Source: a virus
Lineage: Duplodnaviria > Caudoviricetes
DNA length: 64,000 bases
Reading direction: 5' to 3' (one strand)
Virus record (IMG/VR): IMGVR_UViG_3300031996_000001
Location: 1-64,000 of that record
Part shown: positions 1 to 64,000 of the stretch, in pieces
How the letters are laid out: each line of letters starts with the position of its first letter
Position numbering within the stretch: the stretch's first letter is position 1
The notes under the pieces: model-generated
Database searches by the model: none
The model's input: the letters and a program-made list of their open reading frames with translations, nothing else
What the model was told of the DNA's origin: nothing
Translations under genes and position numbers: made by a program

Positions 1-322
1 CCTTGACCAGCAGGGCCGACTGGGAGAGCGCGAGCGCGCGGACCAGGAAGCGCCCCACGGGCCCGGCGGATTCCGCCGCGAGCACTCCCCCACCGGCCCA
101 GACCGACGTGCAGGCGTGGCAGTTCACGGCCGTGTCGACCTTGTCCCAGAAGGCGTGCGGGACCAGCAGGTTGGACCCCAGCGGGCCGGTGCCCACCTCG
201 ACGTCGGCCACCGCGCGGCGCTGGATCCGCTGCCGGATCGGCTCGGTGATCTCGTCTTCCACGACCAGGCGTGTCAACCGCGCGGCGGCCAGGCCGAGGA
301 TGGTCAGCTTCAGGGCGTTCAT
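1..322 (-). CDS. DUF1360-family membrane protein (3' end truncated by window)
   Basis: Hand translation MNALKLTILGLAAARLTRLVVEDEITEPIR...VNCHACTSVWAG matches the RLTRL..D.ITEP / CxxCxSVW pattern; ATGA overlap with upstream gene. Confidence 0.75.
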   Translation of the reverse strand, partial: MNALKLTILGLAAARLTRLVVEDEITEPIRQRIQRRAVADVEVGTGPLGSNLLVPHAFWDKVDTAVNCHACTSVWAGGGVLAAESAGPVGRFLVRALALSQSALLVK

Positions 323-507
323 TCGGGCAGTCGGTCCAGTCTCTCGGCGTGCTCGGTGATCCGGGGCTTGTTCGGGTCCTTGGCGCGCAGGTCGTGGCAG
401 CGCTCGCCGGGGTGGGCGAAGCAGACCGGGCAGGTCACCGCCAGCGCACGCGGGATGAAGTGGGTGGCGCCGCACGCGCTGCAGCGGTACGGCATGTGCC
501 TCGCCAT
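319..507 (-). CDS. Small zinc-finger protein
   Basis: CxxC motifs, CPVCFAHPGERC; coupled to both neighbours. Confidence 0.7.
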   Translation of the reverse strand: MARHMPYRCSACGATHFIPRALAVTCPVCFAHPGERCHDLRAKDPNKPRITEHAERLDRLPE

Positions 508-800
508 CAGACCTTCTCGTGCTCGGAGGCGTAGATCTCGGGGTCTTCCCGACGGAAGCCGGACGCGCCCCGGACCACCCGGTCGCCCTGGCGGACGGTG
601 AACGGTCCCTCCAGGGTCTGCAGGATCAGCTGGTCGACGCCAACCTTCACCGCTCCCCCGTGCTCGGTGATCCAGTCGGCGACCTGCTGGACGTTGTCGG
701 TCGTCAGCACGGCCGACTCCCGGACGACGGGCTTGGCCCGGTGCAGCTCGACTACCAGCGGCTCGACGGTCTCGGTGAACTCGAAGGGCTCCACGGTCAC
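507..800 (-). CDS. Hypothetical phage protein (TLEG..GD.V.RG type)
   Basis: GTG at 800 overlaps upstream TGA; GC3-rich codons. Confidence 0.7.
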   Translation of the reverse strand: MTVEPFEFTETVEPLVVELHRAKPVVRESAVLTTDNVQQVADWITEHGGAVKVGVDQLILQTLEGPFTVRQGDRVVRGASGFRREDPEIYASEHEKV

Positions 801-1033
801 TCCTCGCGTAGGGAGAGCACGGCCATCGTCAGCGCGAGCGCGTCGACCGCCAATGCCTGCTCCAGGGTGGGGCGCCAGACGGTTGACACGACCACGGCCA
901 CGACGGCGGCGATCAGCGCGAAGACGGCGAACCACTGGACCTGGCCCAACCAGTTGACCGTGCGTCGCCAGCGACGGCGGATCTCGTCGCGGTGTCTCGT
1001 TGGCACGCCGGTCAGTTTGTCAGGCGTTGTCAA
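797..1033 (-). CDS. Small membrane protein
   Basis: Hydrophobic segments; TTG start lies inside a GTTGACA box. Confidence 0.6.
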   Translation of the reverse strand: MTTPDKLTGVPTRHRDEIRRRWRRTVNWLGQVQWFAVFALIAAVVAVVVSTVWRPTLEQALAVDALALTMAVLSLREE

Positions 1034-1820
1034 CCAAGAGTGGTCCCACGGCCCCGGCGTGTCCCTTGACGAAGGTCAGGTAGCAGCGGCAGTTCATCCA
1101 GGTGTGCGGCGGCGCCTCGGTGTCGCCGGGGAACCACAGCTTGTGGTCCTCGATGTCCACGAACGGCTCGGCGATCGGCACCCGGTGGAACTCGTACTTG
1201 GGCGCTCCCAGGAAGGCGTGCGCCGGGCGGACCCGGTTGTCGTGCACGTCGTTCCAGACCTTGTAGCGCCAGCCAGCGGCCTCAGCAGCGGCGATCTGCG
1301 CGGTGTGTCGGGTGGCCTGCACGAACGGCAGCGCGATCCGCTCGGGGTCGCTGTAGGTCTTCGCGTGCTCGTGGGCGTGCGGGTCGTAGGGCTCACCGGG
1401 CAGCGAGACACCTGGAGATCCGCCGGTGGCCTCGTCCACCCGGGCCGCGCGGGCGATGTGCTGCGCGGCCGACTTCAGCACCGCCAGCCCGCCGTTGACC
1501 CCGGCCTGCGCGGCCTCGTCGGCGTGCTCCCACAGCCCCTCGGACTGGCGCCTGCCGACCATGTCGCGCTGCTCGCCCAGCGCGCCGTGCGCGAGCTTGA
1601 CCAGCAGCGCGATGATCGCGGCGTCGTAGCCGATCTTGGTGGCCACGGTCAGCGGACTCCCGGCCACCCGTCCACCGGCGCGAGCGAAGGACATCACGCC
1701 CTGGGTGAAGGCGCTCAGCGCGGGCAGTGCGGCGGAGATCGCGGCGTCCTGCGCGGCCCGCACGGCGTCGTCGGTCGCGCTCGGCTTGCGCGGCGGCGGT
1801 GGCTGCTGCGGGGTGGTCAC
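1020..1820 (-). CDS. MuF-like (SPP1 gp7-type) minor head protein
   Basis: C-terminal KVW..VHDNRVRPAH...EPF...FPGD..AP...NCRC; GTG at 1820 overlaps terminase stop. Confidence 0.8.
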   Translation of the reverse strand: MTTPQQPPPPRKPSATDDAVRAAQDAAISAALPALSAFTQGVMSFARAGGRVAGSPLTVATKIGYDAAIIALLVKLAHGALGEQRDMVGRRQSEGLWEHADEAAQAGVNGGLAVLKSAAQHIARAARVDEATGGSPGVSLPGEPYDPHAHEHAKTYSDPERIALPFVQATRHTAQIAAAEAAGWRYKVWNDVHDNRVRPAHAFLGAPKYEFHRVPIAEPFVDIEDHKLWFPGDTEAPPHTWMNCRCYLTFVKGHAGAVGPLLVDNA

Positions 1821-3406
1821 CTGGTGGTCCTCCTGGGCACGGTGAGGGTGGTGCCGAAGTTGCCGAAGCCGCCGATGCCGGGGCGGCGGGCGGCGGCGGC
1901 GGCACCGAGCTGGGTGCGCGGCGCGGTGACGCCCCGGGTCAGCTGCGAGCGGGCGTCGATGCGCGTGCCGACGGGGGAGAGGTGGCTCGAAGCGCCGGGC
2001 ACCCCGCCCTTGACCAGGGCCTGCGGGAACAGCAGCGCCGACAGGCCGTGCACCACGGCGTCCAGCCGGTCGGGGGAGTAGCCGGAGTCCGTCGGGGTCC
2101 AGGTGGTGAGCTGGTCCTCCAGGTCCGGCAGCGAGTGCAGGTGGTGCACCCGGCCGCGCTCGTAGGCCGCGCCGACCGGCTCGGCGCGGATCGCCTTGGC
2201 CTTCGTGGACCAGACCTCGCGGATCTGCGGCGGGGGCACGTTGGCCGCCGCCGCGCACTCCTTCAGCACCCGGCGGACCAGCGAGCCGCCCTGGTTGTTC
2301 TCCACGATCACCGTGGCGCCGTGCTTGTGCGCGGCCTTGACCACGCGGTCTCCCCAGACGGTGGGGGAGGCCTTCAGCGACAGGTCGGAGACGACGTAGG
2401 CGTGCCGGTTGAGGATCGGCATGGTCAGCGGCGCGTAGATCACGACGATGCCGCACTCGTCGTTGGGCTTCTCCGCGACCGAGGGGTCCACCGAGATGAT
2501 CTTGACCCAGCGCTTGCCCTCCAGCTTGGGCAGCCCCGTGACGCGGTGCGCGTCGATGGTCTCCATGTCAACCGTCGCGCCCTCGACGGAGTCGAGCATC
2601 AGGCCTTCCAGCTCCTGAGCGCCCAGCGTCGTGCCGCCGTAGAGGCTGAACAGCGTGTTCAGGTAGGACTGGGACAGCTTGACGTTGTCCGTGGTCTTGC
2701 CCGTGCGCAGCAGCATCTTGCCGACGTTCTCGGCGATCTCGGCCAGCAGGGCGCGCAGGATCGGGACCCGCTTCGGGGTCGTCGTGGCGATCAGCTGGGG
2801 GAGCAGCCCGAGACGGGTGGCGATCCGGAGGTTGGTCCAGGCGTCCAGCTCGCCCTGGCCCTTGACCTGCTTGTATGCCGCGATCTCGTCGCCCCAGCCG
2901 ACGTGGAACTGGGGGCCACGCAGCTGGTCGGGCTCCTCAGCGGAGAAGCACAGCGCGAACCCGCCGCCGGGCAGGTTGACACGGCGCTGGGTGGAGATCC
3001 ACTCGATCTGGTCCTGCTCGGACGGCGGGTAGATGTTCAGCAGCCCGGACTGGCCGTTGAGGATCGTGTCGCGGACGTCGGCGGCCGTGCGGCCCAGCAG
3101 CGCCACACGCAGCTGCTGACCGGGATCGCGGCCCAGGGTGTGCCACTTCTTGTCGATCTCGCGGATGTACTGCGACCCGGCGAGGGTCTTGCCCCAACCA
3201 CGGCCCGCGTTGAGCAGGCCCAGCTCCCACTCGTACTCCGCCTCGCCCATCGGGCCGACCGGCAGGATCTGGGAGGGGCGCCCGTTCCACTTCCAGTCGT
3301 AGGGCAGGTCCTCCAGCTGCTCGTCGCTCAGCGCGTCGAGGAGGGCGTCCTGCGCGTCCTTGGGCAGCAGCGCGACCTGCTGCTCCAGCGACAGGTCGGT
3401 TGACAC
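1817..3406 (-). CDS. terL: Terminase large subunit
   Basis: Walker A GRGWGKT, DQLRGPQF, Walker B-like DE, C-terminal nuclease (DP, DECG, PDRLDA); TAGCCT -10 six nt before GTG suggests leaderless. Confidence 0.93.
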   Translation of the reverse strand: MSTDLSLEQQVALLPKDAQDALLDALSDEQLEDLPYDWKWNGRPSQILPVGPMGEAEYEWELGLLNAGRGWGKTLAGSQYIREIDKKWHTLGRDPGQQLRVALLGRTAADVRDTILNGQSGLLNIYPPSEQDQIEWISTQRRVNLPGGGFALCFSAEEPDQLRGPQFHVGWGDEIAAYKQVKGQGELDAWTNLRIATRLGLLPQLIATTTPKRVPILRALLAEIAENVGKMLLRTGKTTDNVKLSQSYLNTLFSLYGGTTLGAQELEGLMLDSVEGATVDMETIDAHRVTGLPKLEGKRWVKIISVDPSVAEKPNDECGIVVIYAPLTMPILNRHAYVVSDLSLKASPTVWGDRVVKAAHKHGATVIVENNQGGSLVRRVLKECAAAANVPPPQIREVWSTKAKAIRAEPVGAAYERGRVHHLHSLPDLEDQLTTWTPTDSGYSPDRLDAVVHGLSALLFPQALVKGGVPGASSHLSPVGTRIDARSQLTRGVTAPRTQLGAAAAARRPGIGGFGNFGTTLTVPRRTTR

Positions 3407-3468
3407 GCGGTCAGGCTATCGACACCGAGGGTGACGGCCGGTCCTTTGTAGGTCGACGGCCCAGACGA

Positions 3469-3675
3469 AAGCCCGGTCCGCATCGCAACGAGGCTGTGCG
3501 CGGACCGGGCTTCCTGATCAGTACCACCGCTGAGGCGGGTCTTCCCCACCCGTGGGTCCCCAGCTGATCGAGCCTAGAAGGGCCCGGAAACGGCTGGGGC
3601 CCACCCCCGACGCAGACAGGGGGGTGGGCCCACGCAACAGCAGCAGCCGCCGATGCGCAGTAGGAGACTACTGCG
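3469..3675. ncRNA. Candidate structured RNA / terminator cluster
   Basis: 13-bp stem 3469-3481/3500-3512; CCG-GAAA-CGG 3584-3593; 12-bp stem 3597-3631 with loop GACGCAGACAG; 8-bp stem with GAGA loop 3656-3675. Confidence 0.45.
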
Positions 3676-3687
3676 GATCGTTGGTGG

Positions 3688-4587
3688 TTACCAGCGTGCT
3701 CCTCGGGCCGCGAACGCGGCCTTGCACTTCGGGCCGATGTTGCGCCCGTCGCCGCCGTCGAACCCGCACTGCTTCGCCGCCGCGCGCACCACGGCTGCGG
3801 TCTGGTCGCCGTAGTAGCCGGTGACCGGCAGCAGCGGCAGGTTCGGGACCCAGTTGTAGGCGTTCGACCACTTCTGGAACAGCGCGACGTGCGAGCTGGT
3901 CTGCCCGTAGGCCAGTGAGGGCAGCGTGTTCGGGTCGAAGACCGGCGGCGGCGGCGGCGGGGGAGCGGCGTTGACGTAGGCCGGACGGCCCCATCCGGCG
4001 ACGCAGGCCATCGAGCGAGCGCGCCGCCAGACACCGCCGCCCATGCCCTGGTTGCCGGTGCCCGACGGCGGGGTGGTGTTGCCCTCGATGGTCTGGATGC
4101 GGCCGTCGGGGAGCTTCGCCTCCACGATGCCGACGTGGTCGATCCGCCCCTCCTGGCCGGGGTTGACGAACCCGCCGAGGCCCCAGTCGAAGAAGACGAC
4201 GTCGCCGACCTGCAGGTCATCCGGCGCCTGGTGGTGGTCCTCGAACCACTTGAAGAAGGTCGGCGTGTAGGCCGACTTCGGGATCAGGTTGCCGACCCCG
4301 GCGTGGTTGAACACCCACCAGACGAACTCGGCACACCAGGCCACCCGGTCCCAGCCGTAGTAGATGCCGTAGGGGTTGGACCCGTCGGCGGCCTCGACCG
4401 TGCCGATCTGGGAGGCGGCGACCGCCAGGACGGCGGCCTGCTGCGGACCGACCACGCGCCGGGCCAGCTCCTCGGGAGCCAGCGTCTCGCCGGTCTGCAC
4501 GGGCTGGGGGCCGTCGCCCTCGTACCAGCCGTTGTTGGTCTGGCGGACCTTGTCGTCGTCCTGGGTCAGGTCTTCTGCCTCGGTCAC
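3688..4587 (-). CDS. Endolysin, CHAP domain plus C-terminal peptidoglycan-binding-like domain
   Basis: WCAEFV, HVGIV, TIEGNT motifs; Pro linker; GGAGAG RBS before GTG 4587. Confidence 0.88.
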   Translation of the reverse strand: MTEAEDLTQDDDKVRQTNNGWYEGDGPQPVQTGETLAPEELARRVVGPQQAAVLAVAASQIGTVEAADGSNPYGIYYGWDRVAWCAEFVWWVFNHAGVGNLIPKSAYTPTFFKWFEDHHQAPDDLQVGDVVFFDWGLGGFVNPGQEGRIDHVGIVEAKLPDGRIQTIEGNTTPPSGTGNQGMGGGVWRRARSMACVAGWGRPAYVNAAPPPPPPPVFDPNTLPSLAYGQTSSHVALFQKWSNAYNWVPNLPLLPVTGYYGDQTAAVVRAAAKQCGFDGGDGRNIGPKCKAAFAARGARW

Positions 4588-4601
4588 GTTCTCTCCGTTC
4601 G

Positions 4602-5651
4602 TCAGAGCTTCCAGGCCCCGCCGACGCGCTTGTTGACGGTGGCCTGCTTCCACACGCCACCGACCCGCACGAAGGCGATGGCGTCCTTCCAGACCCCGGA
4701 CTGGCGCACCTTGGCGCCGGACAGGGTCTTGCTGCTCACCGAGGTCGACCAGGCGCCGTAGCCGTTCGGCGTGTTGGCCCGCACGCGGATGTAGTAGGTC
4801 GTCCCGGGGGTCAGCCCGGTGATGCTGCGCGAGGTCGCCCAGCTGGTCCCGGTGAGCGTCTGCACCACGTTGCTGAAGGCCGAGTCGGTGGCGACCTGCA
4901 CCTGGTAGCCGCTCGGCGTCGGCCCGACCCCGGGCGCGGCCCAGTTGGCCGTGGCGCTCGTCGCGGCCACGTTCGAGAGGGTCGGCGTGCCCGCCTTGAA
5001 CGGGTCAGCGGTGAACGACCCGGTGCCCGACCAGCCCGACCAGCCCGCGCCGTTGTGCGCGGCGGTGCGCATGTAGTACGTGACGCCCGGGGCGAAGATG
5101 TCCAGGCTGCGGCCGGTCCAGCCGGGCGTCTGGTTGTCGTAGACCAGGTTGCCGAAGTTGGTCGTGCCGATCTGCAGCCAGGTGTAGTCCGGGCTGGAAC
5201 CGCCGACGTCGGCCGGGTAGCCCCAGCCGAAGTCGGCGTGGTTGCCGGTGACGCTGCTGGCGGTGGGCGTGCCCGGGGGAGAGGTGACCCGGATCGGCTT
5301 GGCGGGCAGCGACCAGTCCCAGGCGAAGGACGGACCCGCGCCGAGGTAGACCCCGTTGAGGACGGCAGCGAAGTGGTAGGTCGGACCGCCGCCGTAGCTC
5401 TGGCCCTGGTTGTAGATCGTCCAGCCGAAGGTGGTGTCGCCGTTGGCGCCCTCGGTGTTCTGGAAGTTCCAGGTGTTGCTCTGCGGGCTGGTCATCACCA
5501 GCGACTGCGCGTCGTTGAAGTTCCACGACGAGTCGCACTGGACGTGCCACGTCATGTAGACGTTGATCGACGGGGTGTAGCTGTCGTAGCCGTCGGTCCA
5601 GACGTCCAGGCCGATGCGCAGGTGGTTGGTGAACCCACCCCAGACGGTCAC
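4602..5651 (-). CDS. Minor tail protein with two FN3-like domains
   Basis: PGTPT..WGYP / TYYIRVRA.T.NGYGAWS; C-terminal VRVGGVWK repeats. Confidence 0.75.
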   Translation of the reverse strand: MTVWGGFTNHLRIGLDVWTDGYDSYTPSINVYMTWHVQCDSSWNFNDAQSLVMTSPQSNTWNFQNTEGANGDTTFGWTIYNQGQSYGGGPTYHFAAVLNGVYLGAGPSFAWDWSLPAKPIRVTSPPGTPTASSVTGNHADFGWGYPADVGGSSPDYTWLQIGTTNFGNLVYDNQTPGWTGRSLDIFAPGVTYYMRTAAHNGAGWSGWSGTGSFTADPFKAGTPTLSNVAATSATANWAAPGVGPTPSGYQVQVATDSAFSNVVQTLTGTSWATSRSITGLTPGTTYYIRVRANTPNGYGAWSTSVSSKTLSGAKVRQSGVWKDAIAFVRVGGVWKQATVNKRVGGAWKL

Positions 5652-5661
5652 TGCTCAGCCC

Positions 5662-6006
5662 TCACGAAGCGGGCTGGAACCAGACCGTGCCGTCGGGAAC
5701 CGCGCCCGGGTCGGCCGTCTGGACGAAGGTCGCACGCATGGCCACCCAGGTGGTGCCGCCGGTGAAGCACATGAGCGAGCTGAGGTCGGTGCGGGTGAAC
5801 GTGTCCCCGGGCATCACCGAGGCGCCGGTCGGATAGGCGGTGCCCGAGCCCCAGTAGTAGTTGGGCATCCGGGTCACGCCGGTCGGCAGCGAGCGGCTGT
5901 AGAAGTAGTCCTCGACGGCCTGCGCGAGCGAGGAGAGCGCGGCCGGTCCGTCGGCGCCGTCCCCCGCCTCGGGGTAGGGCAGCTTCAGGTTCGCAGTGGT
6001 CCCCAT
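5662..6006 (-). CDS. Minor tail protein (paralogue of 6008-6700)
   Basis: N-terminus MGTTANLKLPYPE typical of actinophage minor tails. Confidence 0.7.
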   Translation of the reverse strand: MGTTANLKLPYPEAGDGADGPAALSSLAQAVEDYFYSRSLPTGVTRMPNYYWGSGTAYPTGASVMPGDTFTRTDLSSLMCFTGGTTWVAMRATFVQTADPGAVPDGTVWFQPAS

Positions 6007-6007
6007 G

Positions 6008-6700
6008 TCAGCCCGCCGTCCCGATCGCTACCCAGTTGAAGGTCAGGGTTCCGGCCACCGGGGCGCCGCCGGTCTGCGACGTCCAGCGGGCGAACACCTC
6101 CGCCACGGTCGTCGTGGTGGTGTCGCAGAACAGCTGCCAGCTGTAGGCCACGCCGGTGGTGGAGATGAGCGTGAGCTGCACGTTCGGCGGCTGCGCGAAG
6201 GTGGCCCCGAAGGCGATCTCGACCGAGCCGAAGGTGCCCGCCGCGCCGATGGTGATCGTGCCGGTGCCGCTGCGGATCAGCGAGCGGTTGCGGACGTTCC
6301 AGGTGCCGGTGCCGTCCCACTCGTAGGTCACGTTCGTGTCGACCTGGCGGACCGTGAAGCCGGAGTGGAGCAGCGAGGCGTTGGCGCCGGTGGACAGCGC
6401 CAGCCGCGCCGTCTGGCTGGCCACGTCGGTGGTCTCGGCCTGCCGCCAGGCGCTGCCGTTCCAGCGCATCAGCGCGGGGCCCAGGCCCTGGTGGGTGAAG
6501 GTGTCCCCGGTGGCCACGCCGGTCGGGAACGACGACCCGGCGCCCCAGTTGTAGACCGGCATCCGGGTGATCCCGGCGGGGAGGATGCGCCGGTAGAAGA
6601 AGTCCTCGACCCCCTGCGCGAGCGCATCGAAGGACGACGGCCCGTCCACGGCGTCCGTCAGCTCCGGGTACGGGAGCTTCAGGTTCGTGGTGACGCCCAA
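6008..6700 (-). CDS. Minor tail protein, possible C-terminal H-lectin-like domain
   Basis: MGVTTNLKLPYPE; C-terminal F..TFAQPPNV....FNWVAIG. Confidence 0.7.
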   Translation of the reverse strand: MGVTTNLKLPYPELTDAVDGPSSFDALAQGVEDFFYRRILPAGITRMPVYNWGAGSSFPTGVATGDTFTHQGLGPALMRWNGSAWRQAETTDVASQTARLALSTGANASLLHSGFTVRQVDTNVTYEWDGTGTWNVRNRSLIRSGTGTITIGAAGTFGSVEIAFGATFAQPPNVQLTLISTTGVAYSWQLFCDTTTTTVAEVFARWTSQTGGAPVAGTLTFNWVAIGTAG

Positions 6701-6864
6701 GGCGGTCCCTCCCGATAGCAGGCAGTGACCTCGCGGTCACGTAGAAGCTACCGGTGCCGATCACGTCCAGTGTCCCGGCCGGGACGGAGCGCTATGCCAC
6801 TCTGGCGACTGGCGCACCCCGGCGGTGTGGGCTCAGGTCCCGCCGGGGTGCGCAAGCCATCGTG

Positions 6865-7050
6865 TCAACCGCCGTCGGAGCCGTGCCCCTGGACTCCGGA
6901 GACCATCGCCGCCAGCGCCCGCCCCACCATCTCCAGGGCCTGGATCTCGGTGAACCCCTCCTGGACCAGGGCGATGTGCATCTGGCGGAGCATCCGAGCC
7001 AGCTGGCGGTAGTCGGCACCGGGTTCCTTGTCCTGGAAGGGGCGGCTCAC
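6865..7050 (-). CDS. Hypothetical protein
   Basis: GTGA coupling; ALVQEGFTEIQAL motif; stop codon lies within a box. Confidence 0.65.
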   Translation of the reverse strand: MSRPFQDKEPGADYRQLARMLRQMHIALVQEGFTEIQALEMVGRALAAMVSGVQGHGSDGG

Positions 7051-7364
7051 GCCTCGACCGTCGATCCGTCGATCTCCGAACCGACTCGCTCCAGCTCGGC
7101 GGCCATCTGCAGCAGCGTGTCGTGGCGCAGGAACAGCATGGTGCGCTCGGTCTGGCCCAGGCCCTCGGCCCGGCTGCCCGCGTCGTACATCTTCGACCAC
7201 TCGCGCAGGTAGGTCTTCAGGACGTCGGCGATCGTCGTGTCAACCGTCGCCGGGTCGGCCAGCCGGTTCTTCAGCAGCGCCCTGGCCCGGCGCATCCCGT
7301 CGTCGTGCGCCCGCGCCATCGGCGACCGGCCGCCGAGGATGACAGCGCCCTGGAGGTCACTCAT
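7047..7364 (-). CDS. Hypothetical protein
   Basis: Coupled ORF, coding-like codons. Confidence 0.65.
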   Translation of the reverse strand: MSDLQGAVILGGRSPMARAHDDGMRRARALLKNRLADPATVDTTIADVLKTYLREWSKMYDAGSRAEGLGQTERTMLFLRHDTLLQMAAELERVGSEIDGSTVEA

Positions 7365-7773
7365 CGCGGATCGTCACCGTCGGCACGCACGCCTGACCGG
7401 GCCAGTGCCAGGTCAGCTCGTCCCCGGGGTCACCGGGGTTGAACGGGGCGTAGGGGATCTCGTTGGCCCAGCGGACGGTGCCGGGGACCGAGGTGTCCTT
7501 GACGAAGCGGTCGTTGATCCGGCCCCGGGGCTGGAAGACGACCAGGTCGAGCTTGAAGTCGGGGTCCAGCGGGTTGTCCGCGAGGATGTCCACCACGGTG
7601 GCGGCCATGCAGCGGCCCTTGCCACGGAAGTGCACGACCGCACCCTCGATCGGGTGCGCCACGAACTCCTGGGGAGCCTCGCCTTCCGGGACGTCTGCGT
7701 CGGGCCCGAGAGTCAGGCCGGGTTCTGAGGTCATGGCCCGAGTCTGGCACGTCGCTGTCAACCAATCGGGCAC
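7357..7773 (-). CDS. Hypothetical phage protein (start 7773 or 7734)
   Basis: GAVVHF..C.AA.V..LDLVVF.P.G...WHWP pattern. Confidence 0.65.
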   Translation of the reverse strand: MPDWLTATCQTRAMTSEPGLTLGPDADVPEGEAPQEFVAHPIEGAVVHFRGKGRCMAATVVDILADNPLDPDFKLDLVVFQPRGRINDRFVKDTSVPGTVRWANEIPYAPFNPGDPGDELTWHWPGQACVPTVTIRDE

Positions 7774-7780
7774 ACCGGGT

Positions 7781-7817
7781 GGTATGGCTTGACGTGTCAA
7801 CAATGTCAACGTATGGT
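7781..7817. promoter_or_regulatory. Overlapping divergent promoters with tandem boxes
   Basis: +: TTGACG-17-TATGGT, then 6 nt to ATG 7824; -: TTGACA-17-CATACC; boxes at 7795 and 7804. Confidence 0.75.
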
Positions 7818-7823
7818 GAGTGC

Positions 7824-8096
7824 ATGACGCAGACAGGACAGCTCGTGGAGCTGAAGTGGGGCACGTTCATCGCCGACCTCGGGGACACGCCCCGGGCAGG
7901 CATCGAGCACTGGGTGGACAGCTGGAAGCTGCTGTTCCGCCAGACCGAGCCGGAGGGCATGGCCATCGTCAACCGGGTCTTCATCGGCCGCACCGGCCGG
8001 GTGGTCCTGGAGGTCCTGGCGATCGACCCCGACGCGGCCGTGGCCAAGGCCTACGAGATGTGCGACAACGAGGGACCGGAGGTGCAGCCGCTGTGA
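7824..8096 (+). CDS. Hypothetical protein, leaderless (MTQT start)
   Basis: ATG 6 nt after -10. Confidence 0.7.
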   Translation: MTQTGQLVELKWGTFIADLGDTPRAGIEHWVDSWKLLFRQTEPEGMAIVNRVFIGRTGRVVLEVLAIDPDAAVAKAYEMCDNEGPEVQPL

Positions 8097-8740
8097 CCAG
8101 GGGACTTCTGATCGTGGACGTGCAGACCGACTTCTGCGAGGGCGGTCGGCTCGGGGTCGAAGGCGGCAACGCCGTCGCGGCCGACGTGGGCAAGGTGCTG
8201 ATGGACCGCCCCGGGCTCTACACCCACATCTTCGTCAGCCAGGACTGGCACAACCCGCCGCCGGACGACAACGGCGGGCACTTCGCGCTCGACGGTCACC
8301 CGGACTTCATCAAGTCCTGGCCGGTCCACTGCGTGGCGAACACGCCGGGCTCGGACGTCCACCCGGTGCTGATGTCCGCGCTGGCCGGGCTCGGGTCTAC
8401 CGGGGGCGTGACCTACGTCCGCAAGGGCCAGGGTCGGCCGGACTACTCGGCCTTCCAGGGTCTGGTGACCAACGACGAGAGGCCGCTGACCTGGGGCCTG
8501 AGCACCCACGGCGTGACCAGCCTGGACATCGTCGGGATCGCCACCGACCACTGCGTGCTCGCCTCCGGCCGGGACGCCCTGACGCTGCTCCACCAGCACC
8601 AGGGGGCCAAGCCGGGCGGGCTGCGCGAGGTCCGGGTCGTCACCGACCTCTGCGCCGGTGTCAACCAGGACGCCAGCCGGGAGGCGCTGAAGGAGCTGGA
8701 GACCTTCGGGGTGGTTCTCACCAAGGCCCGCTACTTGTAG
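8093..8740 (+). CDS. pncA: Nicotinamidase/pyrazinamidase (isochorismatase fold)
   Basis: IVDVQTDF, QDWH, WPVHCV, K-G...YSAF, GIATDHCV: catalytic D/K/C and metal ligands. Confidence 0.88.
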   Translation: MTRGLLIVDVQTDFCEGGRLGVEGGNAVAADVGKVLMDRPGLYTHIFVSQDWHNPPPDDNGGHFALDGHPDFIKSWPVHCVANTPGSDVHPVLMSALAGLGSTGGVTYVRKGQGRPDYSAFQGLVTNDERPLTWGLSTHGVTSLDIVGIATDHCVLASGRDALTLLHQHQGAKPGGLREVRVVTDLCAGVNQDASREALKELETFGVVLTKARYL

Positions 8741-8788
8741 TCTCGGGCCGCGCGGTATCCGTGACCCCGGTACCGCGCCCACTTCATC

Positions 8789-8829
8789 GAGGGCCCGTTC
8801 TCCCAGCACACGCGGGAGGGCGGGCCCTC
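8789..8829 (+). terminator. Hairpin terminator after pncA
   Basis: GAGGGCCCG...CGGGCCCTC followed by AGTCTTT. Confidence 0.55.
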
Positions 8830-8835
8830 AGTCTT

Positions 8836-8876
8836 TGTTGACACCTGTTGACACTGTTGATAGCACATGCCATACT
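8836..8876 (+). promoter_or_regulatory. Promoter with three tandem boxes
   Basis: TGTTGACAC-C-TGTTGACAC-TGTTGATA; TTGACA-17-CATACT, then 6 nt to GTG. Confidence 0.75.
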
Positions 8877-8882
8877 CACTAC

Positions 8883-9116
8883 GTGATGACGACGCAGAGC
8901 AGTGAGGTCCTGATGATCACTTCGGTGGACGAGGTCCGGCAGCGGTTGAACTACCTCCGCTCGATCGCCGCCCAGGGCGCCTTCGAGCAGGCCCGGGTCC
9001 TGGAGCGCACGCTGTGGGACGGGGTCCTGGAGGCCATCGCCAGCTGCAACGCCCAGGCCGGATGGATCGCGGCCGAGGCGCTGAAGTCGAAGGAGATCGA
9101 CTTCCCGCGCGGCTGA
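8883..9116 (+). CDS. Hypothetical protein, leaderless
   Basis: Follows promoter; coding-like codons. Confidence 0.7.
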   Translation: MMTTQSSEVLMITSVDEVRQRLNYLRSIAAQGAFEQARVLERTLWDGVLEAIASCNAQAGWIAAEALKSKEIDFPRG

Positions 9117-9141
9117 GTCACCAGCCAGCTACAGTCAGTGA

Positions 9142-9167
9142 GAAGGCCGCCCCGTGGGGCGGCCTTC
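9142..9167. terminator. Bidirectional terminator
   Basis: GAAGGCCGCCCC-GT-GGGGCGGCCTTC between convergent genes. Confidence 0.7.
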
Positions 9168-9173
9168 GCCATG

Positions 9174-9410
9174 TCAGGCGGGCTTCTTGGCCAGCTCGGT
9201 CTTGTGGCCCTTGTGCCAGCGGTCGCGGGCGTTGCCGGTCTCCAGGTGACCGCTCAGTTCGCCGCACTCGCACAGCGCGTGGCCCTCGCCGCCGGTGCCG
9301 CCCGGTGTCAACCGCTTGACGGTGACCTGCTTCTTGCACGGGCCCTCGGTGCAGTGGATGGACGAGTAGGCCGCGCCCTCGTCCTGCAGGCCATGACCAG
9401 TCATCCGCAT
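9174..9410 (-). CDS. Small Cys/His-rich protein
   Basis: ALCECG..S.HL...W HK motif. Confidence 0.6.
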   Translation of the reverse strand: MRMTGHGLQDEGAAYSSIHCTEGPCKKQVTVKRLTPGGTGGEGHALCECGELSGHLETGNARDRWHKGHKTELAKKPA

Positions 9411-9551
9411 GGCGAAGATCGTAGGGAGACGGCTCAGATGAGCCGGTCCTCCTGGCTGGGCACCTGGCCGTGCACCATGATGCCGATCAGCGCGATCAGC
9501 CAGAGCAGGTTCAGCAGCAGCACTGGCTGGCCCTACCCATCTCTCGTGCGA

Positions 9552-9737
9552 TCAGTCGACCTTGTGTTCCGCTGCGTTCTCGATGGCCTCGCGCGGCGGC
9601 GGGAGCACGACGCCGATCAGGCTGCTCGGCTTGCGCACGGGCGGGTAGCCCCAGCTGCGCGGCTTGCGCGAGAAGACGCCCATGATCCAGGCCAGCCCCA
9701 GCACGAACGCAGCGCCACCGAGGAAGTCCCAGATCAC
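9552..9737 (-). CDS. Small membrane protein
   Basis: N-terminal TM segment; coupled. Confidence 0.6.
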   Translation of the reverse strand: MIWDFLGGAAFVLGLAWIMGVFSRKPRSWGYPPVRKPSSLIGVVLPPPREAIENAAEHKVD

Positions 9738-9934
9738 GCTGTGAGGCTATCCGCCCACTGTGCGTGAGCCAGGCGCTTGACGAGCTTGCGGGCGGCCCGC
9801 TCGCACTGCCAGCGCCAGCGGTAGGCCTCCACGATGTCCGCCGTCCGGTCTGCCCGGACGAGCATCACGAACCAGCGCCGGTCTCCTGGCCCAGCTCGCC
9901 GCACCGCCACCAGCAGCGGACGGCGGTCGCGCAT
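9734..9934 (-). CDS. Hypothetical protein
   Basis: Coupled ORF. Confidence 0.55.
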   Translation of the reverse strand: MRDRRPLLVAVRRAGPGDRRWFVMLVRADRTADIVEAYRWRWQCERAARKLVKRLAHAQWADSLTA

Positions 9935-10281
9935 CAGACCAGGATGTTGGTGACGTCGTACTGCGCGTCCATGTCCTCGAAGGAGATGACCTCCAGGGTG
10001 GGCAGCACGTAGACCCCGGTGTCAACCGGCACGCCATCGGCCCCAATGAGCTGCGGCAGCGCGTTGTTGCCCGGCGGGAACGAGATCTGGCAGCTGCCGC
10101 CCTGCTGGTTGACCCAGCTGGCCACCGCGACGGCGTTGGTGCCGTCGTAGAGGTAGGCGTTCAGCTCCGGCGTGCGGCGCCGGATGCTGATCGACTGGGG
10201 GCGAGTGGCGGGGTCGCCGATCACCGACTGGGGCGCGGCTTCGGCCGTCGCCGTGGCGGGCTTGCGGGTGCGTGCGGGCAT
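9934..10281 (-). CDS. Hypothetical protein
   Basis: Coupled ORF, coding-like codons. Confidence 0.65.
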   Translation of the reverse strand: MPARTRKPATATAEAAPQSVIGDPATRPQSISIRRRTPELNAYLYDGTNAVAVASWVNQQGGSCQISFPPGNNALPQLIGADGVPVDTGVYVLPTLEVISFEDMDAQYDVTNILV

Positions 10282-10308
10282 CAGAGGCTCCTGGTTGATC
10301 GACGGGTC

Positions 10309-10620
10309 TCAGGCCGCGACATCGGCCCAGCGGCGGCGCGTGGTGCCCCGGGGGACCGGGCCCGCGAGGACCCGGCGCTCGCGCACCGCAGCGCACAGCT
10401 CCTCGACCGTCTCAGCGCCCGCCAGCCGACGCAGCCGGTGCAGAGTGCTCCCGATGTACTCCCGGCTCACGCCGAGCCGGTCAGCGACCTCCTGGCGGGT
10501 CTGCGGGCGCTCCATGAAGGTGCACAGCACGTCCCACTCGCGCAGGTTGACGTGCAGTACCAGGGCGCCGGGTGCCGGTCGAGAGGTTCGGTAGCGGATC
10601 GGCGGGGCTGTCTGCGGCAC
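10309..10620 (-). CDS. LuxR/GerE-like HTH DNA-binding protein, leaderless
   Basis: REWDVL...TRQEVADRLGVSREYIGSTLHRLRR; TACGCT -10 six nt before GTG. Confidence 0.7.
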   Translation of the reverse strand: MPQTAPPIRYRTSRPAPGALVLHVNLREWDVLCTFMERPQTRQEVADRLGVSREYIGSTLHRLRRLAGAETVEELCAAVRERRVLAGPVPRGTTRRRWADVAA

Positions 10621-10688
10621 GCACGCAGCGTATCGACGGTCGTCCCCAGGGTTATCCACTTCCTGTTGACAACCCCGTGAATAGCGAA

Positions 10689-10716
10689 GGCCCCACCGGG
10701 GGGAATCGGTGGGGCC
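10689..10716. terminator. Hairpin
   Basis: GGCCCCACCG-8-CGGTGGGGCC. Confidence 0.55.
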
Positions 10717-11153
10717 CTGCTGGAGATCGACTATAGCCGCGTGTCGCTCCCGGGCTTGGCCGCGCCCCGGCGCTACCGTCCGGCCGATGTGCACCTTGCC
10801 CAGACGCAGAAACGGCCGGTGATCGAGTGAGCTGAGCCCACCTTCACACCGACCGTCCCACCACAGGCTTGGCCGCCCTCGTGGTGGGGACGGTACTCGG
10901 ACCCACCTGTCGTGTCACGCAGGCGGGCTTTCGGCGTGTCAACCGGCGCGTCGGGACGGTGTCGGGCTCGGCGAGGTGCACACCTTGCTCTTGGCGGTCC
11001 GGAGGACCGCTTGGCCGCCGAAGGCGGCCCATCTTCGTCTTGCGTTGAGAACTCTGGCCGTCCCCCGATACGGAGCTTGACGACAAGAGAGCGGTCCACA
11101 GGCGCCGCGTTTCCGCAGGTCAGGCGCACGACGCCTGTGGACATCCCTGTGAA

Positions 11154-12029
11154 TCAGCCGGGGAAGGCGACCTTCTCGAACTCCAGCAGCGCCTGCGCCG
11201 CCGCCGTGGCGTTCTTCCAGCCACGCGGGTGCGCGGCGAACCGGTCGACCAGCTCGCGCGGGTAGGCCGCCAGCACGTCGACCGGGGCCGGGGGAGTGGG
11301 CGTCGGCGCGGGCTGCGTGGTGGGCACGAACAGCGTCATGTCGCCCTGCTGGCTCATCAGGTAGGTCAGCGCCTTGGTGCTGAGGAAGAAGTGGCCGTCC
11401 AGGCCCCAGCCCTCGCTCCAGGAGTTGACGCACTCCCAGAGGTCGGTGTCCAGGTCGTAGCCGATGATCTCCCACTCGTGGCCGCCCCGGACGGTGCCGG
11501 TCGGGTTGACCACGCCCTTCTTGTCCGGCGTGTCCATCCCGGAGAACCAGGAGAACCCGCCGATCAGCGGACCTTCCTGGATCCCGGCGTGGGCCTCGCC
11601 GATGCTGGTGATGTGCCGGTAGCCGGAGATCCAGCCGTGCTTCTGCATGGTCTTGGCCGAGGACAGGCCGTCACTGCCGGTGTCGTCGGGCTCCCAGGCC
11701 CCCGGGTAGCTGTCGAGCCGCGTCTCCTCGCGGTAGAGCGGCTGCACCAGGTCCGTCTGCACCGAGGCGGCGGCGAGCTTGGCCTGAACGTCGGCGGGCA
11801 GCGTGGCGAACAGGTTGCCCGAGCCCAGCGCACCGAGACCGGCGTTGATCGTGCAGCTGCCCAGGTCGCCCTGGTCGAAGACCGGGATGTGTCGCTCCCA
11901 GCGCACCGTCTTCGGGGTCGCCGTCGCGCCGACGCGGAAGGCCAGCGAGCGCGGGTCGTGATGGATGTGTCGCCCGAGCCGGTGGTGCTTCTTCTTGACT
12001 TCGGGGAGGAGGAGTCTGCGGTCAGCCAT
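11154..12029 (-). CDS. Papain-like (C1) cysteine peptidase
   Basis: DQGDLGSCT, GGHE, NSWSEGWG.DGHF motifs. Confidence 0.85.
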   Translation of the reverse strand: MADRRLLLPEVKKKHHRLGRHIHHDPRSLAFRVGATATPKTVRWERHIPVFDQGDLGSCTINAGLGALGSGNLFATLPADVQAKLAAASVQTDLVQPLYREETRLDSYPGAWEPDDTGSDGLSSAKTMQKHGWISGYRHITSIGEAHAGIQEGPLIGGFSWFSGMDTPDKKGVVNPTGTVRGGHEWEIIGYDLDTDLWECVNSWSEGWGLDGHFFLSTKALTYLMSQQGDMTLFVPTTQPAPTPTPPAPVDVLAAYPRELVDRFAAHPRGWKNATAAAQALLEFEKVAFPG

Positions 12030-12074
12030 ACCGCCAGTCTCGACGGCGTTTCTGAGCAGGCTGTCCCGCTCCGG

Positions 12075-12515
12075 TTACTCCTCGAAGCCGTGCTTGAAGC
12101 GGAACTCCAGCGGCGTGATCAGGCTGCCCACGTCGGTCCAGGCCGGGACGTCCGAGATGTCGCTGTCCACCGGGGCGACCCAGACCTTGTGCGCCTTGAC
12201 GACCGTGGCCTCGCCGTTCTTGGCGAGGTCGATGCCGATGACCGTGTCAACCGGTGGCGAGCCCGGGGGAGTGCCGAGCATCCGCATCTCGAAGGGCTCG
12301 CCGAGCGCCAGCTCCAGCTGCTCGGGGTGATCCGTCGCCCAGTGCGCGACGCAGGCGACCCGGGCGGTCGACTCAGGGTTGATCGTCTCGTTGGCCCAGA
12401 CCGGGCCTGGCCCGTCGGGGTACCAGCGCAGCGGGAACCATCCGCCGGGCAGGTAGGCCGCCAGCGGGGCGCCGAAGGGGTCGTAGACCCAGTCGCACAG
12501 GACGCACTCGGTCAT
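12075..12515 (-). CDS. Hypothetical protein
   Basis: Coupled ORF. Confidence 0.6.
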   Translation of the reverse strand: MTECVLCDWVYDPFGAPLAAYLPGGWFPLRWYPDGPGPVWANETINPESTARVACVAHWATDHPEQLELALGEPFEMRMLGTPPGSPPVDTVIGIDLAKNGEATVVKAHKVWVAPVDSDISDVPAWTDVGSLITPLEFRFKHGFEE

Positions 12516-12883
12516 GCCGTGGCGACGGCGTCGTCCAGCTCCTGCTGCAGCTCCACAGGCAGAGTCTCGCCCTGCTTGACCAGCAGCCGCCGCATGAACT
12601 CCGTCCGCGCCAGGCCCTGGTAGATCGCGGTCTCACCCGAGGTCTGGTAGCCGTCGGGGTAGACGTACTGGCGGCTGACCAGGCTCATCCGCCGGTCGTA
12701 GGTGTCGTGCCGCCCAGTGCTGCAGTGCCCGCAGCTCAGCTGCCGGGTGAACTGGATGATGTCGCCCGCTGTGTTGCGCAGGATGTGGAAGTCGTGGACG
12801 TGCTTCCAGGTGTGCCCCCAGCTCTTGCACTCCAGGAAGCGCTGCTTGTACTTCGCCGGGGCGCCGTTGTACTTCTCCGCCAT
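12512..12883 (-). CDS. Zn-binding hypothetical protein
   Basis: FLEC...GH.W...CxxC...R.D...Y.YPDGY. Confidence 0.7.
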   Translation of the reverse strand: MAEKYNGAPAKYKQRFLECKSWGHTWKHVHDFHILRNTAGDIIQFTRQLSCGHCSTGRHDTYDRRMSLVSRQYVYPDGYQTSGETAIYQGLARTEFMRRLLVKQGETLPVELQQELDDAVATA

Positions 12884-13086
12884 CAGGACCTGTCCTTCGC
12901 GTCGTCGGGGACGAACAGCGCCATCGGGTGCTGGCGGATCCAGTACCGGGACTGCGGCAGAGTCGGTCGAACGGCCACCACGCCGTGGTCGGGGTGGATG
13001 ACCTCCCAGCGGACATAGCCGCCGTCCTGGATGCGGTCCACCAGGTAGCCGTCGATCTCGTGCTGCCCCGGGCCGAGCATGGTCAT
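12883..13086 (-). CDS. Hypothetical protein
   Basis: Coupled ORF. Confidence 0.65.
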   Translation of the reverse strand: MTMLGPGQHEIDGYLVDRIQDGGYVRWEVIHPDHGVVAVRPTLPQSRYWIRQHPMALFVPDDAKDRS

Positions 13087-13112
13087 GGCTTCGGCCGGTG
13101 GCGCTGCGTCAT
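13083..13112 (-). CDS. Leaderless 9-aa minigene MTQRHRPKP
   Basis: ATG 7 nt after TATTGT -10; stop overlaps next ATG (ATGA). Confidence 0.45.
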   Translation of the reverse strand: MTQRHRPKP

Positions 13113-13119
13113 GTCGGCG

Positions 13120-13141
13120 ACAATAGAACGCTATGTCAACA
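13120..13141 (-). promoter_or_regulatory. Promoter with single spacer box
   Basis: GTTGACA-8-TATTGT. Confidence 0.6.
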
Positions 13142-13169
13142 AGTCCAAGCGGGGGGTCACCCCGGCGTG

Positions 13170-13415
13170 TCAGGCGCGGACGTCCATGACCTTGTCGACG
13201 TAGCCCGCCAGCCAGGCGTTGGTCTCGCAGAGCGAGTGCGACAGGTGCAGGACCCGGAGCAGATCGCCGGACGCGGCGGCCTCGGTCATCTGCTCGGTCC
13301 AGTGCGACATCGTCCGGACGATCCCGGTGATCGTGGCGTGCTCGTCGGCGGTCGGGAGCGTGACTTGGAGACGTTCGGTATCCGTATCTGGGAGGTCCGT
13401 AGCCATGCTCATCAC
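13170..13415 (-). CDS. Hypothetical protein, probably leaderless
   Basis: GTTGACA-7-CATAGT-7-GTG. Confidence 0.55.
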   Translation of the reverse strand: MMSMATDLPDTDTERLQVTLPTADEHATITGIVRTMSHWTEQMTEAAASGDLLRVLHLSHSLCETNAWLAGYVDKVMDVRA

Positions 13416-13560
13416 CCCGTCGACTATGCCGTCCGTGTCAACGGGGTCCGGCCCCGGCAACCCTGAACCCTCGACCTCGGAAACTCTCGACTCCAGCTTT
13501 AGTCGGGGGGTCTGACCTGCACGTTTGTATCGGAACAGGATCGACTTGACGGAACGCACG

Positions 13561-13803
13561 TTATCGGCGCCCGAAGCTGCTGGCCGGTAATGAGTTGTTC
13601 GCCGCAACTTTCTTCGCGGGTGGTGGTGTGCCGGTCATCAGCTCCCGGACGTCGGCCAGGCGGACCAGGCGCAGCCGCTGGCGGCCGAACGGGATCACGT
13701 CCAGCTCGCCCCGCTTCAGCCAGCCCTCGATGTAGGCGCGGGGGATGTCCAGGTCCCGGGCCACCTCGCTGATCGGCCGGGGCTTGGTGTCGTTCGGCGG
13801 CAC
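13561..13803 (-). CDS. MerR/excisionase-like HTH protein
   Basis: ISEVARDLDIPRAYIEGWLKRGEL..IPFG..RL.RLADV. Confidence 0.7.
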   Translation of the reverse strand: MPPNDTKPRPISEVARDLDIPRAYIEGWLKRGELDVIPFGRQRLRLVRLADVRELMTGTPPPAKKVAANNSLPASSFGRR

Positions 13804-13832
13804 GCCCCACTATGTCGCGGCGGCCATCTTGA

Positions 13833-16800
13833 TCATGGCCACACCTTGGTGCTGCCCATGTAGAGCGCCGTGACCGAGGTGGACCCCAGGTAGATGCCAC
13901 TGGGCGCGGTGGCGGCGTCGAACAGCTTGGGGTTCGCCGGAGGGACGGTGTTGTAGTTGTCGAAGATCGCCGTCTTCGCGGGGGTGAAGGTGCCGCTGTA
14001 CCCGGTGCCCAGGATGACCTTCATCGCGTTGACCGGGATCGTGATGGCCTTGCTGGCCTGCTGGGTCCAGACGAGTCCGTCGGGGCTGGTGTCCCAGTAG
14101 GCCGTCGTCCCGGTCACGTCGGTCCGGATCCGCCACCAGGCGTGGGTCGTCGCCGAGTAGGCGATCGTCGCCACGGTGGTCGAGCCGCCAGCGGCGTCGC
14201 GGTAGTAGGCGATCAGGTTGGTCCCGACCATGTCCCACATCAGCGAGTTCTTGTTGGTCGAGTTGGCGACTCCGTCGAACAGCTGCAGGAACGTCTCCGG
14301 GGTGCCGGTGCCCGTGCCGGTCATGGCCTGCGCCACCTGCGCGTAGACCGCGTCCCCGGTGAGGTCGTAGGACAGCGCCGAGGTGATGCCGCCGGTGTAG
14401 CCGCTGTTCGCGGTGCAGACCAGCTGGCCGCCCGTGTCAACCGCTGCGGCGCCCCAGGACCACTTGGTGGTGTCCTGGCTGGCGAAGGTGTCGGTCAGCG
14501 TGGAGGACTTGGGGTTGGACACCGAGGCCAGCACGAACTGCATCGCGTTGACGTTGTGGCTGGTCGCGCCCGAGGGCGCCCAGGTGCCCGTGTAGACCTG
14601 CGAGGCGACGTTGGCCGCGTGCCCGAAGAAGGCACCGCCGAACCAGGTGGCCTCCTGGCCGGTGAAGTCCAGGGTCACCCCGGCCGGGGTGCCCAGGGTG
14701 TTCGCGTTGGTGGTCCGGTTCGCCGCCACCAGGAGCACGTCGCGGTTCCCGGCGTGCCCCGGCGCCGGGAAGGTGACCGTGGTGACGTCGGCCGTGGCGG
14801 TGTCGTAGACCGACGAGACCAGGGAGATGTCCCGGCCGCCGGTGTCGTACCAGGCGGCGGTCGTGGTCGCACCGGTGTTGCTGGGCAGGGTGGCGGTGAC
14901 CGTGTCCCCGGCCTTGACCCCACCGAGCCGCGTGAAGACGTAGAGCGTGCCGGACGATCCACCGGTGCCCGGGTTCTTGCCGCGCATCGTCCAGCCGGAC
15001 GGCACGGCCATCGCGGCCAGACCCTGGTTCGCCGCTTCGACGGTGAGGATGCCCAGGTGGCTGGTGGTCACCCCGGACGGGACGACGATGCTGGCGTCGG
15101 TCACCCCGGAGTTGGCGGTGCGCACCGAGTTGATGAAGGTCAGCGTGCCGGGCATGGAGGCCGGGCGGAACGCCACGGTGATCGCGCCGCTGGCCAGGCC
15201 GGTGGTGCCGGACTGGGTGAAGGTCCGGGCGGTGGACGCGCCCGCCGCATACTGCGTCTCGTAGGCGGTGACCAGCCGCTTGCCGGTACCGGCGGAGTCG
15301 ATGATCCGGGTGACGCCGGACGGCATCGTCCAGTCCGAGGAGGACGCGGAGTCGATGATCGGCATGTAGACGATCGCCGTGCCGGGCTTGACCACGGTGA
15401 CGGTGGGCGGCGTGACGCTTCCCGATCCGGGACTGTTCGTCGCGGCGGTGGTGTCCAGCGGGCTGACCGGGTCGACGTTGGACAGCCGGGTGATCGACGC
15501 GGAGACCTTCTGCACGGCGGCGGTCAGGCCGGTCAGCGTGTAGCTGGCGGGCTCGGTGGCCGTGGCGATCCGGTAGTAGAGGCCGCCCGCCGCGTTGGCC
15601 CCGGCGGTCTGGGTGGCGATGGTCGTCCAGCCGGAGAGGCTGGCCGGAGCCGTACCGCCGCCGACGGTGACCGCGAGCAGCAGCAGGTCGTTGGCCGAGA
15701 CGCCGATCGGGACGTTGACCGTGAGCGCGGTGGCCGAGGCGTTCTCGGCCAGCGTCGCGTTGGTCATGTCAACCACGACTTCGTTGCCGTTGACGTTGTC
15801 CAGGATCGCGGTGCCGGGGCTGGCCTCGGTGCCCCAGTAGCCCGCCATCAGCTCGGTGAACAGGTTGGTGACCGCGAACGTCGGCGTCCACGGGGTACCG
15901 AGCGCGGTCCACGTCAGGGCGTCGGCGCTGTACTCCCAGGTGATCTGCGTTCCGGTGTGCCGGATGCGCAGGTACTTCATGGTGGCCGCGTTGTAGGCGA
16001 TGCTGGTCGAGGTCGTCGTTCCGGCGATCCTCTTGTAGGCCCCGATGAAGCCGTTGGAGATGATGAAGGCGACCCAGTTGTTGTTGTCGACCTTCTGCCG
16101 GACGTGCAGCTCGGTGCTGCCGCTGCCGATGTTGGGTGTCTGGACGACCTGGATCGTGAAGGCGTCGCTGGTCAGGTCGTACCGGCTATTGCCGGAGACG
16201 TAGCCGTTGTAGCTGCTGTTGACCCCCAGGTTCAGCTGACCGGAGACCACCGAGGCGTTGGCGTCGTAGAACCACTTGGACGTGTCCTTGGTGGCGAAGG
16301 AGTCCGCGAGCTGGGACATCTTCGCCGGGGCGTTGACCTTGTAGGCGGCGAAGATCGTCTCGTAGCCGGTGGTCGACCCCGAGGGGGTCACGGTGACCGT
16401 GACCGCCGCGCCGGAAAGGGTGACCGCGTCGCCGTAGCCGCCGTACTCCGGGCTGGGTGCGGGGTTGTAGTAGTCGTCGGCCGTGACCAGCCCGCCGGAG
16501 AAGGTCACCGGGTTGTTGCTGTCCTGCGCGGCCAGCGCGATCAGCCAGGACGCGCCGCTGCTCACGTCCGGCGTGATCGAGGCGGTGGCGTAGGTGGTGG
16601 CCGGGCCCGAGCCGTTGCTGGACACCGAGGTCTGGTAGCCGACGACGCCCAGGGCCTCGATCAGGTAGAGCGTGCCGATGCCGCTGCCGTGGGTGACGGT
16701 GACCGTGTTGTCGGTGCCGCTCGCGCTGATCTTGTCGTAGATCGAGATGTTGCCGGACTGGACCGTCACGGAGTTGCGCTGCGTCCAGCCGGTCGGGACG

Positions 16801-16952
16801 GCCGTGACGTTCTGCCCTGACCCGGCGACGAACAGCAGGATCTGGGTGGAGCCAGTGGTCGCCCCGTAGGGCAGCGTGATCGTGGTCGTGGTGGCGGCGA
16901 CCGTCGGCTTGACCGAGACCCGCTGGGCGACCCGGAACGGGATGGTGGCCAC
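13833..16952 (-). CDS. Large tail fibre/adhesin with duplicated lectin-like domains
   Basis: Thr/Ser/Gly-rich; two similar D.FA..DT.KW...GQL...YDLT.DA modules; C-terminal IYLG..V.ALYMG..KVW. Confidence 0.8.
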   Translation of the reverse strand: MATIPFRVAQRVSVKPTVAATTTTITLPYGATTGSTQILLFVAGSGQNVTAVPTGWTQRNSVTVQSGNISIYDKISASGTDNTVTVTHGSGIGTLYLIEALGVVGYQTSVSSNGSGPATTYATASITPDVSSGASWLIALAAQDSNNPVTFSGGLVTADDYYNPAPSPEYGGYGDAVTLSGAAVTVTVTPSGSTTGYETIFAAYKVNAPAKMSQLADSFATKDTSKWFYDANASVVSGQLNLGVNSSYNGYVSGNSRYDLTSDAFTIQVVQTPNIGSGSTELHVRQKVDNNNWVAFIISNGFIGAYKRIAGTTTSTSIAYNAATMKYLRIRHTGTQITWEYSADALTWTALGTPWTPTFAVTNLFTELMAGYWGTEASPGTAILDNVNGNEVVVDMTNATLAENASATALTVNVPIGVSANDLLLLAVTVGGGTAPASLSGWTTIATQTAGANAAGGLYYRIATATEPASYTLTGLTAAVQKVSASITRLSNVDPVSPLDTTAATNSPGSGSVTPPTVTVVKPGTAIVYMPIIDSASSSDWTMPSGVTRIIDSAGTGKRLVTAYETQYAAGASTARTFTQSGTTGLASGAITVAFRPASMPGTLTFINSVRTANSGVTDASIVVPSGVTTSHLGILTVEAANQGLAAMAVPSGWTMRGKNPGTGGSSGTLYVFTRLGGVKAGDTVTATLPSNTGATTTAAWYDTGGRDISLVSSVYDTATADVTTVTFPAPGHAGNRDVLLVAANRTTNANTLGTPAGVTLDFTGQEATWFGGAFFGHAANVASQVYTGTWAPSGATSHNVNAMQFVLASVSNPKSSTLTDTFASQDTTKWSWGAAAVDTGGQLVCTANSGYTGGITSALSYDLTGDAVYAQVAQAMTGTGTGTPETFLQLFDGVANSTNKNSLMWDMVGTNLIAYYRDAAGGSTTVATIAYSATTHAWWRIRTDVTGTTAYWDTSPDGLVWTQQASKAITIPVNAMKVILGTGYSGTFTPAKTAIFDNYNTVPPANPKLFDAATAPSGIYLGSTSVTALYMGSTKVWP

Positions 16953-16955
16953 GGC

Positions 16956-19900
16956 TCAGCCGACGATCACGTAGAGCGTGTTCGCGTCCTTGGTCCCCAG
17001 CGCGGTGTAGGCGGCCTGGGTGACGACCGCGATGGTCGTCATCCCGGTGCCGGTGACGTTGCCGTTGCCGGTGCCCGCCCCGATCGCCGTGCGCGCGGCG
17101 GCGGCGCTCGCCGCCGTCATCACCGAGCGGCCGGTGGTCGTGGAGTCGAGGACGTCGGTGGAGGAGAGCGTGACCGCGCCCGTGCGCCCGGCCACCGAGG
17201 ACACCGGCGACGCCGGGTAGGTCATCTGCCGCCAGCTGGCCAGCAGGGTGGAGTCGTCGGCGATGAGCTGCCAGTCGGTACCGAGGTCGGTGCGGGTCGC
17301 CCAGTCGCCGCGCTGCCCGACCAGGGCCAGCATCGCCGTCTGCGAGGCCACGGCGCCCAGGTAGTCGGTGAGCGCCACGGAGGGCAGCTGGGCCTGCGGG
17401 ATCTTCCCCGTGCCGTCCAGGGTCGCCGCAGCCGCCCAGGTGTTGTCCCCGCGCAGGAACTTGGTCGAGTCCCGGGTGCCGGTGGCGGTCAGGTCGGTGA
17501 CCGAGTGGGTGTGGCTGAGGTTGGCCTTCGTCGCCAGGCCGGGCACGGTCGGGCTGCCCGGGGTGCCGCCGAGGTCACCGGCGATGGCCGCCCGGGTGGA
17601 CATCTGCTTGTCGACGTAGGCCTTGGGGGACAGCTGAGCGGCCGTCGTCGGGTCCGCGCTGCTGCCGCTGATGACCGTGCCGGTGAAGGTCGTGGTGGCG
17701 AAGTTGAAGCTCAGCGCCGTGCCCTGCGCGGCGTTCAGCCCGGAGAACGAGAGGTTGCTCTGGGTGACCTGGATGTAGGTCGTGCCGTCCCCGTAGGGCA
17801 GGAAGCGCACGTCGCCGTTCGGGTTGCCGATCCGGAACGCGGCGCCCTGGCTGGTGTCGGGGTTGTAGATCCGGGGCTCGCGGATGCCGCTGTTGTCGAC
17901 GCCGCTGAACACCATCCCGGCGGCGTCGAAGTCGCCGTTGACGTCCCGCCGGATGACCGTGTTCGGGTCGTCCAGGTTGGTCGCGTCCACGATCTGCGCC
18001 GAGGTGTGGCTGTGGTTGACACCGCTGACCACGGTGGGCTCGTCGGCCGTGCCGCCGAGGTCCCCAGCCAGCTCCAGGATGCCCTTCACCGACGTGGAGG
18101 CCGCCGGGATCCCGAGGCCGCCGGTGTTGTCCCCGCCCTGCCGACCGCGCGGGCCCTGCACCAGGACCAGGTTGGCGCTGCCCAGCTCGACCAGGGTCAG
18201 CACGCACTCGGTCATCTCGACCGCGAACTCGCTGGCCGCGACGTAGAGGAAGGTCCGGCCGCCGCCCAGGCCGTGCACCTCGTAGTAGGTGCCGGACGGG
18301 ACGATCTGGTCGTTGGGGACGAGGTTCCAGCTGAGCAGACCGTTCGCGTCGCTGACCGCGCTGACCGAGCGCGAGATCGGGGCCTGGGTGAACGGGTCCG
18401 GGGAGTTGAGGTCGTAGGAGTCCGGCGCGACGTCCAGCCGCAGCATCAGGGTGATGGTGACCGTGCGCCCGATGATCGGCAGGCCGTCGGGGCCGATCAG
18501 GTGGTGCACCACGGTGGTGAACCGGCTGCCGAAGTTGGCCACGGTCGTGGCCGGGTCCGTGGGTGCCTCGGCCGACCGGTTGCCGGACGTGTCAACCGCC
18601 GAGACGGTGTAGTTGTAGACGCCGCCGAGGGTGACCGTGGTGTCGACGAAGCTGGTGCCGACGATCGCTCCGGCGCCGGTCAGGTCCGACCCGTCGCGGC
18701 GCACCCGGTAGGACGCGACCCCGGCGTCATCGGTGCTGGGCGTCCAGCTCACCGTGATCTGGGTCGTCCCGGTCGGCGTGGCCGTGACGTTGCCGGGCTC
18801 GGTGGGCGGCGCGACGTCGAAGGTCTTGCTGAGCGTGACCCGCTCGGTGTTGGTCGTGTCCCGGCCGGAGTAGCGGATGGTGATCGCCGTGCCGGTGTCG
18901 GTGATGTCGAGCAGGCCGTGCTGCTGCTCGGTGGTGCCGACGGTGGCCTGGGTCGGCCAGGTGCCCTGCGAGTAGGGGCCGCCCTTGATCGAGGTGGAGT
19001 TGCCCAGCGGCGCGGCGCCAGCGACCGGCAGCGAGCCGGTGTTGCCGATGCTCGTGCCGTCGTCGGCCAGCAGCGCGTGCGAGTCGCCGTGGATCAGGAA
19101 GACCTTGGCGTTGGCCGTGTGGATGGCGTCGACCAGCCGCTGCGCGGCGGCCTTGTAGCCGCCCCACTTGTCCGAACCAGCGGTCGCCACCTCGACATAC
19201 GGGACGTCCAGGCAGATGACCTTGACCGGGTAGGCCGGGTCGGCCAGCTCGGCGGCGATCCAGGCCTCCTGGGCCGTGCCGAACATCGTCTTGCTGGCGT
19301 TGTCCGTCGCCGAGGACGGGCTCTTGAACGACCGGCCGTCGGTCAGGATGAACTTGACCCGGCCGCGCCCGAAGGACCGGTAGATGCCGCCGGTCGGCAG
19401 GTCGGCGTCGACCGGGATGACCTCCCGGTAGGCGGCGTTGTAGCTCGGGGTCCAGGCGGCCGGGCCGCCGGTCCAGTCGTTGTTGCCCGAGTCGTGGTCG
19501 GACCACTGGTAGGCCAGCGGCATCCGGGTCAGGACGTCGTGCAGGCCGCTGTTGACCGCGATCTGGTTCTCGATCGAGGTCTGGTGAGTGGCCTGGGTGG
19601 TCGAGGTGCTGTTGTCGTAGTGCCAGTCGCCGAGGTGCAGGAACAGGTCCGGGGCGTTGGCCAGGATGTTGTCGAAGGACGTCCGGGTGGTGTTGCCCGA
19701 GGTCAGGCAGGACGCGAAGGCGACCCGGAAGCTCTTGACCGCCCCCGGGTTGTCGGTGGTGAACCGGCCGATCGACGTGGAGAGCACGCCGTCGACCTCG
19801 ACCTGGTACCAGTACGCGGTGTCCGGCTGCAGGCCGACGATCATGTGACGGCTGTACTGGGAGACGTCCGGCACCTGCACGGGGGTGTAGCCGACGCCGG

Positions 19901-20951
19901 TTGACATGCCCGCGTCCTGGGCGACCTTCAGCCGCACCTGGGAGGCGTAGGCGGTCTTCACCGAGACCGGGACCGAGTTGCCCGTCGGGGTGCCCGCGAT
20001 GGCGAAGACCAGGCTGCCGCTCGGCGCCGGGGTGGTGACCGAGGCAGCCGCCGACTCCACCGAGCGGTTCCCGGCCGCGTCGGCGGCCGAGACGGTGTAG
20101 CTGTAGGTGGTCTGCGCGGTCAGCCCGGTGTCCACGAACGACGTGCCGGTGACCGTGGCGACGTCGACCCCGCCCCGCCGCACCCGGTAGCTGGCCACGG
20201 CGGTGTCGTCGGTGCTCGGGCTCCAGGCGACGGTGACCTGGGTCGGCGAGTTGACGGTGGCGGTGACGTTGCTCGGGACGGTGGGCGACACCAGGTCGCC
20301 GGTGCCGACCTTCGTGCCGGGCCGGAAGGCCACCCCGAGGGAGACGGCAGCGTTGCTGGTCGCGTTGGTCTTGGTGAACTTGGCGGAGCCGGTCGCCCCG
20401 GCGACGGGGAACCCCTCGTAGGCGCTCTCCATCCGCCGCCCGATGCCGGTGGTGTCCAGGATGAGCGTCGTGCCGGGCGGCGGGGTGAAGTCGTCGGCGG
20501 TGACCGCCAGGACCGCCGCCGCGTAGATGACCAGCTCGTTGGCGAGCGTGGTGGTCATCGACGGCACGGTCGGACCGGCGGTGCTGCTGGTGGCGTTGTT
20601 GGCGGTGACGTCGATCGGAGTGGTCGTGTCAACCGCGTTCAGCCGCATCATCTGGGCCGAGATGCGGCTCGCGCCGCTGGTGTTGAAGCCGGAGAAGGTG
20701 TAGCTGGTCGGTTCGCTGGCGGTGGCCCAGCGGTAGAACAGGGCCATGTTGATGCCGACGTTGGTTGACGACTTGCCCAGGGTCCAGCCCGCCGGGGTGG
20801 CGGGCACGGTCGCCGTGGAGGTGGACTCCGCAACGAGGGCGACCAGCAGCTCACCAGCGAGAACCCCACCGGGGACCGCGATGGTGATCGCTGTGCCGGT
20901 GGAGACCTCGGCGAGCGTGGGGCTCCCGGCGATGAACGGCATCTGAGTCAC
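16956..20951 (-). CDS. Tail fibre/spike with FN3-PhoD phosphoesterase-FN3 module
   Basis: FASC, HLGDWHY, DHD, TDGRSF, GTAQEAW, DKWGGY, GDSH motifs; flanking FN3 repeats; C-terminal YTALGTKDANTLYVI. Confidence 0.82.
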   Translation of the reverse strand: MTQMPFIAGSPTLAEVSTGTAITIAVPGGVLAGELLVALVAESTSTATVPATPAGWTLGKSSTNVGINMALFYRWATASEPTSYTFSGFNTSGASRISAQMMRLNAVDTTTPIDVTANNATSSTAGPTVPSMTTTLANELVIYAAAVLAVTADDFTPPPGTTLILDTTGIGRRMESAYEGFPVAGATGSAKFTKTNATSNAAVSLGVAFRPGTKVGTGDLVSPTVPSNVTATVNSPTQVTVAWSPSTDDTAVASYRVRRGGVDVATVTGTSFVDTGLTAQTTYSYTVSAADAAGNRSVESAAASVTTPAPSGSLVFAIAGTPTGNSVPVSVKTAYASQVRLKVAQDAGMSTGVGYTPVQVPDVSQYSRHMIVGLQPDTAYWYQVEVDGVLSTSIGRFTTDNPGAVKSFRVAFASCLTSGNTTRTSFDNILANAPDLFLHLGDWHYDNSTSTTQATHQTSIENQIAVNSGLHDVLTRMPLAYQWSDHDSGNNDWTGGPAAWTPSYNAAYREVIPVDADLPTGGIYRSFGRGRVKFILTDGRSFKSPSSATDNASKTMFGTAQEAWIAAELADPAYPVKVICLDVPYVEVATAGSDKWGGYKAAAQRLVDAIHTANAKVFLIHGDSHALLADDGTSIGNTGSLPVAGAAPLGNSTSIKGGPYSQGTWPTQATVGTTEQQHGLLDITDTGTAITIRYSGRDTTNTERVTLSKTFDVAPPTEPGNVTATPTGTTQITVSWTPSTDDAGVASYRVRRDGSDLTGAGAIVGTSFVDTTVTLGGVYNYTVSAVDTSGNRSAEAPTDPATTVANFGSRFTTVVHHLIGPDGLPIIGRTVTITLMLRLDVAPDSYDLNSPDPFTQAPISRSVSAVSDANGLLSWNLVPNDQIVPSGTYYEVHGLGGGRTFLYVAASEFAVEMTECVLTLVELGSANLVLVQGPRGRQGGDNTGGLGIPAASTSVKGILELAGDLGGTADEPTVVSGVNHSHTSAQIVDATNLDDPNTVIRRDVNGDFDAAGMVFSGVDNSGIREPRIYNPDTSQGAAFRIGNPNGDVRFLPYGDGTTYIQVTQSNLSFSGLNAAQGTALSFNFATTTFTGTVISGSSADPTTAAQLSPKAYVDKQMSTRAAIAGDLGGTPGSPTVPGLATKANLSHTHSVTDLTATGTRDSTKFLRGDNTWAAAATLDGTGKIPQAQLPSVALTDYLGAVASQTAMLALVGQRGDWATRTDLGTDWQLIADDSTLLASWRQMTYPASPVSSVAGRTGAVTLSSTDVLDSTTTGRSVMTAASAAAARTAIGAGTGNGNVTGTGMTTIAVVTQAAYTALGTKDANTLYVIVG

Positions 20952-21180
20952 GCGGCACCACCGGGCATGGTCAGATGATGGCAGGCGGTGATCGAGCGAT
21001 GACGCCGCGCGACGGGGTCAGCTCCTCGGCAGGCTGCTCTGCGGGGTCAGATCACAACTCTCGCAGACCGCCCAGGCGGTGGCCTTCCCCTCCTTGCTGG
21101 CCGGGTGGACCACCACGTACTGCCGCTGCCCGCCGCAGCAGTTGCACTTGCGCGTCCGGTTCAGCTGCAGCTCGGCCATC

Positions 21181-21540
21181 TCACTCGCCGCCGCCCCCGT
21201 GCACCGGCTTCCCCGCCTGGGTCCAGCCGCTGGTCGCGTAGGCCCGCACCTTCTTGCTGAAGTGCCGGGCCAGCTCGGTGGGGACGTCCCCGTTGTGGAT
21301 CATCAGCTGGCGCATGAACTCGTGGATCGAGTAGTGGCCGTTGCAGCAGACCGAGATCCGGTTGGCCGCGACGTTCGGTCCGCCGAGGCCTTCGGGCCAG
21401 ACGTGGTGGGACTCGATCGGCACCCACTCGCGGTGCCGGTGGACGACGCACTCCTCGCCCATCGGCATGGTCGCCACCAGGTGGGCATGGCCCGCATCGT
21501 GGATGCTGGGCTCAGCTACCGACTGCGCGTTCGCCGTCAC
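21181..21540 (-). CDS. HNH endonuclease
   Basis: ESHHVWPEGLGG.N...NRISVCCNGHYSIH. Confidence 0.8.
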   Translation of the reverse strand: MTANAQSVAEPSIHDAGHAHLVATMPMGEECVVHRHREWVPIESHHVWPEGLGGPNVAANRISVCCNGHYSIHEFMRQLMIHNGDVPTELARHFSKKVRAYATSGWTQAGKPVHGGGGE

Positions 21541-21641
21541 ACACAGAGAGTGTCATGGGCGGGTCGAGGGTTCGGTCCCGCCGCAGTGGCATCCGAAGTG
21601 CCTGCGCGAACACGGCGACGAGAGCATCCTCGACCCGGGCT

Positions 21642-22007
21642 TCACGCTTCTGTCTCTGGGCCGCGACCTCGTCCATGAGCGCAGTGTGCGGGATCGACTC
21701 CGCTCTCCCGGGGACCTCGGTCGTTCCCTGCGCTCGCGCGTGTCGCTACAGCGGCTGTACCGAGATCGGCCGGGAAGCACAGGTTGCACCTGGTTGACAC
21801 GGTTGAGGGCGCAGTCCCCTCTCGCTGGGTCGGTAACCTCACCGGAAGCCGAGAGCCCGGACCCGCTTCCCAGGGGTCCGGGCTCTTGCGTTCGTCGGCG
21901 ATCCGGATGCCGCGACCGATGAACAGCGCGCCCAGCAGGCCCACGGCCAGCCAGGCGCCCAGCCCGATCAGGACGATCGTGAGCAGGAAGAACCAGTCGA
22001 TGATCAT
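21642..22007 (-). CDS. Membrane-anchored hypothetical protein
   Basis: N-terminal TM segment; ATGA coupling; 3' half less coding-like. Confidence 0.5.
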   Translation of the reverse strand: MIIDWFFLLTIVLIGLGAWLAVGLLGALFIGRGIRIADERKSPDPWEAGPGSRLPVRLPTQREGTAPSTVSTRCNLCFPADLGTAAVATRASAGNDRGPRESGVDPAHCAHGRGRGPETEA

Positions 22008-22237
22008 CGGGCTCCCTGGTTGGTCTCCTCGTCCTGCTTGGCTTCCACCCGCGCCGCCTGCCAGGCCGAGAACGACCCCAGGAACAGCGCGATCATCGAG
22101 ACGAAGCTGACGAAGATGACGCTCTCCAGCCAGCCCAGGGCGTAGGCCACGGCGGTGAACGGCAGCCAGAACGCCGTGCACCAGCCGTGGAAGGCCCGCA
22201 GGAAGTTCGGGCGCCCGAACAGCGCGAAGATCCTCAC
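22004..22237 (-). CDS. Small two-TM membrane protein
   Basis: FHGWCTAFW...WLESVIFVS...SAWQAA. Confidence 0.65.
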   Translation of the reverse strand: MRIFALFGRPNFLRAFHGWCTAFWLPFTAVAYALGWLESVIFVSFVSMIALFLGSFSAWQAARVEAKQDEETNQGAR

Positions 22238-22410
22238 CGGGCGACCCGGCGGTGCTCCCGGCCGTCCAGGCTCATGTGCATGTAGGCGGCCACCAGCTCG
22301 TCGGGGCCGAACGCGCGGGCGACCAACGTGCTGGCCGGGCCGCAGACGCAGTCGGCGGAGCGCTCGTGCTCGATGAGGTCGCCGACCGGGATGATGTGCA
22401 TCGGCTTCAC
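22234..22410 (-). CDS. Small Zn-binding protein (not in ORF track)
   Basis: Hand translation MKPMHIIPVGDLIEHERSADCVCGP...SLDGRE; coupled both sides. Confidence 0.7.
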   Translation of the reverse strand: MKPMHIIPVGDLIEHERSADCVCGPASTLVARAFGPDELVAAYMHMSLDGREHRRVAR

Positions 22411-22685
22411 GCCGCTGCCACCGCCAGCAGCTCGATGTCCTCGTCGCCGAGGTCCATGTCAACCGAGCACGGGCACCAGCCGGGGCACATCGCGGCGACG
22501 CCCTGGTGCACGCCCAGCTTCTCGAAGACCCAGCACTTCAGCTCGTCGGGGGCGTTGAGCCAGTCGGTGAGCAGGACCGGTCGCAGCGCGAGGAGCGCGA
22601 GGGCCGTCCGGACCACGCGACCTCCACGGCCATCCAGAGCGCGGTCCCGAAGGCCAGCCAGTCGCTCCACCGCAGGTGCACTCAC
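22407..22685 (-). CDS. Hypothetical protein
   Basis: Coupled ORF. Confidence 0.55.
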   Translation of the reverse strand: MSAPAVERLAGLRDRALDGRGGRVVRTALALLALRPVLLTDWLNAPDELKCWVFEKLGVHQGVAAMCPGWCPCSVDMDLGDEDIELLAVAAA

Positions 22686-22774
22686 GACGCCCTCCGCTCG
22701 ACTGGCTCAGGGAAGGGCAGCTCCAGCTGGCCCTCGACGGTCTCGCGCGGGTCCAGGGTCGTCCGGCGCGTCAT
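22682..22774 (-). CDS. 30-aa peptide with QLELPF motif
   Basis: ATGA overlap with thyX stop; TGA overlaps next GTG. Confidence 0.5.
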   Translation of the reverse strand: MTRRTTLDPRETVEGQLELPFPEPVERRAS

Positions 22775-23481
22775 GGCGCGACCCGGCCGAACTCGCAGAA
22801 CGCGGCGTGGGTGATCGGCATCAGGGTCTCCAGGGCGTCCTCGTACCCCGCCGCGACCTGCTGGATCTCCCACATCGGCTTGCTCGGGTAGGCCGCCGCC
22901 GGGTCCTCGGTGCGCAGGCTCAGGAAGGCCATCAGCGACCGGGCGTTGCAGGTCGTCCAGTAGGTGGTCATCAGGTTGACCGGCAGCACCATCCGGGCCA
23001 CCTCGCGGGCGACGCCGCTGGCCAGCAGCGACTCGTACTCGCGGAAGGCCTCCCGGGCCAGCCGGGACAGCGAGCCGGTCACCTGGGCCCGCTGGAGGTA
23101 GCTGCCGGGCTGGATGTCGTAGGACATCGCCTTGCCGACCTGGGTCAGCCCGCGCTCGCTCGGGGGGATGTAGAACGTCGGGTCGAAGGCCTTGAACCGG
23201 CCGGACTCGCCGTTGTAGCTCCAGCCGATGCGGTGCCGCAGGTGCTCGGTGGCCACGCAGAGCGGCATCTGCACCCGGAAGCTGAAGGAGTTGTGCTCGA
23301 ACGGGCTGCCGTGTCGGTCGCGCATCAGGGCCCGGATCAGGCCTTCCACCGGCCGGTCGATGTCCTCGGCCATCTGCCCGGCGGTTGACACGCGGGCGGC
23401 CGAGGCTACGAAGGCGTCCCGGGCGTTGGCGCTGGAGACCAGCTCGACGCTGATCTGACTGGTGAGCTGAACGTCCTGCAC
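22771..23481 (-). CDS. thyX: FAD-dependent thymidylate synthase
   Basis: HGSPFEH, RHR..SYN.ESGRF, REVARMVLP, NARSLM.FL.LR, WEIQ. Confidence 0.92.
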   Translation of the reverse strand: MQDVQLTSQISVELVSSANARDAFVASAARVSTAGQMAEDIDRPVEGLIRALMRDRHGSPFEHNSFSFRVQMPLCVATEHLRHRIGWSYNGESGRFKAFDPTFYIPPSERGLTQVGKAMSYDIQPGSYLQRAQVTGSLSRLAREAFREYESLLASGVAREVARMVLPVNLMTTYWTTCNARSLMAFLSLRTEDPAAAYPSKPMWEIQQVAAGYEDALETLMPITHAAFCEFGRVAP

Positions 23482-23482
23482 A

Positions 23483-23698
23483 TCACTGGCTGCCACGAAC
23501 CGTGTCTACAGGGTGACCCTCGATCGGAGTGTTCCGCCGCCGCAGCAGTAGGTTGACGCCCACCGCGCCGCTGATGCAGACCGAGCAGGGCACCGTCGCG
23601 GCGTCGATGCCGAGCATCAGCCCGTAGACCAGCATGAAGACCCCGGCGAACCCGAAGATCACCATCACGTCGCACAGGAAGCGGTCCCAGGGGTTCAT
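23483..23698 (-). CDS. Small membrane protein
   Basis: Two hydrophobic segments; coupled. Confidence 0.6.
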   Translation of the reverse strand: MNPWDRFLCDVMVIFGFAGVFMLVYGLMLGIDAATVPCSVCISGAVGVNLLLRRRNTPIEGHPVDTVRGSQ

Positions 23699-24156
23699 CG
23701 GACCAGCGCTACCCGGGCGCGCGGCTGCTCACGCAGGTCCGGGATCACCCAGCCCCGTCGGGTCATGTCGTTGACGACGTCGGTCTTGTAGCCGATCGCC
23801 AGGCCCGCCTCCACCAGCTTCCAGGCGTCGCGGGTCTGCACCCGCATGTAGGGCAGGCAGCCGTGCAGGACGATCGTTGCGCGGGCCCCAGTGACCTGCC
23901 AGCGCAGCGAGGAGGACTCGATGCGCATGTGTTTGTCCGGGCAGTGCTCGGTGCACTGATGGCGGTTGTAGGCCTTCGGGATCGAGCGCACCTTGACCCC
24001 GGTGACCAGGGCCAGCCAGTCCAGCGCGGCGATCCGCCCCTGGATGGTCACCTCGGGCAGGCCGGTCCCCCGGTAGTCCCGTACCCGGAGCACCGCGAAG
24101 GAGTCGACCAGGGCGGCGGCGTAGGCCAGGTCAGCGGGCTCCAGTTTGGTTGACAC
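23695..24156 (-). CDS. Degenerate single-motif LAGLIDADG-like protein
   Basis: DLAYAAALVDSFAVL..., LDWL...G.KV, LRWQV, L.GCLPYMRV resemble the LAGLIDADG fold; catalytic acidic residue absent. Confidence 0.5.
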   Translation of the reverse strand: MSTKLEPADLAYAAALVDSFAVLRVRDYRGTGLPEVTIQGRIAALDWLALVTGVKVRSIPKAYNRHQCTEHCPDKHMRIESSSLRWQVTGARATIVLHGCLPYMRVQTRDAWKLVEAGLAIGYKTDVVNDMTRRGWVIPDLREQPRARVALVR

Positions 24157-24180
24157 AGCCCTGAATACTACGGTGGCGCG

Positions 24181-24489
24181 GTGCAGCTCTGGTGGCATCT
24201 CTACGGCGCGGACATCCCGGAGAAGGGCTACGCCTGCCAACTGCTGATCGGCGGCACCGACAAGGGGCCCGACGACATCCCCGCCACGATGCCCTTCGAG
24301 CTGGGCACGGTCATCGAGGACGGCACGACCGCCCGCCAGCTCCCCCGGCTCGGGTCATGGGACCACCGGCCGACGATCGCCGAGCAGAACGCCGTGCGGA
24401 TCTTCGGCGGCCTGGACCCGGAGGTCCCGGCCGACAACGTGGACGACTACGGCGACGACCTCGACGGGCACCAGGACGACGACTGGTGA
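24181..24489 (+). CDS. Acidic hypothetical protein, leaderless
   Basis: TACGGT-6-GTG. Confidence 0.6.
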   Translation: MQLWWHLYGADIPEKGYACQLLIGGTDKGPDDIPATMPFELGTVIEDGTTARQLPRLGSWDHRPTIAEQNAVRIFGGLDPEVPADNVDDYGDDLDGHQDDDW

Positions 24490-24491
24490 GG

Positions 24492-25295
24492 TCAGAAGAC
24501 GCTGGTCAGCTTGTAGTTGCAGCCGATCTCGATGATCTGGCCCGCCAGCGGGGTGTCGAAGCGGCCGGAGGTGAAGACGACCTCGAAGTGCCCCTTGGTC
24601 GTGTTCGCCGTGACTTCGTAGTTCAGCGTGGCCGTGATGCCGTCGCCGAACAGACCGTTGAGCGTGCCGGTCTTCACGGTGCCCGGGTGGAAGACGATGT
24701 AGGCGCCGCCGAACCAGACGCTGTAGATCGCGTTGGGCGCGTCGGTGTCGCTGGGCGCGATCGGCCAGTCACCGGTCAGCGTGAAGGCCTCCTGGGAGCC
24801 CATGTCGGCGCCGAGGACGTGCTGGAACTTGTTGAGCACCGGCATGTTGATGCCCCAGCTGTAGGCCGAGATGTGGTCGGCCGGGACCACTCCCCCACCG
24901 CCAGCGGGCGCCGGGGGCGGGGTGGGCAGCGCGGAGAGCCGGGAGATCAGCTCGTCCTCGGTGACCAGGTCGACCAGCGGGCCGTCCAGATTGTCCAGGA
25001 TGGCGATCCGCGCGATCGAGACCGTCGTCGCCGGGATCTCCATCGGCACCCGGACGACCACCGGGTGGTCCTCGATGCCGGTGACCACGTAGGTCGGGGT
25101 GCCGTGCCCGGGGTACTTGGGCAGGTCCCAGGTCAGGTTGCCGTGGCTGTCGCTGATCGCGTTGACCACGCCGACCTTCTGGAAGGTCCCCGGCGTCGGG
25201 CTGTCCGGCCCACCCAGGTAGACCGCGACCTGCGCCTTCCGCCCCGAGATCGGGTGGTTGCTGCCGTCGACTACTACGTGGCTGAGGGTGGTCAC
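24492..25295 (-). CDS. Probable virion/tail accessory protein, leaderless
   Basis: N-terminus (P.SGR.....NA.SD..G.L.W.L) resembles the internal domain of 16956-20951; CATCCT-6-GTG. Confidence 0.55.
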   Translation of the reverse strand: MTTLSHVVVDGSNHPISGRKAQVAVYLGGPDSPTPGTFQKVGVVNAISDSHGNLTWDLPKYPGHGTPTYVVTGIEDHPVVVRVPMEIPATTVSIARIAILDNLDGPLVDLVTEDELISRLSALPTPPPAPAGGGGVVPADHISAYSWGINMPVLNKFQHVLGADMGSQEAFTLTGDWPIAPSDTDAPNAIYSVWFGGAYIVFHPGTVKTGTLNGLFGDGITATLNYEVTANTTKGHFEVVFTSGRFDTPLAGQIIEIGCNYKLTSVF

Positions 25296-25343
25296 GAACC
25301 CAGGATGACAGGTCCACTACGCGCAGTGATGGACGCGGTCCGT

Positions 25344-25374
25344 GTTGACACTGTTGACACGAAGGGTGCATACT
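25344..25374 (+). promoter_or_regulatory. Promoter with tandem boxes
   Basis: GTTGACA-CT-GTTGACA; TTGACA-18-CATACT-6-ATG. Confidence 0.8.
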
Positions 25375-25380
25375 CTCCGC

Positions 25381-25641
25381 ATGGTCACTTGCCCGAGCTG
25401 CGGTCACGCCTTCCACCCGAAGGCCTGCACCCCCTGCCCACCCGAACCGCCCGTCGGCACCTGGATGAAGGACCGCTTCGGCGGCACCACCCAGCGCCGC
25501 GTCTACCAGGGCCACGACGGCTGGGGGCAGCCCGGCGTCTGGAACTACGGCGTCTGGGAGTCCATGTGGGCCGCGCGCGGCCCCTACACCGAGTGCGGCC
25601 CCTGGGGCGCCGAACTGACCACCAACCAGAAGGAGGCCTGA
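25381..25641 (+). CDS. Zn-ribbon hypothetical protein, leaderless
   Basis: CPSCGHAFH start. Confidence 0.65.
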   Translation: MVTCPSCGHAFHPKACTPCPPEPPVGTWMKDRFGGTTQRRVYQGHDGWGQPGVWNYGVWESMWAARGPYTECGPWGAELTTNQKEA

Positions 25642-25642
25642 C

Positions 25643-26038
25643 ATGGCCCAGCGTGTGATCACCTACGTCCAGTACACCGACGACCTGACCGGCGAGGAGT
25701 TCGGCGAGCAGGACGGCGAGACCGTCGTCTACGCCATCGACGGCGCGCACTACGAGATCGACCTGGTCGCCTCGAACGCCAAGGCGCTGCGCGAGCTGCT
25801 GGCGCCCTACCTGCAGGTGTCCCGCAAGACGGTTGACACGCGCGGCCGGAAGCTCGTGAAGGGCGGCGGTCAGGGCACCCACCCGGAGAAGAAGCGCCGC
25901 CGGACCAAGGACGAGATGGCGCGCATCCGCGCCTGGGCCAAGGAGAACGGCTACCCGACCGGGGAGAACACGACCACGCCCAACCGCGTCCCCTTCGACA
26001 CCGTGCAGGCCTACGCCCGGCTGGTGGAGGAGGCGTGA
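25643..26038 (+). CDS. lsr2: Lsr2-like nucleoid-associated protein
   Basis: DDLTG..ETV.YAIDG.HYEIDL...NA..LR..LAPY; IRAWAKENGY. Confidence 0.9.
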   Translation: MAQRVITYVQYTDDLTGEEFGEQDGETVVYAIDGAHYEIDLVASNAKALRELLAPYLQVSRKTVDTRGRKLVKGGGQGTHPEKKRRRTKDEMARIRAWAKENGYPTGENTTTPNRVPFDTVQAYARLVEEA

Positions 26039-26256
26039 TCAAGGCCGTCGCCACTCAGAAGGACGGCAGCACGGCGGTGTTCCTGGGGCTGTCCCGGGAG
26101 AACGTCGACCGGCTGCTGGCCAACCAGCCGATCGCGGTCAAGCTGCGCGAGCTGCACCCGGACCTGCCCGACCTCACGGTCATCCTGCTGGGCGGGGAGA
26201 CCGAGGCGGACATCGCCGAGGACCTGCGGGTGCTCGGTCCGATGCCCTCTAGTTGA
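26035..26256 (+). CDS. Hypothetical protein
   Basis: FLGLSRENVDRLLANQPI motif; coupled. Confidence 0.7.
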   Translation: MIKAVATQKDGSTAVFLGLSRENVDRLLANQPIAVKLRELHPDLPDLTVILLGGETEADIAEDLRVLGPMPSS

Positions 26257-26282
26257 CATTGTTGACAAGCGTGCCATACCAT
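26252..26282 (+). promoter_or_regulatory. Promoter with tandem boxes
   Basis: GTTGACA-TT-GTTGACA; TTGACA-18-TACCAT-6-ATG. Confidence 0.8.
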
Positions 26283-26288
26283 GAGGGC

Positions 26289-26588
26289 ATGACGCAGATG
26301 GATGGCCCCAGCCTCGATGACCTCCTCCCCTTCCGGCACGTCGCTCAGGAGCAGCAGGACCTGATCCTCGGCCTGGACCACCTGGACGACGGCGAGAAGG
26401 CCAGCGTGCTGAGCACCCTGGACGACATCGCCAGCGGTGACTACTTCTGGCCGCGCACCGAGGAGCAGCTGCACGACTCGATGGCCGACGTCTACGGCCT
26501 CGTGCGCGGCTCGGACGGCCTCTGGCGGGACGCGCTGGTGCCCGATGGCAAGGGCGGCTGGGTGCTCGACCCGTCGGTGGTCGCGTGA
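26289..26588 (+). CDS. Hypothetical protein, leaderless (MTQ start)
   Basis: ATG 6 nt after -10. Confidence 0.65.
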   Translation: MTQMDGPSLDDLLPFRHVAQEQQDLILGLDHLDDGEKASVLSTLDDIASGDYFWPRTEEQLHDSMADVYGLVRGSDGLWRDALVPDGKGGWVLDPSVVA

Positions 26589-26995
26589 GCGCCAAGCCCC
26601 GCCCGCGCCCCTGCGCGTCCTGCCCCTACCGGCGGGACGTGCCCAGCGGCGTGTGGGCGGCCGAGGAGTACGAGAAGCTGCCCGGCTACGACGGGGACAC
26701 CGCCTACCAGCACCCCAGCGCCTTCTTCTGCCACGCGCAGGACGGCTCGGTCTGCTCGGGCTGGCTCGGGCACACCGACCCCTATCACCTGCTCGGGGTG
26801 CGCCTCGGGATCTCGATGGGGACCCTGGACCCGGCCTGCGCGGAGTACACGACCGACGTCCCGCTGTTCGCCAGCGGTCAAGAAGCGGCCGAGCACGGAG
26901 TCGCTGACATTCAAGATCCATCGCCGAAAGCGGCGGAGATCATTCGCAAGATCATTCACAAGCGACGGGTCGAAAGGCTGCGGGGAAAGCCATGA
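26585..26995 (+). CDS. DUF6283-like Cys-rich protein
   Basis: PCASCPYRRDVPSGVW..EEY.KL..YD....F.CH....CSGWL. Confidence 0.7.
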   Translation: MSAKPRPRPCASCPYRRDVPSGVWAAEEYEKLPGYDGDTAYQHPSAFFCHAQDGSVCSGWLGHTDPYHLLGVRLGISMGTLDPACAEYTTDVPLFASGQEAAEHGVADIQDPSPKAAEIIRKIIHKRRVERLRGKP

Positions 26996-27165
26996 TCAGC
27001 AAGGCCACGAAGTGGAAGTTCTTGGCGGTCAACGGCTGGTTGATCTTCTTCGGCGCCGTGATTGGTTGGTCTTCACCAACATTTCCGTGGGGCGTCTTGG
27101 CCATCGCCGTGGGACTCAGCTGCCTGGCTGTCTCGGCCACGCTGAAGGAGCGGGACCGGCACTGA
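26992..27165 (+). CDS. Small two-TM protein (not in ORF track)
   Basis: ATGA overlap; hand translation hydrophobic; lower GC3. Confidence 0.5.
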   Translation: MISKATKWKFLAVNGWLIFFGAVIGWSSPTFPWGVLAIAVGLSCLAVSATLKERDRH

Positions 27166-27238
27166 GCCGGAAGTTACCGGCGAGTCAGACGCCGCTTTGG
27201 CTTGTGGCCGTCTTAGTTGACATGGTCCCCTATTCAAC

Positions 27239-27502
27239 GTGGGCGCAGACACACCCCGACTTGGTCGCTACTTCGGAACGCAGGAGCAGGTGGATTCCTG
27301 GCAGGGAGACTGCACAGCGAAGCACCCAACCTTCGGTGTGCTCTGCCTTCTCAGTGGTCACCCGCACCGCGTCAGCCACTTCGCTAGAGGCGTCACAGAC
27401 GACGGCCAGATGTGGCAGTTGCACTGGTGGCTACCGCGCGCTCAGCACGAAGCGCCGGACATGAAGGCCGACCACGTTCCGGAGTGGGCCGAGGTCATCT
27501 AG
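27239..27502 (+). CDS. Hypothetical protein, atypical codons
   Basis: Preceded by GTTGACA-8-TATTCA. Confidence 0.45.
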   Translation: MGADTPRLGRYFGTQEQVDSWQGDCTAKHPTFGVLCLLSGHPHRVSHFARGVTDDGQMWQLHWWLPRAQHEAPDMKADHVPEWAEVI

Positions 27503-27589
27503 GCCATCTCGTAGGCTGTCCAGCACAGACGGGTTGACCCCAAAGGTGCTCGGCTGCTCTGTCCCTTCGAGCAGCTGGAGGCTGCCCGC

Positions 27590-27859
27590 ATGTCAACCAC
27601 TGTCGCCGCCCGCTTCTACGTCGCCGAGGTCCACAAGAAGGCCTACGGCGGCCCCGGCACCGAGCCCCAGCGCGACGTCAAGCTCCAGGCCGCCACGCGC
27701 GGCGAGGAGAACAAGTCCTGGGCGCAGTACACCCCCAGCGGCTGGATCACCATGACGGTCAACGGCCCGGCCGGTGAGTGGTTCGAGGAGAACCTGGGCC
27801 GCGACATCGCGGTCAGCTTCGCGGTGGCCGAGGAGGCCGGGCCGACGAAGTTCAGCTAG
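27590..27859 (+). CDS. Conserved phage hypothetical protein
   Basis: EENKSWAQYTPSG.I.MTV..PA motif. Confidence 0.75.
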   Translation: MSTTVAARFYVAEVHKKAYGGPGTEPQRDVKLQAATRGEENKSWAQYTPSGWITMTVNGPAGEWFEENLGRDIAVSFAVAEEAGPTKFS

Positions 27860-28023
27860 AGCTTGGCGAAGGTGCTGAACTCGCTGACCGCCATCGCGGT
27901 GACCCCGTCGACCCGGGGGCCGTGCCAGTAGCGGTAGCGCTCCAGCGCCTTCAGGAACGCCCGGCAGGCCGGGGGCAGGCAGAGACCTGCCCCCGGCCTT
28001 CCTGCGGCTCTGGGGGCGCTCAC
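27856..28023 (-). CDS. Small hypothetical protein
   Basis: GTGA coupling. Confidence 0.4.
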   Translation of the reverse strand: MSAPRAAGRPGAGLCLPPACRAFLKALERYRYWHGPRVDGVTAMAVSEFSTFAKL

Positions 28024-28403
28024 GCGGCGAGCGCGTGGGCTTCGGGGTGCGGGCACCGCTTGGTGACCGTCACCGAGGCGACCTTGACCGTGACCACGCC
28101 GGACCAGACCAGGGACACCGCGTGCGTGCGGTCCCGGGCGCCGATCTTGGCCATCACGTTGCGCAGGTGGCTCTTGACCGTGTCCTCGGACAGGCCGTAG
28201 TCCCGGGCGATCATCCGGTTGGACTTGCCCTCGCACAGCGACTCCAGGACGGCGCGCTCCATCCGGGTGACCAGCACCTGCAGGCTCGGGCCCCGGTGCA
28301 GCTCGGGCTCCCAGTCCTCCAGGTCGGCGATCTCCTCGGCGCCCAGCGGCGTCCCCTTGGGGGTGCGCATCGGCGGCCGGGGCTTGGGCGCCAGGACCTT
28401 CAT
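28020..28403 (-). CDS. LuxR-family HTH regulator
   Basis: TRMERAVLESLCEGKSNRMIARDYGLSEDTVKSHLRNVMAKIGARDRTHAV. Confidence 0.88.
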   Translation of the reverse strand: MKVLAPKPRPPMRTPKGTPLGAEEIADLEDWEPELHRGPSLQVLVTRMERAVLESLCEGKSNRMIARDYGLSEDTVKSHLRNVMAKIGARDRTHAVSLVWSGVVTVKVASVTVTKRCPHPEAHALAA

Positions 28404-28576
28404 CGCTCCACCCGCCGGTTGACATGGGACTTGCACTGCGGGCAGGCGTCCCGGTTGCCGACGGGCATGATGCCGTCGCTGTCGATGTGCAGCACGGGGA
28501 ACCGCATCAGCGTGTGGTCCCCGCAGGTACGGCACCACAGGCCGAGCGTGGGCTCCCCCAGCTCGATGGTCTTCAC
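28400..28576 (-). CDS. Small Zn-finger protein (not in ORF track)
   Basis: Hand translation with WCRTC...ACPQC; ATGA coupling. Confidence 0.6.
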   Translation of the reverse strand: MKTIELGEPTLGLWCRTCGDHTLMRFPVLHIDSDGIMPVGNRDACPQCKSHVNRRVER

Positions 28577-28589
28577 GCGGCGCAGTCTC

Positions 28590-29180
28590 TCAGTGACGCA
28601 CGGTCGTCAGGTGCCGCTGCCGCTCGAACTGCAGGTAGGCGCGCGAGGCCTGCGGCCCCTCCTGGCCTTGGTAGTGGCTGCCCAGGATCTTGGAGCCGTA
28701 GGGGTTCTCCGCCCGGCTGGTCAGGTCGAAGAAGCACACCTGGCCGATGAACATCCCCGGCCACAGCAGCACCGGGCGCGGCGCGACGTTCTTCAGCTCC
28801 AGGGTCACGTAGCCGTCGAAGCCGGGGTCGATGAAGCCAGCGGTGGAGTGCACCTCGATGCCCAGGCGGCCGATCGAGGACTTGCCCTCCAGCCGCCCGG
28901 CGATGTTGTCCGGCAGTGTCAACCGCTCGACCGTGCTGCCCAGCGCGAAGGCGCCCGGCGCCAGCTGGAAGGCGTCCCCGTCCTCGACGTCGATGGTCAG
29001 CATCGACTCGGAGACCTTCGGGTCGATGGGGAGGTTGTCGGGTCCGCCGAACATCAGGAACCGGGCGTCCAGCCGGACGTCGACCGAGCACGGCTGCATC
29101 GCGCGCGGCGCGGCCGGGGAGATGGAGATCTGCCGGTTCTCGACGGCGCGGGCGATGTCGCGGTCACTCAGCATGGACAT
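28590..29180 (-). CDS. dcd: dCTP deaminase
   Basis: MLSDRDI, QPCSVDVRL, EGKSSIGRLG, TAGFIDPGFDG.VTLEL, Y GQ. Confidence 0.93.
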   Translation of the reverse strand: MSMLSDRDIARAVENRQISISPAAPRAMQPCSVDVRLDARFLMFGGPDNLPIDPKVSESMLTIDVEDGDAFQLAPGAFALGSTVERLTLPDNIAGRLEGKSSIGRLGIEVHSTAGFIDPGFDGYVTLELKNVAPRPVLLWPGMFIGQVCFFDLTSRAENPYGSKILGSHYQGQEGPQASRAYLQFERQRHLTTVRH

Positions 29181-29911
29181 CAGCCCTGCTCCTCGCGGAC
29201 CTTGCGCACGCGCAGGTCGAACATCGCGCCGCCGGGCAGGCCGGAGCGCACCAGGGCGCCCTGGCTGGTGGCCAGGATCGCGGCCTGTCCCAGGGTCAGC
29301 CGGGTGCGCAGGCCGGGGCCCTCGTGGAACCACTTGCCCGCGCGCTCGTAGCGGACCACCTCGGTCCCGTCGGCCAGCTGCGCGTGGATCCGCCGGTCGG
29401 TCTGGAGCGGCAGGGCGGCAGCGGCCTGCCGCGCCTCGCGCTCGATCTGCTCCATCAGCTGCGCCACGGTCATGTCCAGCGGCGACGTCGGCGGAGCGGT
29501 TGACACGGGTGTTGCCTGTTGCGCAACAAGCAACAGCTGGTTCCGGTCGGCCGCGATCATCTCGGGCGAGATCGCGGCCAGCTCGGTGGTCTCGGCGGCG
29601 ATCCGCCGGTCGTTGCTCTCGCGCAGCCGGGCGTAGGGCGCCGGACGCGGCGGCGGTACCGGGATGTTGACCTGCGTCGGCGCCACGACCCCGGGCATCT
29701 TGACCTGGCCGGGGCCCTTGGCGACGTGCGGGCTGCCGGAGTGCCGGATGCGCAGGGCGTCGCGCTGCACCTCGGAGGCCGACAGCGCCCGCCGGATGAC
29801 GGTGTCCGGGCCGGGGCTCGGCTTCTTGCGGGTCAGGTGCCAGGCCAGCGCGCCCAACAGCGCGAGGATCAGCACACCCAGCACGATCAGCACCAGGTGG
29901 TGCGCGGTCAT
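29180..29911 (-). CDS. Membrane-anchored hypothetical protein
   Basis: N-terminal TM segment; C-terminal VVRYERAGKWF domain. Confidence 0.65.
   Translation of the reverse strand: MTAHHLVLIVLGVLILALLGALAWHLTRKKPSPGPDTVIRRALSASEVQRDALRIRHSGSPHVAKGPGQVKMPGVVAPTQVNIPVPPPRPAPYARLRESNDRRIAAETTELAAISPEMIAADRNQLLLVAQQATPVSTAPPTSPLDMTVAQLMEQIEREARQAAAALPLQTDRRIHAQLADGTEVVRYERAGKWFHEGPGLRTRLTLGQAAILATSQGALVRSGLPGGAMFDLRVRKVREEQG
29510..29535. repeat. 26-bp near-perfect palindrome inside CDS
   Basis: TGTTGC-C-TGTTGCGCAACA-A-GCAACA, next to box at 29498. Confidence 0.85.
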
Positions 29912-29912
29912 C

Positions 29913-30323
29913 TCAGCTCCAGTCGTCTGCGTCGTCCATCGGGATCAGCTCGGCGTCGATGACGCCGTCGCTCAGACCCTCGACGTCCTCGGGGTAGGCA
30001 CTCTCGGTGATGTCGCTCGGCATCAGCGCGGGCGCCAGCGCGGCGAGCTTGTTGCGGATGACCTCGGCCGGGGAGAGCTGCTGGGTCTCGTTGCCCTCGC
30101 TCGGCTGGACCCGGAAGTGGACCTCCTTGGGCGGCGCGAGGCCGACCCGGTCCAGGATCGCCTGGGAGGCCTGCACCCGGGCGATCTCGCTCTTGCCGTT
30201 CTCGGCGATGTCAACCAGCGCATCGGCGGCCGTGGGGGCGCCGTGCGCGAGGATCGACCAGGCGGAGCGCACGGCCGAGATCGCCGAGGACTGGTCACCC
30301 TTGGCGACCGGCTCGTTGCTCAC
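29913..30323 (-). CDS. Possible terminase small subunit-like protein, leaderless
   Basis: A.DALV.IA......RVQASQAILDRVG pattern; CATACT-6-GTG. Confidence 0.45.
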   Translation of the reverse strand: MSNEPVAKGDQSSAISAVRSAWSILAHGAPTAADALVDIAENGKSEIARVQASQAILDRVGLAPPKEVHFRVQPSEGNETQQLSPAEVIRNKLAALAPALMPSDITESAYPEDVEGLSDGVIDAELIPMDDADDWS

Positions 30324-30385
30324 CGTTCGAGTATGAGGGCAGGCGTCAACGCCCCGTGTTCCGCCGGGGCGTCGGCGTGTCGGGC

Positions 30386-30850
30386 TCAGAGGCCGCGCGC
30401 GTACCCGTCCGAACCCACGAGGGACTTCAGCTGCTCGACCGGCACGCCGGTCATCGTGACCACCCGCTCGATGTGGTAGCCCTGCTTGATCAGGTGCCGG
30501 GCCTCGGCGGGCGTCCAGCTGATCGGCGCGGGCTTGGTCTCGCGGCTCGGGGTCTTGGCGGGGGCGGGGGTCTCGGTCATCTGCGTCTCCTCGATCGGTT
30601 CCGGGCGGTAGGGGATGTGGGTCTGGCCATCCAGCTGCGCGTCCAGCGCCGCCAGCGCCCGCTCAGCGGCCTCGCGCTCCTGGCGCGCTCTCACCAGTCG
30701 CCCGTCGGTGGCCAGCCGCGTCTGGCGGCGTACAGCGGGGTCGTTCTTCTTGTTGCGGCCCCAGCTCGACCCGTGGGTGCCGACCTCGCGGCGCTGCTGC
30801 TTGCTCGACCCGCGCTCGTCGCGCTTGCGGCGTCCGGCGTCCTTCGCCAT
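30386..30850 (-). CDS. Basic hypothetical protein (possible internal start at 30580)
   Basis: Coupled; GAGGAG RBS before ATG 30580. Confidence 0.55.
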   Translation of the reverse strand: MAKDAGRRKRDERGSSKQQRREVGTHGSSWGRNKKNDPAVRRQTRLATDGRLVRARQEREAAERALAALDAQLDGQTHIPYRPEPIEETQMTETPAPAKTPSRETKPAPISWTPAEARHLIKQGYHIERVVTMTGVPVEQLKSLVGSDGYARGL

Positions 30851-31305
30851 CAGCGGCGCACCGGTGCGGGGATCGTCGTGCGCTTCGCGGCCATGCCCGA
30901 CAGCTCCTCGGCGTGCATCTCGCGCTGCAGCTCCAGCTTGCGGCGGGCCCAGGGCTCCAGCTTCGGATCGGTCAGCTGCTCGTCCAGCGCGGCGATCTGG
31001 GAGCGGACCTCCTCGGCCCTGGCGCGGCGCTGCGCGATCACCGGGCCGATCCAGAAGCGCCAGGTCACGAACGGCAGGAAGGTGCCCAGCAGGCCGCTGA
31101 TGAACCAGACGGCCCACATCGCCCAGCTGTGGTCCAGCGGTGTGCCGTCCACGGCCAGGTCGACCAGGGCGAGCACCAGGACGATGGCCGACCACATCCA
31201 GGCCCGCCACTGTGTCAACCAGTAGTGCGTGCCGGAGCGGTAGTCCCAGCGGATCGCGCGGGGACGGGGGACGAAGCGGAAGCAGTTGATGCTGATGGAT
31301 CGCAT
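30850..31305 (-). CDS. Membrane protein with coiled coil
   Basis: Two TM segments then helical region. Confidence 0.6.
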   Translation of the reverse strand: MRSISINCFRFVPRPRAIRWDYRSGTHYWLTQWRAWMWSAIVLVLALVDLAVDGTPLDHSWAMWAVWFISGLLGTFLPFVTWRFWIGPVIAQRRARAEEVRSQIAALDEQLTDPKLEPWARRKLELQREMHAEELSGMAAKRTTIPAPVRR

Positions 31306-31348
31306 GACTGAGGTGTGAGTGCTCTCTGGGAAGGCAGCGCCGGATGTC

Positions 31349-32398
31349 TCAACGCTGCAGGGAGTAGACCTTCTCGGACACGATGAGCGGACGGCCCTCG
31401 GGTCCCTTGGTGTACGGCGCGATCCACACCCGGACGCGGAACCGCGTCGGGTCCTCGGGGTACGGCTCGGCCAGCGGGTGGTTCGGCCCGCACGCCCGCC
31501 ACGCGGGGTGGCCACGGACGACCCACCGATGGTGCCACTCGACCAGCGACTCGCCCTCGGCCCGCGCGGTCTTGCGGTTGCGCAGCCGGATCACGACGAC
31601 GCGCGGCGGGATGTTGGCCCGCCCGGCGCGCTTGCGGAACGGCCGGGGGACGTCGGCCGGGCCGATGTCGGTGACGGTCTGGTTGCACAGCAGCCAGAAG
31701 GCGTGGATCAGCCGGGTCAGGTTGCTGTACTCGACCGGCACCCCGCCCTCGGCCAGGATCGTCTCGATCTTGGCCTCCGGTGCGGGCTGCCAGGCCGGGC
31801 CCAGCCGCTGCTGGTCGGTGATCGACTGCGCGCCGGTGAAGCCCCAGCGGCCCTGCAGCTGGTTGCGCAGCGCCTCGACCTCGGGCTCGTCGCGGGCCAG
31901 CTCCAGGGCGACCTGGTCGGGCTCCTCCCGGTGGTCGTTGAACATCCAGAGCATCGTCCACTCGGTGGGCTCCCCGGAGTCGTGACGACGGCTCTCGGCG
32001 ATGATCGGGCCCCAGACGATCCAGGAGATCCGCATCTGCTTGCCGCGCACGTCCTGGAAGGGCAGGCCGCCCTCGAACCGGGCGATGCCCGCCCGGGTCG
32101 GCATCATCAGCCGGTTGATCCGGTCGGTCTCGTCCAGCTGCGTGGCGGCGAAGGAGACCAGGCTGGTCATGTCGGCGGTGACGTGGAAGCACTCCGCCTC
32201 GGGCAGCACCCGGCGCAGCGTCTCGATGGTGACGGCGGCGTTGTTGCGCGCCCGCGACTCGTCCAGGCCCTCCTTGGCCGCGATGTCGGAGTCCTTGAAG
32301 TCCAGGAACACCTGGTGGCGCCAGGCGCCCTTCAACGTCGGGTTCTCCAGCCGGGCCATCAGGTCGGCCTTGTGGTCCAGCAGCTCCGGCGGGTTCAT
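31349..32398 (-). CDS. Conserved actinophage hypothetical protein
   Basis: C-terminal WVVRGH..WR.CGP.....RVWIAPYTKGPEG.P. Confidence 0.8.
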   Translation of the reverse strand: MNPPELLDHKADLMARLENPTLKGAWRHQVFLDFKDSDIAAKEGLDESRARNNAAVTIETLRRVLPEAECFHVTADMTSLVSFAATQLDETDRINRLMMPTRAGIARFEGGLPFQDVRGKQMRISWIVWGPIIAESRRHDSGEPTEWTMLWMFNDHREEPDQVALELARDEPEVEALRNQLQGRWGFTGAQSITDQQRLGPAWQPAPEAKIETILAEGGVPVEYSNLTRLIHAFWLLCNQTVTDIGPADVPRPFRKRAGRANIPPRVVVIRLRNRKTARAEGESLVEWHHRWVVRGHPAWRACGPNHPLAEPYPEDPTRFRVRVWIAPYTKGPEGRPLIVSEKVYSLQR

Positions 32399-32589
32399 CA
32401 GACGGTCCGCAGGTACTCGGCGAAGCCCTCGTGGTCGCCCTCGTAGCTGCCCAGGCCGAAGGCCAGGCTCGGCAGGTCCTCGCCGTAGACCTTGCCGTCG
32501 CGGCGGGCCACACGGACGGTGTTCAGGTCGTTCTCCCGCAGGAAGTCGGCGGTGACCTGGCTGGTGGGGATGATCCCTGTCTGCGTCAT
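32398..32589 (-). CDS. Hypothetical protein, leaderless (MTQT)
   Basis: CATACT-6-ATG. Confidence 0.7.
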   Translation of the reverse strand: MTQTGIIPTSQVTADFLRENDLNTVRVARRDGKVYGEDLPSLAFGLGSYEGDHEGFAEYLRTV

Positions 32590-32595
32590 GCCCTT

Positions 32596-32625
32596 AGTAT
32601 GCCATGCCTGTCAACAGTGTCAACA
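32596..32625 (-). promoter_or_regulatory. Promoter with tandem boxes
   Basis: GTTGACA-CT-GTTGACA...CATACT. Confidence 0.8.
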
Positions 32626-32634
32626 CGGGGGCCA

Positions 32635-33207
32635 TCAGTGCCACCGGCGTGTCTCGGAGTCGGTGTTCGCCACGGAGGCGTCGACCTTGGCCCGCAGCGG
32701 GTCCAGCCGCACCGGCCCGGCCTGGTGCTTGCGCACCTCGCGGTAGAGCCGCTTCAGGCTCTCCTCCAGCGCGGGCAGCGGCACCTCTTGCCCGTTGCGC
32801 ACTGCGCTCGACTGCGCCGCGCGCCGTGTCAACCGGGGCCAGTCGCCCCGGTTGATCAGGTCCGCGCAGACGCCGCAGGCGCTCCAGGCGTTGGTGGACC
32901 CCCAGTCGGTGATCGTCCGGTCCAGCCGCATCGGCATCTCGAAGTCGGCGACCGGCAGCTCCCAGACCACGCCCTCGTAGGTCAGGCAGAAGTCGCAGCG
33001 CAGCCGGACGTTGGCCTCGCCCAGCACGGAGTACGGGATCGGCTCGACCGCGTGGTTGACACCCTCGTCGCGGTCGGGCTCGGTGTGGTCCCAGACGACG
33101 CCGTGCACGGTGCGCTTCTTGGTCACCGGGTCGACGGTGACGTCCTCCAGCCGCTCCAGGGACCGCCTGCACACGCGGCAGGCCATCCACTCCTCCATCG
33201 GGCCCAT
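32635..33207 (-). CDS. Zn-binding hypothetical protein
   Basis: CRVC, CDFC, W.ACGVCADLI..GDW. Confidence 0.7.
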   Translation of the reverse strand: MGPMEEWMACRVCRRSLERLEDVTVDPVTKKRTVHGVVWDHTEPDRDEGVNHAVEPIPYSVLGEANVRLRCDFCLTYEGVVWELPVADFEMPMRLDRTITDWGSTNAWSACGVCADLINRGDWPRLTRRAAQSSAVRNGQEVPLPALEESLKRLYREVRKHQAGPVRLDPLRAKVDASVANTDSETRRWH

Positions 33208-33230
33208 CGTCGGCCCGGGGCGGGGTCCGG

Positions 33231-33635
33231 TCACGACCAGCCCAGGCGCCGGTGGTCGGAGTCGACGGGGGCGTTCAGCGGGTCGATGGCGTCCGGGCGG
33301 TCGAACTCGCGCATCTCGACGCTCTGCACCGGGCTGCTCAGCAGCATCCCGGAGCCGTCGGGCATCTCGCAGACCATGAACATCCCCTCGGTCAGCTCCT
33401 CGCGCTTGACCGCCTCGCGCCAGGGCAGCACCAGGGTGTTGGTCTTGCGGCCCTCCTCGTCGGTGAAGCCGATGATCCGGCGGGGCTCGGTGTAGCCGCC
33501 CAGGTGGTTGGGGATGACGCCGTCGCTGGCCCAGGCGTGCACCGGGTAGGGCAGCTTGGTCAGCTCGGTGCCGTCGTCCAGGACGTGGTCCACGACCGGC
33601 GCGGGCTGCAGGGTGATCAGGTTCTCGCGGCTCAC
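33231..33635 (-). CDS. Hypothetical protein
   Basis: GTGA coupling, coding-like codons. Confidence 0.65.
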   Translation of the reverse strand: MSRENLITLQPAPVVDHVLDDGTELTKLPYPVHAWASDGVIPNHLGGYTEPRRIIGFTDEEGRKTNTLVLPWREAVKREELTEGMFMVCEMPDGSGMLLSSPVQSVEMREFDRPDAIDPLNAPVDSDHRRLGWS

Positions 33636-34129
33636 AGGTGCTCCTCGATGTCGTCGGCGGCGTAGGGCTCGCCGGTGTAGGGGCGGATCTCGGACGGTGC
33701 GTCGAACAGGCGGCGATTGACACCGAGGAAGCGGTGCAGGCGGCCCAGCTCCTGGTCCTTGTCCCGCCAGGGGCGGCCGTCGAAGCGGAGCAGGTCCCAC
33801 TTGCTGTCCACCGGCGGCCGGGACGGCTTGTGCTCCCAGGACTTGCGGGCCCGGTAGCGGAAGTGCCACCGCTCGACCAGCAGCTGGACGGCGTCCTTCT
33901 TGGTCCGGACGTCCTTGGCGATCAGCTCCAGGCCGTTGACCGGGTCGTTCGGGATCGTCATCCAGACGTCCCAGGTGACCAGCCGGGACACGCTGCCGAT
34001 CGGCCACTCCGGGCCCCAGCGGTCGATGAACACCGTGGAGGCCTCGCCGTTCTTGATCGCGTGCACGCCTCGGTAGACGGCCACGGGGTCGCCCCCGGGG
34101 TCGCCCGGCTCGTAGACGGTGATGATCAC
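33632..34129 (-). CDS. Hypothetical protein
   Basis: GTGA coupling. Confidence 0.65.
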   Translation of the reverse strand: MIITVYEPGDPGGDPVAVYRGVHAIKNGEASTVFIDRWGPEWPIGSVSRLVTWDVWMTIPNDPVNGLELIAKDVRTKKDAVQLLVERWHFRYRARKSWEHKPSRPPVDSKWDLLRFDGRPWRDKDQELGRLHRFLGVNRRLFDAPSEIRPYTGEPYAADDIEEHL

Positions 34130-34347
34130 GCGGTCCCCCTCGGCACCGCGTAGCGGGTGCGGCCGTCCTCGGTGAACCGCACGCAGCCGCACACCGGGCA
34201 GGTCTGGCTCTCGCCCTCGGCGGGGAAGTCGGTGACCGGGAACGGCGTCCCGGGCTTCCCGCCCCAGTTGTGCCCGTCCTTGCGGCACGCCTCGACCGGC
34301 GGCCAGGGGCCGTACCAAGCCTCGTTCTCGGCCGTCCACGCGGGCAT
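34126..34347 (-). CDS. Small Zn-ribbon protein
   Basis: CRKDGHNW...CPVCGC. Confidence 0.6.
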   Translation of the reverse strand: MPAWTAENEAWYGPWPPVEACRKDGHNWGGKPGTPFPVTDFPAEGESQTCPVCGCVRFTEDGRTRYAVPRGTA

Positions 34348-34418
34348 CAGGGCTGCCGCCCCAGGCCGTCCATCAGGTGCAGGACGACGAACAGCGCGGC
34401 CAGCGCCAGCAGGATCAC
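34347..34418 (-). CDS. 23-aa hydrophobic peptide
   Basis: GTGA overlap with 34415-34531. Confidence 0.35.
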   Translation of the reverse strand: MILLALAALFVVLHLMDGLGRQP

Positions 34419-34531
34419 CGGTGGCCCCGCAGCGTCCAGAAGACGTGCACGGCGAAGAACGGGACCGCGTGCTGGGTCCACCAGGGCTGCGCCCGGTCGG
34501 CGGCGGGGTCGGGGAACACTGTCTGCGTCAC
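34415..34531 (-). CDS. 38-aa leaderless peptide (MTQTVFPD...)
   Basis: TATAGT-6-GTG; not in ORF track. Confidence 0.55.
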   Translation of the reverse strand: MTQTVFPDPAADRAQPWWTQHAVPFFAVHVFWTLRGHR

Positions 34532-34537
34532 GCATTG

Positions 34538-34569
34538 ACTATAAGTCGGGAGTGTCAACAGTGTCAACA
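34538..34569 (-). promoter_or_regulatory. Promoter with tandem boxes
   Basis: TTGACA-18-TATAGT; boxes at 34553 and 34562. Confidence 0.8.
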
Positions 34570-35024
34570 GGGAGCACTCCCCGGTGTGTCCCGTCCACCG
34601 GCGGGGCCAGCACGTCCTTCAGCCGGGCGTCGCCGACCCACACGCCGCGCTCGATGTTGGTGGCCAGGTGGTTCAGCAGGTCGGCGAAGTTCCAGCTCAG
34701 CCGGTTGAACACGGTGTCCGACGTGCGCGGGTTGTCCAGCCGCCGCTTGACCTCCAGCAGCCGCTCCACGGTGACCTCGTAGGTGCTCGGCAGCTTGGGC
34801 GGCGGCGCCGGGGTGTAGCGGGCGAACAGCGTGCGCAGCTCCATCTCGTCGGCCGCGCTGCGTGTCTCCTGCTTGGTCAGGTCGGTGTAGCGCTTGACCC
34901 CGATCAGCCAGGCGTCGGCCCGGTCGTTCTGCTTGGGCATGGCCACCTCGATGCCCTGCTCGCGCAGCATCCGGTCCTGCCAGGCCTCGACCGTCTCGCC
35001 CTCGCCCCAGGCCATGTCAACCAC
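34539..35024 (-). CDS. Hypothetical protein
   Basis: Coding-like; 3' end overlaps promoter boxes. Confidence 0.6.
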   Translation of the reverse strand: MVDMAWGEGETVEAWQDRMLREQGIEVAMPKQNDRADAWLIGVKRYTDLTKQETRSAADEMELRTLFARYTPAPPPKLPSTYEVTVERLLEVKRRLDNPRTSDTVFNRLSWNFADLLNHLATNIERGVWVGDARLKDVLAPPVDGTHRGVLPVDTVDTPDL

Positions 35025-35199
35025 CCCTCGTCGGCGGCGTCCCGGCGATCCGGTCGGTGCCGTCGGTCAGCAGGACGACGTTCGTCCAGCCCATCTGCTC
35101 CAAGGTCTGCGCCACGGCTTTCATCACGGCCGCCGCGACAGACAGAGACAGCGGCAGCTCCAGGCGCACCACGGACTCGGTGCCGTCGGGCAGCCTCAC
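35017..35199 (-). CDS. Hypothetical protein
   Basis: GTGA coupling. Confidence 0.5.
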   Translation of the reverse strand: MRLPDGTESVVRLELPLSLSVAAAVMKAVAQTLEQMGWTNVVLLTDGTDRIAGTPPTRGG

Positions 35200-35594
35200 C
35201 CCAGCACCAGCTGCAGCCGCTCGCGCAGCGTCGCCCCGTCCGGCGGGTTCCCGGCCGCACTGCGCCAGCCCAGGGCGTCGTGGAAGTCGGCCAGCACCCG
35301 GTTGTCCGGGTCGTGGGTGTAGATCCACTCGGCCAGGGCGTCGATGGCCAGCAGCACCGGGTGGACGCGGTTGACAGCCGGGTGCAGCGGCATCCAGTAG
35401 TCGGCGCGCTCCGAGGGCGGCGGGATCGGCTCGTCCAGGAAGAACACCAGCGGCCCGTTGGCGGGGTTGGCCAGCAGCTCGGCGCAGCCGTAGCAGTAGG
35501 CAGTGCGCTCGGTGCGCATCCCGTCGTGGGAGCGGTAGGTGCCGCGCACGGTGGCCTCGTTGGTGCACCGCACGCTCGGGCAGCGCTCAGCCAT
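35196..35594 (-). CDS. Hypothetical protein
   Basis: CxxxxC...CxxC. Confidence 0.6.
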   Translation of the reverse strand: MAERCPSVRCTNEATVRGTYRSHDGMRTERTAYCYGCAELLANPANGPLVFFLDEPIPPPSERADYWMPLHPAVNRVHPVLLAIDALAEWIYTHDPDNRVLADFHDALGWRSAAGNPPDGATLRERLQLVLG

Positions 35595-36189
35595 CGGCCC
35601 GCTCCTCGCGCTCGCGGGCCTCGTCCTCGGCGTCGGCCCCGGCCTGCCGGTAGCCGATGTCGCGGGCCAGCCCGATGGTGCGGGCGATCACGGCCTTGGC
35701 GTCCTCGTAGAGGTGCTGCAGCCCGGCCTCGAACGCGGCGTGGTCGATCTGGGAGTCCAGGGCCGCGTCGCCGGTTGACACCGGCTCCGGCCTCGGCTTG
35801 GCCAGCCGCTCGGCCAGGAACGGCACCTCGCTCAGCTGCGCGCGGGCCATCTTGCGGTAGTAGTCCCGGCCGGGCTCGGACTCCTGGCCCCAGTTCAGGT
35901 GCTCGGTGTCGAAGTGGTGGTGCAGCCAGCGGGCCAGCTGCTCGATGTGGTCGGTCTCCTGGCGGATCAGGGCGGCCTCCTCGGCCCCGGTCACCGGGTC
36001 GCTGGCCTGCCCGGCCCGCTCCTGGTCGACGGCGATCAGGATCCACTCGACCCGGTCGGCCTCGTCCAGCTCCAGCCACGTCTTGGGCGCGTCGGGGCGC
36101 CTGCGCTCGTACAGCTCGCGGCCCAGCTCCTGGTGCCGCTCACGCTCGGCCTGCAGCTCGTAGCGCTCGGCCTCGTCGTCCCTGCTCAT
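35587..36189 (-). CDS. Acidic helical hypothetical protein
   Basis: Coding-like codons, RBS. Confidence 0.65.
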   Translation of the reverse strand: MSRDDEAERYELQAERERHQELGRELYERRRPDAPKTWLELDEADRVEWILIAVDQERAGQASDPVTGAEEAALIRQETDHIEQLARWLHHHFDTEHLNWGQESEPGRDYYRKMARAQLSEVPFLAERLAKPRPEPVSTGDAALDSQIDHAAFEAGLQHLYEDAKAVIARTIGLARDIGYRQAGADAEDEAREREERADG

Positions 36190-36210
36190 CGGTGTCCTCT
36201 CAACGCGGGC

Positions 36211-36240
36211 GGGCCCGCCACCAGGTGCGGTGGCGGGCCC
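36211..36240. terminator. Hairpin terminator
   Basis: GGGCCCGCCACC-6-GGTGGCGGGCCC. Confidence 0.65.
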
Positions 36241-36255
36241 AGGGGGGCGGGCAGG

Positions 36256-36570
36256 TCAGGCGTCGTCGTCCTCGTCGTCCTCGATCTGGATGCCGGGCAT
36301 CCCGGGCACGCTCACGCCCTTGCGGGCGTAGGTCTCGGCCTGGGTGGGCTTGGCGCCCTCGTGCAGGACGGTGATCTGGTCCAGCGGGATCAGGTAGTCC
36401 CGGCTGCCCTTGACCACGATCGCGGGCAGCGGGCCCTCGGGGTACACGGCCAGCAGCTCGTAGGGCCCCCAGGTGCGGCTGGACTTGGTCCGCACGGTGA
36501 CCTCGGAGCCGATCAGGCTGGCCAGGAAGGCGATGGACGTGGTGGGCGTGTCGTTGCTCGTCTGCGTCAT
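36256..36570 (-). CDS. Small beta-barrel (Sm/SH3-like?) protein, leaderless (MTQT)
   Basis: FLASLIGSEVTVRTK...LIPLDQITVL; TATAGT-7-ATG. Confidence 0.6.
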   Translation of the reverse strand: MTQTSNDTPTTSIAFLASLIGSEVTVRTKSSRTWGPYELLAVYPEGPLPAIVVKGSRDYLIPLDQITVLHEGAKPTQAETYARKGVSVPGMPGIQIEDDEDDDA

Positions 36571-36577
36571 GGGTTGA

Positions 36578-36606
36578 ACTATAGCGGACTTGTCAACTAC
36601 GTCAAC
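36578..36606 (-). promoter_or_regulatory. Promoter with tandem boxes
   Basis: GTTGACG-TA-GTTGACA...TATAGT. Confidence 0.75.
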
Positions 36607-36750
36607 ACGGGGGTGCACGAAGGGCCCGGCTACCAGGGCTTGAACGCCTTGGGCCGGGCCCTCCTGGCGACGCCATGCACGCCGCCTGCCGCTGCGACGG
36701 GATGCACCCGGCGCATGGAAACCGGGGAGTGCCGCCGGGTTGCGAACCCG

Positions 36751-36823
36751 CAGGGCTGGAAGGACTCGAACCTCCGACACGCGGCTTTGGAGACCACTGC
36801 TCTGCCAGCTGAGCTACAACCCT
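36751..36823 (-). tRNA. trnW: tRNA-Trp (CCA)
   Basis: Cloverleaf: acceptor AGGGTTG/CAGCCCT, D-arm TAGCTCAGCTGGCAGAGC, anticodon loop CTCCAAA, GGTTCGAGTCC; no encoded CCA; TATAGT at 36923-36928 upstream. Confidence 0.93.
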
Positions 36824-36973
36824 GAGACCCGCCCGGTTCCCGGTGCGCTCAGCCGCTCATGCGTCCCCGCAAGGATCGCTGGCTCTGGTCGTCACTGTCG
36901 GGAGTCCGGACGGGCAGGACGGACTATAGCCCCTTCACACGTCCCCGACGTGGCACCGGGGCGTGTTGTCCGG

Positions 36974-37297
36974 TCAGGCGGCTACTCGCTCTGTAGATCG
37001 GCGGGGGACGGGCACGCCCAGCCCGGTGGCCAGCCGCTCGACCAGGGCCTCCTGCAGCTCGGTCAGTGCCGGGCGCAGCTCGGGGTGGTCCCGGCGCTCG
37101 TGCTCGGCCTGCACGGCCGCGAAGAACGCCTCCTGCCCCTCGTGGTCGGCGTAGGCCACGGTCAGCGGCGGGCTCTCGTCCCCTGTCAACCGCAGCTCCA
37201 GCTCCGGCAGGGAGAACCGGAAGCCGCAGCCGGAGGTCTCGTCGTGCGGGCAGGTGTGGTGGGTCCAGCGCGCGGTCACCAGGTCGGCCTTGGTCAC
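36974..37297 (-). CDS. Hypothetical protein
   Basis: GTGA coupling. Confidence 0.55.
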   Translation of the reverse strand: MTKADLVTARWTHHTCPHDETSGCGFRFSLPELELRLTGDESPPLTVAYADHEGQEAFFAAVQAEHERRDHPELRPALTELQEALVERLATGLGVPVPRRSTERVAA

Positions 37298-37464
37298 GGC
37301 CTCGATGCTGCTCCCACCGGTCTCAGCGGCCGGTCCCGTCTCGGTGCCCGGCACATGCCCATCAGCTGCAGGTACAGGCAGTTGCTGGCCGACCAGAACC
37401 CGTCCGGGCAGCCGCCGGGGATCCTCCCGACCTGCTCGCTGGCCCAGCGGTGCGTGCGCTTCAC
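37294..37464 (-). CDS. Small hypothetical protein (not in ORF track)
   Basis: Coupled both sides. Confidence 0.4.
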   Translation of the reverse strand: MKRTHRWASEQVGRIPGGCPDGFWSASNCLYLQLMGMCRAPRRDRPLRPVGAASRP

Positions 37465-37757
37465 TCGGCCACTCCCCCGATCCGCGCCGCCTCCAGCACC
37501 CGCAGCTTCGCCCAGGCCTTACGGTGCCACCAGCGCAGCCGGACCCAGTAGATCCCGCCCGACCAGCCGTCATCAGCGTGCCGGGACACGAACAGCCGCC
37601 CGCAGCCGAAGCACCGCGCCACGGCGTTCTCCAGCTTGGTCTTCACCTCGGCCGGTTCCCCACCGTCAGGCGCGGGCACGTAGCGGGTGAGGCTCGGGAC
37701 CGGCGGCAGGTCGTGGATGTGCGTGGCGGCGTCGCCGGTGGCCAGCAGCTCGCCCAT
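37461..37757 (-). CDS. Hypothetical protein
   Basis: ARCFGCGR motif. Confidence 0.6.
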   Translation of the reverse strand: MGELLATGDAATHIHDLPPVPSLTRYVPAPDGGEPAEVKTKLENAVARCFGCGRLFVSRHADDGWSGGIYWVRLRWWHRKAWAKLRVLEAARIGGVAE

Positions 37758-37764
37758 CAGCCCC

Positions 37765-38022
37765 TCATCGCAGGATGCAGCCCTTGTGCGGGATGGCGTG
37801 ACGCGGCGGTTGACAGCGTTCCCGCAGCTCAGCGGCCCGCCGGTGCTCGGCCGGGGTCAGCTTGCCGCCCCAGGCGAGGTCCCGGGCGGCGTTGCGGTGC
37901 CAGCCCCGGTGGTGCTCGGCGAACCGGCACTCGACCAGCAGGCCGCTCTCCAGCCCGGCCGCCCAGGCCTGTGGGCAGGGCGCCAGGACGGGCTCAGGGG
38001 TGGGTGCGGGCTCAGTCCTCAC
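37765..38022 (-). CDS. Cys/His-rich hypothetical protein
   Basis: C...C.F..HH.G.H. Confidence 0.55.
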   Translation of the reverse strand: MRTEPAPTPEPVLAPCPQAWAAGLESGLLVECRFAEHHRGWHRNAARDLAWGGKLTPAEHRRAAELRERCQPPRHAIPHKGCILR

Positions 38023-38368
38023 CGGGCTCCCTCCAGGCGCTCAGCGGCAGGCTCGCGGCCTTGCACAGGGCGTCGCGCTGGTTCCACGCCCGGACCTCGA
38101 TCCGGAACGGGGTGACCAGGTCCTCGGGCATCCACTCGGCGTCGGTGTGCCCCTCGACGCCCACCACGCCGTAGCTGCCCCGGCTCGTCGCGGTCAGCCG
38201 GAAGGTGTGCCCGGCCTCGGGGTCGTCCCGCTCGGCCCGCCACTGCTCCTCGGTGAACGGCGCGCGCTCGGTCTCGGCCAGCAGCGCCATCACCGCCTCG
38301 GCCGCTCGGGGTGCGGTGCGGCCCATCACGGCCAGCTCGATCCGGTGCTGCAGCTCGGTGTCAACCAC
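38012..38368 (-). CDS. Hypothetical protein
   Basis: Coding-like codons. Confidence 0.6.
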   Translation of the reverse strand: MVDTELQHRIELAVMGRTAPRAAEAVMALLAETERAPFTEEQWRAERDDPEAGHTFRLTATSRGSYGVVGVEGHTDAEWMPEDLVTPFRIEVRAWNQRDALCKAASLPLSAWREPGED

Positions 38369-38543
38369 GCTCGGCCTCCTCCTCGTGTAGTCGTCGGTGG
38401 GTCTCCTTGGCGATCTCCGGGCCCAGCCGCCGGTCGACCGGGTGCTCGTGATCCACGCCCAGGTGCTGCAGCAGGCCCTCGACGCCCAGCTGCTTGTGCA
38501 CGATCGGCAGCGGCCTCGGGTGCTGCCCGGCCTGCAGGGTCAT
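38361..38543 (-). CDS. Hypothetical protein
   Basis: ATGA coupling. Confidence 0.5.
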   Translation of the reverse strand: MTLQAGQHPRPLPIVHKQLGVEGLLQHLGVDHEHPVDRRLGPEIAKETHRRLHEEEAERG

Positions 38544-38794
38544 GCGCGCTCCTCGACGTCGGGGCCGAACAGCGTGATCGGGAACGCCGTGCCGTCCACC
38601 ACGGCCGGGTTCATCGTGGAGAACCGCACCGTCCAGCCGCTGGCCGGATCGGCGCGCTCGACCACGGAGCACAGCCCGTCGGGGTTGTCCGCGCTCGGCA
38701 GCTCGCCGCACTGGTGCCGGACGTCGGCATCGGGGTGGTGGCGCGGCAGCGCGCAGCCGTGGCTGCCCCAGAACGTCTGGCACAGCGTGCTCAC
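38540..38794 (-). CDS. Cys/His-rich hypothetical protein
   Basis: C..FWGSHGC.L...H....H.C. Confidence 0.65.
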   Translation of the reverse strand: MSTLCQTFWGSHGCALPRHHPDADVRHQCGELPSADNPDGLCSVVERADPASGWTVRFSTMNPAVVDGTAFPITLFGPDVEERA

Positions 38795-39390
38795 GGCTCG
38801 ACCCCCTCGACGCCGCAGTCACAGGGCCCGGCCTTGCCCTCGTCGTCGGGCAGGCTCGCGCAGCTCGGGTGGTGCACCAGGTGCACGCTCTCGACCAGCG
38901 GGTGCTCGGCCAGGTGCTCGGCCAGCCGGTGCAGCTCGGCCTGCTCCTGCTCGACCTCCTCGACCCGCAGCTCCTGGGTGGCGTAGCGCTGGAAGCGGTG
39001 GCTGCTCGTGCACTCGGTCATGCACTCCATGCCGAAGCACACGGCCGCCTCGCAGCCCGCCGGGCGGTCGCCCTCGGTGTCAACCGTGGCCACCTGGGTC
39101 AGGCTGGCGTGGATGGCCCGGACGACCTCGTCGTCCAGCCGCTTGGCGCCCAGCGGCAGCGGCATCGTGGCGTCGGCCAGCTCGGTGATCAGCCAGTTCG
39201 GCCCCGGCAGCGGCCAGCCCAGCTGGCACCAGGGCCCGTAGGTGTGCCCCTCGCGGCAGTCGGACAGGCAGGCCGCGCCCCGCTGGAAGCCCCTCAGCTG
39301 CCGCCAGGACAGCCCGGCCAGGTCCAGGGCCCCGATCGCGGGCTTCAGCGCCTCCAGCACGCGCACAGCGGCACGGAACAGCCCTCTCAC
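38791..39390 (-). CDS. Cys-rich hypothetical protein
   Basis: Coupled; C-terminal H...C......CDCG. Confidence 0.55.
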   Translation of the reverse strand: MRGLFRAAVRVLEALKPAIGALDLAGLSWRQLRGFQRGAACLSDCREGHTYGPWCQLGWPLPGPNWLITELADATMPLPLGAKRLDDEVVRAIHASLTQVATVDTEGDRPAGCEAAVCFGMECMTECTSSHRFQRYATQELRVEEVEQEQAELHRLAEHLAEHPLVESVHLVHHPSCASLPDDEGKAGPCDCGVEGVEP

Positions 39391-39986
39391 GTCGGGCTCC
39401 CCGGCTCGGTCGACGGGATCAGCTTGCCCAGCGTCTCGATCACCGACCGGTGCGCCTCGACCAGGTGCGCCCGCACCGCCTTGTCCACCGCGCCGTCGTG
39501 CAGCCGCCGCAGCACCCTCGGCGAGGGGTACAGCTCGAAGTTCTCGATGAAGTCCCCGGCGAAGCTGTCCAGGCTGGTCTCCAGCGTCCACGGGCAGTTG
39601 CGGAACGGGCAGCGGTACTGCGTGGCGTTCGGCTCCCCGACGGGCGGCACGGCCTCCTCGGCGCCGATGTCGACCAGGTGCAGCGCGGTGACCACGCCCC
39701 ACAACGCGCCGGTGCTCGCCGACTCGATCATGCTCGGCTCGGCGATCCGCATCAGCTGCTCGACCCGCTTGACCCGGGCGTGGAAGTAGGCGTCCCGGGC
39801 GTAGCGGTTGACACCGGCGATGTAGTGCCCCAGCTCCTCGGACAGCCGCCGGTCACTCGCCCCGGTCTCGGTCCCGTGCTCGGGGAACGGGCAGGGCACC
39901 GTGCGGTCGGCCTTCGGCCCCGGGCAGCGGCACTGGGACACGACCCGACCGTGCGGGCAGACGTCGCGGTTGTGCAGGTGGCTCAC
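39387..39986 (-). CDS. Hypothetical protein
   Basis: CPHG....QCRC start; coupled. Confidence 0.6.
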   Translation of the reverse strand: MSHLHNRDVCPHGRVVSQCRCPGPKADRTVPCPFPEHGTETGASDRRLSEELGHYIAGVNRYARDAYFHARVKRVEQLMRIAEPSMIESASTGALWGVVTALHLVDIGAEEAVPPVGEPNATQYRCPFRNCPWTLETSLDSFAGDFIENFELYPSPRVLRRLHDGAVDKAVRAHLVEAHRSVIETLGKLIPSTEPGSPT

Positions 39987-40315
39987 AGCTCGACGCCTCC
40001 CGCCTGGCCCAGTGCCTGCAGCTCGGCCAGGTCCTGGTCCGGGGAGTACCGGCCGACCAGCTCGCCGACCCACGGCGGCACAGCGGCCCCGGTGGCCCGC
40101 CAGGACGCCAGCAGCGGCCCCGGTGTCCCCGCACCCCAGGCCGTGGCCCGCACGATCGTCCACACCCCGCTCAGCGGGCTGCCGGGCTCGTCCACACGCT
40201 GGTAGTCGGCCACCAGCTCGGTGACCCGCGCGCCGTCGATCTCGTGCTCCTCGGCCACCGTGAGGTAGACCCGCAGCTTGGCCTTGCGCAGTTCTGCCAT
40301 CAGCATCTCCATCAT
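39983..40315 (-). CDS. Hypothetical protein
   Basis: ATGA coupling. Confidence 0.55.
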   Translation of the reverse strand: MMEMLMAELRKAKLRVYLTVAEEHEIDGARVTELVADYQRVDEPGSPLSGVWTIVRATAWGAGTPGPLLASWRATGAAVPPWVGELVGRYSPDQDLAELQALGQAGGVEL

Positions 40316-40590
40316 CTGGCCCGCTGCTCGCGGGCGATCACAGCCAGCAGGCTGCCAGCCGGTCTGCGTCGGACGGCCGACGTCAGCATCTCGTATGGGA
40401 CCTCGCCGTCGATCCACCGCATCTCGCACCGCTCACAGCGCTCCAGGTGCGCCGCGATCGTGGCCAGGAAGCACAGGTCCACCTGGCCCAGGAAGGCCGC
40501 CTCGACCCCGTCAGCGGCCCGCAGCAGGCCCTCGGAGCGGTTGACCATGCCGGTGAGCGCCTGGTTCCACACCTCGAAGGCGTGGCGCAT
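40312..40590 (-). CDS. Hypothetical protein
   Basis: HLERCERC; start uncertain. Confidence 0.5.
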   Translation of the reverse strand: MRHAFEVWNQALTGMVNRSEGLLRAADGVEAAFLGQVDLCFLATIAAHLERCERCEMRWIDGEVPYEMLTSAVRRRPAGSLLAVIAREQRAR

Positions 40591-40683
40591 GGCAGGCCCC
40601 CGCGCCCTCGACAGCGAGTCGGGGAAGGCCCCGATCCGCGCCGCTGCTCGCTGCCCCGGACGCTGCCTCGGCTGCCTCCTCGA

Positions 40684-40971
40684 CCGTGTCGCACCGTGTC
40701 GCAAGGATCAGCCCCCCGTGTCGCAGACAAAACCGCAGGTCAGCACCGTGTCGCACCATGTCGCAGTGTCGCAGGTAGATACCGAATAGAGTATTACAAC
40801 TCTCTCAACAAAAATGCGCGCGCGCGGGCTACTCTGAGTAACCATCCGACCCCTCTCCCCCGACCTGCCCAGAAACCCTTGCGACACTGCGACATGGGCG
40901 CTGACCTGCGCTTTTACCTTGCGACACGGTGTGCGACACGGCTCCCACGCTGCGACACGGGACTGACCTGC
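40684..40971. repeat. Putative replication origin: inverted iteron arrays around an AT-rich core
   Basis: Six (CC)GTGTCGCA-type repeats at 40684-40773 and five inverted TGCGACA(C/T)-type repeats at 40880-40960; GCAGGTCAG/CTGACCTGC also mirrored; AT-rich 40776-40815; directly downstream of helicase-like gene. Confidence 0.75.
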
Positions 40972-41006
40972 AGTTTCGCGCCGTTGACCGCGTCCAGGCA
41001 CAACGA

Positions 41007-41038
41007 AGCCCCCCGCCTCGACCTGACAGCGGGGGGCT
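41007..41038 (-). terminator. Hairpin after replication gene
   Basis: AGCCCCCCGC-12-GCGGGGGGCT. Confidence 0.6.
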
Positions 41039-41054
41039 CGATGACTACGCACGG

Positions 41055-42815
41055 TTACGGAACGGAGACCCCGACCTTGGCCCGACCGGCCGCCGTGAGG
41101 CGGTAGCGCGCCGTCGACACCGTCCCGCTCGCGTTGGTCGTGCTCGACCCCGGGACCACCTCGACCAGGCCCTCGGACTCGATCCGCTTCAGCTCGGTGC
41201 GGAAGTACGGGTTGTTCCCCGACCGGGTCGGCATCCAGTTGCTGGCGACCTTGAACACCGCGCTCGGCAGGAAGCCCTCGGCCGCCGCCAGCCCCGCGCC
41301 GTTCTCCAGGTTGACCATCGCGCGCAGCAGCTTCGGCCCGCCGGACAGCTCGACGCCCTTGGGGTTCTTCAGCGTCTGCGTCTCCACGAAGACCCGGCCG
41401 CTCTCCTCCAGCCGGTCGGCCATGACCTTCCACCACTGCGCCCACAGCCACGGCATGACCCGGGTGGCGACGTCCTCCATGTAGCCGACGTCGATGCTCG
41501 TGGCGTCCGGGTCGTCGGCCAGGCTCATCAGCGCGCTGATCCGCATCGCGTGGTCGACGTAGCGCAGCGCCAGGGGGTCCAGCAGCTGAGCGATCCCCGG
41601 GTTGTGCGCCTCGGCGGCGGCGACCGCGCCGCGCAGCTGCGCCCGCAGCCGCTGCATCTTCAGCATCACCAGCAGCGCGGCCTTGCGCGCCGCCGGGTCG
41701 GACTTGTCGTAGATCGACAGCCGCTGCCGCTTGATCTCGGTCGGCCGCTGCAGCCACTCGTACTTGGCCACGGCGTTCTTCCACGCGCTCTCGATGCCCT
41801 TGGACACCCGGTAGGCGTTGGTGCGCTCGACCAGCCGGTCCATCGCCGCCTGCATCTGCTCGCGCATCGCGCCCAGCGGCGTGGCCATCGTCGTGTCAAC
41901 CGGGGCCAGCTCGCCGTCCAGCACCGACATCCAGGCCTCGAACTTGTCGACCACGGGCGTGCGCTCGGCCTTGCACAGCAGCGTGCGGCTGAAGACACCC
42001 CGGTCCACGAAGCGGTCCCGGACCTCGCCGCCGCCGGTGAACTCGGTGAACGACTCGGGCTGCGTGAGGATCACGAAGGGCAGCGAGGGCTCGCGCGCCG
42101 ACTGGGGGTCCGAGACACGGTCGGAGTCCAGGTCCTCCTGCCCCCAGCCGCGCAGCATCAGGCCCAGCGAGCCGGACTTGCCCTTGCCCTGGTACTGGCT
42201 GATCTCGCCCAGCACGTCGGGCTCGGCGGTGAGGATCATCCGGTGCCCGCCGTTGGTGGCCAGCGCCTTCTTGATCCCCTCCTGCGTGCCGGAGTCGGTG
42301 ACCGAACTCGGGCACAGCCCGCCGGAGTAGACCGCGCCCACCACCTCCTTGTCGAAGTCGCCGCCCACCTGCGCCTCGTGCGCCTTGACCGCCTGCGCCC
42401 GCGCGTCGGCCACCAGCTGGCGCCGGTGATCCAGGCCCTTGCGGTCCAGCGCGAAGCGCAGCGAGCCGTTGACCTCCTTCAGCACGGTGGACTTGCTCTG
42501 CCCGGCCTCGGCGATCCCGATGAACTGGACCACCAGCGGCGTCCAGGTGTAGAGGTCGTGCCCGCCCTGGGTGAGGTCGTGCAGCATCGGCGCCTCGAAG
42601 CCGCCCTGCGTGGCGCCGGACAGCGCGCCCAGCAGGGTGGGCAGCGCCATGCCCAGCTCGACGCCGTATTCGGCCTCGATCTGCCGGGCGTAGGCCTCGA
42701 CCAGGCCGCCACTGGCGAAGCCGTGCGCCAGACCCTCGACCGGGTCCTGGCCGCCGTTGATCATCGTCGTGATCCGGGACAGCGCGCCGTCCCAGTCGCC
42801 GGTCTCCCCCAGCAT
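41055..42815 (-). CDS. DUF3987/YfjI-like replication helicase-ATPase with C-terminal winged helix
   Basis: IAEAGQSKSTV P-loop variant, TQEGI..AL, EPDVL, TQPE, RGVFSR. Confidence 0.7.
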   Translation of the reverse strand: MLGETGDWDGALSRITTMINGGQDPVEGLAHGFASGGLVEAYARQIEAEYGVELGMALPTLLGALSGATQGGFEAPMLHDLTQGGHDLYTWTPLVVQFIGIAEAGQSKSTVLKEVNGSLRFALDRKGLDHRRQLVADARAQAVKAHEAQVGGDFDKEVVGAVYSGGLCPSSVTDSGTQEGIKKALATNGGHRMILTAEPDVLGEISQYQGKGKSGSLGLMLRGWGQEDLDSDRVSDPQSAREPSLPFVILTQPESFTEFTGGGEVRDRFVDRGVFSRTLLCKAERTPVVDKFEAWMSVLDGELAPVDTTMATPLGAMREQMQAAMDRLVERTNAYRVSKGIESAWKNAVAKYEWLQRPTEIKRQRLSIYDKSDPAARKAALLVMLKMQRLRAQLRGAVAAAEAHNPGIAQLLDPLALRYVDHAMRISALMSLADDPDATSIDVGYMEDVATRVMPWLWAQWWKVMADRLEESGRVFVETQTLKNPKGVELSGGPKLLRAMVNLENGAGLAAAEGFLPSAVFKVASNWMPTRSGNNPYFRTELKRIESEGLVEVVPGSSTTNASGTVSTARYRLTAAGRAKVGVSVP

Positions 42816-43936
42816 CAGGACGCCACCTGCTGCTTCTTCAGCCGGTCGATGCCGCTGCTCAGGCCGCTGTCCACCGTCGCGCCGACGCCGTGGGTGCCCA
42901 CGGCCATCCCGGCCTTCACCAGGCGATCACGGACCTCCTGGTAGCCGTGTCCGGCCATCACGGCCTTGCTCCCCGCGTGATACGAGACGGCATTGAGGAG
43001 GTTGTTCCGGCCGGTCTTGGCGCCCATGTCCTCCAGCCGCCCGATCCAGCGCTCCAGCTCGGCCCAGGTGAACTCCAGCTCGGCGTCGGAGCCGTCGAAG
43101 TTCAGCGGGCCCATCTCGATCTCGACCCCGCCGGTCCGGCTGTCGATCCAGTCCCTGATCCAGGGCTCGGCCGTGTCAACCGCCCACGGCGCCTTCCCGT
43201 CGGCCGGGCCCATCCGCCACGCGGGCATCCCGAACAGCTGGCCCCGGATGACCTCGGTGAAGTCGGCGAAGCTGATCCAGCGCCGCGCCGGGTGCTGGCC
43301 CGGCCAGACGACGTACCGGTTGGACCCGGTGCGGACGTCCAGTAGGAAGCCCTTGCGCCCGGCCACGGCCTCGTCGGTGCCGCTCCAGCCACCAGCAGGG
43401 GCCAGCCAGGCCGCCATCGCGTCGTTGAGCGCCTTCTGGTTCCACCCGGGTGCATCCAGCCAGACGTGGTAGCCCCGGGGGCTCGTGGAGACGCCCAGCA
43501 CCTTGGACTTCGGGACGGTGAAGGACAGCCGGGCGAAGTCCCGCAGCGCGCGCGGGGAGTCCAGGTCGACCACCAGGACGTCGTCCAGGACGACGGCCAG
43601 CTGCCGCGAGCCGGTCAGCCCGTACTGCGCCAGGACCTCGTCGTAGTGCAGCGCGTCGGCCGCGCCGTGCTCGAAGCCCTGGACCGCGCCGTCGACCTTG
43701 GTGACCCACGGGTGCTTGCCCGGCCGCTGGCAGTTGCCCGCCCAGCCGGTGGCCGCGCTGCCGTCCTGACGTCGCACCGTGCCCCTCGGGCAGCAGCACT
43801 CGCCCAGGAAGTCCCGGTTCCACACCAGCAGCCACCTCGGGCCACTCAGCGGGCCCACGCCGGGCTCCGGTCCCACCTCGACCGGATGAGGTTCGGCCCG
43901 CTCGGTGACGGCGGGCCATGCGGCTGCTGCTGGCAC
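42815..43936 (-). CDS. Bifunctional DNA primase-polymerase
   Basis: CCC..CQRPGKHP, VVDLD, TSPRGYHVW, DVRT...YVVWPG; start uncertain. Confidence 0.8.
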   Translation of the reverse strand: MPAAAAWPAVTERAEPHPVEVGPEPGVGPLSGPRWLLVWNRDFLGECCCPRGTVRRQDGSAATGWAGNCQRPGKHPWVTKVDGAVQGFEHGAADALHYDEVLAQYGLTGSRQLAVVLDDVLVVDLDSPRALRDFARLSFTVPKSKVLGVSTSPRGYHVWLDAPGWNQKALNDAMAAWLAPAGGWSGTDEAVAGRKGFLLDVRTGSNRYVVWPGQHPARRWISFADFTEVIRGQLFGMPAWRMGPADGKAPWAVDTAEPWIRDWIDSRTGGVEIEMGPLNFDGSDAELEFTWAELERWIGRLEDMGAKTGRNNLLNAVSYHAGSKAVMAGHGYQEVRDRLVKAGMAVGTHGVGATVDSGLSSGIDRLKKQQVAS

Positions 43937-44179
43937 TACTCCCCCTACTTCGGCTCTCGACTGACCCCGCGAGCGCGTCCAGGTGATGGGCACTCCGAGC
44001 GGGGATCCCGACCGTAATCGGCGGGTGACGCGGAGTGTCGGACCTTGGGCGCGTGTCGGCCCTGGCAGGTTCTGCCAGCGCGGGGTCGTCGTGGTTGTGC
44101 GACTGGAACATCTAGGGGTCGTCGTCTGCACCGACCCCAACATCTAGTGCCGGGCTACCGCCCGTCGATCTCCGCCTTG

Positions 44180-44500
44180 TCAGGCAGCGTGGCGCGTGGG
44201 CTCGCTCGGCTGCCTGTAGATCGGCGTGCCCTGCGACTCGGCGATCTCGCGGCACCGCGAGCACGGCGCCCGCCGCTCCAGCTCGGCCAGCAGGCCCTCG
44301 CCGAACCTCGACCCCTCGGGGTCCCAGGTGTCAACCACGGCCAGCGTGATGCCGCCGGAGCACCGGGCCCGGATGTCGTCGTAGGCGCCGACCGCGCCGG
44401 GTGCCTGCAGCCGCGAGCGGTGCTTGTCGACCAGGTGCTTCTTGCCGCCGTAGCCGCTGCCCCAGACCGACCGGTCCAGCTGCGCCTGCGTCATGCCCAT
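44180..44500 (-). CDS. Hypothetical protein
   Basis: K.HLV...ARC...CSRC. Confidence 0.6.
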   Translation of the reverse strand: MGMTQAQLDRSVWGSGYGGKKHLVDKHRSRLQAPGAVGAYDDIRARCSGGITLAVVDTWDPEGSRFGEGLLAELERRAPCSRCREIAESQGTPIYRQPSEPTRHAA

Positions 44501-45153
44501 CAGGACCGCTCCTCGCGGCCCAGCCGCCGTCCGGCCTCGAAGGCGTCGTTGGCGTTGACCGCCGACTCCTCGGCGATCAGCTCGATCGCGCGCATCAGCC
44601 CGTCCTGGAAGCCGGTCTCGTAGGACTTCGGCGTGCCCGCCGGGCGCATCTGCACCTCGGCCAGCAGGATCTGCAGCGCCGGGGAGGCGCCGCGCTCCAT
44701 CCCCTCGCGGAAGATCGTGTCAACCGCCTGCCGGAAGGGCTCGCTGACCAGCAGCGTCTCGGCCCGCTCCAGCCAGTGGCCGCTGACGATCTCCGACGCG
44801 GCGCCCCACAGGTTCTCCCGGACCGCCTGCTCCGGCGGGATGCCGGGGTGCGCGGTGATCACCAGCAGCTCGGCGATCCGGTCGCGCAGCTGCGCTCGGC
44901 CGGTCGTCGGGTGCGGGTGCTCCTCCTCGTAGATCTTCCCGCGCAGGTAGACCGCCAGGTCCAGGACCTCGCCGTAGGCGTCCAGCAGGAAGGACCGCCC
45001 GTTGAACGGCCGGAGTCCGGTGCCGTACTTCTTGATCCCCAGCGCCAGCCGGTCCTGCAGGTCGTCGGTGACCAGGTTGTGCATGATCGGCAGCCGCTCG
45101 TCGGCCACGGTGGGCAGAGGCTGGTCGGACTCGGGGTCTCGGACGTCGCTCAC
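44500..45153 (-). CDS. All-alpha NTP pyrophosphatase (MazG-like) N-terminal domain protein
   Basis: R..LG.KKYGT.L.PFNGR..L.DAY.EVLDLAVY. Confidence 0.5.
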   Translation of the reverse strand: MSDVRDPESDQPLPTVADERLPIMHNLVTDDLQDRLALGIKKYGTGLRPFNGRSFLLDAYGEVLDLAVYLRGKIYEEEHPHPTTGRAQLRDRIAELLVITAHPGIPPEQAVRENLWGAASEIVSGHWLERAETLLVSEPFRQAVDTIFREGMERGASPALQILLAEVQMRPAGTPKSYETGFQDGLMRAIELIAEESAVNANDAFEAGRRLGREERS

Positions 45154-45779
45154 GCGCTGATCTCCATCGTCATCGTCATCTCGGGGTCGTGCTCAGGGGT
45201 GGTGCGGGGTGCCGGGACCAGTCTGGTCACCGGTGCGAGCGTGGCCGCCTCGGCCCGTGCGCGCCGCTTGGCCGCCAGCCGCTCGAAGCGCCGGTTCTCC
45301 GCCAGCGCCTCGGTGTGCGCCCGGAAGATCTCCTCCGGCGAGACGTAGGCGGGGTTGTCCAGCTCGTCGTCGTCCCAGGCCATCGGCGGCAGCCAGCCCT
45401 TGCGCGCCGCCAGCAGCCGCGTGCGGGACGACGGACCGGCGGTGGCCCAGAGCTGGTCGTAGAGCTTGACCATCGCGTCGTGGGTGGACCGATGGACATG
45501 ACCGCGCCGCATGATGTGGGTGATGTCGAACCGGATCCCGGCCATCTCGATCTGCGTGTCGGTCGTCCAGCCCAGGCAGCACAGCGCCCGGTACCGCCGG
45601 ATGAACCCGACCGCGCTGACCCGGGCGGGCATCCCGCGCTTGGCCAGGTAGTCAGAGCGTTTGCGCTGCTCAGAGCGCCGCTTCTTCGCCTCGGGGGACT
45701 TGCAGCCGTAGTAGTAGGCCGACGCCGTGTGGTGGCGCGGGCTCGGACAGGCGGGCACGCACAGCGCGCGGTCAGGCAC
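45150..45779 (-). CDS. Actinophage HTH-type DNA-binding protein
   Basis: H.T...Y.YGC, G..RR.RAL...GW, LYDQLW, A.RKGWLPPMAWDDD. Confidence 0.65.
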   Translation of the reverse strand: MPDRALCVPACPSPRHHTASAYYYGCKSPEAKKRRSEQRKRSDYLAKRGMPARVSAVGFIRRYRALCCLGWTTDTQIEMAGIRFDITHIMRRGHVHRSTHDAMVKLYDQLWATAGPSSRTRLLAARKGWLPPMAWDDDELDNPAYVSPEEIFRAHTEALAENRRFERLAAKRRARAEAATLAPVTRLVPAPRTTPEHDPEMTMTMEISA

Positions 45780-46065
45780 CGAACCCCCGCCACTGCAGCA
45801 TGACCGTGCCGCGCTCCGTGCAGAGCACCACCCCGCAGAGCAGGGCCAGCTTCTTCAGCCCGCGCGCCTCGTCCTTCAGCACCGACCGGCCGTCGCGGTG
45901 CGCCAGCAGCGGGGTCACCCGCCCGTAGATCGTCTTCCCCCGCAGCCGTGTCAACCGGGCGAGCCGCAGCGGCCCCACCCAGACGTCCGCCGAACTTCCC
46001 GTCGCCGCGTGCTCGACCAGCACCAAGGACTTCATCCCGCTCCCCGCACAGACCCACCGGCGCAC
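45772..46065 (-). CDS. Hypothetical protein
   Basis: Coupled ORF. Confidence 0.5.
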   Translation of the reverse strand: MRRWVCAGSGMKSLVLVEHAATGSSADVWVGPLRLARLTRLRGKTIYGRVTPLLAHRDGRSVLKDEARGLKKLALLCGVVLCTERGTVMLQWRGFGA

Positions 46066-46240
46066 CTCCTCGTGTGCGCTCCGTAGATGATGTGTCGACG
46101 GGGTGCAAGGGCCCTATGGCAGATTCATCCAAACGTGTTACCGGAACATCATCGACTTTCGCTATACCCAGGGAACCCGGCATGTCGCGGTACGTTACCG
46201 GCTATAGTGCTTCCACATCAACAAGACGCAGGAGGTCTTC

Positions 46241-47257
46241 GTGACCCTCGCCGTACCCGCCGTACCCGCGCTGATCCCGGCGAACACCATCGCCAGCTAC
46301 TCCGATCTCGGCAAGCACGGGCAGTGCAAGCGCGCCTGGTGGCTGTCGACCTACCGGCGCCTGCGCCCGCTGGACGAGCCGCCCACGGGCCCGCTGCCCT
46401 TCGGCTCCCGGATCCACGCCGCGCTGGAGGCCTACTACGACGGCACGGTGCCCTCCCCCGTGCTCGCCTGGAGCGCGCTGATGGCCCACGAGTACGCCGT
46501 GGACGAGAGCAACGGCGGGATGCACACCGCGAGCCTGGACAAGGAGTCGAAGCTCGGCCACACCATGCTGGAGGGCTACCTGGAGTGGGTGGACGAGTCC
46601 GGCGAGGACGCCAAGTACGAGGTCATCGGCGTCGAGACCCAGATGGCCCAGCACCTCTCGATCGACGTCCGGGTCGACGGTGAGGAGTACACCGTCTCGG
46701 TCCTGGTGCGCGGCAAGCTGGACCGCCGTTTGCGCAGGAAGACCGACGGTGCCGTGCTGGTCGGGGACTTCAAGACCACCGCCAGCGTCGCCGAGACCGC
46801 CATCGCCGACCAGCTGGCCAGCCCGCAGCCGCGCCTCTACCTGATGCTGGAGCGCGCCCACGCCGAGCCCGACCAGTGGAGCGCCGGGTTCGTCATCACG
46901 ATGCTGCGCAAGGTCCTGCGCACCAAGACGTCGTCCCCGCCGTACTACATGCGCCTGGAGCACACCGTGACCCCGGTGGAGCTGGAGGCCTACACCGCCC
47001 GCCTCCGGGGCGCCGTGGAGGACCTGGCGACCACCCAGCTGCGCCTGGACAACGGCCGCGACCCGCGCGAGGTGGCCTACTTCAACCCCGGCTGGTGGTG
47101 CAAGAGCTGCCCGTTCAAGCTCGCCTGCGACCTGATGCAGACCCAGCCCGCCGGTGCCGAGGCGATGCTGTCCGACCTGTTCTACGAGGGCGACCCGTGG
47201 ACCCGGTACCTGGTCGGTGAGGCCACTGAGGCCGGTGAGGCCTCAACCAACTTCTGA
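46241..47257 (+). CDS. PD-(D/E)XK exonuclease (RecB/Cas4-like)
   Basis: SYS..C.R.W, GSRIH..LE, GKLDR, DFKT, Q..LY, C..CPF..AC. Confidence 0.88.
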   Translation: MTLAVPAVPALIPANTIASYSDLGKHGQCKRAWWLSTYRRLRPLDEPPTGPLPFGSRIHAALEAYYDGTVPSPVLAWSALMAHEYAVDESNGGMHTASLDKESKLGHTMLEGYLEWVDESGEDAKYEVIGVETQMAQHLSIDVRVDGEEYTVSVLVRGKLDRRLRRKTDGAVLVGDFKTTASVAETAIADQLASPQPRLYLMLERAHAEPDQWSAGFVITMLRKVLRTKTSSPPYYMRLEHTVTPVELEAYTARLRGAVEDLATTQLRLDNGRDPREVAYFNPGWWCKSCPFKLACDLMQTQPAGAEAMLSDLFYEGDPWTRYLVGEATEAGEASTNF

Positions 47258-47422
47258 GACAACCCGCTACCGGGGGACTACCGAACGCGACGGGGTACTG
47301 CTACCGTCTGTCAACGAATCGCACGCCGATCCATCAAGATCAACCGATCCATCCATCAGCCTGAGACATCATCAGTTGTCAACAAACTCTGTGGTCTCGG
47401 GCACCGCACGATCGGAGCCCGC

Positions 47423-48352
47423 ATGTCAACCACCGCGACGCCGAGCCCGGCTGAGCTGAAGGCCGCCAAGGCCGCTCAGACCGGCACTGGCCTGCACCGC
47501 GCGCTGAGCATGATCGTCCACGGCCCGTCCAAGGTCGGGAAGTCGCTGCTCGGAGCGTCCACCCCGCCGCCTCGCGTCATCTTCGACGTCGAGAGCGCCG
47601 CCCGGTTCCTGCCGCTGAAGGCCGTCACCTGGAACCCGGACAACCCGCCGCCGGTCTTCGACGGTACGTGGGACACCGCTGTGATCCCCGTCCGGTCCTG
47701 GCTGGACGCCACCAAGGGCCTGGCCTGGCTGCAGACCGGCCAGCACCCGTTCAAGTCGGCCACGATCGACTCGATCTCGGAGCTGCAGTACCGGTACATC
47801 GAGCACCAGACCGGCCGCGAGCAGATGAAGATCCAGGACTGGGGCAGTGCGCTCCGCGAGGTCGGTGGGTTCGTCCGTGACCTCCGCGACCTCACGATGC
47901 ACCCGACCAAGCCGCTGGAGGCCGTGCTGGTCACCGCGATGACCCGCGAGGACCAGAAGGGCGTGAGCCGCCCGGCGCTGCAGGGCCAGCTGGGGACGCA
48001 GATCCCCTACCTCCCCGACGTCTGCGCCTACCTCTACGTCGAGCCCGACGAGAACGGCGTGGAGACCCGCTACCTGCGCACCCGGCGCACCAAGGAGTTC
48101 GAGGCCGGTGAGCGCGTCGGCGGCCGGATCCCCGAGATCCTGAAGCTGCCGCAGGTCACGGGTTCGACCCTGGAGGAGATCCGGGAGAAGAACACCACCT
48201 TCGCCAAGATCATCAACATGGTCTTCAAGGAGCTGGCGCCCCTGATCGCCGAGCCCGCGCACATCACCGCCCCTGAAGCTCCGGCCGCTCCGGCGTCCGG
48301 TGACGACGTGTCAACCACCAGCACCGCCAACACCAAGGAGAACGCAGCATGA
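47423..48352 (+). CDS. AAA_24 / Sak4-like ATPase
   Basis: HGPSKVGKS, IDSISELQ, D.. YL. Confidence 0.82.
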   Translation: MSTTATPSPAELKAAKAAQTGTGLHRALSMIVHGPSKVGKSLLGASTPPPRVIFDVESAARFLPLKAVTWNPDNPPPVFDGTWDTAVIPVRSWLDATKGLAWLQTGQHPFKSATIDSISELQYRYIEHQTGREQMKIQDWGSALREVGGFVRDLRDLTMHPTKPLEAVLVTAMTREDQKGVSRPALQGQLGTQIPYLPDVCAYLYVEPDENGVETRYLRTRRTKEFEAGERVGGRIPEILKLPQVTGSTLEEIREKNTTFAKIINMVFKELAPLIAEPAHITAPEAPAAPASGDDVSTTSTANTKENAA

Positions 48353-48894
48353 GCACCTTCGACTTCGCATCCGAGTTCGAGAGCTTCGGCGACGACCTGA
48401 AGGGCACCGCCTACGAGGGCGACTTCGTCATGGTCGTCCGCAAGGCGGAGCCGGGCACCACGGCCAAGGGCAAGCAGAAGTTCCAGCTCACGCTGGAGTT
48501 CGTCGGCGGCCCGAACCACGGCAAGACCGTGCCGCAGCAGCTGGTCTGGAGCCCGGAGAACGACACGGCGGCCAAGATCTTCGCGTCCTCGCTGCGCGTC
48601 CTCGGTGCGCCGCAGGAGTGGATCATGGCCACCAAGCCCACCCCGGAGCAGATCGCGCAGCAGATCACCGGCACCAAGTTCGAGGCCCGCTGCAAGGCCG
48701 GGGAGTTCAACGGCCAGCCGCAGACCAACGTCAGCTTCCGCAAGACGCTGTCGGTGGACACGCCGGTCGCCGGTGCGGCCAAGAGCGAGGCCGCGTCGGC
48801 CGCCGTCTCCCTGGACGACGAGCCCGCCGCTGCGCCATCGGCCGCCGAGGTCAAGGCTGCCGCCGCCGACCCGGACAACCCCTGGGCCGCGTGA
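48349..48894 (+). CDS. ssDNA-binding protein (DUF669-like)
   Basis: EGDF...V.KAE.G.T.KGK.....L....GP..G; acidic tail ending DNPW. Confidence 0.75.
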   Translation: MSTFDFASEFESFGDDLKGTAYEGDFVMVVRKAEPGTTAKGKQKFQLTLEFVGGPNHGKTVPQQLVWSPENDTAAKIFASSLRVLGAPQEWIMATKPTPEQIAQQITGTKFEARCKAGEFNGQPQTNVSFRKTLSVDTPVAGAAKSEAASAAVSLDDEPAAAPSAAEVKAAAADPDNPWAA

Positions 48895-49082
48895 GCACCG
48901 TCTTCGGGTCGTCACGCGCTGAGCAGGCCGGGGGCGTGACCCTCGGCCAGCTCAGCGACGTGATCGACCGGGCCAAGGCCTACGCGCTGACCTTGGGCAA
49001 GAGCCCCGATCAGATCGAGCCCAAGGTGCGCGTCACCTTCGGCGGCAAGATCCGCAACATCGAGATCGAGATCGAGGACTGA
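48891..49082 (+). CDS. Hypothetical protein
   Basis: GTGA coupling. Confidence 0.6.
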   Translation: MSTVFGSSRAEQAGGVTLGQLSDVIDRAKAYALTLGKSPDQIEPKVRVTFGGKIRNIEIEIED

Positions 49083-49086
49083 CCCA

Positions 49087-50874
49087 GTGTCTGCCGTGCC
49101 GAACCTCCGGATCGACGTGCTGACCAGCCCAGACCGCGTGAGCGAGTTCTGGGCCTGGTTGACACGGCCGGGCCGGGCCTATGTCGCGGTGGACCTGGAG
49201 ACCACGGGACTGGACTGGTGGAACCCGGGATTCCGGATCCGCCTGGCGCAGTTCGGTGACTCGGCCGGGGGCTGGGCCATCCCCTTCGAGGGGTGGCCCG
49301 CCCTCGTGGCCGGGGCCCTGCAGTGGTGCTCCGAGCACCGCGTCAAGATCGTCTTCCACAACGGCATCGGCTTCGACGCGCTGGCCTTCCGGTCAGCGGG
49401 CATCGAGCTGGACTGGTCGATCCTGGAAGACACGATGGTCTGGGCGGCCGTGTCCGGCTTCGCCGACCAGGACCGGATGCTGAAGAACCTCGCCATGCGC
49501 GAGTTCGGCCCGTGGGCTGGCGCCGGTGACCGGCTGCTGAAGACCGGCATGAAGAACGCGGGCTGGACCTGGGCGGATGTCCCGCTGGACTGGAAGCCCT
49601 ATCCCCTCTACGGCGTGGTTGACACCTGCATCACCGCTGGCCTCTGGGAGGCCTGGGAGCCGCGCCGCAAGCGCTGGGCGGGCGACCACGCGCTGGAGGT
49701 CGCCACCAGCCGGATCGTCAACAACATGCAGTGGAACGGCGTGGCCACCGACGGCGCCTACCTCTGGGACCAGATCAGTGCCCACGAGGACCGCGAGGCC
49801 GAGATCCAGGCGCAGCTGAAGGCCCTGGGCATCACCAACCCGGCGCAGAACGGCCAGCTGGAGGTGCTGCTGAAGAAGGACGGCTTCCCGCTGGAGGAGA
49901 AGACCGCCAGCGGCAAGGCCAAGCTGGACAAGGACGTGCTGGAGCACATCGACCACCCGGCCGCCAAGCTGGTCCAGGCCTACCGCTGGAACCACCGCGT
50001 GCTGGGCACCTACCTCCGGCCGATCTTCGAGGGCAGCGGCGCCGTCCTGGAGCGCGGCACGCTGCACCCCAACATCAAGCCCATCGAGGCCAAGACCGGC
50101 CGGATGAGCGTCGAGAACCCGCCGATGCAGCAGCTGCCGAGCGATGACCCCGTCGTCCGCCGCGCCATCATCGGGCGCACCGACGAGGAGGTCGTCCTCT
50201 CCTCCGACTTCGGGCAGATCGAGCTGCGCCTGTGGGGGTCCATCAACGGCGACCAGGCGCTGATCGACACGATCAAGACCGCCGACGAGATCGGCGGGGA
50301 CTTCTTCGTGGAGGTCGGCAAGGCCGTCTACGGCGAGCCCGACTTCAAGAAGGCCGACCCGCGCCGTCGCCAGCTGAAGTCCACGATCTACGCCAAGCTG
50401 TTCGCCGGGGGCATCGAGACCGCCGCCGGGCAGGCGGGCGTCAACGTCTACTCCCTGGTGCCGACGTGGAAGCTGCTGGAGCAGACCTACCCGTCGCTGC
50501 AGGACCTGGGCACCAAGCTGATCGAGACCCGGAAGGGCCCGGACGGTGACGAGCACGTCGTCACCAGCCCGTGGGGCCGCGAGTTCAAGGTCAAGGACCC
50601 CACCGAGCGCCGCAAGCTGGGCAACTACGTGACCCAGGGGTCGGCCGCGATCACACTGAAGAAAGCCCTGGTCAGCCTGGACGCCGCTGGCTTCGGCCCG
50701 CACATGATGCTGCCCGTCCACGACGAGATCCTGATGAGCGTGAGCAAGGCCGAGGCCGAGGAGGCCAAGGCCGAGGTCGCCGCGTGCATGGACGCGATCA
50801 TCGACGCCGAGCAGTGGGGCATCGCCGTGACCGCAGAGCCCGGGATCGGCGCCAACTGGGCGGAGGCGCACTGA
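49087..50874 (+). CDS. polA: DNA polymerase family A with 3'-5' exonuclease
   Basis: DLETTG, HN..FD, TGRMS..NP.MQQLP, DFGQIELR, K...YA.LFAGG, QGSAA, VHDE. Confidence 0.93.
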   Translation: MSAVPNLRIDVLTSPDRVSEFWAWLTRPGRAYVAVDLETTGLDWWNPGFRIRLAQFGDSAGGWAIPFEGWPALVAGALQWCSEHRVKIVFHNGIGFDALAFRSAGIELDWSILEDTMVWAAVSGFADQDRMLKNLAMREFGPWAGAGDRLLKTGMKNAGWTWADVPLDWKPYPLYGVVDTCITAGLWEAWEPRRKRWAGDHALEVATSRIVNNMQWNGVATDGAYLWDQISAHEDREAEIQAQLKALGITNPAQNGQLEVLLKKDGFPLEEKTASGKAKLDKDVLEHIDHPAAKLVQAYRWNHRVLGTYLRPIFEGSGAVLERGTLHPNIKPIEAKTGRMSVENPPMQQLPSDDPVVRRAIIGRTDEEVVLSSDFGQIELRLWGSINGDQALIDTIKTADEIGGDFFVEVGKAVYGEPDFKKADPRRRQLKSTIYAKLFAGGIETAAGQAGVNVYSLVPTWKLLEQTYPSLQDLGTKLIETRKGPDGDEHVVTSPWGREFKVKDPTERRKLGNYVTQGSAAITLKKALVSLDAAGFGPHMMLPVHDEILMSVSKAEAEEAKAEVAACMDAIIDAEQWGIAVTAEPGIGANWAEAH

Positions 50875-51380
50875 TGCGGCAGGTCGTTCTACGGGGGCAC
50901 CAGCGGATCCTGGCCGTGGACCCGGGCGGCACCACGGGGTGGGTGCTGTTCGAGCCGTCGGCCGAGGTCGAGGACTGGGGCGGCTACGGGATCAACGTCA
51001 TCGAGTGGGGCGAGGAGCCCGACCCGGACGCGGTCGGTGACCTGGTCTGGCGCTGGAAGACCGCGCGGCTGAAGTACGAGCGGTTGACAGCGATCGTCTG
51101 CGAGCGCTTCGTGCCGCGCCCCGGCGTGCGCACCTGGGAGCCCGAGCCCGTCGAGATCGCCGGGAACCTCCGCTGGCTGATCGGCAAGGAGCGCTTCTTC
51201 CTGCAGCAGCCCTCCGACGCCAAGGCCTTCGGCACCGGCACCAAGATTCACAAGTACACCCGGGGCTGGGACCTGCCGTTCAACGTCGGCCGGGGCGGCG
51301 CCGGGCACGCGCACGATGCGCTGCGCCACGCGCTGCTGTTCACCAACGTCCGCTGGAGCCCCGAGGAGGCCGCAGCATGA
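50874..51380 (+). CDS. RuvC-like Holliday junction resolvase
   Basis: LAVDPGGTTGW, VCERF, H..DA.RH. Confidence 0.75.
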   Translation: MRQVVLRGHQRILAVDPGGTTGWVLFEPSAEVEDWGGYGINVIEWGEEPDPDAVGDLVWRWKTARLKYERLTAIVCERFVPRPGVRTWEPEPVEIAGNLRWLIGKERFFLQQPSDAKAFGTGTKIHKYTRGWDLPFNVGRGGAGHAHDALRHALLFTNVRWSPEEAAA

Positions 51381-51697
51381 CCGTCCTGGCCCTGATGTCC
51401 CCGGAGACCGCCGTCGAGCGTCTGGCGGCGCTGAGGGCGCTGCACCAGCCCTTCGGGATCTACGACGAGTGCGGGCACGACCACACCGAGGAGGACTTCG
51501 AGGCCGGTCGCTGCATCGAGGTCGACCTGATCGGCTACACCTGCGAGGAGGGCCTGCAGTACCGGATCTGCACGCACTGCTGCACCGACGACGCGACCTT
51601 CGAGCAGTACCAGACCGAGCGCTGCGCCGAGGGCCACGACCACGGCGCCGGGGTCCCGATCTGCAAGACGATGGCCATCCTGGAAGGCGCCGCGTGA
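51377..51697 (+). CDS. Cys/His-rich hypothetical protein
   Basis: LHQP..CGH...CTHC...CKT. Confidence 0.65.
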   Translation: MTVLALMSPETAVERLAALRALHQPFGIYDECGHDHTEEDFEAGRCIEVDLIGYTCEEGLQYRICTHCCTDDATFEQYQTERCAEGHDHGAGVPICKTMAILEGAA

Positions 51698-51918
51698 GCG
51701 CCCAACGTCTGGGTGAAAAGTCCATCCGGCGCTTGGAACGGGCCACTGGCCAGGACATTCTTCGTGCCTGGGGCAACGGCGGCTACGTGCTGTCGTTCGT
51801 GGCCACCGCCCACCGGCACGGCTGGTTCGACAAGAAGACCGAGCAGTGGGGCTGGGACGACGCGCCTGTCCAGCACTACGTGAGCTGCCGCGAGCTGTTC
51901 CCCGAGGAGTACCGATGA
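51694..51918 (+). CDS. Hypothetical protein
   Basis: Coupled both sides. Confidence 0.6.
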   Translation: MSAQRLGEKSIRRLERATGQDILRAWGNGGYVLSFVATAHRHGWFDKKTEQWGWDDAPVQHYVSCRELFPEEYR

Positions 51919-53855
51919 CCGCAGTCCTGAGCAAGCCGGTTGACACGAGCAAGTTGGCGTCCGCGACCCCGGGGATCTACCCCTACGAGCTGACCAGCGG
52001 CAACTACGCCGGGCGGATGGCCGTCTACGTCCCGCCGACCTACATGCCGCGCGTCCAGCAGATCCCCGGCGCGCGGTACTCCAAGGGCGACCAGGTCTGG
52101 ACGCTGCCCAAGGCCTACCCGGCCGTGCTCTCGCTGTCGGCGATGGCCAAGGAGACCGGGCTGCGGATCCTGCCGCACCCGGAGCTGAACGCCTGGGTGA
52201 TCGAGCAGAGCAAGCACTGGAAGGCCCTGCGCGCCCTGTCGGCCGCGTACACGCCCGGCGCGACCAAGGGCCCCGACGACCTGTTCTACCCGCACCAGGA
52301 GGACGACGGGGAGTGGTTCGCCTACGGCGACGGCGTCGAGCCGATGCGCGCCCGGCTGCTGCTCTCGGAGACCGGCATCGGCAAGACCGCCGGGACGATC
52401 AACGGGATGCGCAAGCTGGGCCTGCCCGCCGAGGGTCGGCCGGTGCTGATCGCCGCGCCCAAGAAGACCCTGAAGACCGCGTGGGTGGACGACCTGGAGC
52501 AGTTCCTGCCCGGCGCCGTGGTGTCCCTGGCGCGCGGCACGGTGACGCAGCGGCGCAAGGCCATCCAGAAGGTGGCCGACGGTGAGGCGAACGTGCTGGT
52601 CATCGGCTGGGACTCGCTGAAGACCCACACCCGCTTCGCCGCGTTCCCCGGCCAGGCGCTGAAGAAGTGCGAGGCCTGCGGCGGGCCCAAGCAGTCCGAG
52701 GAGAACGCCGTCTCCGAGACCCGGTGCCAGAAGCACGAGAAGGAGCTGAACGCCATCGACTGGGCCCTGGTCGTCGGCGACGAGCTGCACCGGGTGATGA
52801 ACGCGACCAGCCAGACCACGATGGCGCTCTGGGGCCTCGTGCGCTCCGCGCCGGAGGCGTTGCGCTGGGGGCTGACCGGCACGCCCGTGTCAACCGAGGT
52901 CGAGCAGGCCTGGACCCTGCTGCACTACGCCGACGCCGAGGCGTGGCCGGTGAAGTCCGCCTGGGTCGACTACTACGCCGAGTCCGGCTACAACTACTCC
53001 GGCTACTACGAGACGTCCGGCTTCAAGCCCGCGCGCCACCAGGAGTTCCAGGACGTCTTCAGCGGGATCACCCGGCGTCGCCTGAAGGCCGAGGTGCTGG
53101 ACCTGCCGCCGCTGCTGATGGGTGGCGGGCTGATCCGCGAGGTTGACATGGCCAAGGAGCAGGCCGCCGCGTACAAGCAGATGCGCGAGGAGATGCTGCT
53201 GAAGGTCTCCGAGGGCGTCATCGTGGCCGCCAACCAGATGGTCGCCGCCGGTCGGCTCACCATGCTGGCCAGCGCCACCGGCTACCCGGAGGACCCCGAG
53301 GCGACCGGCGCGAGCACCGAGGACGACGTCCCGGTGAAGATGCTGCTGCGGATGCCCAGCGGGAAGATCGACGCGGTCATCGAGGACCTGAAGTCCGGCG
53401 AGTTCGGCACCGACTCCGTGGCCATGAGCCTGGAGTCCCGGCGGCTGCTGCGGCTGCTGGAGGGCCAGATGATCGAGGCCGGGATCGGCCCGGACCAGAT
53501 CGCGGTGATCGCCGGGGACATGAGCCAGGCGGCCTGTGATCAGGCGATCTACGACTTCCAGGACGGTAAGAAGCGCTACATGCTCTACACCTACGCGGCC
53601 GGAGGCACGGGCGTCACGCTGACCGCCGCGCGCTGGCTGCTGCGGGTCCAGCGGTCCTGGAGCCCGATCCTGTGGAAGCAGGGACTGGACCGGGTGCACC
53701 GCATCGGCTCGGAGCGGCACGACTCGATCAACGTGGTCGACTACATCACCAGCGGGACGATCGAGGAGAAGCAGATCGACCGCCACGGCGAGAACACCCA
53801 CCTGCTGGAGCAGGTCGTCCAGGACAAGCCGAAGCTGAGTGCCCTGTTCGAGTGA
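51915..53855 (+). CDS. SNF2-family helicase
   Basis: ETGIGKT, VGDELHR, LTGTP, GGTGVTLTAA, Q..DRVHRIG; CxxC Zn-finger insertion. Confidence 0.9.
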   Translation: MTAVLSKPVDTSKLASATPGIYPYELTSGNYAGRMAVYVPPTYMPRVQQIPGARYSKGDQVWTLPKAYPAVLSLSAMAKETGLRILPHPELNAWVIEQSKHWKALRALSAAYTPGATKGPDDLFYPHQEDDGEWFAYGDGVEPMRARLLLSETGIGKTAGTINGMRKLGLPAEGRPVLIAAPKKTLKTAWVDDLEQFLPGAVVSLARGTVTQRRKAIQKVADGEANVLVIGWDSLKTHTRFAAFPGQALKKCEACGGPKQSEENAVSETRCQKHEKELNAIDWALVVGDELHRVMNATSQTTMALWGLVRSAPEALRWGLTGTPVSTEVEQAWTLLHYADAEAWPVKSAWVDYYAESGYNYSGYYETSGFKPARHQEFQDVFSGITRRRLKAEVLDLPPLLMGGGLIREVDMAKEQAAAYKQMREEMLLKVSEGVIVAANQMVAAGRLTMLASATGYPEDPEATGASTEDDVPVKMLLRMPSGKIDAVIEDLKSGEFGTDSVAMSLESRRLLRLLEGQMIEAGIGPDQIAVIAGDMSQAACDQAIYDFQDGKKRYMLYTYAAGGTGVTLTAARWLLRVQRSWSPILWKQGLDRVHRIGSERHDSINVVDYITSGTIEEKQIDRHGENTHLLEQVVQDKPKLSALFE

Positions 53856-53862
53856 TCACAAA

Positions 53863-53892
53863 GTTGACAGAGTTGATCGTTCGCCATACTCT
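53863..53892 (+). promoter_or_regulatory. Promoter with box
   Basis: GTTGACA-GA-GTTGATC; TTGACA-17-TACTCT-7-ATG. Confidence 0.75.
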
Positions 53893-53899
53893 GGGCCGC

Positions 53900-54211
53900 A
53901 TGACCACAGCTACAGCAACGGTGACCGAGCAGGAGCCGCGCAAGACGCGCTCTCGCGTCCTGTTCGAGCCGTTCGAGCAGGTGGCCGAGACCGTCCGGGC
54001 CAACCCGGGTCAGTGGCACCTGGTCGGCGGCGGACCCAAGGAGCGCTACGGCGTCTTCAGCCAGACCGCCTACCGGATCCGGCGCGGTGACATCGCCGCG
54101 TTCCACGAACCTGTAGGTGGGACGTGGGAGGTCCAGGTGTCAACCGACACGACCGTCCCGCGCGAGTACCCGGTGGAGGTCTACCTCCGCTTCGTGCCCG
54201 TCAAGGGCTGA
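53900..54211 (+). CDS. Hypothetical protein, leaderless
   Basis: LRANPGQW-type motif; EVY.RF. Confidence 0.7.
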   Translation: MTTATATVTEQEPRKTRSRVLFEPFEQVAETVRANPGQWHLVGGGPKERYGVFSQTAYRIRRGDIAAFHEPVGGTWEVQVSTDTTVPREYPVEVYLRFVPVKG

Positions 54212-54227
54212 CCAGGCGGTACCTCAC

Positions 54228-54259
54228 GAGGCCCGTCCCGCGTTTGCGGGGCGGGCCTC
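54228..54259 (+). terminator. Hairpin terminator
   Basis: GAGGCCCGTCCCGC-GTTT-GCGGGGCGGGCCTC. Confidence 0.7.
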
Positions 54260-54342
54260 TCGCGTATCCAGGCGGGACAGCAGCGCGTTACCACATCGGT
54301 ACGGTGTGTGCCGATCCCAGCTTCCCGACGTGAGGTGCCCCC

Positions 54343-54681
54343 ATGACTGCTCGCAAGCCCGCCGCCAAGGCCGACGAGACCCCCGCCGAGGCCCCCGCCG
54401 AGGCTCCCGAGGTCCAGGCCGACGAGGCTCCCGAGGCCCCCAAGGGCGTCGACACCAAGGCCCTGGGCGAGTCGCCCGAGGTCACCGACGGTGTCTCGGC
54501 CGACGTGCAGGCCGTGCGCGACGCGCACGCCAACCTGCCGGTGCTGGAGGTGCTGCCGACCCACGCCGCCGAGGAGACGCAGTCCGAGGTGCTGGAGCGG
54601 CTGAGCCGCGAGCGCAAGGCCCAGCAGCTCGCCTCGGACCTCGTGCCCGACAACGCGCCCGCCGCGCCCGACGCCGAGTAG
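54343..54681 (+). CDS. Acidic Ala/Glu/Pro-rich protein
   Basis: RBS GAGGT; EAP repeats. Confidence 0.65.
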   Translation: MTARKPAAKADETPAEAPAEAPEVQADEAPEAPKGVDTKALGESPEVTDGVSADVQAVRDAHANLPVLEVLPTHAAEETQSEVLERLSRERKAQQLASDLVPDNAPAAPDAE

Positions 54682-54689
54682 CGGTTGAC

Positions 54690-55010
54690 ATGACCGACCC
54701 GACGCCGTTCCAGCCGGACCCGGTGCCGACGCCGACGCCGGTGGTCGACGCGGGCCAGGTCTCTGGACTGATCAGCGCGCTGATCATCACCGTGGTGACC
54801 TTCGTCTTCGAGGTCGTCGGCCACGCTGACACCAACGCGCTGATCCAGACCGTCACCGCTGTCGTGGGTGCGGCTGCCGCCCTGGTCACCTACTTCACCC
54901 AGGTCGCGCAGGCGAAGAAGGCAGCGGCCAAGGTGACGCCGCTGGCCAAGCCCAGGGACAACCTGGGCCGTCGTCTCATCCCCCACCCCGAGGATGTCCG
55001 GGCCGCCTGA
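54690..55010 (+). CDS. Putative holin
   Basis: Two TM segments plus C-terminal KVTPLAKPRD..G..L.P typical of actinophage holins. Confidence 0.65.
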   Translation: MTDPTPFQPDPVPTPTPVVDAGQVSGLISALIITVVTFVFEVVGHADTNALIQTVTAVVGAAAALVTYFTQVAQAKKAAAKVTPLAKPRDNLGRRLIPHPEDVRAA

Positions 55011-55675
55011 TGACCACCCTGCTGCACCGCACCTCCAACGCCTGGCAGACGTTGTGCGCTCTGAAGCTGCGAGGCCCGTGGCGGCCCGGCGCGCACAACA
55101 TCGTCGTGCTGGTCGTCCAGATCGCTTCGATCTGGGGTGCGGCGCAGCGGGGCATGGACTACTTCCAGTCGGCCGCGCACGACGGCCAGGTGCTGTCGGG
55201 CATCGAGCAGTCCATCCCGCTGCAGTGGCTGGGGCTGAGCTTCCTGATCCCGGCCGGGATCGCGTTCTTCGGCCTCGCCAGCGGCTGGGCCCGCCCGCTG
55301 GTCGTCGGCCACCTGCTGATCGGCACCACCTACCTGGTGCTGGGCATCACCTACCTGCGCCAGTCCGAGGTCGCTGACGTGCCGCTGGCCACCGGAGGCT
55401 CGGCGCTGCTGCTGCTCGCCGCGTTCCTGCTGGCCACGAGCTTCCGCAAGATCCCCGACGCCGTCGCCCTGATCACCGGCATGGCCGCGATGATCGTCGG
55501 CGGCTGGCTGGCCGCCAAGGGGCTCGGCTTCGGCTACCGCACCGGCAACGGCTTCCTGGTCGGCGCCGTCAACCACTTCGCCTTCGGCTTCGGCACCCAG
55601 GTGATGGCCCACCGCGAGCGAGTGCTTCGTCGGGAGGACGAAGACGACTTGGCGGCCCTGAAGGCCGCGCTGTAG
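55010..55675 (+). CDS. Multi-pass membrane protein
   Basis: About six TM segments; coupled. Confidence 0.75.
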   Translation: MTTLLHRTSNAWQTLCALKLRGPWRPGAHNIVVLVVQIASIWGAAQRGMDYFQSAAHDGQVLSGIEQSIPLQWLGLSFLIPAGIAFFGLASGWARPLVVGHLLIGTTYLVLGITYLRQSEVADVPLATGGSALLLLAAFLLATSFRKIPDAVALITGMAAMIVGGWLAAKGLGFGYRTGNGFLVGAVNHFAFGFGTQVMAHRERVLRREDEDDLAALKAAL

Positions 55676-56121
55676 TGGGCGATCTCCCCAGCAATCTGCT
55701 GGACAGCGTCAAGGACAACCCGGTCGTCCAGTGGGCAGTGATCGGCTTCGTCGTCGTCTTCCTGACCACCAACGCAGCGACCCGGCTGAAGGGCCCCGTC
55801 GGCGGAGCCGCCCGCGCGCTGCGGCAGCTCGGTGCCCGTCGTGTCAACCGCGAGGTGGCGGAGCGCCAGGCCGCTCGCCAGGCCCTGATCGACCAGGCCA
55901 ACGAGGGCCGCGAGTACGTCGCGCGCGAGCTGAAGGAGCTGAAGGACAAGGTCGAGGAGCTGCTGATCGACCGGGAGGCGCTGGCTGACCTGGTCGACCA
56001 GCACCTGGGCTGGGACTACGACCGCAAGCAGCAGCTGATCGAGCTGGGCGTGCCCGTCCACCAGATCCCGCCCGCTCCCCCGCTGCGCGTCATCAAGAAC
56101 ACGCAGGTCAGCACCGCGTAG
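55675..56121 (+). CDS. TM plus coiled-coil lysis-cassette-like protein
   Basis: N-terminal TM segment, heptad region, C-terminal IPPAPPL. Confidence 0.65.
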   Translation: MGDLPSNLLDSVKDNPVVQWAVIGFVVVFLTTNAATRLKGPVGGAARALRQLGARRVNREVAERQAARQALIDQANEGREYVARELKELKDKVEELLIDREALADLVDQHLGWDYDRKQQLIELGVPVHQIPPAPPLRVIKNTQVSTA

Positions 56122-56130
56122 AGGCCCCGT

Positions 56131-56160
56131 GTTGACAGAGTTGACACGGGTTGCTATTCT
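56131..56160 (+). promoter_or_regulatory. Promoter with tandem boxes
   Basis: TTGACA-17-TATTCT-6-ATG; boxes at 56131 and 56140. Confidence 0.82.
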
Positions 56161-56166
56161 TCTTGC

Positions 56167-56418
56167 ATGACGCAGACGCCCCAACACCGACTACGCCTCA
56201 ACGGATTCTCCCGCGAGAAGGCCGCGCTGATCCGGCAGATGGAGGACGACGGCTGGACCGGCCGCGTCTCCACCCGGGGCCACGCCCTCATGCGCTCGCC
56301 TGACGGCACCATGACCTGCTCCGTGGCCCCCAAGACGGGCAGCCCGACCAGGGACATGGGCAACTCCCAGATGATCTACAAGCGGTGGAAGCGCTCCATC
56401 ACCGCTCCCTCCCGCTGA
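56167..56418 (+). CDS. HicA-like toxin/mRNA interferase, leaderless (MTQT)
   Basis: GW.....RGH....PDG......P.T.S..R..GN. Confidence 0.65.
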   Translation: MTQTPQHRLRLNGFSREKAALIRQMEDDGWTGRVSTRGHALMRSPDGTMTCSVAPKTGSPTRDMGNSQMIYKRWKRSITAPSR

Positions 56419-56437
56419 CAGACAGGACGACGCAGAC

Positions 56438-57298
56438 ATGTGGATCTTCACCGAGCACGGCTTCTTCACCTTCGTGGTGGACCGCAAGGACCCCAGCTAC
56501 GTCTGGCTGCGGGCCCGGATGCGTGAGCACCTGGAGGACAACTTCCCCGGCATCGAGGTCACCGAGCACCCCGGCGCCGACTACTTCTTCCGGGCCAAGG
56601 TGACCCGCGCCTACCTCGCCGAGCAGATGTCCCGGCTGGTCATGGACGCGAACATCACCAGCCACTTCAAGGACGAGATGAACCGCCGCGCGGCCAAACC
56701 GCGCTGGGGCTCGATCTCCCAGGTGATGTACGCGGTCTGGAACGGCGCCGCGCAGTGGCAGCCCTACGCGCCGTACTCCAAGGTGCCCAGGCCCGAGCCC
56801 AAGCCGTTCGTGCCTGCCGCCAAGGGCACCCAGGGCGCGCTGTTCCCGGACTACTCCCGCTACGGCGGCAGCCGGGCCGGGGACTACGACTGGACCACCG
56901 GCACCTGGAAGGGTGGTACCAAGGTCGGGGAGAGCGCGCCGGACCCCCGTGTCAACCAGAGCACGGACATCGCCCCGGAGCGGGCCCGGCAGATCGCCGA
57001 CATGCTCGACGGTCTCACCGAGGACGACTTCGAGGAGATCTGGCCGACGCTCTCCGCCGACGAGCAGGCCGCGTACCTGGACTACCAGGAGGAGCTGGCG
57101 GACGCCTGGGATGCCGGGGATGCACCCCAGGCGTCCGTCTCCACCCCGGCAACGCCTGCCCCGGTGTTCTCCCACACCGAGGAGGACCACGGGGCCCAGG
57201 CACGGCTGGAGGAGTGGTTCACCTCCCGCAAGGAGAACGCCTACGCCGCGCCCAAGGGCGGCGGGCGGCGGCGAGGGCGGAAGCGCCGCAAGAAGTAG
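56438..57298 (+). CDS. Conserved hypothetical protein with acidic/basic tail
   Basis: MWIFT.HGFF.....LRAR...HL.....ADY.FRA....FKD. Confidence 0.75.
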   Translation: MWIFTEHGFFTFVVDRKDPSYVWLRARMREHLEDNFPGIEVTEHPGADYFFRAKVTRAYLAEQMSRLVMDANITSHFKDEMNRRAAKPRWGSISQVMYAVWNGAAQWQPYAPYSKVPRPEPKPFVPAAKGTQGALFPDYSRYGGSRAGDYDWTTGTWKGGTKVGESAPDPRVNQSTDIAPERARQIADMLDGLTEDDFEEIWPTLSADEQAAYLDYQEELADAWDAGDAPQASVSTPATPAPVFSHTEEDHGAQARLEEWFTSRKENAYAAPKGGGRRRGRKRRKK

Positions 57299-57328
57299 CC
57301 TGGAGACCTACCCCGCCAGGTAGTAGAG

Positions 57329-57360
57329 GGCCCCCGGACTCCGGTCCGGGGGCCTTCTTG
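57329..57360 (+). terminator. Intrinsic terminator
   Basis: GGCCCCCGGAC-TCCG-GTCCGGGGGCC-TTCTTG. Confidence 0.75.
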
Positions 57361-57407
57361 TCGTCCACCCTTCGTAGGGTCCGGTTGACGCGCCGTCACC
57401 CTGTCTT

Positions 57408-57438
57408 GTTGACATTCGTTGACATAGCGGCGCATACT
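57408..57438 (+). promoter_or_regulatory. Promoter with tandem boxes
   Basis: TTGACA-18-CATACT-7-ATG; boxes at 57408 and 57418. Confidence 0.82.
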
Positions 57439-57445
57439 CGGAGCC

Positions 57446-57814
57446 ATGACGCAGACGATCGCCAGACCCGGCACCTACATGAACACCGTCCCGGCGCGGG
57501 TCTCTGACCGCGTGCAGATGGCCCAGACCGTCGGCTACCGCGACTCCCACCTCGGCCTCCGGCTCTACCGCTACGACCTGGTCAGCGTGGCCGAGGCGCG
57601 CGAGGAGTTCGGCGCGACGCTGGAGGACGCCCGGTCCTTCGTCGGCAACTCGACCTGCCAGGAGTGCGGGCTGGCCGCCTGCGAGCTGCGCGAGTGCTTC
57701 GAGTGCGAGACCAAGGGCTGCGCCTGCCTGATCCGCGAGGGAGACCACGATGACCACTACTGGTGCGCTGACTGCACCCGCCCCTGCTACGGCCGCTGCT
57801 GCACCGACGACTGA
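57446..57814 (+). CDS. Cys-rich hypothetical protein, leaderless (MTQT)
   Basis: Several CxxC motifs. Confidence 0.65.
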   Translation: MTQTIARPGTYMNTVPARVSDRVQMAQTVGYRDSHLGLRLYRYDLVSVAEAREEFGATLEDARSFVGNSTCQECGLAACELRECFECETKGCACLIREGDHDDHYWCADCTRPCYGRCCTDD

Positions 57815-58025
57815 CGTCCTGGTCTACCAGCTGGAGGTCGACGTCGTCCGCGACCGCAACGCCCGGCCGTGGCGCGAGCGCACCCACCACGTCACCGTGG
57901 CCGTGGACGACCAGCCCAGCCTGACCCGGGCCGACACCGAGGCGCGCAACCTCGCGGCCTGGATGTGCTGGCACGTCCGGGGCTCGATGGTCACCGCCGT
58001 GCGCATCGTGGCCGTGGAGCTGTGA
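57750..58025 (+). CDS. Hypothetical protein
   Basis: GAGGGAG RBS; 65-nt overlap with upstream gene. Confidence 0.55.
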   Translation: MTTTGALTAPAPATAAAAPTTDVLVYQLEVDVVRDRNARPWRERTHHVTVAVDDQPSLTRADTEARNLAAWMCWHVRGSMVTAVRIVAVEL

Positions 58026-58034
58026 AGAAAGTTT

Positions 58035-58074
58035 GTTGACACTGTTGACATCGTTGACAGAGAGGAGTCATACT
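58035..58074 (+). promoter_or_regulatory. Promoter with three tandem boxes
   Basis: GTTGACA at 58035, 58044, 58053; TTGACA-18-CATACT-6-ATG. Confidence 0.82.
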
Positions 58075-58080
58075 GTGTCC

Positions 58081-58761
58081 ATGATGATCAAAGAGCCCAG
58101 CGCCCCCGCCAGCCCGGCCCAGGTCAGCTACCTGGAAAGCCTGGTCAAGGACCGCGACCTGCCCGCCATCTGCGAGCGCTACCAGCTGCTGAGCGAGCTG
58201 GGCGCGCTGACCAAGGGCCGCGCCAGCGAGTTCATCGACCAGCTGCTGAAGGCGCCGAAGAAGGCCCACAAGGCCACCGTGATGGCCCAGCCGGTCGTCG
58301 CGCCGATCCCGAACCTGGTCCCCCAGCTGAGCGAGCTGCCCGCCTTCGGGTACTACAAGCTCGGCGAGGACGTCCTCTACTACTGGGACGTGACCGGCAA
58401 GGACGCCTACCCCCAGCTGCGGAAGCTGCACATCGGCCAGAGCTACAACTACTCGACCGGCAGCTACGTCACCAAGGGCAGCTGGAAGAAGATCTACGGC
58501 AGCTACAAGGACGCCAAGGTCACCGCGACCTTCAAGCCCTACGGCGGCAAGGGCTACTACACCGGCGAGAAGACCAGCCAGGTGAGCGTCCCGAAGGTGC
58601 TGGCCGAGGCCGTGGTCGCCGGGTTCAAGCCGCTGACCCAGGCCGAGGCCGGAGCGCTCGGCAAGCAGTTCGGGTTCTGCGTCCGGTGCGGCGCCACCCT
58701 GACCGACCCGGTCTCGGTCGCCGACGGAATCGGCCCGGTCTGCAAGACCTACTGGTTCTGA
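58081..58761 (+). CDS. DUF6011-domain protein, leaderless
   Basis: C-terminal CVRCGATLTDPVSVADGIGPVC. Confidence 0.75.
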   Translation: MMIKEPSAPASPAQVSYLESLVKDRDLPAICERYQLLSELGALTKGRASEFIDQLLKAPKKAHKATVMAQPVVAPIPNLVPQLSELPAFGYYKLGEDVLYYWDVTGKDAYPQLRKLHIGQSYNYSTGSYVTKGSWKKIYGSYKDAKVTATFKPYGGKGYYTGEKTSQVSVPKVLAEAVVAGFKPLTQAEAGALGKQFGFCVRCGATLTDPVSVADGIGPVCKTYWF

Positions 58762-58775
58762 TCCCCACCACGAGA

Positions 58776-58799
58776 GGCCCCCGGTTGACACCGGGGGCC
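58776..58799. terminator. Hairpin whose loop is TTGACA
   Basis: GGCCCCCGG-TTGACA-CCGGGGGCC. Confidence 0.7.
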
Positions 58800-58819
58800 C
58801 CTGCACGAGAGGAGGCCTG

Positions 58820-59125
58820 ATGGCCTCGAAGAAGAACCAGCCGCTGTGGGTCATGGAGAACCTGCCCGAGCCGCCGATCGTCAAGGGCTACTGGGACTAC
58901 GGGACGGTCTTCTCGGTCTACGCCCACCGGCCGCGCATCGACTACTGGCGCGACCTCTGGCACCAGCTCTACTGGGGCCTCTGGTCCTACTACTACTGGG
59001 GCAAGAAGGTCCGGAAGTCCCTGCCCTACGCGCTGGCCGACCTCCGGAACTGGCTGCTCCGGCGGCCGTCGGCCTCACCCGCCAAGGTGACGAAAGGCCC
59101 TGCAGCTGAGAAGACCGGCGTATAG
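58820..59125 (+). CDS. Trp/Tyr-rich hypothetical protein
   Basis: RBS GAGGAGG. Confidence 0.65.
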   Translation: MASKKNQPLWVMENLPEPPIVKGYWDYGTVFSVYAHRPRIDYWRDLWHQLYWGLWSYYYWGKKVRKSLPYALADLRNWLLRRPSASPAKVTKGPAAEKTGV

Positions 59126-59163
59126 TTGTCACTGTCAACACGTCGAGTGAGAGGAGGACTCCG

Positions 59164-59541
59164 ATGAGCTACCAGGTCAACGTGGACCATCCCGAGAACG
59201 ACGAACGGCAGGCGAAGGACTGGTTCGCCTGGTTCCAGTGGTCGCAGACCCACGCGCCGCTCGCCGGAGTCGGCATCGACGTGATGGCCAACATCCTGAC
59301 CGCCGTGTGCGCCCAGGACGTCGCCGGAGACATCTGCCGGATCCTGGACCTCGGCGGCAAGCTCAGCTTCGTCCAGGCCCGCCTCGTGGCGAAGATGGCC
59401 GACAGCGTGATGAACGATGAAGTCCGGGCGGTCTTCAAGAACGCCGTGGACAACGGCTACGGCGTGACCGTGGAGTTCAGGCGGGGCGGCTTCGGCGCTC
59501 CCAGCGCCTCGGAGTACCGCGAGAAGGAAGCGTCGGCCTGA
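59164..59541 (+). CDS. Hypothetical protein
   Basis: RBS GAGGAGG; upstream TATAGT at 59121 followed by box at 59133. Confidence 0.65.
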   Translation: MSYQVNVDHPENDERQAKDWFAWFQWSQTHAPLAGVGIDVMANILTAVCAQDVAGDICRILDLGGKLSFVQARLVAKMADSVMNDEVRAVFKNAVDNGYGVTVEFRRGGFGAPSASEYREKEASA

Positions 59542-59990
59542 CCGCACTGAGCCAGCACCTCGCGGACCAGCAGCGGCAGCTGAAGCTGCGGGCGCCCCTC
59601 GGTCAGCGTCTCCACCGCGTGCTCGGCGTTCGGCGCGATGATCGCCTTGAACCGGGTGCACTCCAGCAGCGCGTCGTTGGCGATCGGGTCGACCTCGGGA
59701 CGGCAGTCCTCGCATGGCACCCGGCGCTCCAGGTGCTCGCCGATCTCGATGGCCTTGTGCCAGGGCACCATGCGGCGGTTGACACGGGCGCACCACGGCG
59801 CGTGCGCGACCGAGGACCGGCCGATCTTCGAGATCAGGTAGGTGCCGTCCTCCAGCCGGTAGACCGCCAGCTCGCTCCAGCGCGCTGAGCCGGTCCTGGC
59901 CGAGGTGGCCGCGCCGATGACGGCCGCCCGGAAGCGCAGCACGCGCGACCCGTCCCGGACCTGGTGCACGGCCACCGAAGGGGCGGTCAT
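59457..59990 (-). CDS. Conserved actinophage hypothetical protein
   Basis: DG.R.LRF....RWSEL.VYR..DG.Y...IG.S.V.H...C. Confidence 0.7.
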   Translation of the reverse strand: MTAPSVAVHQVRDGSRVLRFRAAVIGAATSARTGSARWSELAVYRLEDGTYLISKIGRSSVAHAPWCARVNRRMVPWHKAIEIGEHLERRVPCEDCRPEVDPIANDALLECTRFKAIIAPNAEHAVETLTEGRPQLQLPLLVREVLAQCGQADASFSRYSEALGAPKPPRLNSTVTP

Positions 59991-59992
59991 GC

Positions 59993-60286
59993 TCAGCTGT
60001 CCGAGTCGCGCTTGACCCGGTAGAGGCTGGTCCCCGGGCCGTTGGCCGGTCCGCCCGGCGGCCGGATGCGCACCATGAGGCCTCGGCCGACCAGCGCCTT
60101 CAGGCGGCTGGCCACCCGCTGCGTGGTGGCGTCCTCGAAGTCGACCTGCACCTTCTTGGCGATGTCAACCGGCCGCATCGCGTCCGTGGCGACATCCATG
60201 ATGCGCTGGTCGAGGGGCATTACCGGTCGGCGAGCGGTGCCCGTGCGGGCTGGAGGCTCCCGGAGCACGATCGCGTCAGCCGTCAT
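59993..60286 (-). CDS. Winged-helix DNA-binding protein, leaderless
   Basis: MRPVDIAKKV......VASRLKALVGRGLMVR...LYR; TATTCT-7-ATG. Confidence 0.65.
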   Translation of the reverse strand: MTADAIVLREPPARTGTARRPVMPLDQRIMDVATDAMRPVDIAKKVQVDFEDATTQRVASRLKALVGRGLMVRIRPPGGPANGPGTSLYRVKRDSDS

Positions 60287-60356
60287 GCTGCTGAGAATAG
60301 TGCTGAAAGCTCAACAGTGACGGCTGAACGCGCTCGTGTCACCGAATAGAAGGTGC

Positions 60357-61121
60357 TCAGGGGGTCGGCGTGGGCGCAGGACCGAGGCGCACGATGGCGC
60401 GCGGCGACGTCTCGATCAGCGCCTCCTGCGTCACCTGGATCATCTCGCGGTTCTGCTGGATCGCCAGCATGACCTTCTCCTCGTTGATCTCGGAGATGGT
60501 GATGCGGATGGGTCCGGTGAAGAAGACGCGCGGCGAGCCGGTCATCCCGGGCAGGTCGTAGTAGCCCTCGCTGATGACGACCATGTCGCCCCAGGCGCTG
60601 TAGTCCTGGCCGTCCTGCGGGTTGATCGTGATGACCCCGGCGACCCGGAGCTTGGGCGCGATGTCGGGGTGGACGTGCATGATCGGCCGGTTCGCCGAGC
60701 GCTGGAAGAACTCCCGGCGCGCGTCGGAGATGGCCGCGATGAAGACGTCGAGGTCGGCCAGGCCGGGGTCGGCGACTTCCAGCGCCTCCGGGCTACCCAC
60801 CCAGACGTCGGAGAGGCCCTGGCGGACCAGGAAGCCCATGCCGATGGCCATCTCGTTGTGCTCGGCCAGCGCCTTCTTCAGCCAGGTCTCGTCGTCCGGC
60901 TTCTGCGTGCGCGTGTTGCGGCGCAGCGTGGCCACGATCGGGAAGGCGTGGGTGCGGTACGGGCAGACGATCGACCCGTCGTCGCCGATGACGTCGGCGG
61001 TGACAGCGGGATCGCAGTCGGCCAGGTAGATGGACAGACCGGCCTCGCGGTCGTCCACGCTCTCGCCCCGGTTCCAGTTCCCGGTTCCGGTCGTGACCTC
61101 GGCAGCGTCGAGCAGGCGCAC
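60357..61121 (-). CDS. Probable major capsid pentamer-type protein
   Basis: IMHVHP.IAP.L...G....WGDMVVISEGY....TGPIRI...N..I pattern recalled from actinophage pentamer proteins; RBS GGAG. Confidence 0.45.
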   Translation of the reverse strand: MRLLDAAEVTTGTGNWNRGESVDDREAGLSIYLADCDPAVTADVIGDDGSIVCPYRTHAFPIVATLRRNTRTQKPDDETWLKKALAEHNEMAIGMGFLVRQGLSDVWVGSPEALEVADPGLADLDVFIAAISDARREFFQRSANRPIMHVHPDIAPKLRVAGVITINPQDGQDYSAWGDMVVISEGYYDLPGMTGSPRVFFTGPIRITISEINEEKVMLAIQQNREMIQVTQEALIETSPRAIVRLGPAPTPTP

Positions 61122-61168
61122 GTCTTCTCCTTCAGAGTCGGCGGCCGTCGCCGCGCGTGATCAGGGTG

Positions 61169-61882
61169 TCACAGAGAGGTGAGTGTGATGGTCCCGTTGC
61201 CCGTCAGGTGGGCGTCGAAGATGGACGACCGGGCGACGATGCCCTTGGCCGTGCCGCTGGCCAGGTCCTTGCCCCACTGCAGCGGCAGGTTGACCGTGGT
61301 CGTCGTCCCCAGCGGCACGCTGAAGGTCAGCGGGTCGCTGTAGGTGTTCAGTGGCAGCGAGCGGTCGACGTTCTTGTGCAGCGCGAGCTGCACCGTGCCG
61401 GAGTCGACCTCCAGCGTCATCGCCACCGAGGCCAGCTTCTTGGTGCTGAAGCTGCTGAAGGCCCCGGCGGCGTAGAACCAGGCGCCGGTTGACACGAAGT
61501 CCTGGGACTGGGTGAGCCCGAGCGTGCCGTCGGAGCGCCAGTGCCCCGCCGGGTAGGCCGTGGTGATCTCCCAGTTGTCCAGGATCGAGGGCGCCACGAC
61601 CAGCGTGCTCGGCGCAGGTGGTGCGGCGGGCGCGGCGGGGGCCACCGGCGAGCCGATCGCCAGCGAGCCGAAGGTGGCCTGGATGAGCAGGTAGCAGATG
61701 TCGTTGACCGCCGGGGCCCAGCTGCCCTTCAGGTAGGGCACGTTGCTGAAGACGTCGCCGTCGACCGACACCGTCAGCGCCCCCGTGGCGACCGCCGTGA
61801 CCTTGCCCTTGCGCAGCACCGCGCCACGGTCGCCGAGCGTCGCCAGCACGCCCAGAAGCGGATCGTCGGCCATCTCAGGCAC
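61169..61882 (-). CDS. Minor tail protein
   Basis: N-terminal G.VTAV.T..V.VDG....VPYL..W.P.VND.C. Confidence 0.75.
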   Translation of the reverse strand: MPEMADDPLLGVLATLGDRGAVLRKGKVTAVATGALTVSVDGDVFSNVPYLKGSWAPAVNDICYLLIQATFGSLAIGSPVAPAAPAAPPAPSTLVVAPSILDNWEITTAYPAGHWRSDGTLGLTQSQDFVSTGAWFYAAGAFSSFSTKKLASVAMTLEVDSGTVQLALHKNVDRSLPLNTYSDPLTFSVPLGTTTTVNLPLQWGKDLASGTAKGIVARSSIFDAHLTGNGTITLTSL

Positions 61883-62972
61883 CCTCGGGAGGCTCGGAGG
61901 TCAGACACGTCGCGTTCCAGGCGCCGGTGCCCAGCGGCAGCGTCGTCTGCTGCAGCAGGTAGGTCTTCAGGTGGTTGCCGTCGGGGTCGGAGGTGGCCAC
62001 CGGGTCCCCAGCCTCCAGCAGCGGCAGCGGTCCGGCCGACAGCGTCATGGTCGCCTTGTAGGCCAGGCTCTCGGCCAGCAGCCGCTGCGCGTAGGCGACG
62101 CACTGCGCGTCCTGCGTGAAGAACTGGGACGAGTAGAAGCCGGTGATCTTCCCGAATCCGGTCGCGCTGTAGTAGGTCGGCGAGGTCGGGTCGTTGTCGC
62201 TGGCGAAGCCCCAGCACGGCGGGACGTTCGCGTCGGCGGACTGGCCCGAGACCGACCAGGCGTTGTAGACCCCGTCGCGGCTCTCGCCGTAGGACTCCTC
62301 GATCAGCACACCGGCCGGACCGGCGACGACGGAGAAGACCGGCACCAGGTTGGTCAGGTCCGGGGCGTCCACGATGTACCAGCGGCCGTCGTAGCCGCAG
62401 AAGACCTCGGCGTGGATCGACTTGGCCAGCCCCGTGATGGTGTCCCACCGCTCCTTGTCCCAGGCGGCGGTGTCGGTGACCATCTTGTCGAGGGAGTTCA
62501 GCGCGACGATCTGCGCGTCCGGCACCGACTCCAGGATCAGGCTGGAGATCGTGTCAACCGTGCTCGCGCCGTAGGGCGGGGTGCGCGGCCGGATGAACCG
62601 GTCGTCAATGACCAGCTGCTCCAGGCCCTTCAGGGTGATCGCCAGCGAGCCCTTGTAGCCGTTGTCGTAGTCGTAGGCCAGGTACTCCCCGACCTGCACG
62701 GACTCCTTGATGCCGATCGAGGTGACGCCCATCCGGATCCGCACTCGGGTGCCGTCGATGGCCAGCTGCGTGCTGGCGATGTCCCACGAGTACATGGCCA
62801 GGGTCGCCGAGGCCGTGTAGCGGGTGTTGGAGCCCCGGTCGCAGGTGACCGTGCCGTCGACCACGGGGATGTCGGCGGCGACCACGACGCCGTCCCGGAC
62901 GATGTCCAGCTCGGTGAACATCGTCCGGGAGTAGGACATCGACTCCCGGAACAGCTTGCTGGTGGGGATCAC
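61875..62972 (-). CDS. Tail hub/baseplate protein (DUF5047-like)
   Basis: IPVVDGTVT.DRGS..R....R.RI.MG...VGEY...WDKERW.TI..LA...P.P.LEAGD. Confidence 0.78.
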   Translation of the reverse strand: MIPTSKLFRESMSYSRTMFTELDIVRDGVVVAADIPVVDGTVTCDRGSNTRYTASATLAMYSWDIASTQLAIDGTRVRIRMGVTSIGIKESVQVGEYLAYDYDNGYKGSLAITLKGLEQLVIDDRFIRPRTPPYGASTVDTISSLILESVPDAQIVALNSLDKMVTDTAAWDKERWDTITGLAKSIHAEVFCGYDGRWYIVDAPDLTNLVPVFSVVAGPAGVLIEESYGESRDGVYNAWSVSGQSADANVPPCWGFASDNDPTSPTYYSATGFGKITGFYSSQFFTQDAQCVAYAQRLLAESLAYKATMTLSAGPLPLLEAGDPVATSDPDGNHLKTYLLQQTTLPLGTGAWNATCLTSEPPEGA

Positions 62973-64000
62973 GGGGCCCCCGGCGCGACCAGCGCGGCGT
63001 CCAGCCAGTTGGTGCGGGCGGAGAAGATGTCCAGCCAGTTGACATAGCCCGCCTTGGCCATGCCCCAGGTGACGACCGTGGAGGCCTCGATCAGGCCGGT
63101 CGGCCGCTCGACCACGGTGAACGGCACGGTCCACAGCCGCTGCTGCTGGTTCTCCGCCCCGTCGCCCAGCGGGTCCTTCACCGTGTCCCCGACGGCCAGG
63201 TAGAGGTAGGGCTCCTGGTAGCGCGGGTCCGGGTTGCGGTAGAGCAGGATCCGGCCGGAGGCGAACAGCACCTCGGCCACCTCGGCGTCCGAGTCGGTGT
63301 AGGTCATCAGGGTCATCTGGCCGGTCGGCTTGCCCCGCACCTGGCTGACCGCGATCCGGTAGGCCTTGGAGAGCACGTCGTACTCGTTCTTGCGCGCCGG
63401 GAAGGTCAGGCTGCCGAACTTCTGCAGCTCGAACCACAGCGCCAGCTGCGGCGCCACCGGGTCGCTGAGCAGCACCGGCGCCTTGGCGGGCAGGCTGGCC
63501 GGAGCCGACAGGGTGAGGTTGGTCGACGTGGCGACCTTGCTGGGCCCGGAGAAGACCGACGGCGAGTTGTTCACCGTGCCCGTCCAGGCCATCGAGGCGT
63601 CGCCGGAGTTGTCCGCCCAGTGGCTGCCCGGCAGCATGTTCGCGGCCGGGTTCGCGGGCAGCACGGAGTCCCCGTCGAAGTAGGTCAGCCCGCCGCCGCT
63701 GGTCATCTCCGAGTTCAGGCAGACCATGATCGTGCTCAGGTGCCAGGACACAGCGAACTCGCGCTGGCTGGTCCCGTGCATGAAGGCCAGGCGGCAGTTG
63801 GCCGGGGCGCCCGCCGGGATGGTGATGACCCCGGAGAAGGTCAGCCACGACCCGCCCAGGCCGACCTGCGCGCCGATGATCTGGAACGGCGCCACCCAGG
63901 TCGCGTAGTCGGTGACCTGCGCGACCGAGGCCGAGGCGAACGCGGTGCCCGACCAGGCGTAGGTGGTGGCGCCGACCGCTGCGCTGCCGCCGTCGAAGTA
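62969..64000 (-). CDS. Distal tail/minor tail protein (5' end outside window)
   Basis: Open to window edge; WL.DP..P.L...VR..P.G..TL...LF.SGR.LL.R. Confidence 0.7.
   Translation of the reverse strand, partial: YFDGGSAAVGATTYAWSGTAFASASVAQVTDYATWVAPFQIIGAQVGLGGSWLTFSGVITIPAGAPANCRLAFMHGTSQREFAVSWHLSTIMVCLNSEMTSGGGLTYFDGDSVLPANPAANMLPGSHWADNSGDASMAWTGTVNNSPSVFSGPSKVATSTNLTLSAPASLPAKAPVLLSDPVAPQLALWFELQKFGSLTFPARKNEYDVLSKAYRIAVSQVRGKPTGQMTLMTYTDSDAEVAEVLFASGRILLYRNPDPRYQEPYLYLAVGDTVKDPLGDGAENQQQRLWTVPFTVVERPTGLIEASTVVTWGMAKAGYVNWLDIFSARTNWLDAALVAPGAP

Follow-up and report, generated by a model that had tools for sequence, protein, structure and literature searches.

An evenly spaced GGTTGACA site array across the genome of an uncultured high-GC phage and its relatives

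A short word written about once per kilobase

Why would a high-GC phage genome carry a short word containing the standard bacterial promoter −35 box about once per kilobase, mostly inside genes? We examined this question in a 64,000-nucleotide stretch (hereafter the window; positions 1 to 64,000 of the IMG/VR record IMGVR_UViG_3300031996_000001, Caudoviricetes), in the whole record (82,691 bp, 69.8% GC) and in related contigs. The initial annotation had described about 60 exact GGTTGACA copies and about 90 copies of GTTGACA, and this observation holds. The window contains exactly 63 copies of GGTTGACA on both strands, whereas 100 dinucleotide shuffles gave a mean of 1.25 and a maximum of 6, and it contains 92 copies of GTTGACA against 3.9 expected. 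The whole record contains 79 copies of GGTTGACA, the most frequent 8-mer of the genome.

The sites are built by selection at the DNA level, against codon preference. A codon-aware null had been named in advance as a way to refute the enrichment, and it did not do so: shuffling synonymous codons within genes left 13.5 ± 2.0 copies, of which 11 were untouched intergenic or gene-edge sites, so that about 2.5 coding copies are expected against 68 observed. All frames that do not create a stop are used (RLT, xVDT/M, V/M-ST and xVNx), and, as initially described, the starts of terL (3398), 23695-24156, 27590 and 47423 carry the word. Across four related genomes, 46% of all GTT codons and 49% of all TCA codons lie within the word, although each represents only 2.3% of the codons of its amino acid. 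The word is strict (Y-GGTTGACA-C-G): one-mismatch variants are at or below expectation, and the flanks are flat beyond Y at −1 and C and G at +8/+9, so this is not a mobile repeat.

Orientation and spacing

The sites show no bias relative to transcription. In the window, 33 are in the same orientation, 23 are opposite and 7 are intergenic or at gene edges (the initial annotation gave about 35 versus 24), and in four genomes the counts are 118 same versus 104 opposite. Spacing is far more even than chance, with a coefficient of variation (CV) of the gaps of 0.58 and 3 gaps under 350 bp against 22 expected (P < 5e-5); in four genomes the gap CV is 0.48-0.59 (P < 1e-4 against uniform placement). 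The evenness belongs to both orientations taken together: the union of + and − sites is more even than two independent strand sets (shift null, P = 0.0002-0.004 in each genome), while the per-strand CV is 0.65-1.17 and the order of orientations is random. Spacing is much less even in the 61-62% GC relatives (CV 0.85-0.89). The main features are listed in Table 1.

Table 1 Sites, promoter boxes and candidate genes in the window
Position	Strand	Feature	Observations
272..62559	.	Dispersed array	63 exact GGTTGACA sites (24 on +, 39 on −), consensus Y-GGTTGACA-C-G, mean spacing about 1 kb; continues to the end of the 82.7-kb record with 16 more sites
272..279	-	Site inside gene 2-322	CGG TTG ACA = RLT; conserved at the same codons even in the distant relatives G407 and G411
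2974..2981	+	Site inside terL	Antisense to the gene (RVNL); conserved 8/8 in G001, G002 and G003
3398..3405	+	Site overlapping the terL start codon	GTG TCA ACC; conserved in G001 and G002
3406..6862	.	Largest gap in the array (3.46 kb)	Holds the CHAP endolysin gene (3688-4587) and the FN3-domain protein gene (4602-5651), neither with a homologue in the relatives, so this may be recently acquired DNA not yet furnished with sites
7795..7810	-	Promoter, tandem GTTGACA boxes (period 9)	Then CATACC
8837..8853	+	Promoter, two GTTGACA boxes plus a degenerate third (GTTGATA)	Then CATACT
13134..13140	-	Promoter, single proximal box	GTTGACA, 8 nt, TATTGT, 7 nt, then the leaderless start ATGACGCAG
25344..25359	+	Tandem-box promoter	Distal box 18 nt and proximal box 9 nt from CATACT
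26252..26267	+	Tandem-box promoter	Then CATACC and a leaderless ATGACGCAG
29913..30323	-	Probable terminase small subunit	Weak PHROG match; conserved in array-bearing genomes and in the array-less G410
32609..32624	-	Tandem-box promoter	Then CATACT, 6 nt, then leaderless ATGACGCAGACAG
34553..34568	-	Tandem-box promoter	Then TATAGT and a leaderless GTGACGCAG
36591..36597	-	Promoter, proximal box	Upstream box degenerate (GTTGAC); then TATAGT and a leaderless ATGACGCAG
43174..43181	-	Site in the PrimPol gene	Conserved 8/8 in G001, G002 and G003
49157..49164	+	Site in the DNA polymerase I gene	TGG TTG ACA = WLT; present at the same codons in G407 and G411, lost in G001-G003
49617..49624	+	Site in the DNA polymerase I gene	VVDT; conserved in G001, G003 and G412
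53921..54211	+	96-aa protein after the helicase gene	Invariant QTAYRIRRG; a confident model has no clear structural match; also present in the array-less relative L145, so probably not the reader
56131..56146	+	Tandem-box promoter	Just upstream of the gene pair 56167-57298
56167..56418	+	Candidate reader, 83-aa basic protein	No family hit; found in every array-bearing genome that covers this module (G000-G003, G407, G411, G412); not found in the two array-less fragments
56438..57298	+	Candidate reader, 286-aa orphan protein	Arg/Lys-rich C-terminal tail; same presence/absence pattern as 56167-56418; family found only on metagenomic contigs, including those of these phages
57408..57424	+	Tandem-box promoter (period 10)	Then CATACT
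58035..58059	+	Promoter with three boxes	Period of 9
59777..59784	+	Site	Conserved 8/8 in G001, G002 and G003
59993..60286	-	Candidate reader, 97-aa predicted winged-helix DNA-binding protein	Last gene of the tail operon; recognition helix TTQRVASRLKAL invariant in 27 homologues
60163..60170	-	Site inside the winged-helix gene itself	CCG GTT GAC ATC = PVDI

Conservation of the array among relatives

The trait is lineage-specific and not a host property. At least eight related contigs carry the array (59-109 copies per complete genome). It is carried by the complete genomes G000-G003 and the more distant G407 and G411, together with G412, L113/L119 and L123. Conservation of sites in related phages had been proposed beforehand as a check, and exact conservation in aligned DNA is 95/187 (51%) among close relatives, against 14-19% for arbitrary aligned 8-mers. 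By contrast, density is kept while positions turn over in distant relatives, with only 2 of 14-18 mapped sites shared with G407, G411 or G412. Two syntenic relatives, G410 and L144/L145, lack the array. The other condition named at the outset as able to refute selection, equal enrichment in host chromosomes, was examined in 401 Actinomycetes genomes, none of which comes near the phage density; the maximum is about 159 copies per 5.7 Mb, or 1 per 36 kb. The phage density is about 200-fold higher than in a Streptomyces genome and at least 30-fold higher than in any of the 401.

The same heptamer in phage promoters

The 29 non-GG GTTGACA copies of the window (32 in the whole record) form a separate class of promoter boxes. 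Downstream of non-GG boxes, −10-like hexamers peak at 8 nt and at 17 nt. Some promoters have three phased boxes, and some have only the box 8 nt from the −10, a position that region 4 of sigma cannot occupy in an initiating holoenzyme given the established promoter geometry (17 ± 1 bp spacer). The GG sites avoid the 150 bp around promoter clusters (about 6 of 87 against about 20 expected).

Candidate readers

The initial annotation had inferred that synonymous codons were selected to build binding sites for a protein coating the whole genome, and had proposed seven binders; this interpretation is partly supported. Selection at the DNA level, retention in relatives and non-polarity with respect to transcription all hold, and the joint even spacing fits a duplex-binding 'coverage' role. 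However, no binder is identified, and both genome coating and the proposed sigma region-4 decoys stay inferences that were not tested here. Five of the seven proposed binders (10309, sigma-r4-like; 13561, HTH_17; 23695; 25643, Lsr2-like; and 28020, GerE/LuxR) have no homologue in the three close relatives that carry the same array and are therefore unlikely readers, and 45150 is missing from the more distant array-bearing genomes. Only 59993 survives, being conserved in all the complete array-bearing genomes (G000-G003, G407 and G411). Its predicted winged-helix fold (pLDDT 83) resembles the DNA-binding domains of Fur, PadR and MarR. Against it, the recognition helix is clearly different in G407 and G411 (THEAATRLWRL), although their core word is the same, and a homologue exists in the array-less G410. 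The co-occurrence of the gene pair 56167-57298 with the array rests on two incomplete array-less contigs and is confounded by phylogeny.

A model of anchoring sites for uniform genome coverage

Our preferred reading, which we hold tentatively, is that the GGTTGACA copies are high-affinity, single binding sites on duplex DNA for a sequence-specific protein that reads the heptamer GTTGACA, the same word that in tandem copies 9-10 bp apart sits on the −35 and in the spacer of the phage's own sigma-A-type promoters. We think that the reader is phage-encoded, the candidates being, in order, the winged-helix protein 59993-60286 and the lineage-specific pair 56167-56418 / 56438-57298. Under this model, selection acts on coverage rather than on particular positions: every 1-2 kb of phage DNA must carry one site, in either orientation, redundant neighbours decay, and lost sites are replaced nearby. 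The bound array would then act along the whole chromosome, either as a non-polar roadblock or global shut-off of transcription, or as a coat or scaffold that marks, organises or protects phage DNA, and the same protein would control the box-bearing promoters. Our analysis establishes that the sites are real, selected, strict, orientation-blind, jointly evenly spaced and kept across the lineage, and that promoters use the same word in a geometry that sigma alone cannot explain; that a protein binds them, which protein it is and what the binding achieves are inferred, as no binding was measured. The reader and the purpose of the signal are still unknown.

Alternative explanations and comparison with known systems

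The leading alternative, which we consider unlikely, is that the reader is the host RNA polymerase holoenzyme, through region 4 of the housekeeping sigma factor. The sites would then be −35 elements without a −10 that concentrate or hold polymerase on phage DNA (landing pads) or titrate sigma away from the host (decoys). The core is a perfect consensus −35 hexamer, the distal promoter box lies 16-18 nt from the −10 as a real −35 does, and unrelated low-GC phages (G004 and G005) use GGTTGACA, then 14-15 nt, then TGnTAnAAT as ordinary promoters, so that GG-TTGACA is a good sigma site and host sigma-A could be the reader. In addition, more than 95% of GG sites lack a −10, and the word stays the same across phages of 61-71% GC, as expected for a universal host reader. 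Conversely, the syntenic relatives G410 and L145 use the same kind of promoter but have no array, and the proximal box 8 nt from the −10 needs another reader. The G before TTGACA is obligatory in the 70% GC clade (397 of 399 TTGACA) and Y at −1 is found at 96% of GG sites, neither of which is a recognised sigma-70 contact. Even spacing on a 1-kb scale is not predicted by titration.

Less likely still, the word may be the recognition site of an enzyme acting on phage DNA, either a site-specific nickase, as in T5, phiKMV-like and tf-like phages, or a site-specific base modification. An enzyme would also recognise a strict word on duplex DNA, and such all-or-none recognition is more typical of enzymes than of regulators; the site is asymmetric and about 11 bp long, like the nick-associated words of other phages, and the phage encodes dCTP deaminase-like and ThyX enzymes. 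However, no nickase, HNH enzyme, methyltransferase or other DNA-modification gene was found among the roughly 75 proteins scanned (about 50 small ORFs were not scanned, and virion DNA was not mapped for nicks or modified bases), and the dCTP deaminase-like and ThyX genes are not conserved in the relatives. Nor would a strand-specific nick predict evenness shared by both orientations, and the same word is part of the promoters.

A dispersed self-recognition signal for DNA packaging, recognised by the small terminase subunit (29913-30323) or a partner so that any stretch of phage but not host DNA can be taken up by a headful packaging machine, appears improbable. Selection is of the coverage type with turnover of positions, the word discriminates self from host, the probable TerS is conserved in all members, and G407 assembles with a 28-bp end overlap, that is, as a circle. 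Yet the TerS homologue is also present in the array-less G410, its assignment is weak (E = 7e-6 to a PHROG), known pac systems use one site per genome, and the same word in promoters is not explained.

Strand-polar signals read by a translocating or synthesising machine, either Chi-like sites that tame a host or phage helicase-nuclease or start sites for the phage PrimPol/primase on the lagging strand, are already disfavoured. The 1-kb spacing resembles Okazaki fragment length, and the phage encodes PrimPol (42815-43858), a DUF3987 helicase, an exonuclease and a Sak4 annealase. However, PrimPol and DUF3987 are absent from the array-bearing G407 and G411, the exonuclease and Sak4 are present in the array-less G410 and L145, and no Actinomycetes genome among those examined is enriched, so this is not a host Chi within that class.

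Least likely is hijacking or titration of host WhiA, which binds GACAC with a sigma-region-4-like helix-turn-helix: its motif overlaps the last four bases of TTGACA and is read like a −35 element (PMC10243135), and 73% of sites in the 70% GC clade read GGTTGACAC, but the invariant part is Y-GG-TTGACA and not GACAC, the base after the word is unbiased in G407 (19 A, 44 C, 37 G and 34 T over all 134 GTTGACA copies) although 102 GG copies are kept, and the array is absent from the relatives G410 and L145.

A polar signal predicts evenness within each orientation, which is the opposite of what we observe: each orientation alone is near random, and only the two together are evenly spaced. This points to a reader of duplex DNA and not to a strand-polar signal of the Chi, primase or stoperator kind.

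Genome and abundance of the word

The genome examined is an 82,691-bp IMG/VR virus record (69.8% GC, estimated 94% complete), of which the window is the first 64 kb. A GC3-based gene call gave 128 genes covering 92% of the record, including those for a terminase large subunit, DNA polymerase I, an SF2 helicase, an exonuclease, a Sak4-like annealase, a PrimPol with a DUF3987 helicase, an Lsr2-like protein, a GerE-type HTH, ThyX, a dCTP deaminase-like protein and a CHAP endolysin. Megablast of 12 kb against 50,697 phage records gave no match, and the best terL match to any isolate is 46% identity, to actinophages; the distant isolates with the best terL matches (DSL-LC01, GMA2 and Phendrix) do not carry the word described here.

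The dense, genome-wide recurrence of GGTTGACA reported in the initial annotation is confirmed. The word occurs 63 times in the window, where dinucleotide shuffles give 1.25, and 79 times in the whole record, where it is the commonest 8-mer; GTTGACA occurs 92 times in the window against 3.9 expected. A maximum-order Markov expectation (63 against 79) was uninformative, because the 7-mers are themselves enriched. Agreement with a codon-aware null had been specified in advance as an outcome that would overturn the observation, and no such agreement was found: shuffling synonymous codons within genes leaves 13.5 copies, 11 of them untouched non-coding or gene-edge sites, so that about 2.5 coding copies are expected against 68 seen. 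All frames that avoid a stop codon are used, including, as the initial annotation had stated, positions at start codons. In four related genomes, 46% of all GTT codons and 49% of all TCA codons lie inside the word. The consensus is Y(96%)-GGTTGACA-C(73%)-G(62%), and information content falls to background beyond positions -1 and +10. One-mismatch variants are not enriched, so recognition is strict, and the copies do not share the extended flanks or terminal repeats of a dispersed mobile repeat (MITE/REP-like).

Two classes of site and the geometry of the array

The 32 GTTGACA copies in the record that are not preceded by G form a separate class, being mostly intergenic and usually tandem, 9-10 bp apart, and followed by CATACT or TATAGT and, 6-7 nt later, by a leaderless start (ATGACGCAG). 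Many genes begin directly 6-7 nt after the -10 with a conserved (A/G)TGACGCAG(AC), as leaderless mRNAs with a conserved 5' end, whereas in a 62% GC relative (G407) the same promoters are followed by leaders with Shine-Dalgarno sequences. Over six genomes, -10-like hexamers peak at 8 nt and at 17 nt after the non-GG boxes, so the distal box is a canonical -35 and the proximal box lies in the spacer. By contrast, the dispersed copies preceded by G (GG class) lack the arrangement of a sigma-70-type promoter: -10-like hexamers are at background at 16-18 nt, with only a small excess at 8 nt (15 against 5.8 expected among 485 sites), and more than 95% of GG sites are therefore not promoters. Some promoters have three phased boxes, and some have only the box 8 nt from the -10, a position that sigma region 4 cannot occupy while region 2 holds the -10, given established promoter geometry. 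We infer a second reader of GTTGACA.

Orientation relative to transcription is unbiased, with 33 same and 23 opposite in the window, 36 and 32 in this genome, and 118 and 104 in four genomes. Of the 79 sites, 68 lie wholly inside genes, spread evenly along them, and only 13 of 222 coding sites lie within 12 nt of a start or stop. Spacing is far more even than chance, with a gap CV of 0.58 and 3 gaps under 350 bp against 22 expected. This evenness belongs to the union of both orientations: sliding the minus-strand set against the plus-strand set raises the CV to 0.77-0.85 (P = 0.0002-0.004 in each of four genomes), each orientation alone has a CV of 0.65-1.17, and the order of orientations is random. 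Such a pattern is what a reader of duplex DNA with a coverage requirement predicts, and is the opposite of what a polar signal (Chi, priming site or polar roadblock) predicts. GG sites also avoid the 150 bp around promoter clusters (about 6 of 87 against about 20 expected). The largest gap in the array coincides with a lysis/host-interaction cassette that has no homologue in the relatives, as if it were recently acquired DNA.

Coordinates of features in the phage genome (window numbering; the last three rows lie beyond the window)
Position	Feature	Observation
3406-6862	Largest gap in the array	Holds the lysis/host-interaction cassette
3688-4587	CHAP endolysin	No homologue in the relatives
4602-5651	FN3 protein	No homologue in the relatives
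7820-57460	Leaderless genes	For example 13100, 26290, 32590, 34530, 36570, 56167 and 57446
10309	Binder proposed in the initial annotation	No homologue in G001-G003
13561	Binder proposed in the initial annotation	No homologue in G001-G003
23695	Binder proposed in the initial annotation	No homologue in G001-G003
25643	Binder proposed in the initial annotation	No homologue in G001-G003
28020	Binder proposed in the initial annotation	No homologue in G001-G003
45150	Binder proposed in the initial annotation	Missing from G407 and G411
50874-51380	Conserved 168-aa protein after the polymerase gene	Looks like a RuvC-type resolvase by eye (AVDPGGTTGW near the N-terminus); no Pfam hit; PHROG 1981 is of unknown function
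53921-54211	96-aa protein	Invariant QTAYRIRRG
56167-56418	Candidate reader, basic, 83 aa	Adjacent to 56438-57298, behind a tandem-box promoter
56438-57298	Candidate reader, orphan	Arg-rich tail
57446-57814	Cys-rich 122-aa protein (CCTECG...CxxC motifs)	Conserved in G001-G003 but not in G407/G411; probably a zinc-binding protein of unknown role
59993-60286	Candidate reader, predicted winged-helix protein	Also proposed in the initial annotation
75075-77648	Large head-module protein	Paralogous to 80979-82613
77687-80581	964-aa protein	Flanked by the two paralogues
80979-82613	Large head-module protein	Paralogous to 75075-77648

Distribution across relatives and bacterial genomes

A scan for the tandem promoter word found three complete relatives, G001, G002 and G003, with 70, 66 and 59 copies, which share about 72% identity with this genome (G000) over about 37% of its length and have the same even spacing. 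Conservation of the sites in related phages had been proposed beforehand as a check, and in aligned DNA 95 of 187 sites (51%) are conserved 8/8, against 14-19% for arbitrary aligned 8-mers. Across G000-G003, the 70% GC clade, 397 of 399 TTGACA hexamers are preceded by G, where codon shuffles predict roughly 2 non-G copies per genome; the rule is relaxed in the more distant G407 and G411 (134 of 160 and 138 of 156), and may reflect selection against stray boxes. These more distant relatives (helicase 43% identity, capsid 56-59%, 61-64% GC) also carry the array, with 102 copies in G407, 109 in G411 and 28 in 38.8 kb of G412, and a further contig, L123, carries it too. In these distant relatives, the 3' C/G preference is gone, spacing is less even (CV 0.85-0.89) and only 2 of 14-18 mapped sites are at the same codons as here. 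Density is maintained while positions turn over.

Two syntenic relatives lack the array (array-less relatives, IMG/VR 3300048917_000656 and 3300046837_000192). G410, a 36.6-kb fragment with capsid 63-67% identity, which is closer than G407, has 0 copies and shows no decayed remnants of sites at orthologous positions, and no integrase was found in this 'provirus' relative. L144/L145 carry the same replication module and have 1 copy in 20 kb. The two large paralogous head-module proteins that flank the 964-aa protein have homologues in G407, G411 and G412, but none was detected in G410, although that region is covered. In two related low-GC (47-49%) fragments of large phages, G004 and G005 (L073 and L081; IMG/VR 3300006115_000085 and 3300025379_000052), 23 and 26 copies of GGTTGACA occur, nearly all on one strand and each followed after 14-15 nt by TGnTAnAAT. 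These are ordinary strong sigma-70-type promoters that use the same extended -35, not the dispersed array.

Equal enrichment in host chromosomes, the other result named at the outset as one that would count against selection in the phage, was likewise not seen among the bacteria surveyed. A 9.5-Mb Streptomyces genome has 45 copies against 96 for the reversed control, and none of 401 Actinomycetes species genomes exceeds about 159 copies per 5.7 Mb; ten of those genomes are unpublished, and the conclusion does not rest on them. This holds only if the host belongs to that class. An Actinomycete host is suggested by the Lsr2-like gene, the terL relatives and the leaderless genes, but proteins of the G001 contig (IMG/VR 3300034175_000069) are deposited at NCBI as 'hypothetical protein [Longimicrobium sp.]', the contig having been binned into a Gemmatimonadota MAG, a phylum that was not surveyed here. 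This is either a host hint or a binning artefact from the shared high GC content.

Candidate readers

Of the binders proposed in the initial annotation, 10309, 13561, 23695, 25643 and 28020 are rejected as readers because they are absent from relatives that keep the array, and 45150 is missing from the array-bearing G407 and G411. PrimPol/DUF3987 is rejected because it is absent from the same two genomes, and no WhiB-like protein was found by cysteine pattern. The remaining proposed binder, 59993-60286, is conserved and syntenic in all the complete array-bearing genomes. It is confidently predicted to be a winged-helix protein (pLDDT 83; resembling Fur, PadR and MarR DNA-binding domains), and its recognition helix is invariant in 27 homologues; however, the helix differs in G407 and G411, and a diverged homologue exists in the array-less G410. 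The protein 53921-54211 looked promising because its invariant motif is superficially like the sigma region 4.2 helix, but its model is alpha-beta-alpha-beta-beta rather than helix-turn-helix, it has no Foldseek match and only weak VIA matches (Z up to 4.8, to R3H/KhpB-like and Alba-like folds), and it occurs in the array-less L145.

The adjacent genes 56167-56418 and 56438-57298 are found in every array-bearing genome that covers the module and in neither array-less fragment. No family or structure search explains them, and the orphan 56438-57298 gave nothing in Pfam, PHROGs, NCBIfam or PDB profile searches. These are leads, not proof, because the fragments are incomplete and the comparison is confounded by phylogeny. 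Protein complexes were not modelled, as no protein-protein claim is made.

Models for the function of the array

Our results establish a real, strongly selected, lineage-wide and orientation-blind lattice of one -35-containing word, whereas the existence of a second reader of the box, its phage origin, the operator role of the promoter boxes and the purpose of the lattice are inferred. The initial proposal, that synonymous codons were selected to build binding sites for a protein coating the whole genome, is partly supported. As a tentative reading, which we nonetheless consider the most likely, the sites bind a phage-encoded GTTGACA-box protein and give uniform coverage of the chromosome. Host sigma-A capture is an unlikely but surviving alternative, kept alive by the ordinary promoters of G004 and G005, in which the same 8-mer is simply the -35. 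Less likely still is the recognition site of an enzyme, for which single-strand interruptions in virion DNA at the word were not mapped here, followed by a packaging self-signal, which we regard as improbable. Polar signals are very unlikely, given the joint spacing of the two orientations and, for Chi-like sites, the lack of enrichment among the Actinomycetes surveyed. WhiA titration is the weakest model, since the C that completes GACAC, the motif of WhiA regulon sites, is kept in 73% of sites in the 70% GC clade but is unbiased in G407, which keeps 102 copies, so GACAC is not the conserved part of the word.

A more far-reaching possibility, doubtful on present evidence but not excluded by it, is that the word is a 'self address code', read on duplex DNA by a phage protein so that any piece of phage DNA longer than about 2 kb is recognised as self. 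That recognition could serve selective coating or protection against host nucleases or silencers, or selective packaging, and promoter control by the same protein would be a second use of the same code. This would be a new class of genome-wide signal in viruses, maintained by coverage selection with rapid positional turnover, and gained or lost as a unit together with its reader gene(s), such as 56167-57298 or 59993-60286.

If a protein really reads this array, these phages devote about 1% of their sequence, and nearly half of two rare codons, to a DNA-level code that overrides codon preference in essential genes such as terminase, polymerase, helicase and tail genes. It would show that selection for uniform coverage of a viral chromosome by one binding site can shape coding sequence, and would extend the stoperator idea from polar, intergenic sites in temperate phages to a non-polar, intragenic lattice in phages with no sign of lysogeny in the proteins scanned. 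The natural array-less relatives give a ready comparison for finding the reader gene. In practical terms, the word is a near-diagnostic marker for this uncultured phage lineage in metagenomes, and a caution for synonymous recoding or synthesis of such genomes.

Comparison with known systems

We found no published description of this array: a literature search for the 8-mer alone returned only primer lists, and searches for over-represented words in phage genomes and for nick-site words found nothing on it. The closest counterparts are the stoperators and the monomeric immunity repressor of Cluster A mycobacteriophages (L5 gp71, Bxb1 gp69), Cluster CA Rhodococcus phages and Streptomyces R4-like phages (PMC9283540, PMC6550527, PMC13313380, PMC10276819). 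In those phages, too, many copies (24-36 per 50 kb) of one asymmetric word with a TTGACA/TGTCAA core are spread over the whole genome, and the word is also the operator at an early promoter, overlapping the -35; here, GTTGACA boxes lie on the -35 and in the spacer of about a dozen promoters. Stoperators, however, are 13-14 bp, lie between genes or on gene termini, and point one way relative to transcription (PMC13313380), whereas the specified part of the present word is only about 9-11 bp, 86% of copies lie inside genes in four reading frames, orientation is random and spacing is even, so that the defining location and orientation of stoperators do not apply. No homologue of the Cluster A repressor, no integrase and no sign of lysogeny was found among the roughly 75 proteins scanned, but about 50 small ORFs were not scanned, which leaves undecided whether this is a temperate phage with a homologous monomeric two-domain repressor. 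The phages are unrelated, as the terL identities indicate.

Chromosome and plasmid organisers that load or nucleate at dispersed sites (Noc and SlmA sites, and the KorB operators of plasmid RK2) similarly use tens of specific sites scattered over a replicon and read on duplex DNA regardless of gene orientation, giving a replicon-wide effect. Those sites are palindromic and bound by dimers, mostly intergenic or indifferent to coding, and far sparser, and no ParB, Noc or TetR homologue was found here among the proteins scanned. Chi, KOPS and the DUS/USS uptake sequences of bacterial genomes are likewise short words over-represented 50-fold or more, written through coding sequence at about one per 1-5 kb and maintained by selection with turnover of positions. 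Chi and KOPS are strand-polar and skewed with replication, in contrast to the random orientation and joint spacing observed here, and DUS/USS mark the host chromosome, whereas the 401 Actinomycetes genomes are not enriched. Finally, the nick-associated words of T5, phiKMV-like and tf-like phages are likewise strict, asymmetric words dispersed through the coding DNA of a phage lineage and evenly spaced. Those words are strand-specific or evenly spaced per strand, and sparser, whereas here the spacing is joint for both orientations, at one per kb, and the word doubles as a promoter box.

Follow-up and report, generated by a model that had tools for sequence, protein, structure and literature searches.

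Why would a stem-loop that follows the lysis gene of an uncultured soil actinophage carry in its loop the same letters that begin a set of the phage's predicted leaderless messages? To address this question, we analysed a window of 64,000 nucleotides, which is the first 64 kb of an 82.7-kb IMG/VR viral record with 69.9% G+C (the genome is referred to as G000). A sequence-only reading of the window had described a hairpin at 3597–3631 whose loop repeats the start of leaderless genes at 7824, 32589 and 34531, and had listed a shorter form of this sequence at 26289, 36570, 56167 and 57446. We found that this observation was correct and far beyond chance. Two perfectly complementary 12-nt arms (3597–3608 and 3620–3631) flank an 11-nt loop (3609–3619), which reads GACGCAGACAG on the plus strand and its complement on the minus strand. 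The exact 11-mer occurs at 3609(+), 7826(+), 32587(-) and 34529(-), that is, four copies in the window compared with 0.10 expected from 100 dinucleotide shuffles, none of which reached four. The three copies outside the hairpin directly follow the first two bases of the start codons at 7824, 32589 and 34531. The 8-mer GACGCAGA occurs 18 times compared with 4.9 expected, and eight or nine of these copies sit directly after an ATG or GTG that lies 6–7 nt downstream of a -10 hexamer, which makes those genes predicted leaderless starts. The exact 16-mer around the loop hit 17 other viral contigs, but all of these were an unrelated conserved coding stretch without a hairpin.

We next examined the context of the hairpin. 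On the minus strand, a minor-tail-like FN3 protein is followed by a CHAP-domain endolysin gene (4653..3688), a 280-nt gap with several hairpins and the large terminase gene (TerL; 3406..1817, Terminase_6N/6C). The hairpin starts 57 nt after the endolysin stop codon and ends 190 nt before the terminase gene. A crude GC3-based gene map showed tail and lysis genes upstream on this strand, with terminase, portal and head genes continuing downstream around the contig ends, and the hairpin therefore sits at the lysis–packaging junction. The whole 291-nt intergenic stretch folds much better than shuffled sequences on both strands (z = -4.7 on the plus strand and z = -6.0 on the minus strand). The 3' untranslated stretch between the endolysin stop and the hairpin (3632..3687, minus strand) holds a small 8-bp hairpin (3656–3675) and a partial second copy of the loop core, TTGCGT, abutting the stem. 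A second strong hairpin with a 13-bp outer stem (3468..3512) lies between the loop-bearing hairpin and TerL and is a likely additional terminator, although neither of the neighbouring hairpins carries the motif. No sigma-70-like promoter and no canonical U-tract terminator was found by a consensus scan of either strand of 3000–4800, and an Rfam search of the same stretch returned only two chance-level hits (E = 0.5–0.8), neither of which lies on the hairpin. Thus, the element has the GC-rich stem and operon-end position of an intrinsic terminator, but neither the short loop of 3–8 nt nor the U-tract directly after the stem; terminators without a U-tract occur in actinobacteria, so termination is not excluded. 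A search for RNA sequencing runs containing window 1800–9000 returned none, and contigs from four DNA runs were fragmented and gave no starts, ends or strand. In two soil runs (X3 and X4), contigs join 3624 to 3721, skipping or replacing 96 nt between the hairpin arm and the end of the endolysin gene, which hints at a recombination boundary at the hairpin.

To determine whether the hairpin is conserved, we looked for related phages. A DNA search of the phage collection gave no match, and the best TerL protein hit among cultured phages was 46% identical. A pattern scan for the promoter plus the shared start sequence found three near-complete relatives of 85–90 kb (G001–G003; TerL 68–72% identical), and a TerL-profile scan of metagenome contigs added four more (L083 at 88%; L085, L087 and L088 at 70–76%). 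Across these seven sequences TerL is 67–88% identical to that of G000. Each of the seven carries one strong GC hairpin on the TerL strand, upstream of TerL, with CTGCGTC in its loop: G001, about 65356–65390; G002, 3305–3351, which was located by synteny; G003, 18222–18256; L083, 702–737; L085, 87–130; L087, 3004–3045; and L088, 7149–7182. Where the upstream gene is visible, it is a cell-wall hydrolase ending 40–70 nt before the stem, but the families differ (CHAP, Amidase_2, Peptidase_M15_4 and PG_binding_1) and the G000, G001 and G003 proteins do not match each other, indicating that the hairpin is kept while its neighbour is exchanged. Two further weak hairpins with the core (G001:15029 and G003:43593) lie inside coding sequence and were discarded. 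More distant TerL relatives (39–57% identity; L055–L063) showed neither tagged promoters nor the hairpin in the stretches examined.

The stems differ in sequence but always pair. Stems are 11–13 bp and, counted outward from the closing pair in a hand-anchored register (a MAFFT alignment of the eight hairpins misplaced two cores), 88 of 88 cells are standard pairs, 87 Watson–Crick and one U.G, the latter on the TerL strand in G001. Ten of eleven stem positions show two or more pair types. Loops are 10, 11, 13, 13, 14, 18, 20 and 21 nt, their flanks are not alignable across lineages and the core sits at different offsets, yet all seven core positions are invariant and always lie in the loop. Other perfect hairpins in these genomes mostly have 4–9-nt loops. 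One exception is a second conserved large-loop hairpin (14–16-bp stem, 14-nt loop) at 6812–6853 in the window and at G001:62770–62815, about 3 kb upstream on the same strand; G000 and G001 share its loop core CCTGAGCC, which is not enriched at gene starts. A partial second copy of the anti-tag core, (C/T)TGCGT, lies in the single-stranded stretch 0–18 nt 5' of the stem in five of eight genomes (window 3632–3640 on the minus strand, L083, G001, G003 and L088) and is the full CTGCGTC in G001. The pattern of covarying stems around an invariant loop core is the signature of a folded single strand whose loop bases are read by something, and not that of a protein-bound palindrome or a fixed-length cohesive end. 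However, in G000 and L088 the core abuts the stem, which may limit its accessibility, and in G002 part of the core can form a weak inner helix.

The core is the complement of nt 3–9 of an invariant start. In four complete genomes (G000–G003), 7–9 genes each begin ATGACGCAGA(C), and they lie behind a nearly invariant promoter consisting of TTGACA, 3 nt, TTGACA, 8 nt, CATACT and 6 nt before the start codon. The encoded proteins are small and unrelated. A relaxed scan separated two promoter classes: double-box promoters are mostly tagged (28 of 40), whereas single-box promoters (ctggTTGACA, 8 nt, CAGACT or CATACT) have no -35 at normal spacing and are mostly untagged (4 of 29; Fisher p = 6e-6). 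Single-box promoters precede the structural operon after TerL in all four genomes and the lysin operon in G000 (start at 7734) and G001 (62021); they start with untagged GTGCC or ATGACC. The two classes were noted at window 7732–7809, 1006 and 13112–13415, all on the minus strand, and at G001:62021 and 68642, G002:6734 and G003:21606. This arrangement looks like an early versus activator-dependent late division. The operon that ends at the G000 hairpin has both types (7732..7809, minus strand), a double TTGACA box (7809–7795) with a -10 at 7786–7781 and a GTG at 7773, and a single box (7762–7757) with CAGACT (7746–7741) and an ATG at 7734. Because of the double-box promoter, late expression of this operon is not established, and timing remains an inference that the two promoter classes support only indirectly. 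Both of its starts lack the tag, so the RNA that would carry the anti-tag is itself untagged and belongs, at least partly, to the class that looks activator-dependent. TerL itself may be leaderless from an unusual promoter: its start GTGTCAACC (window 3395–3420, minus strand; around 1470–1500 in sequences L034–L036) is the reverse complement of the dispersed GGTTGACAC box and is preceded by a conserved TAGCCTG..GC in all genomes.

We then measured the complementarity between loops and leaders. On the TerL strand, the loops are complementary to tag nt 3–9 in all eight genomes and to nt 3–10 in six, and they reach nt 2 or nt 1 in G002 and L087. In G000, the full loop is complementary to nt 3–13 of three leaderless mRNAs and to nt 3–11 of three more. 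The predicted tagged starts are at 7824..7836 (plus strand; 12 nt complementary), 32577..32589 (minus; 13 nt, including closing pairs), 34519..34531 (minus; a GTG codon, 11 nt), 36560..36570 (minus; 9 nt), 26289..26299 (plus; 8 nt), 56167..56177 (plus; 9 nt) and 57446..57456 (plus; 9 nt). A further copy of the tag (GACGCAGAC; 56429–56440, plus strand) lies immediately before the ATG of a leadered gene (56438–57298), and the loop could therefore also cover that start. The G002 loop matches one leader over 14 nt and the others over 10–12 nt, and the L085 loop matches the adjacent leader over 11 nt, whereas G001 and G003 match over only 7 nt. Predicted loop:leader duplex energies were -13 to -28 kcal/mol, averaging -18.4 in G000, -22.3 in G002 and -13.3 in G001 and G003, compared with -5.6 to -8.2 for shuffled loops, and leader nt 1–13 were predicted to be on average about half unpaired. 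Among the eight genomes, which form one shallow clade, the tag never varied. Only the loop flanks did; they lean towards the commonest fourth codon of the genome's own leaders (ACA-G in G000, ACC in G002), and own-genome matches were 1–1.5 nt longer than cross-genome ones, which is suggestive but weak. The tag is conserved over 10–11 nt even in G001 and G003, more positions than their loops can pair with, so pairing cannot be the only reason for its conservation; it must have a primary role of its own, in promoter escape or leaderless initiation, which the loop would exploit.

The sequence-only reading had offered two models: a minus-strand loop antisense to the mRNA starts that could shut off early translation late in infection, and a plus-strand decoy for an RNA-binding protein. 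Its interpretation is partly supported. The antisense model fits all the sequence evidence that we could gather, and a condition set beforehand as able to refute it, that loop and leaders are not co-conserved in relatives, did not hold, as they are co-conserved. Our best reading, to which we assign a probability of about 45%, is that the hairpin is the conserved 3'-end stem-loop of the lysin operon on the minus strand, which probably also stops transcription before the terminase module, and that its unusually large loop displays an anti-tag, the complement of the invariant 5' sequence AUGACGCAGA(C) that begins the leaderless mRNAs made from the double-TTGACA promoters. In this view, the loop, as the tail of the lysin transcript or as a stable processed fragment, would pair with nt 3–9 (up to nt 1–14) of those mRNAs. 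A leaderless mRNA needs a free 5' AUG to load a ribosome, and start-codon accessibility governs leaderless initiation (PMC8459731); the duplex would therefore block initiation and/or create a double-strand target for RNases, and the tagged, presumably early, regulon would be turned down as lysin and structural operons are expressed. The structure, its position, its conservation, the complementarity and the promoter classes are established by our analysis, whereas transcription on this strand, pairing in trans and repression as the outcome are inferred from sequence logic alone.

DNA sequence cannot by itself distinguish an antisense loop on the lysin strand from a mimic on the other strand, on which the hairpin would display the tag itself (GACGCAG) and titrate a protein or ribosomal component that recognizes it. 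The same conservation data fit such a decoy. In G001–G003, L087 and L088, a small convergent gene ends 11–25 nt (220 nt in L088) from the hairpin, so that strand is probably transcribed through it there, and the loops of L087 and G002 hold ATGACGCAGA and GTGACGCAGACC, respectively, which look like complete starts. However, in six of eight loops the bases before GACGCAG are not UG, so the start codon is not mimicked, and G000 and L083 have no gene or promoter-like site that would transcribe this strand through the hairpin. G000 lacks three genes that G001–G003 have between the hairpin and TerL, a small convergent gene (of zinc-ribbon type, or an unrelated 53–57-aa protein) followed by a divergent promoter with two small conserved ORFs (window 3407–3596 compared with G001:65399–66203, G002:3365–4281 and G003:18275–19093), and tblastn found no copy elsewhere in G000. 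Furthermore, wherever the upstream gene is visible the hairpin lies at the 3' end of a lysin gene on the TerL strand; wobble pairs favour this strand 3 to 1, and the U.G pair enclosed in the G001 stem becomes a C.A mismatch on the other strand; no candidate tag-binding protein was identified; and there is one motif in one hairpin per genome, lacking the many repeated motif-bearing loops that define CsrB/RsmZ-type sponges. We therefore consider a decoy unlikely, although it cannot be excluded. A fixed position relative to the promoter and transcription start, conservation beyond the paired bases in G001 and G003, and about nine 8-mer copies outside leaders compared with about five expected would also suit a duplex DNA site, in which a phage or host regulator binds GACGCAG at +3 to +9 of the tagged promoters, resembling the asymmetric stoperator sites of Cluster A mycobacteriophages, and a further copy happens to lie between the arms of an ordinary bidirectional terminator. 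This too is unlikely, because a duplex site has no reason to sit precisely in the unpaired loop of a covarying hairpin in eight of eight genomes while the arms change sequence and spacing around it, and there is only one such extra site per genome, always at this junction.

The remaining readings (ALTERNATIVES) fare no better. The junction between the lysis cassette and the terminase gene is where genome ends usually lie, and twofold symmetry around a short spacer resembles some cos nicking sites, but a packaging signal is very unlikely: a spacer of 10 to 21 nt among close relatives is incompatible with a fixed cohesive end, the arms covary instead of being conserved, the hairpin is 2.8 kb from TerL in L088 and about 0.9 kb away in G001–G003 with other genes and a promoter in between, TerL is of the T4-like Terminase_6 type whose nearest cultured relatives are large Gordonia and Microbacterium phages, and the identity with the leader tag is left unexplained. 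A plain terminator whose loop match reflects chance or common descent would fit a GC-rich hairpin at the end of an operon in a single clade, but this is improbable given that seven loop positions stay invariant while flanks and stems have diverged freely, that the chance of the exact 11-mer is about 0.1 per window and that the core equals the only other strongly conserved short RNA-level motif in these genomes. Pairing in cis with the tagged first gene of the terminase operon just downstream fits L085 (11 nt) and partly G002, but was rejected because G000 has no such gene. Mimicry of a 16S rRNA segment that pairs with the tag was also dropped, as the partial 16S of a Modestobacter MAG contains no CTGCGTC and its longest complement to the tag is 6 nt, although this test is weak because the true host is unknown. 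A scan of genome contigs for the promoter-plus-tag pattern gave only single, mostly chance hits and no prophage relative. In a 4.7-Mb Modestobacter sp. MAG (contig 9, about 188–191 kb), a 3-kb island holds the only three doubled GTTGACA boxes of that genome plus nine single GTTGACA copies, and one box is followed by ATGACGCAGA, but the genome contains no TerL relative, so this is a possible host or mobile-element hint only.

None of the closest known systems is a family to which the element belongs by homology. Phage antisense RNAs such as P1/P7 c4 RNA, P4 CI RNA, P22 sar and lambda OOP use exposed loop or single-stranded bases to pair with phage mRNAs near their translation starts and so set the timing or immunity of gene expression, and c4 and CI recognize more than one complementary site; however, they have their own promoters or are processed from leader regions and target one operon, whereas the candidate here is the terminal hairpin of a lysin operon and its target would be a shared 5' tag on about ten separate leaderless mRNAs. 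In Staphylococcus aureus RNAIII, the C-rich loops of hairpins H7, H13 and H14, including that of the terminator hairpin, pair with ribosome-binding sites of several mRNAs, so that one loop motif serves many targets, but through loop–loop contacts with Shine–Dalgarno regions and not with the extreme 5' end of leaderless mRNAs. Terminator loops of the E. coli sRNAs SdsR, RseX and ArrS are likewise regulatory determinants in fepA control, although the authors conclude that these likely act without base-pairing (PMC11979758). The T4 endoribonuclease RegB (PMC3014915) works alike at the level of logic, inactivating many early mRNAs together after the early phase through GGAG, a short motif shared by their initiation regions, but it is a protein nuclease acting on Shine–Dalgarno sequences, whereas here the proposed effector is an RNA loop and the mRNAs have no leader. 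The tag itself recalls the start-associated sequences of Cluster K mycobacteriophages (PMC3203893), which are also tied to the translation starts of a subset of otherwise unrelated genes, are conserved across related genomes and have an unknown function. Those 13-bp motifs lie just upstream of the start codon of leadered genes, and the extended form (ESAS) adds adjacent 17-bp inverted repeats, whereas the tag here begins at the start codon of leaderless genes and the inverted repeat is a single remote hairpin that carries the complement of the tag. CsrB and RsmZ also display in their loops the motif of the mRNA sites bound by a regulator, but no CsrA-like partner is known here.

It is possible, although tentative, that this group of soil actinophages marks its early, leaderless mRNAs with a fixed 5' tag and also encodes, as the terminal hairpin of the lysin operon, a single antisense loop that recognizes it. 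One small RNA element would then switch off a whole regulon of leaderless messages by occluding their 5' AUG, a post-transcriptional early-to-late switch of a kind that has not been described for leaderless mRNAs or for actinophages. If the RNA model fails, the element still marks a conserved and unexplained signal at the lysis–packaging junction of a phage group with no cultured member. A portable 11-nt tag plus a 35-nt hairpin could serve as an orthogonal switch for leaderless expression in high-GC hosts. Leaderless mRNAs are common in actinobacteria, but almost nothing is known about how they are regulated after transcription; a natural system with a shared 5' tag and a conserved complementary loop would provide a directly testable case of RNA-based control of leaderless initiation, and would be the first candidate regulatory RNA of this type in actinophages.

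Follow-up and report, generated by a model that had tools for sequence, protein, structure and literature searches.

We analysed a 64,000-nt window of DNA of a phage from soil with a putative actinobacterial host. The window holds 11 copies of (A/G)TGACGCAG (RTGACGCAG), compared with 2.07 ± 1.32 in shuffled sequences, and none of 100 shuffles reached 11 copies. Eight copies are gene starts: 7824+, 13112−, 26289+, 32589−, 34531−, 36570−, 56167+ and 57446+. All eight had been listed in the initial annotation, and each indeed opens an ORF 6–7 nt after a −10 box (TANNNT/CATACT), with TTGACA boxes further upstream. Seven continue with A, as had been noted, and 13112 is the exception. The copies at 44494−, 52542+ and 60434− were rejected as leaderless starts, as they are in-frame internal codons. 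ATGACGCAG at 44486–44494 (minus strand) has no promoter, lies outside the system and probably represents codons 3–5 of a gene that starts from 44500 with a TGATG overlap with the upstream gene; GTGACGCAG occurs as a chance copy in frame within a SNF2 helicase gene (52542–52550, plus strand) and near the end of gene 60357–61121 (60426–60434, minus strand). GACGCAG alone shows no excess over chance in the window (31 copies versus 24.3 ± 5.0 expected). The copies of it that had been linked to ATG 56438, ATG 30580 and the RBS of 46241 do exist, but they are at chance level, which gives no support for counting them as part of the system.

The motif is the downstream end of a promoter cassette of about 50 bp and not a stand-alone element. 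In full, the tag comprises the eleven letters ATGACGCAGAC, common to about 10 unrelated genes per genome in the phage and its relatives, and the consensus cassette of tagged genes reads GTTGACAnnGTTGACA-N8-9-cATACT-N6-C, followed directly by ATGACGCAGAC. The cassette at 7788–7834 (plus strand; TTGACG-17 nt-TATGGT-N6) carries tag ATGACGCAGACAG and leads into a 90-aa ORF (7824–8096); its 17-nt spacer holds two inverted TGTCAAC boxes, and a minus-strand box pair (7795–7810) is divergent from the promoter. Double-box cassettes with tagged ORFs lie at 26252–26299 (plus strand; CATACC-N6, ATGACGCAGATG, 99 aa), 32579–32625 (minus; CATACT-N6, ATGACGCAGACAG, 63 aa), 34521–34568 (minus; TATAGT-N6, GTGACGCAGACAG, 38 aa), 36560–36606 (minus; TATAGT-N7, ATGACGCAGACG, 104 aa), 56131–56177 (plus; TATTCT-N6, ATGACGCAGACG, 83 aa) and 57408–57456 (plus; CATACT-N7, ATGACGCAGACG, 122 aa). 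The tag at 13112 (ATGACGCAGCGC), which belongs to the cassette TTGGACttGTTGACA-N8-TATTGT-N7 at 13083–13149 (minus strand), opens a 9-codon mini-ORF only, the stop of which overlaps (ATGA) the start of gene 12883–13086.

Variant starts had been reported at 8883 and 10620, and both are real. The former stands behind a triple-box promoter with CATACT-N6 (8837–8897, plus strand) and opens a 77-aa ORF; it reads GTGATGACGACGCAG, and the start GTGATGACGACGCAGAG is the tag with one additional ACG codon. The latter, GTGCCGCAGACAG, lies 6 nt after TACGCT with an inverted box upstream (10608–10660, minus strand), and its 103-aa ORF has a weak Sigma70_r4 match. Cassettes of the same family also occur without the tag. 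One is found at 25344–25391 (plus strand; ATGGTCACT) and another at 53863–53910 (plus strand; ATGACCACA), where the proximal box is the variant GTTGATC and the gene behind it has an orthologue without the tag in 4/4 genomes. A triple-box cassette without the tag lies at 58035–58091 (plus strand; ATGATGATC); orthologues of its gene are tagged in G001 and G002.

We aligned 42 cassettes from four genomes (G000–G003, genes called with a crude in-house caller), anchored at the start codon. Position −1 is C in 42/42 cassettes and +1 is A or G. Positions +1 to +11 carry as much information as the −10 box; past +12 the information drops to background, and the spacers are not conserved. The distal TTGACA is separated by 17–18 bp from the cATACT/TATAGT box, within the 16–18 bp of sigma-70/sigma-A promoters, and the start codon follows the −10 box after 6 nt, rarely 7, with no room for a ribosome-binding site. 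A separate sigma-70-type scan of 55900–58200 found 3 sites (0.1 expected), at 56132–56160, 57409–57438 and 58045–58074, ending 6–7 nt before ATG. The C-1 A+1 T+2 of the cassettes also fits the Y-R-Y 'start' element, which fixes the transcription start site (PMC12641261). These features argue that the cassettes are primary-sigma (sigma-70/sigma-A type) promoters giving predicted leaderless mRNAs, of which the tag would form +1 to +11.

Conservation of the tag acts on nucleotides, as was originally claimed. Thr at codon 2 is ACG in 33/38 tags versus 31% genome-wide (P = 2e-12), and the rare ACA that had caught attention at codon 4 accounts for 8/26 Thr there, compared with 1.9% genome-wide. The amino acid at codon 4 varies (T, N, S, M) and the A at +10 is kept. 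Position +12 departs from the GC3 bias, and the tag is fairly A-rich for a genome with 70% G+C. The downstream proteins are unrelated, again in agreement with the initial annotation, with no paralogues within any one genome, and the proposed check against host genes showed no preference for the tag codons in five actinobacterial stand-in genomes. The analysis thus supports a set of unrelated, predicted leaderless genes marked by a motif.

Three related viral contigs of 85–90 kb bear the same cassette, although proteins are only 35–75% identical among the four genomes, a divergence at which neutral intergenic DNA should not stay conserved. Recent near-identical recombination among the clade genomes is excluded because the spacers differ. 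The tagged genes of the four genomes fall into about 35 unrelated families, in which orthologues gain or lose the tag, and two tags open nothing but 9-codon mini-ORFs. The five actinobacterial genomes are host stand-ins matched at phylum only; within their 31 Mb, TANNNT-N6-ATGACGCAG has one match, and the ratio ATGACG:ATGACC is 65:96. In 596 Gb of sequence, CATACT-N5-CATGACGCAGA has 47 matches, by estimate about chance level. In the outgroup phage G009, leaderless-type promoters lead into diverse starts, none of which carries the tag. Judged by these sequences, the tag is phage-clade-specific and not a general actinobacterial habit.

A GC-rich stem-loop with a 12-bp stem lies at 3597–3631 (minus strand), between the CHAP endolysin gene (3688–4587) and terL (1817–3406). 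On the minus strand the 11-nt loop reads CUGUCUGCGUC, which is complementary to +3 to +13 of the tags found at 7824, 32589 and 34531. Exactly one such stem-loop is present in each of the four genomes, where it ranks top or tied top for tag complementarity among 68–101 hairpins per genome; the complementarity covers 11 nt in G000, 14 nt in G001 and 7 nt in G002 and G003. It is also present in L187, L189, L191 and L192, and thus in all eight clade lineages, which is a new finding. The stem-loop is upstream of terL and always on the terL strand, and the loop holds CUGCGUC, the complement of +3 to +9, in 8/8 lineages, while stems and loop flanks differ. Lineage-specific extensions lengthen the complementarity to 11–14 nt. 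The G000 loop pairs ..ACAG, and G000 tags have no ACC at codon 4; the G001 loop pairs ..ACCUGG, and most G001 tags have ACC; the L189 loop pairs GACGCAGAACC, the tag neighbouring the stem-loop in that lineage. With the loop placed by predicted folding and a threshold of at least 7 nt, exposed complementarity to the target start region is 7–14 nt in 8/8 lineages. Predicted tag–loop duplexes have energies of −13 to −22 kcal/mol, compared with about −7 kcal/mol for untagged cassettes and shuffled loops.

In four lineages no gene converges on the stem-loop, so transcription there should yield the antisense reading alone, and its orientation fits transcription from the upstream operon. With a loop of more than 8 nt and no T run, the stem-loop does not pass a terminator scan of the simple E. 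coli type, so its position at a transcript 3′ end is one that we infer; in G001, G002 and L189, the hairpin is separated from terL by a cassette-type promoter. Hairpins ahead of terL in the outgroups do not contain the loop motif, and the outgroups have neither tag nor complementary loop. An Rfam search of the window gave only tRNA-Trp above the gathering score, with the stem-loop and cassettes unmatched. The eight lineages are kin, so conservation of the loop could also reflect another constraint; the match to the tag would then rest mainly on one shared heptamer and the lineage-specific extensions, and we roughly estimate its probability by chance at 1e-3 to 1e-4. An 11-nt loop is unable to form a full 11-bp helix unless part of the stem opens. 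The conserved stem-loop lends independent support to the RNA-level element that was first proposed.

We consider it an evenly balanced proposition that ATGACGCAGAC is a shared 5′-terminal RNA tag that pairs with the conserved loop. Host RNA polymerase with its primary sigma factor would read the clade-specific cassette (−35 TTGACA, a second GTTGACA in the spacer, −10 cATACT, six bases, C at −1 and A at +1) and start the transcript at the A of the start codon. The start codon would then be the transcript 5′ end, with codons 2–4 fixed as nucleotides and not as amino acids, and the shared 5′ RNA tag would mark about 10 otherwise unrelated transcription units per genome. A stem-loop RNA encoded where the lysis-gene operon ends, immediately before terL, would pair through its loop with +3 to +9 of the tags, and with up to +1 to +15 in some lineages. 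By covering the 5′ AUG region, pairing may shut off or otherwise co-regulate all tagged messages together, through translation or stability; it could equally act on RNA stability or termination as on translation initiation. The reverse direction is conceivable too, in which case the stem-loop would be the target of tagged 5′ RNAs or abortive products. Rather more tentatively, codons 1–4 of about 10 leaderless mRNAs may hold an 11-nt address and the stem-loop at the lysis/packaging boundary its anti-address, together forming a trans-acting RNA switch in which the loop would hide the 5′-terminal AUG needed by 70S ribosomes and turn the whole set off (or on).

A purely transcriptional role of the tag is unlikely. 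Positions +1 to +11 would then be tuned for start-site choice, open-complex stability or promoter escape by a host or phage-modified polymerase, or would be bound by a DNA-binding protein of the phage, and the complementary stem-loop would be unrelated or a second protein site. Such a role would explain the fixed register of the motif with the −10 box and the invariant C at −1, and the motif travels with a promoter family whose extra GTTGACA boxes suggest a dedicated regulator; ATGACG and the GTTGACA box have TGAC in common, and Y-R-Y elements are known to set the position at which transcription starts (PMC12641261). No RNA polymerase contact is known, however, that reads +4 to +11 sequence-specifically. 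The outgroup phage and actinobacterial genes have leaderless promoters without the motif, and the single-stranded loop, constant in orientation in 8/8 lineages, and its lineage-specific extensions are left unexplained. The complementary loop is equally unaccounted for if ACG-CAG-AC(N) does no more than provide the optimal codon 2–4 context for 70S initiation at a 5′-terminal AUG, acting in cis with no trans factor, which we regard as slightly less probable still. An unstructured, CA-rich ACGCAGAC would suit the A-richness of the tag and the escape of +12 from the GC3 bias, the tagged mini-ORFs that overlap the next ATG resemble translation-initiation modules, and a few leaderless genes of actinobacteria, a Nocardia orthologue family among them, have the same 5′ end. 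Nevertheless, candidate leaderless genes in the five actinobacterial genomes show nothing unusual in their ACG/ACC use and hardly ever have ACGCAG, and the outgroup phage manages without the tag. We also rejected a downstream box, since complementarity of the tag to 16S rRNA is no better than that of shuffled motifs (best duplexes of −10.8 and −11.2 kcal/mol for two actinobacterial 16S rRNAs, compared with a shuffled mean of about −12 kcal/mol).

Common descent by itself, of a mobile or duplicated promoter-plus-start cassette that spread through the genome and has not yet diverged, is highly improbable and largely refuted, as is the alternative of selection for the peptide MTQT. A mobile promoter element would yield repeated cassettes on unrelated genes, and Thr is frequent at position 2 in actinobacteria, but only the functional blocks of the cassette are conserved between random spacers, and the pattern holds across genomes with 35–75% protein identity. 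Avoidance of the synonymous ACC at codon 2 (P = 2e-12), and the A at +10 that persists through amino acid changes at codon 4, speak against selection on the peptide.

In actinobacteria, mycobacteria included, at least a quarter of all messages are leaderless, and to our knowledge almost nothing is known about post-transcriptional regulation of leaderless mRNA sets, because no 5′ UTR is available for signals. Here the signal apparently resides in the opening codons, and a matching anti-sequence occurs at another place in the genome; together they point to an RNA–RNA control of leaderless messages that has not been described so far. If the pairing is real, it would be a simple and portable control of leaderless translation or stability and would illustrate how numerous small phage genes of unknown function are co-ordinated. 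The tag–loop pair also offers a concrete model for unexplained start-associated repeats in other actinobacteriophages.

P1/P7 c4 RNA, P4 CI RNA, P22 sar and lambda OOP are phage antisense RNAs. The putative RNA described here is like them in being a small structured phage RNA with exposed loop or single-stranded bases that would pair with short complementary sequences at or near translation starts. They act on one or two sites of one leadered transcript and thereby control a gene group, whereas the targets predicted here lie at the very 5′ ends of about 10 separate leaderless mRNAs, written into codons 1–4 of unrelated proteins. The start-associated sequences (SAS/ESAS) of Cluster K mycobacteriophages, found at the starts of 11–19 unrelated non-structural genes, were proposed to function in translation initiation via an RNA or protein of either phage or host (Pope et al. 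2011; PMC3203893). SAS and tag are both short asymmetric repeats at unrelated gene starts, conserved within an actinobacteriophage clade (across subclusters in the case of SAS), with a preference for ATG starts and essentially missing from the host genome (PMC3203893) or, for the tag, from stand-ins of the same phylum only. However, SAS is the 13-bp GGGATAGGAGCCC, located 3–7 bp upstream of the start codon of leadered genes, it includes the Shine–Dalgarno core, and no complementary stem-loop partner was reported for it (PMC3203893). The tag is part of the coding sequence from the start codon onwards and is fused to the promoter, with no Shine–Dalgarno sequence; given its different consensus and position and the missing core, we do not class it as a SAS.

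In T7, abortive initiation transcripts from phi10 antiterminate the downstream Tphi hairpin in trans (Lee, Nguyen and Kang 2010; PMC2952870), and there, too, a hairpin contains a stretch complementary to the initial transcribed sequence of a phage promoter; the short 5′ RNAs time the expression of later genes. The T7 transcripts, made by the phage's own polymerase, pair with the 5′ half of the terminator stem ahead of promoter-less genes (PMC2952870), whereas tag pairing would involve the loop and at most 2 nt of the stem. Antitermination of this type was rejected on account of the loop pairing, the failed terminator scan and the promoter before terL in G001, G002 and L189.

Cluster A mycobacteriophages have operator/stoperator sites for L5 gp71 that overlap the −35 TTGACA of the early promoter and are scattered about once per gene. 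The likeness concerns the GTTGACA boxes of our cassette and not the tag. Dispersed boxes in G000 show no orientation bias relative to transcription (41 co-oriented versus 35 anti-oriented), unlike stoperators, and the boxes also differ from these in being 7–8 bp long and arranged in tandem within promoters at 9–10 bp spacing.

The sequence RTGACGCAG, the core of an 11-nt start-codon tag, occurs 11 times in the window, compared with 2.07 ± 1.32 times in shuffled sequences. Eight copies open a reading frame (7824+, 13112−, 26289+, 32589−, 34531−, 36570−, 56167+ and 57446+), and the other three are internal codons. In all eight, a cATACT/TATAGT box lies 6–7 nt upstream of the start, and further upstream are two GTTGACA boxes spaced 9–10 bp apart. 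The distal of these, at 17–18 bp from the −10 box, thus acts as the −35 element, with the proximal box located within the spacer. An independent sigma-70-type scan also called such ~50-bp promoter cassettes (three sites in 55900–58200, versus 0.1 expected). The promoter at 7824 (TTGACG/TATGGT) has both boxes in its spacer in inverted orientation, so the start motif follows the transcription start and not the orientation of the boxes. Cassettes of the same family that lack the tag are found at 25381, 53900 and 58081. The variant starts listed by the initial annotation at 8883 and 10620 are indeed present. GACGCAG on its own is not enriched in the window (31 copies versus 24.3 ± 5.0 expected), and the copies in front of the leadered starts 56438, 30580 and 46241, previously counted as part of the system, are at chance level. 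Two tags open a 9-codon mini-ORF (window 13083–13112 (−), and near 8286 (−) in the related phage G003) whose stop codon overlaps the ATG of the following gene (ATGA or TGATG); here, the tag is a start module coupled to the downstream gene.

The window covers the first 64 kb of G000, a single 82,691-bp contig of 70% G+C. Its genes encode a large terminase (terL), a PhoD-domain tail protein, a family A DNA polymerase, an SNF2 helicase, a PD-(D/E)XK nuclease, ThyX, a dCTP deaminase and a CHAP endolysin, and it therefore belongs to a tailed phage. Megablast and tblastn searches of the GenBank phage collection gave no match. The closest cellular relatives of the dCTP deaminase (∼58% identity) are all Actinomycetota (e.g., Rhodococcus, Dietzia and Prauserella), and the sequencing runs containing G000 DNA are soil metagenomes, with no RNA run listed among them; deaminase and soil origin together point to a soil actinobacterium as the most likely host. 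A pattern search identified three viral contigs of 85–90 kb, each with many full cassettes (G001, G002 and G003), and a terL-based metagenome search added four lineages with 70–88% identical terL (L187, L189, L191 and L192). Proteins of G001–G003 are only 35–75% identical to those of the window's phage, so unconstrained intergenic DNA is expected to be randomised. All phage genomes compared are metagenomic, genes were called with a simple codon-bias caller, and the lineages are kin to one another, so that counts across them are not independent events. Fragment G011 contributed nothing further to the comparison.

The consensus of 42 cassettes from the four full genomes (G000–G003) is gtGTTGACActGTTGACA-N8-9-gCATACT-N5-C|ATGACGCAGAC. 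Positions +1 to +11 are as informative as the −10 box, positions from +12 onwards are at background level, and no conservation is seen in the spacers that separate the blocks. Position −1 is a C in all 42 cassettes. A Y-R-Y 'start' element fixes the transcription start 7–8 nt after the −10 box (PMC12641261), and C−1 A+1 T+2 of the cassette fits this element. We infer that transcription starts at the A of the ATG and that the tagged mRNAs are leaderless.

The second codon is ACG in 33 of the 38 cassettes that have Thr at this position, whereas ACG makes up 31% of all Thr codons of these genomes (P = 2e-12). Whichever residue it encodes (T, N, S or M), codon 4 starts with A, and the rare ACA accounts for 8 of 26 Thr codons at this position versus 1.9% genome-wide. 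The downstream proteins belong to ∼35 unrelated families, no genome has paralogues among them, and the presence of the tag varies among orthologues. Taken together, codon use, unrelated proteins and gain or loss of the tag thus indicate selection on the nucleic acid, and the nucleotide-level conservation proposed in the initial annotation is borne out by the codon counts. Selection for an N-terminal peptide and neutral spread of a mobile cassette were both rejected in view of codon use and the non-conserved spacers; we also tested for a downstream box and found no pairing above background with two actinobacterial 16S rRNAs.

A host habit, the same preference in host leaderless genes, was looked for and not found in five actinobacterial genomes (31 Mb) that serve as same-phylum stand-ins for the host. 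TANNNT-N6-ATGACGCAG occurs once in these genomes, and the ratio of ATGACG to ATGACC behind a −10 box is 65:96, which corresponds to ordinary codon use. CATACT-N5-CATGACGCAGA has 47 matches in 596 Gb, which is about chance by our estimate, versus ∼20 in 0.34 Mb of clade phages; no regulon and no prophage is among the 47. A search of GTDB genomes for the full cassette pattern in prophages or hosts gave three single matches only, none actinobacterial, which we take to be chance. In the more distant phage G009 (same size, 43% identical terL), promoters of the leaderless type precede diverse starts, and neither GTTGACA boxes nor the tag are present; both are also absent from relatives at 53–57% terL identity. 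Judged by these comparisons, the tag is a clade-specific invention. The 47 matches include a few real leaderless actinobacterial genes, and a tag-type 5′ end is therefore compatible with expression but an uncommon choice. One of them is a Nocardia orthologue family (L196–L227): a ∼140-aa gene with CATACT-N5-C followed by the start ATGACGCAGATCGC, in at least ten species, and a host-type leaderless gene that shares its 5′ end with the phage tag.

A GC-rich hairpin upstream of terL (window 3597–3631 (−)), at the end of the endolysin-carrying operon in G000, carries GACGCAGACAG in its loop. In all four full genomes, a single perfect-stem hairpin has the motif core in the loop, and it is syntenic, 0.2–1 kb upstream of terL. 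In complementarity to cassette 5′ ends, this stem-loop ranks first among 68–101 hairpins per genome in both orientations (tied first in G002); loop and tag match over 11 nt (G000), 14 nt (G001) or 7 nt (G002 and G003). All four additional lineages also have it upstream of terL and on the terL strand, up to 2.8 kb away in L192. In outgroup phages, the loops of hairpins upstream of terL are unrelated, and no Rfam family matches the stem-loop.

We compared the eight stem-loops one by one, as MAFFT misaligned the loops; RNAalifold consensus folding gave nothing useful. Read in the terL sense, the loops are CUGUCUGCGUC (G000), UCCUGUCUGCGUCG (L187), CCAGGUCUGCGUCACAGCCCC (G001), UCAACUGCGUCUGUAGG (G002), AACUGCGUCUGUA (G003), GUCCGGUUCUGCGUCCC (L189), ACCUUCUGCGUCAUCAGAUG (L191) and UAUCUGCGUC (L192). 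CUGCGUC, the complement of +3 to +9, is invariant in all of them, whereas stems and loop flanks vary. In five loops, it is preceded by a U that pairs with the conserved A at +10. The extensions are lineage-specific: the G000 loop pairs with ..ACAG, and ACAG is present in three G000 tags and ACC at codon 4 in none; the G001 loop pairs with ..ACCUGG, and most G001 tags have ACC and one has ACCTGG. The L189 loop pairs with GACGCAGAACC, which is exactly its neighbouring tag, and the L191 loop covers the AUG itself. A further CUGCGU(C/U) copy lies in the single-stranded 5′ flank of the stem-loop in G002, G003 and L192. The loops are exposed in predicted folds, and predicted duplexes with tagged 5′ ends have energies of −13 to −22 kcal/mol, versus about −7 kcal/mol for untagged cassettes or shuffled loops. 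In four lineages, no gene is convergent on the stem-loop, so transcription there should yield the antisense reading only. The first gene past the stem-loop starts with the tag in G001, G002, L187 and L189. The terL start itself (window 3406 (−), GTGTCAACC, which holds an inverted box) is 6 nt past TAGCCT and is the same in L187; with this spacing, terL may itself be leaderless, from a weak promoter.

These data are read most economically if the tag is a common 5′-terminal RNA address and the stem-loop, at the predicted 3′ end of the lysis-operon transcript, displays the anti-address. We consider functional pairing between tag and loop RNA about as probable as its absence. Recognition of a leaderless mRNA depends on its free 5′ AUG, and a tag–loop duplex that begins at +1 to +3 would thus be expected to prevent 70S binding; alternatively, pairing might change 5′-end-dependent decay. 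Either way, all tagged units would come under co-ordinated control, which untagged cassettes such as that of gene 53921–54211 would escape.

The reverse direction, in which tagged 5′ RNAs or abortive products act on the hairpin, as abortive products do in the T7 phi10/Tphi system (PMC2952870), is possible but fits less well: the predicted pairing involves the loop, the hairpin was not recognised as a canonical terminator, and a promoter lies between hairpin and terL in several lineages. Selection at the nucleotide level might also reflect a function of the initial transcribed sequence in transcription alone, or a DNA-binding protein, which we regard as unlikely, or a cis-acting optimum for translation, which seems quite improbable.

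Among described phenomena, the tag comes closest to the start-associated sequences of Cluster K mycobacteriophages. These clade-specific repeats of unknown function mark the starts of unrelated non-structural genes and are missing from the host genome (PMC3203893). The two are not the same family, since they differ in sequence, in position (the tag is inside the ORF, not upstream) and in the leaderless context of the tag. Phage antisense RNA systems follow a similar logic, but the tag would offer many 5′ termini as targets rather than one leadered site. Full-text literature searches turned up neither a report of leaderless phage mRNAs that share a coding 5′ tag nor one of a matching loop.

The unit at 53863–54211 (+) encodes the most conserved small protein (gene 53921–54211; 96 aa, 73–76% identical in all four genomes); its cassette lacks the tag in all four and has a variant proximal box (GTTGATC or GTTGACC), making it a conserved exception to the tagged set. 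The 103-aa ORF at 10309–10620 (−) starts with the variant tag GTGCCGCAGACAG and has a weak match to Sigma70_r4 (E = 5e-5, just below the Pfam cut-off). Sigma region 4 is the part that reads TTGACA. The ORF has no orthologue in G001–G003, which makes it an improbable candidate for the protein that binds the boxes across the clade. Apart from this weak match, Pfam and PHROGs gave no DNA- or RNA-binding candidate among first genes behind cassettes and conserved small proteins.

GTTGACA occurs 92 times in the window, versus 3.9 expected, along its whole length (e.g., 272–63044), in coding and intergenic DNA and in both orientations to transcription (41 co-oriented, 35 anti-oriented and 35 intergenic in G000). 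This enrichment is common to G001–G003 and absent from outgroup phages. GTTGACA looks like the site of a DNA-binding protein and recalls L5-type operators/stoperators, but without orientation bias. In several cassettes, the two boxes are in the loop of a longer inverted repeat (e.g., CCCGTG..CACGGG, up to 11–13 bp), which places the promoter within a hairpin that could also terminate the transcript coming from upstream (window 56126–56150; G001 near 84957–84989; G002 23489–23517; G003 8702–8738; L192 near 6350–6395). Another hairpin, with a 22-nt loop, lies at 36621–36662 (−) between tRNA-Trp (36750–36823) and the cassette at 36570. Its G001 counterpart (77281–77322) has a nearly identical loop (TACCAGGGCTTGAACGCCTTGG in G000 versus TACCGAGGCTTGAACGCCTTGG) despite the distance between the genomes, and this may be a second conserved RNA element. 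Additionally, many cassettes of the four genomes have (G)ACACGC and/or GTGTC 10–20 nt upstream of the distal box, at about −55 to −45 from the start; these sequences partly mirror the GACAC of the box and may represent an extra half-site.
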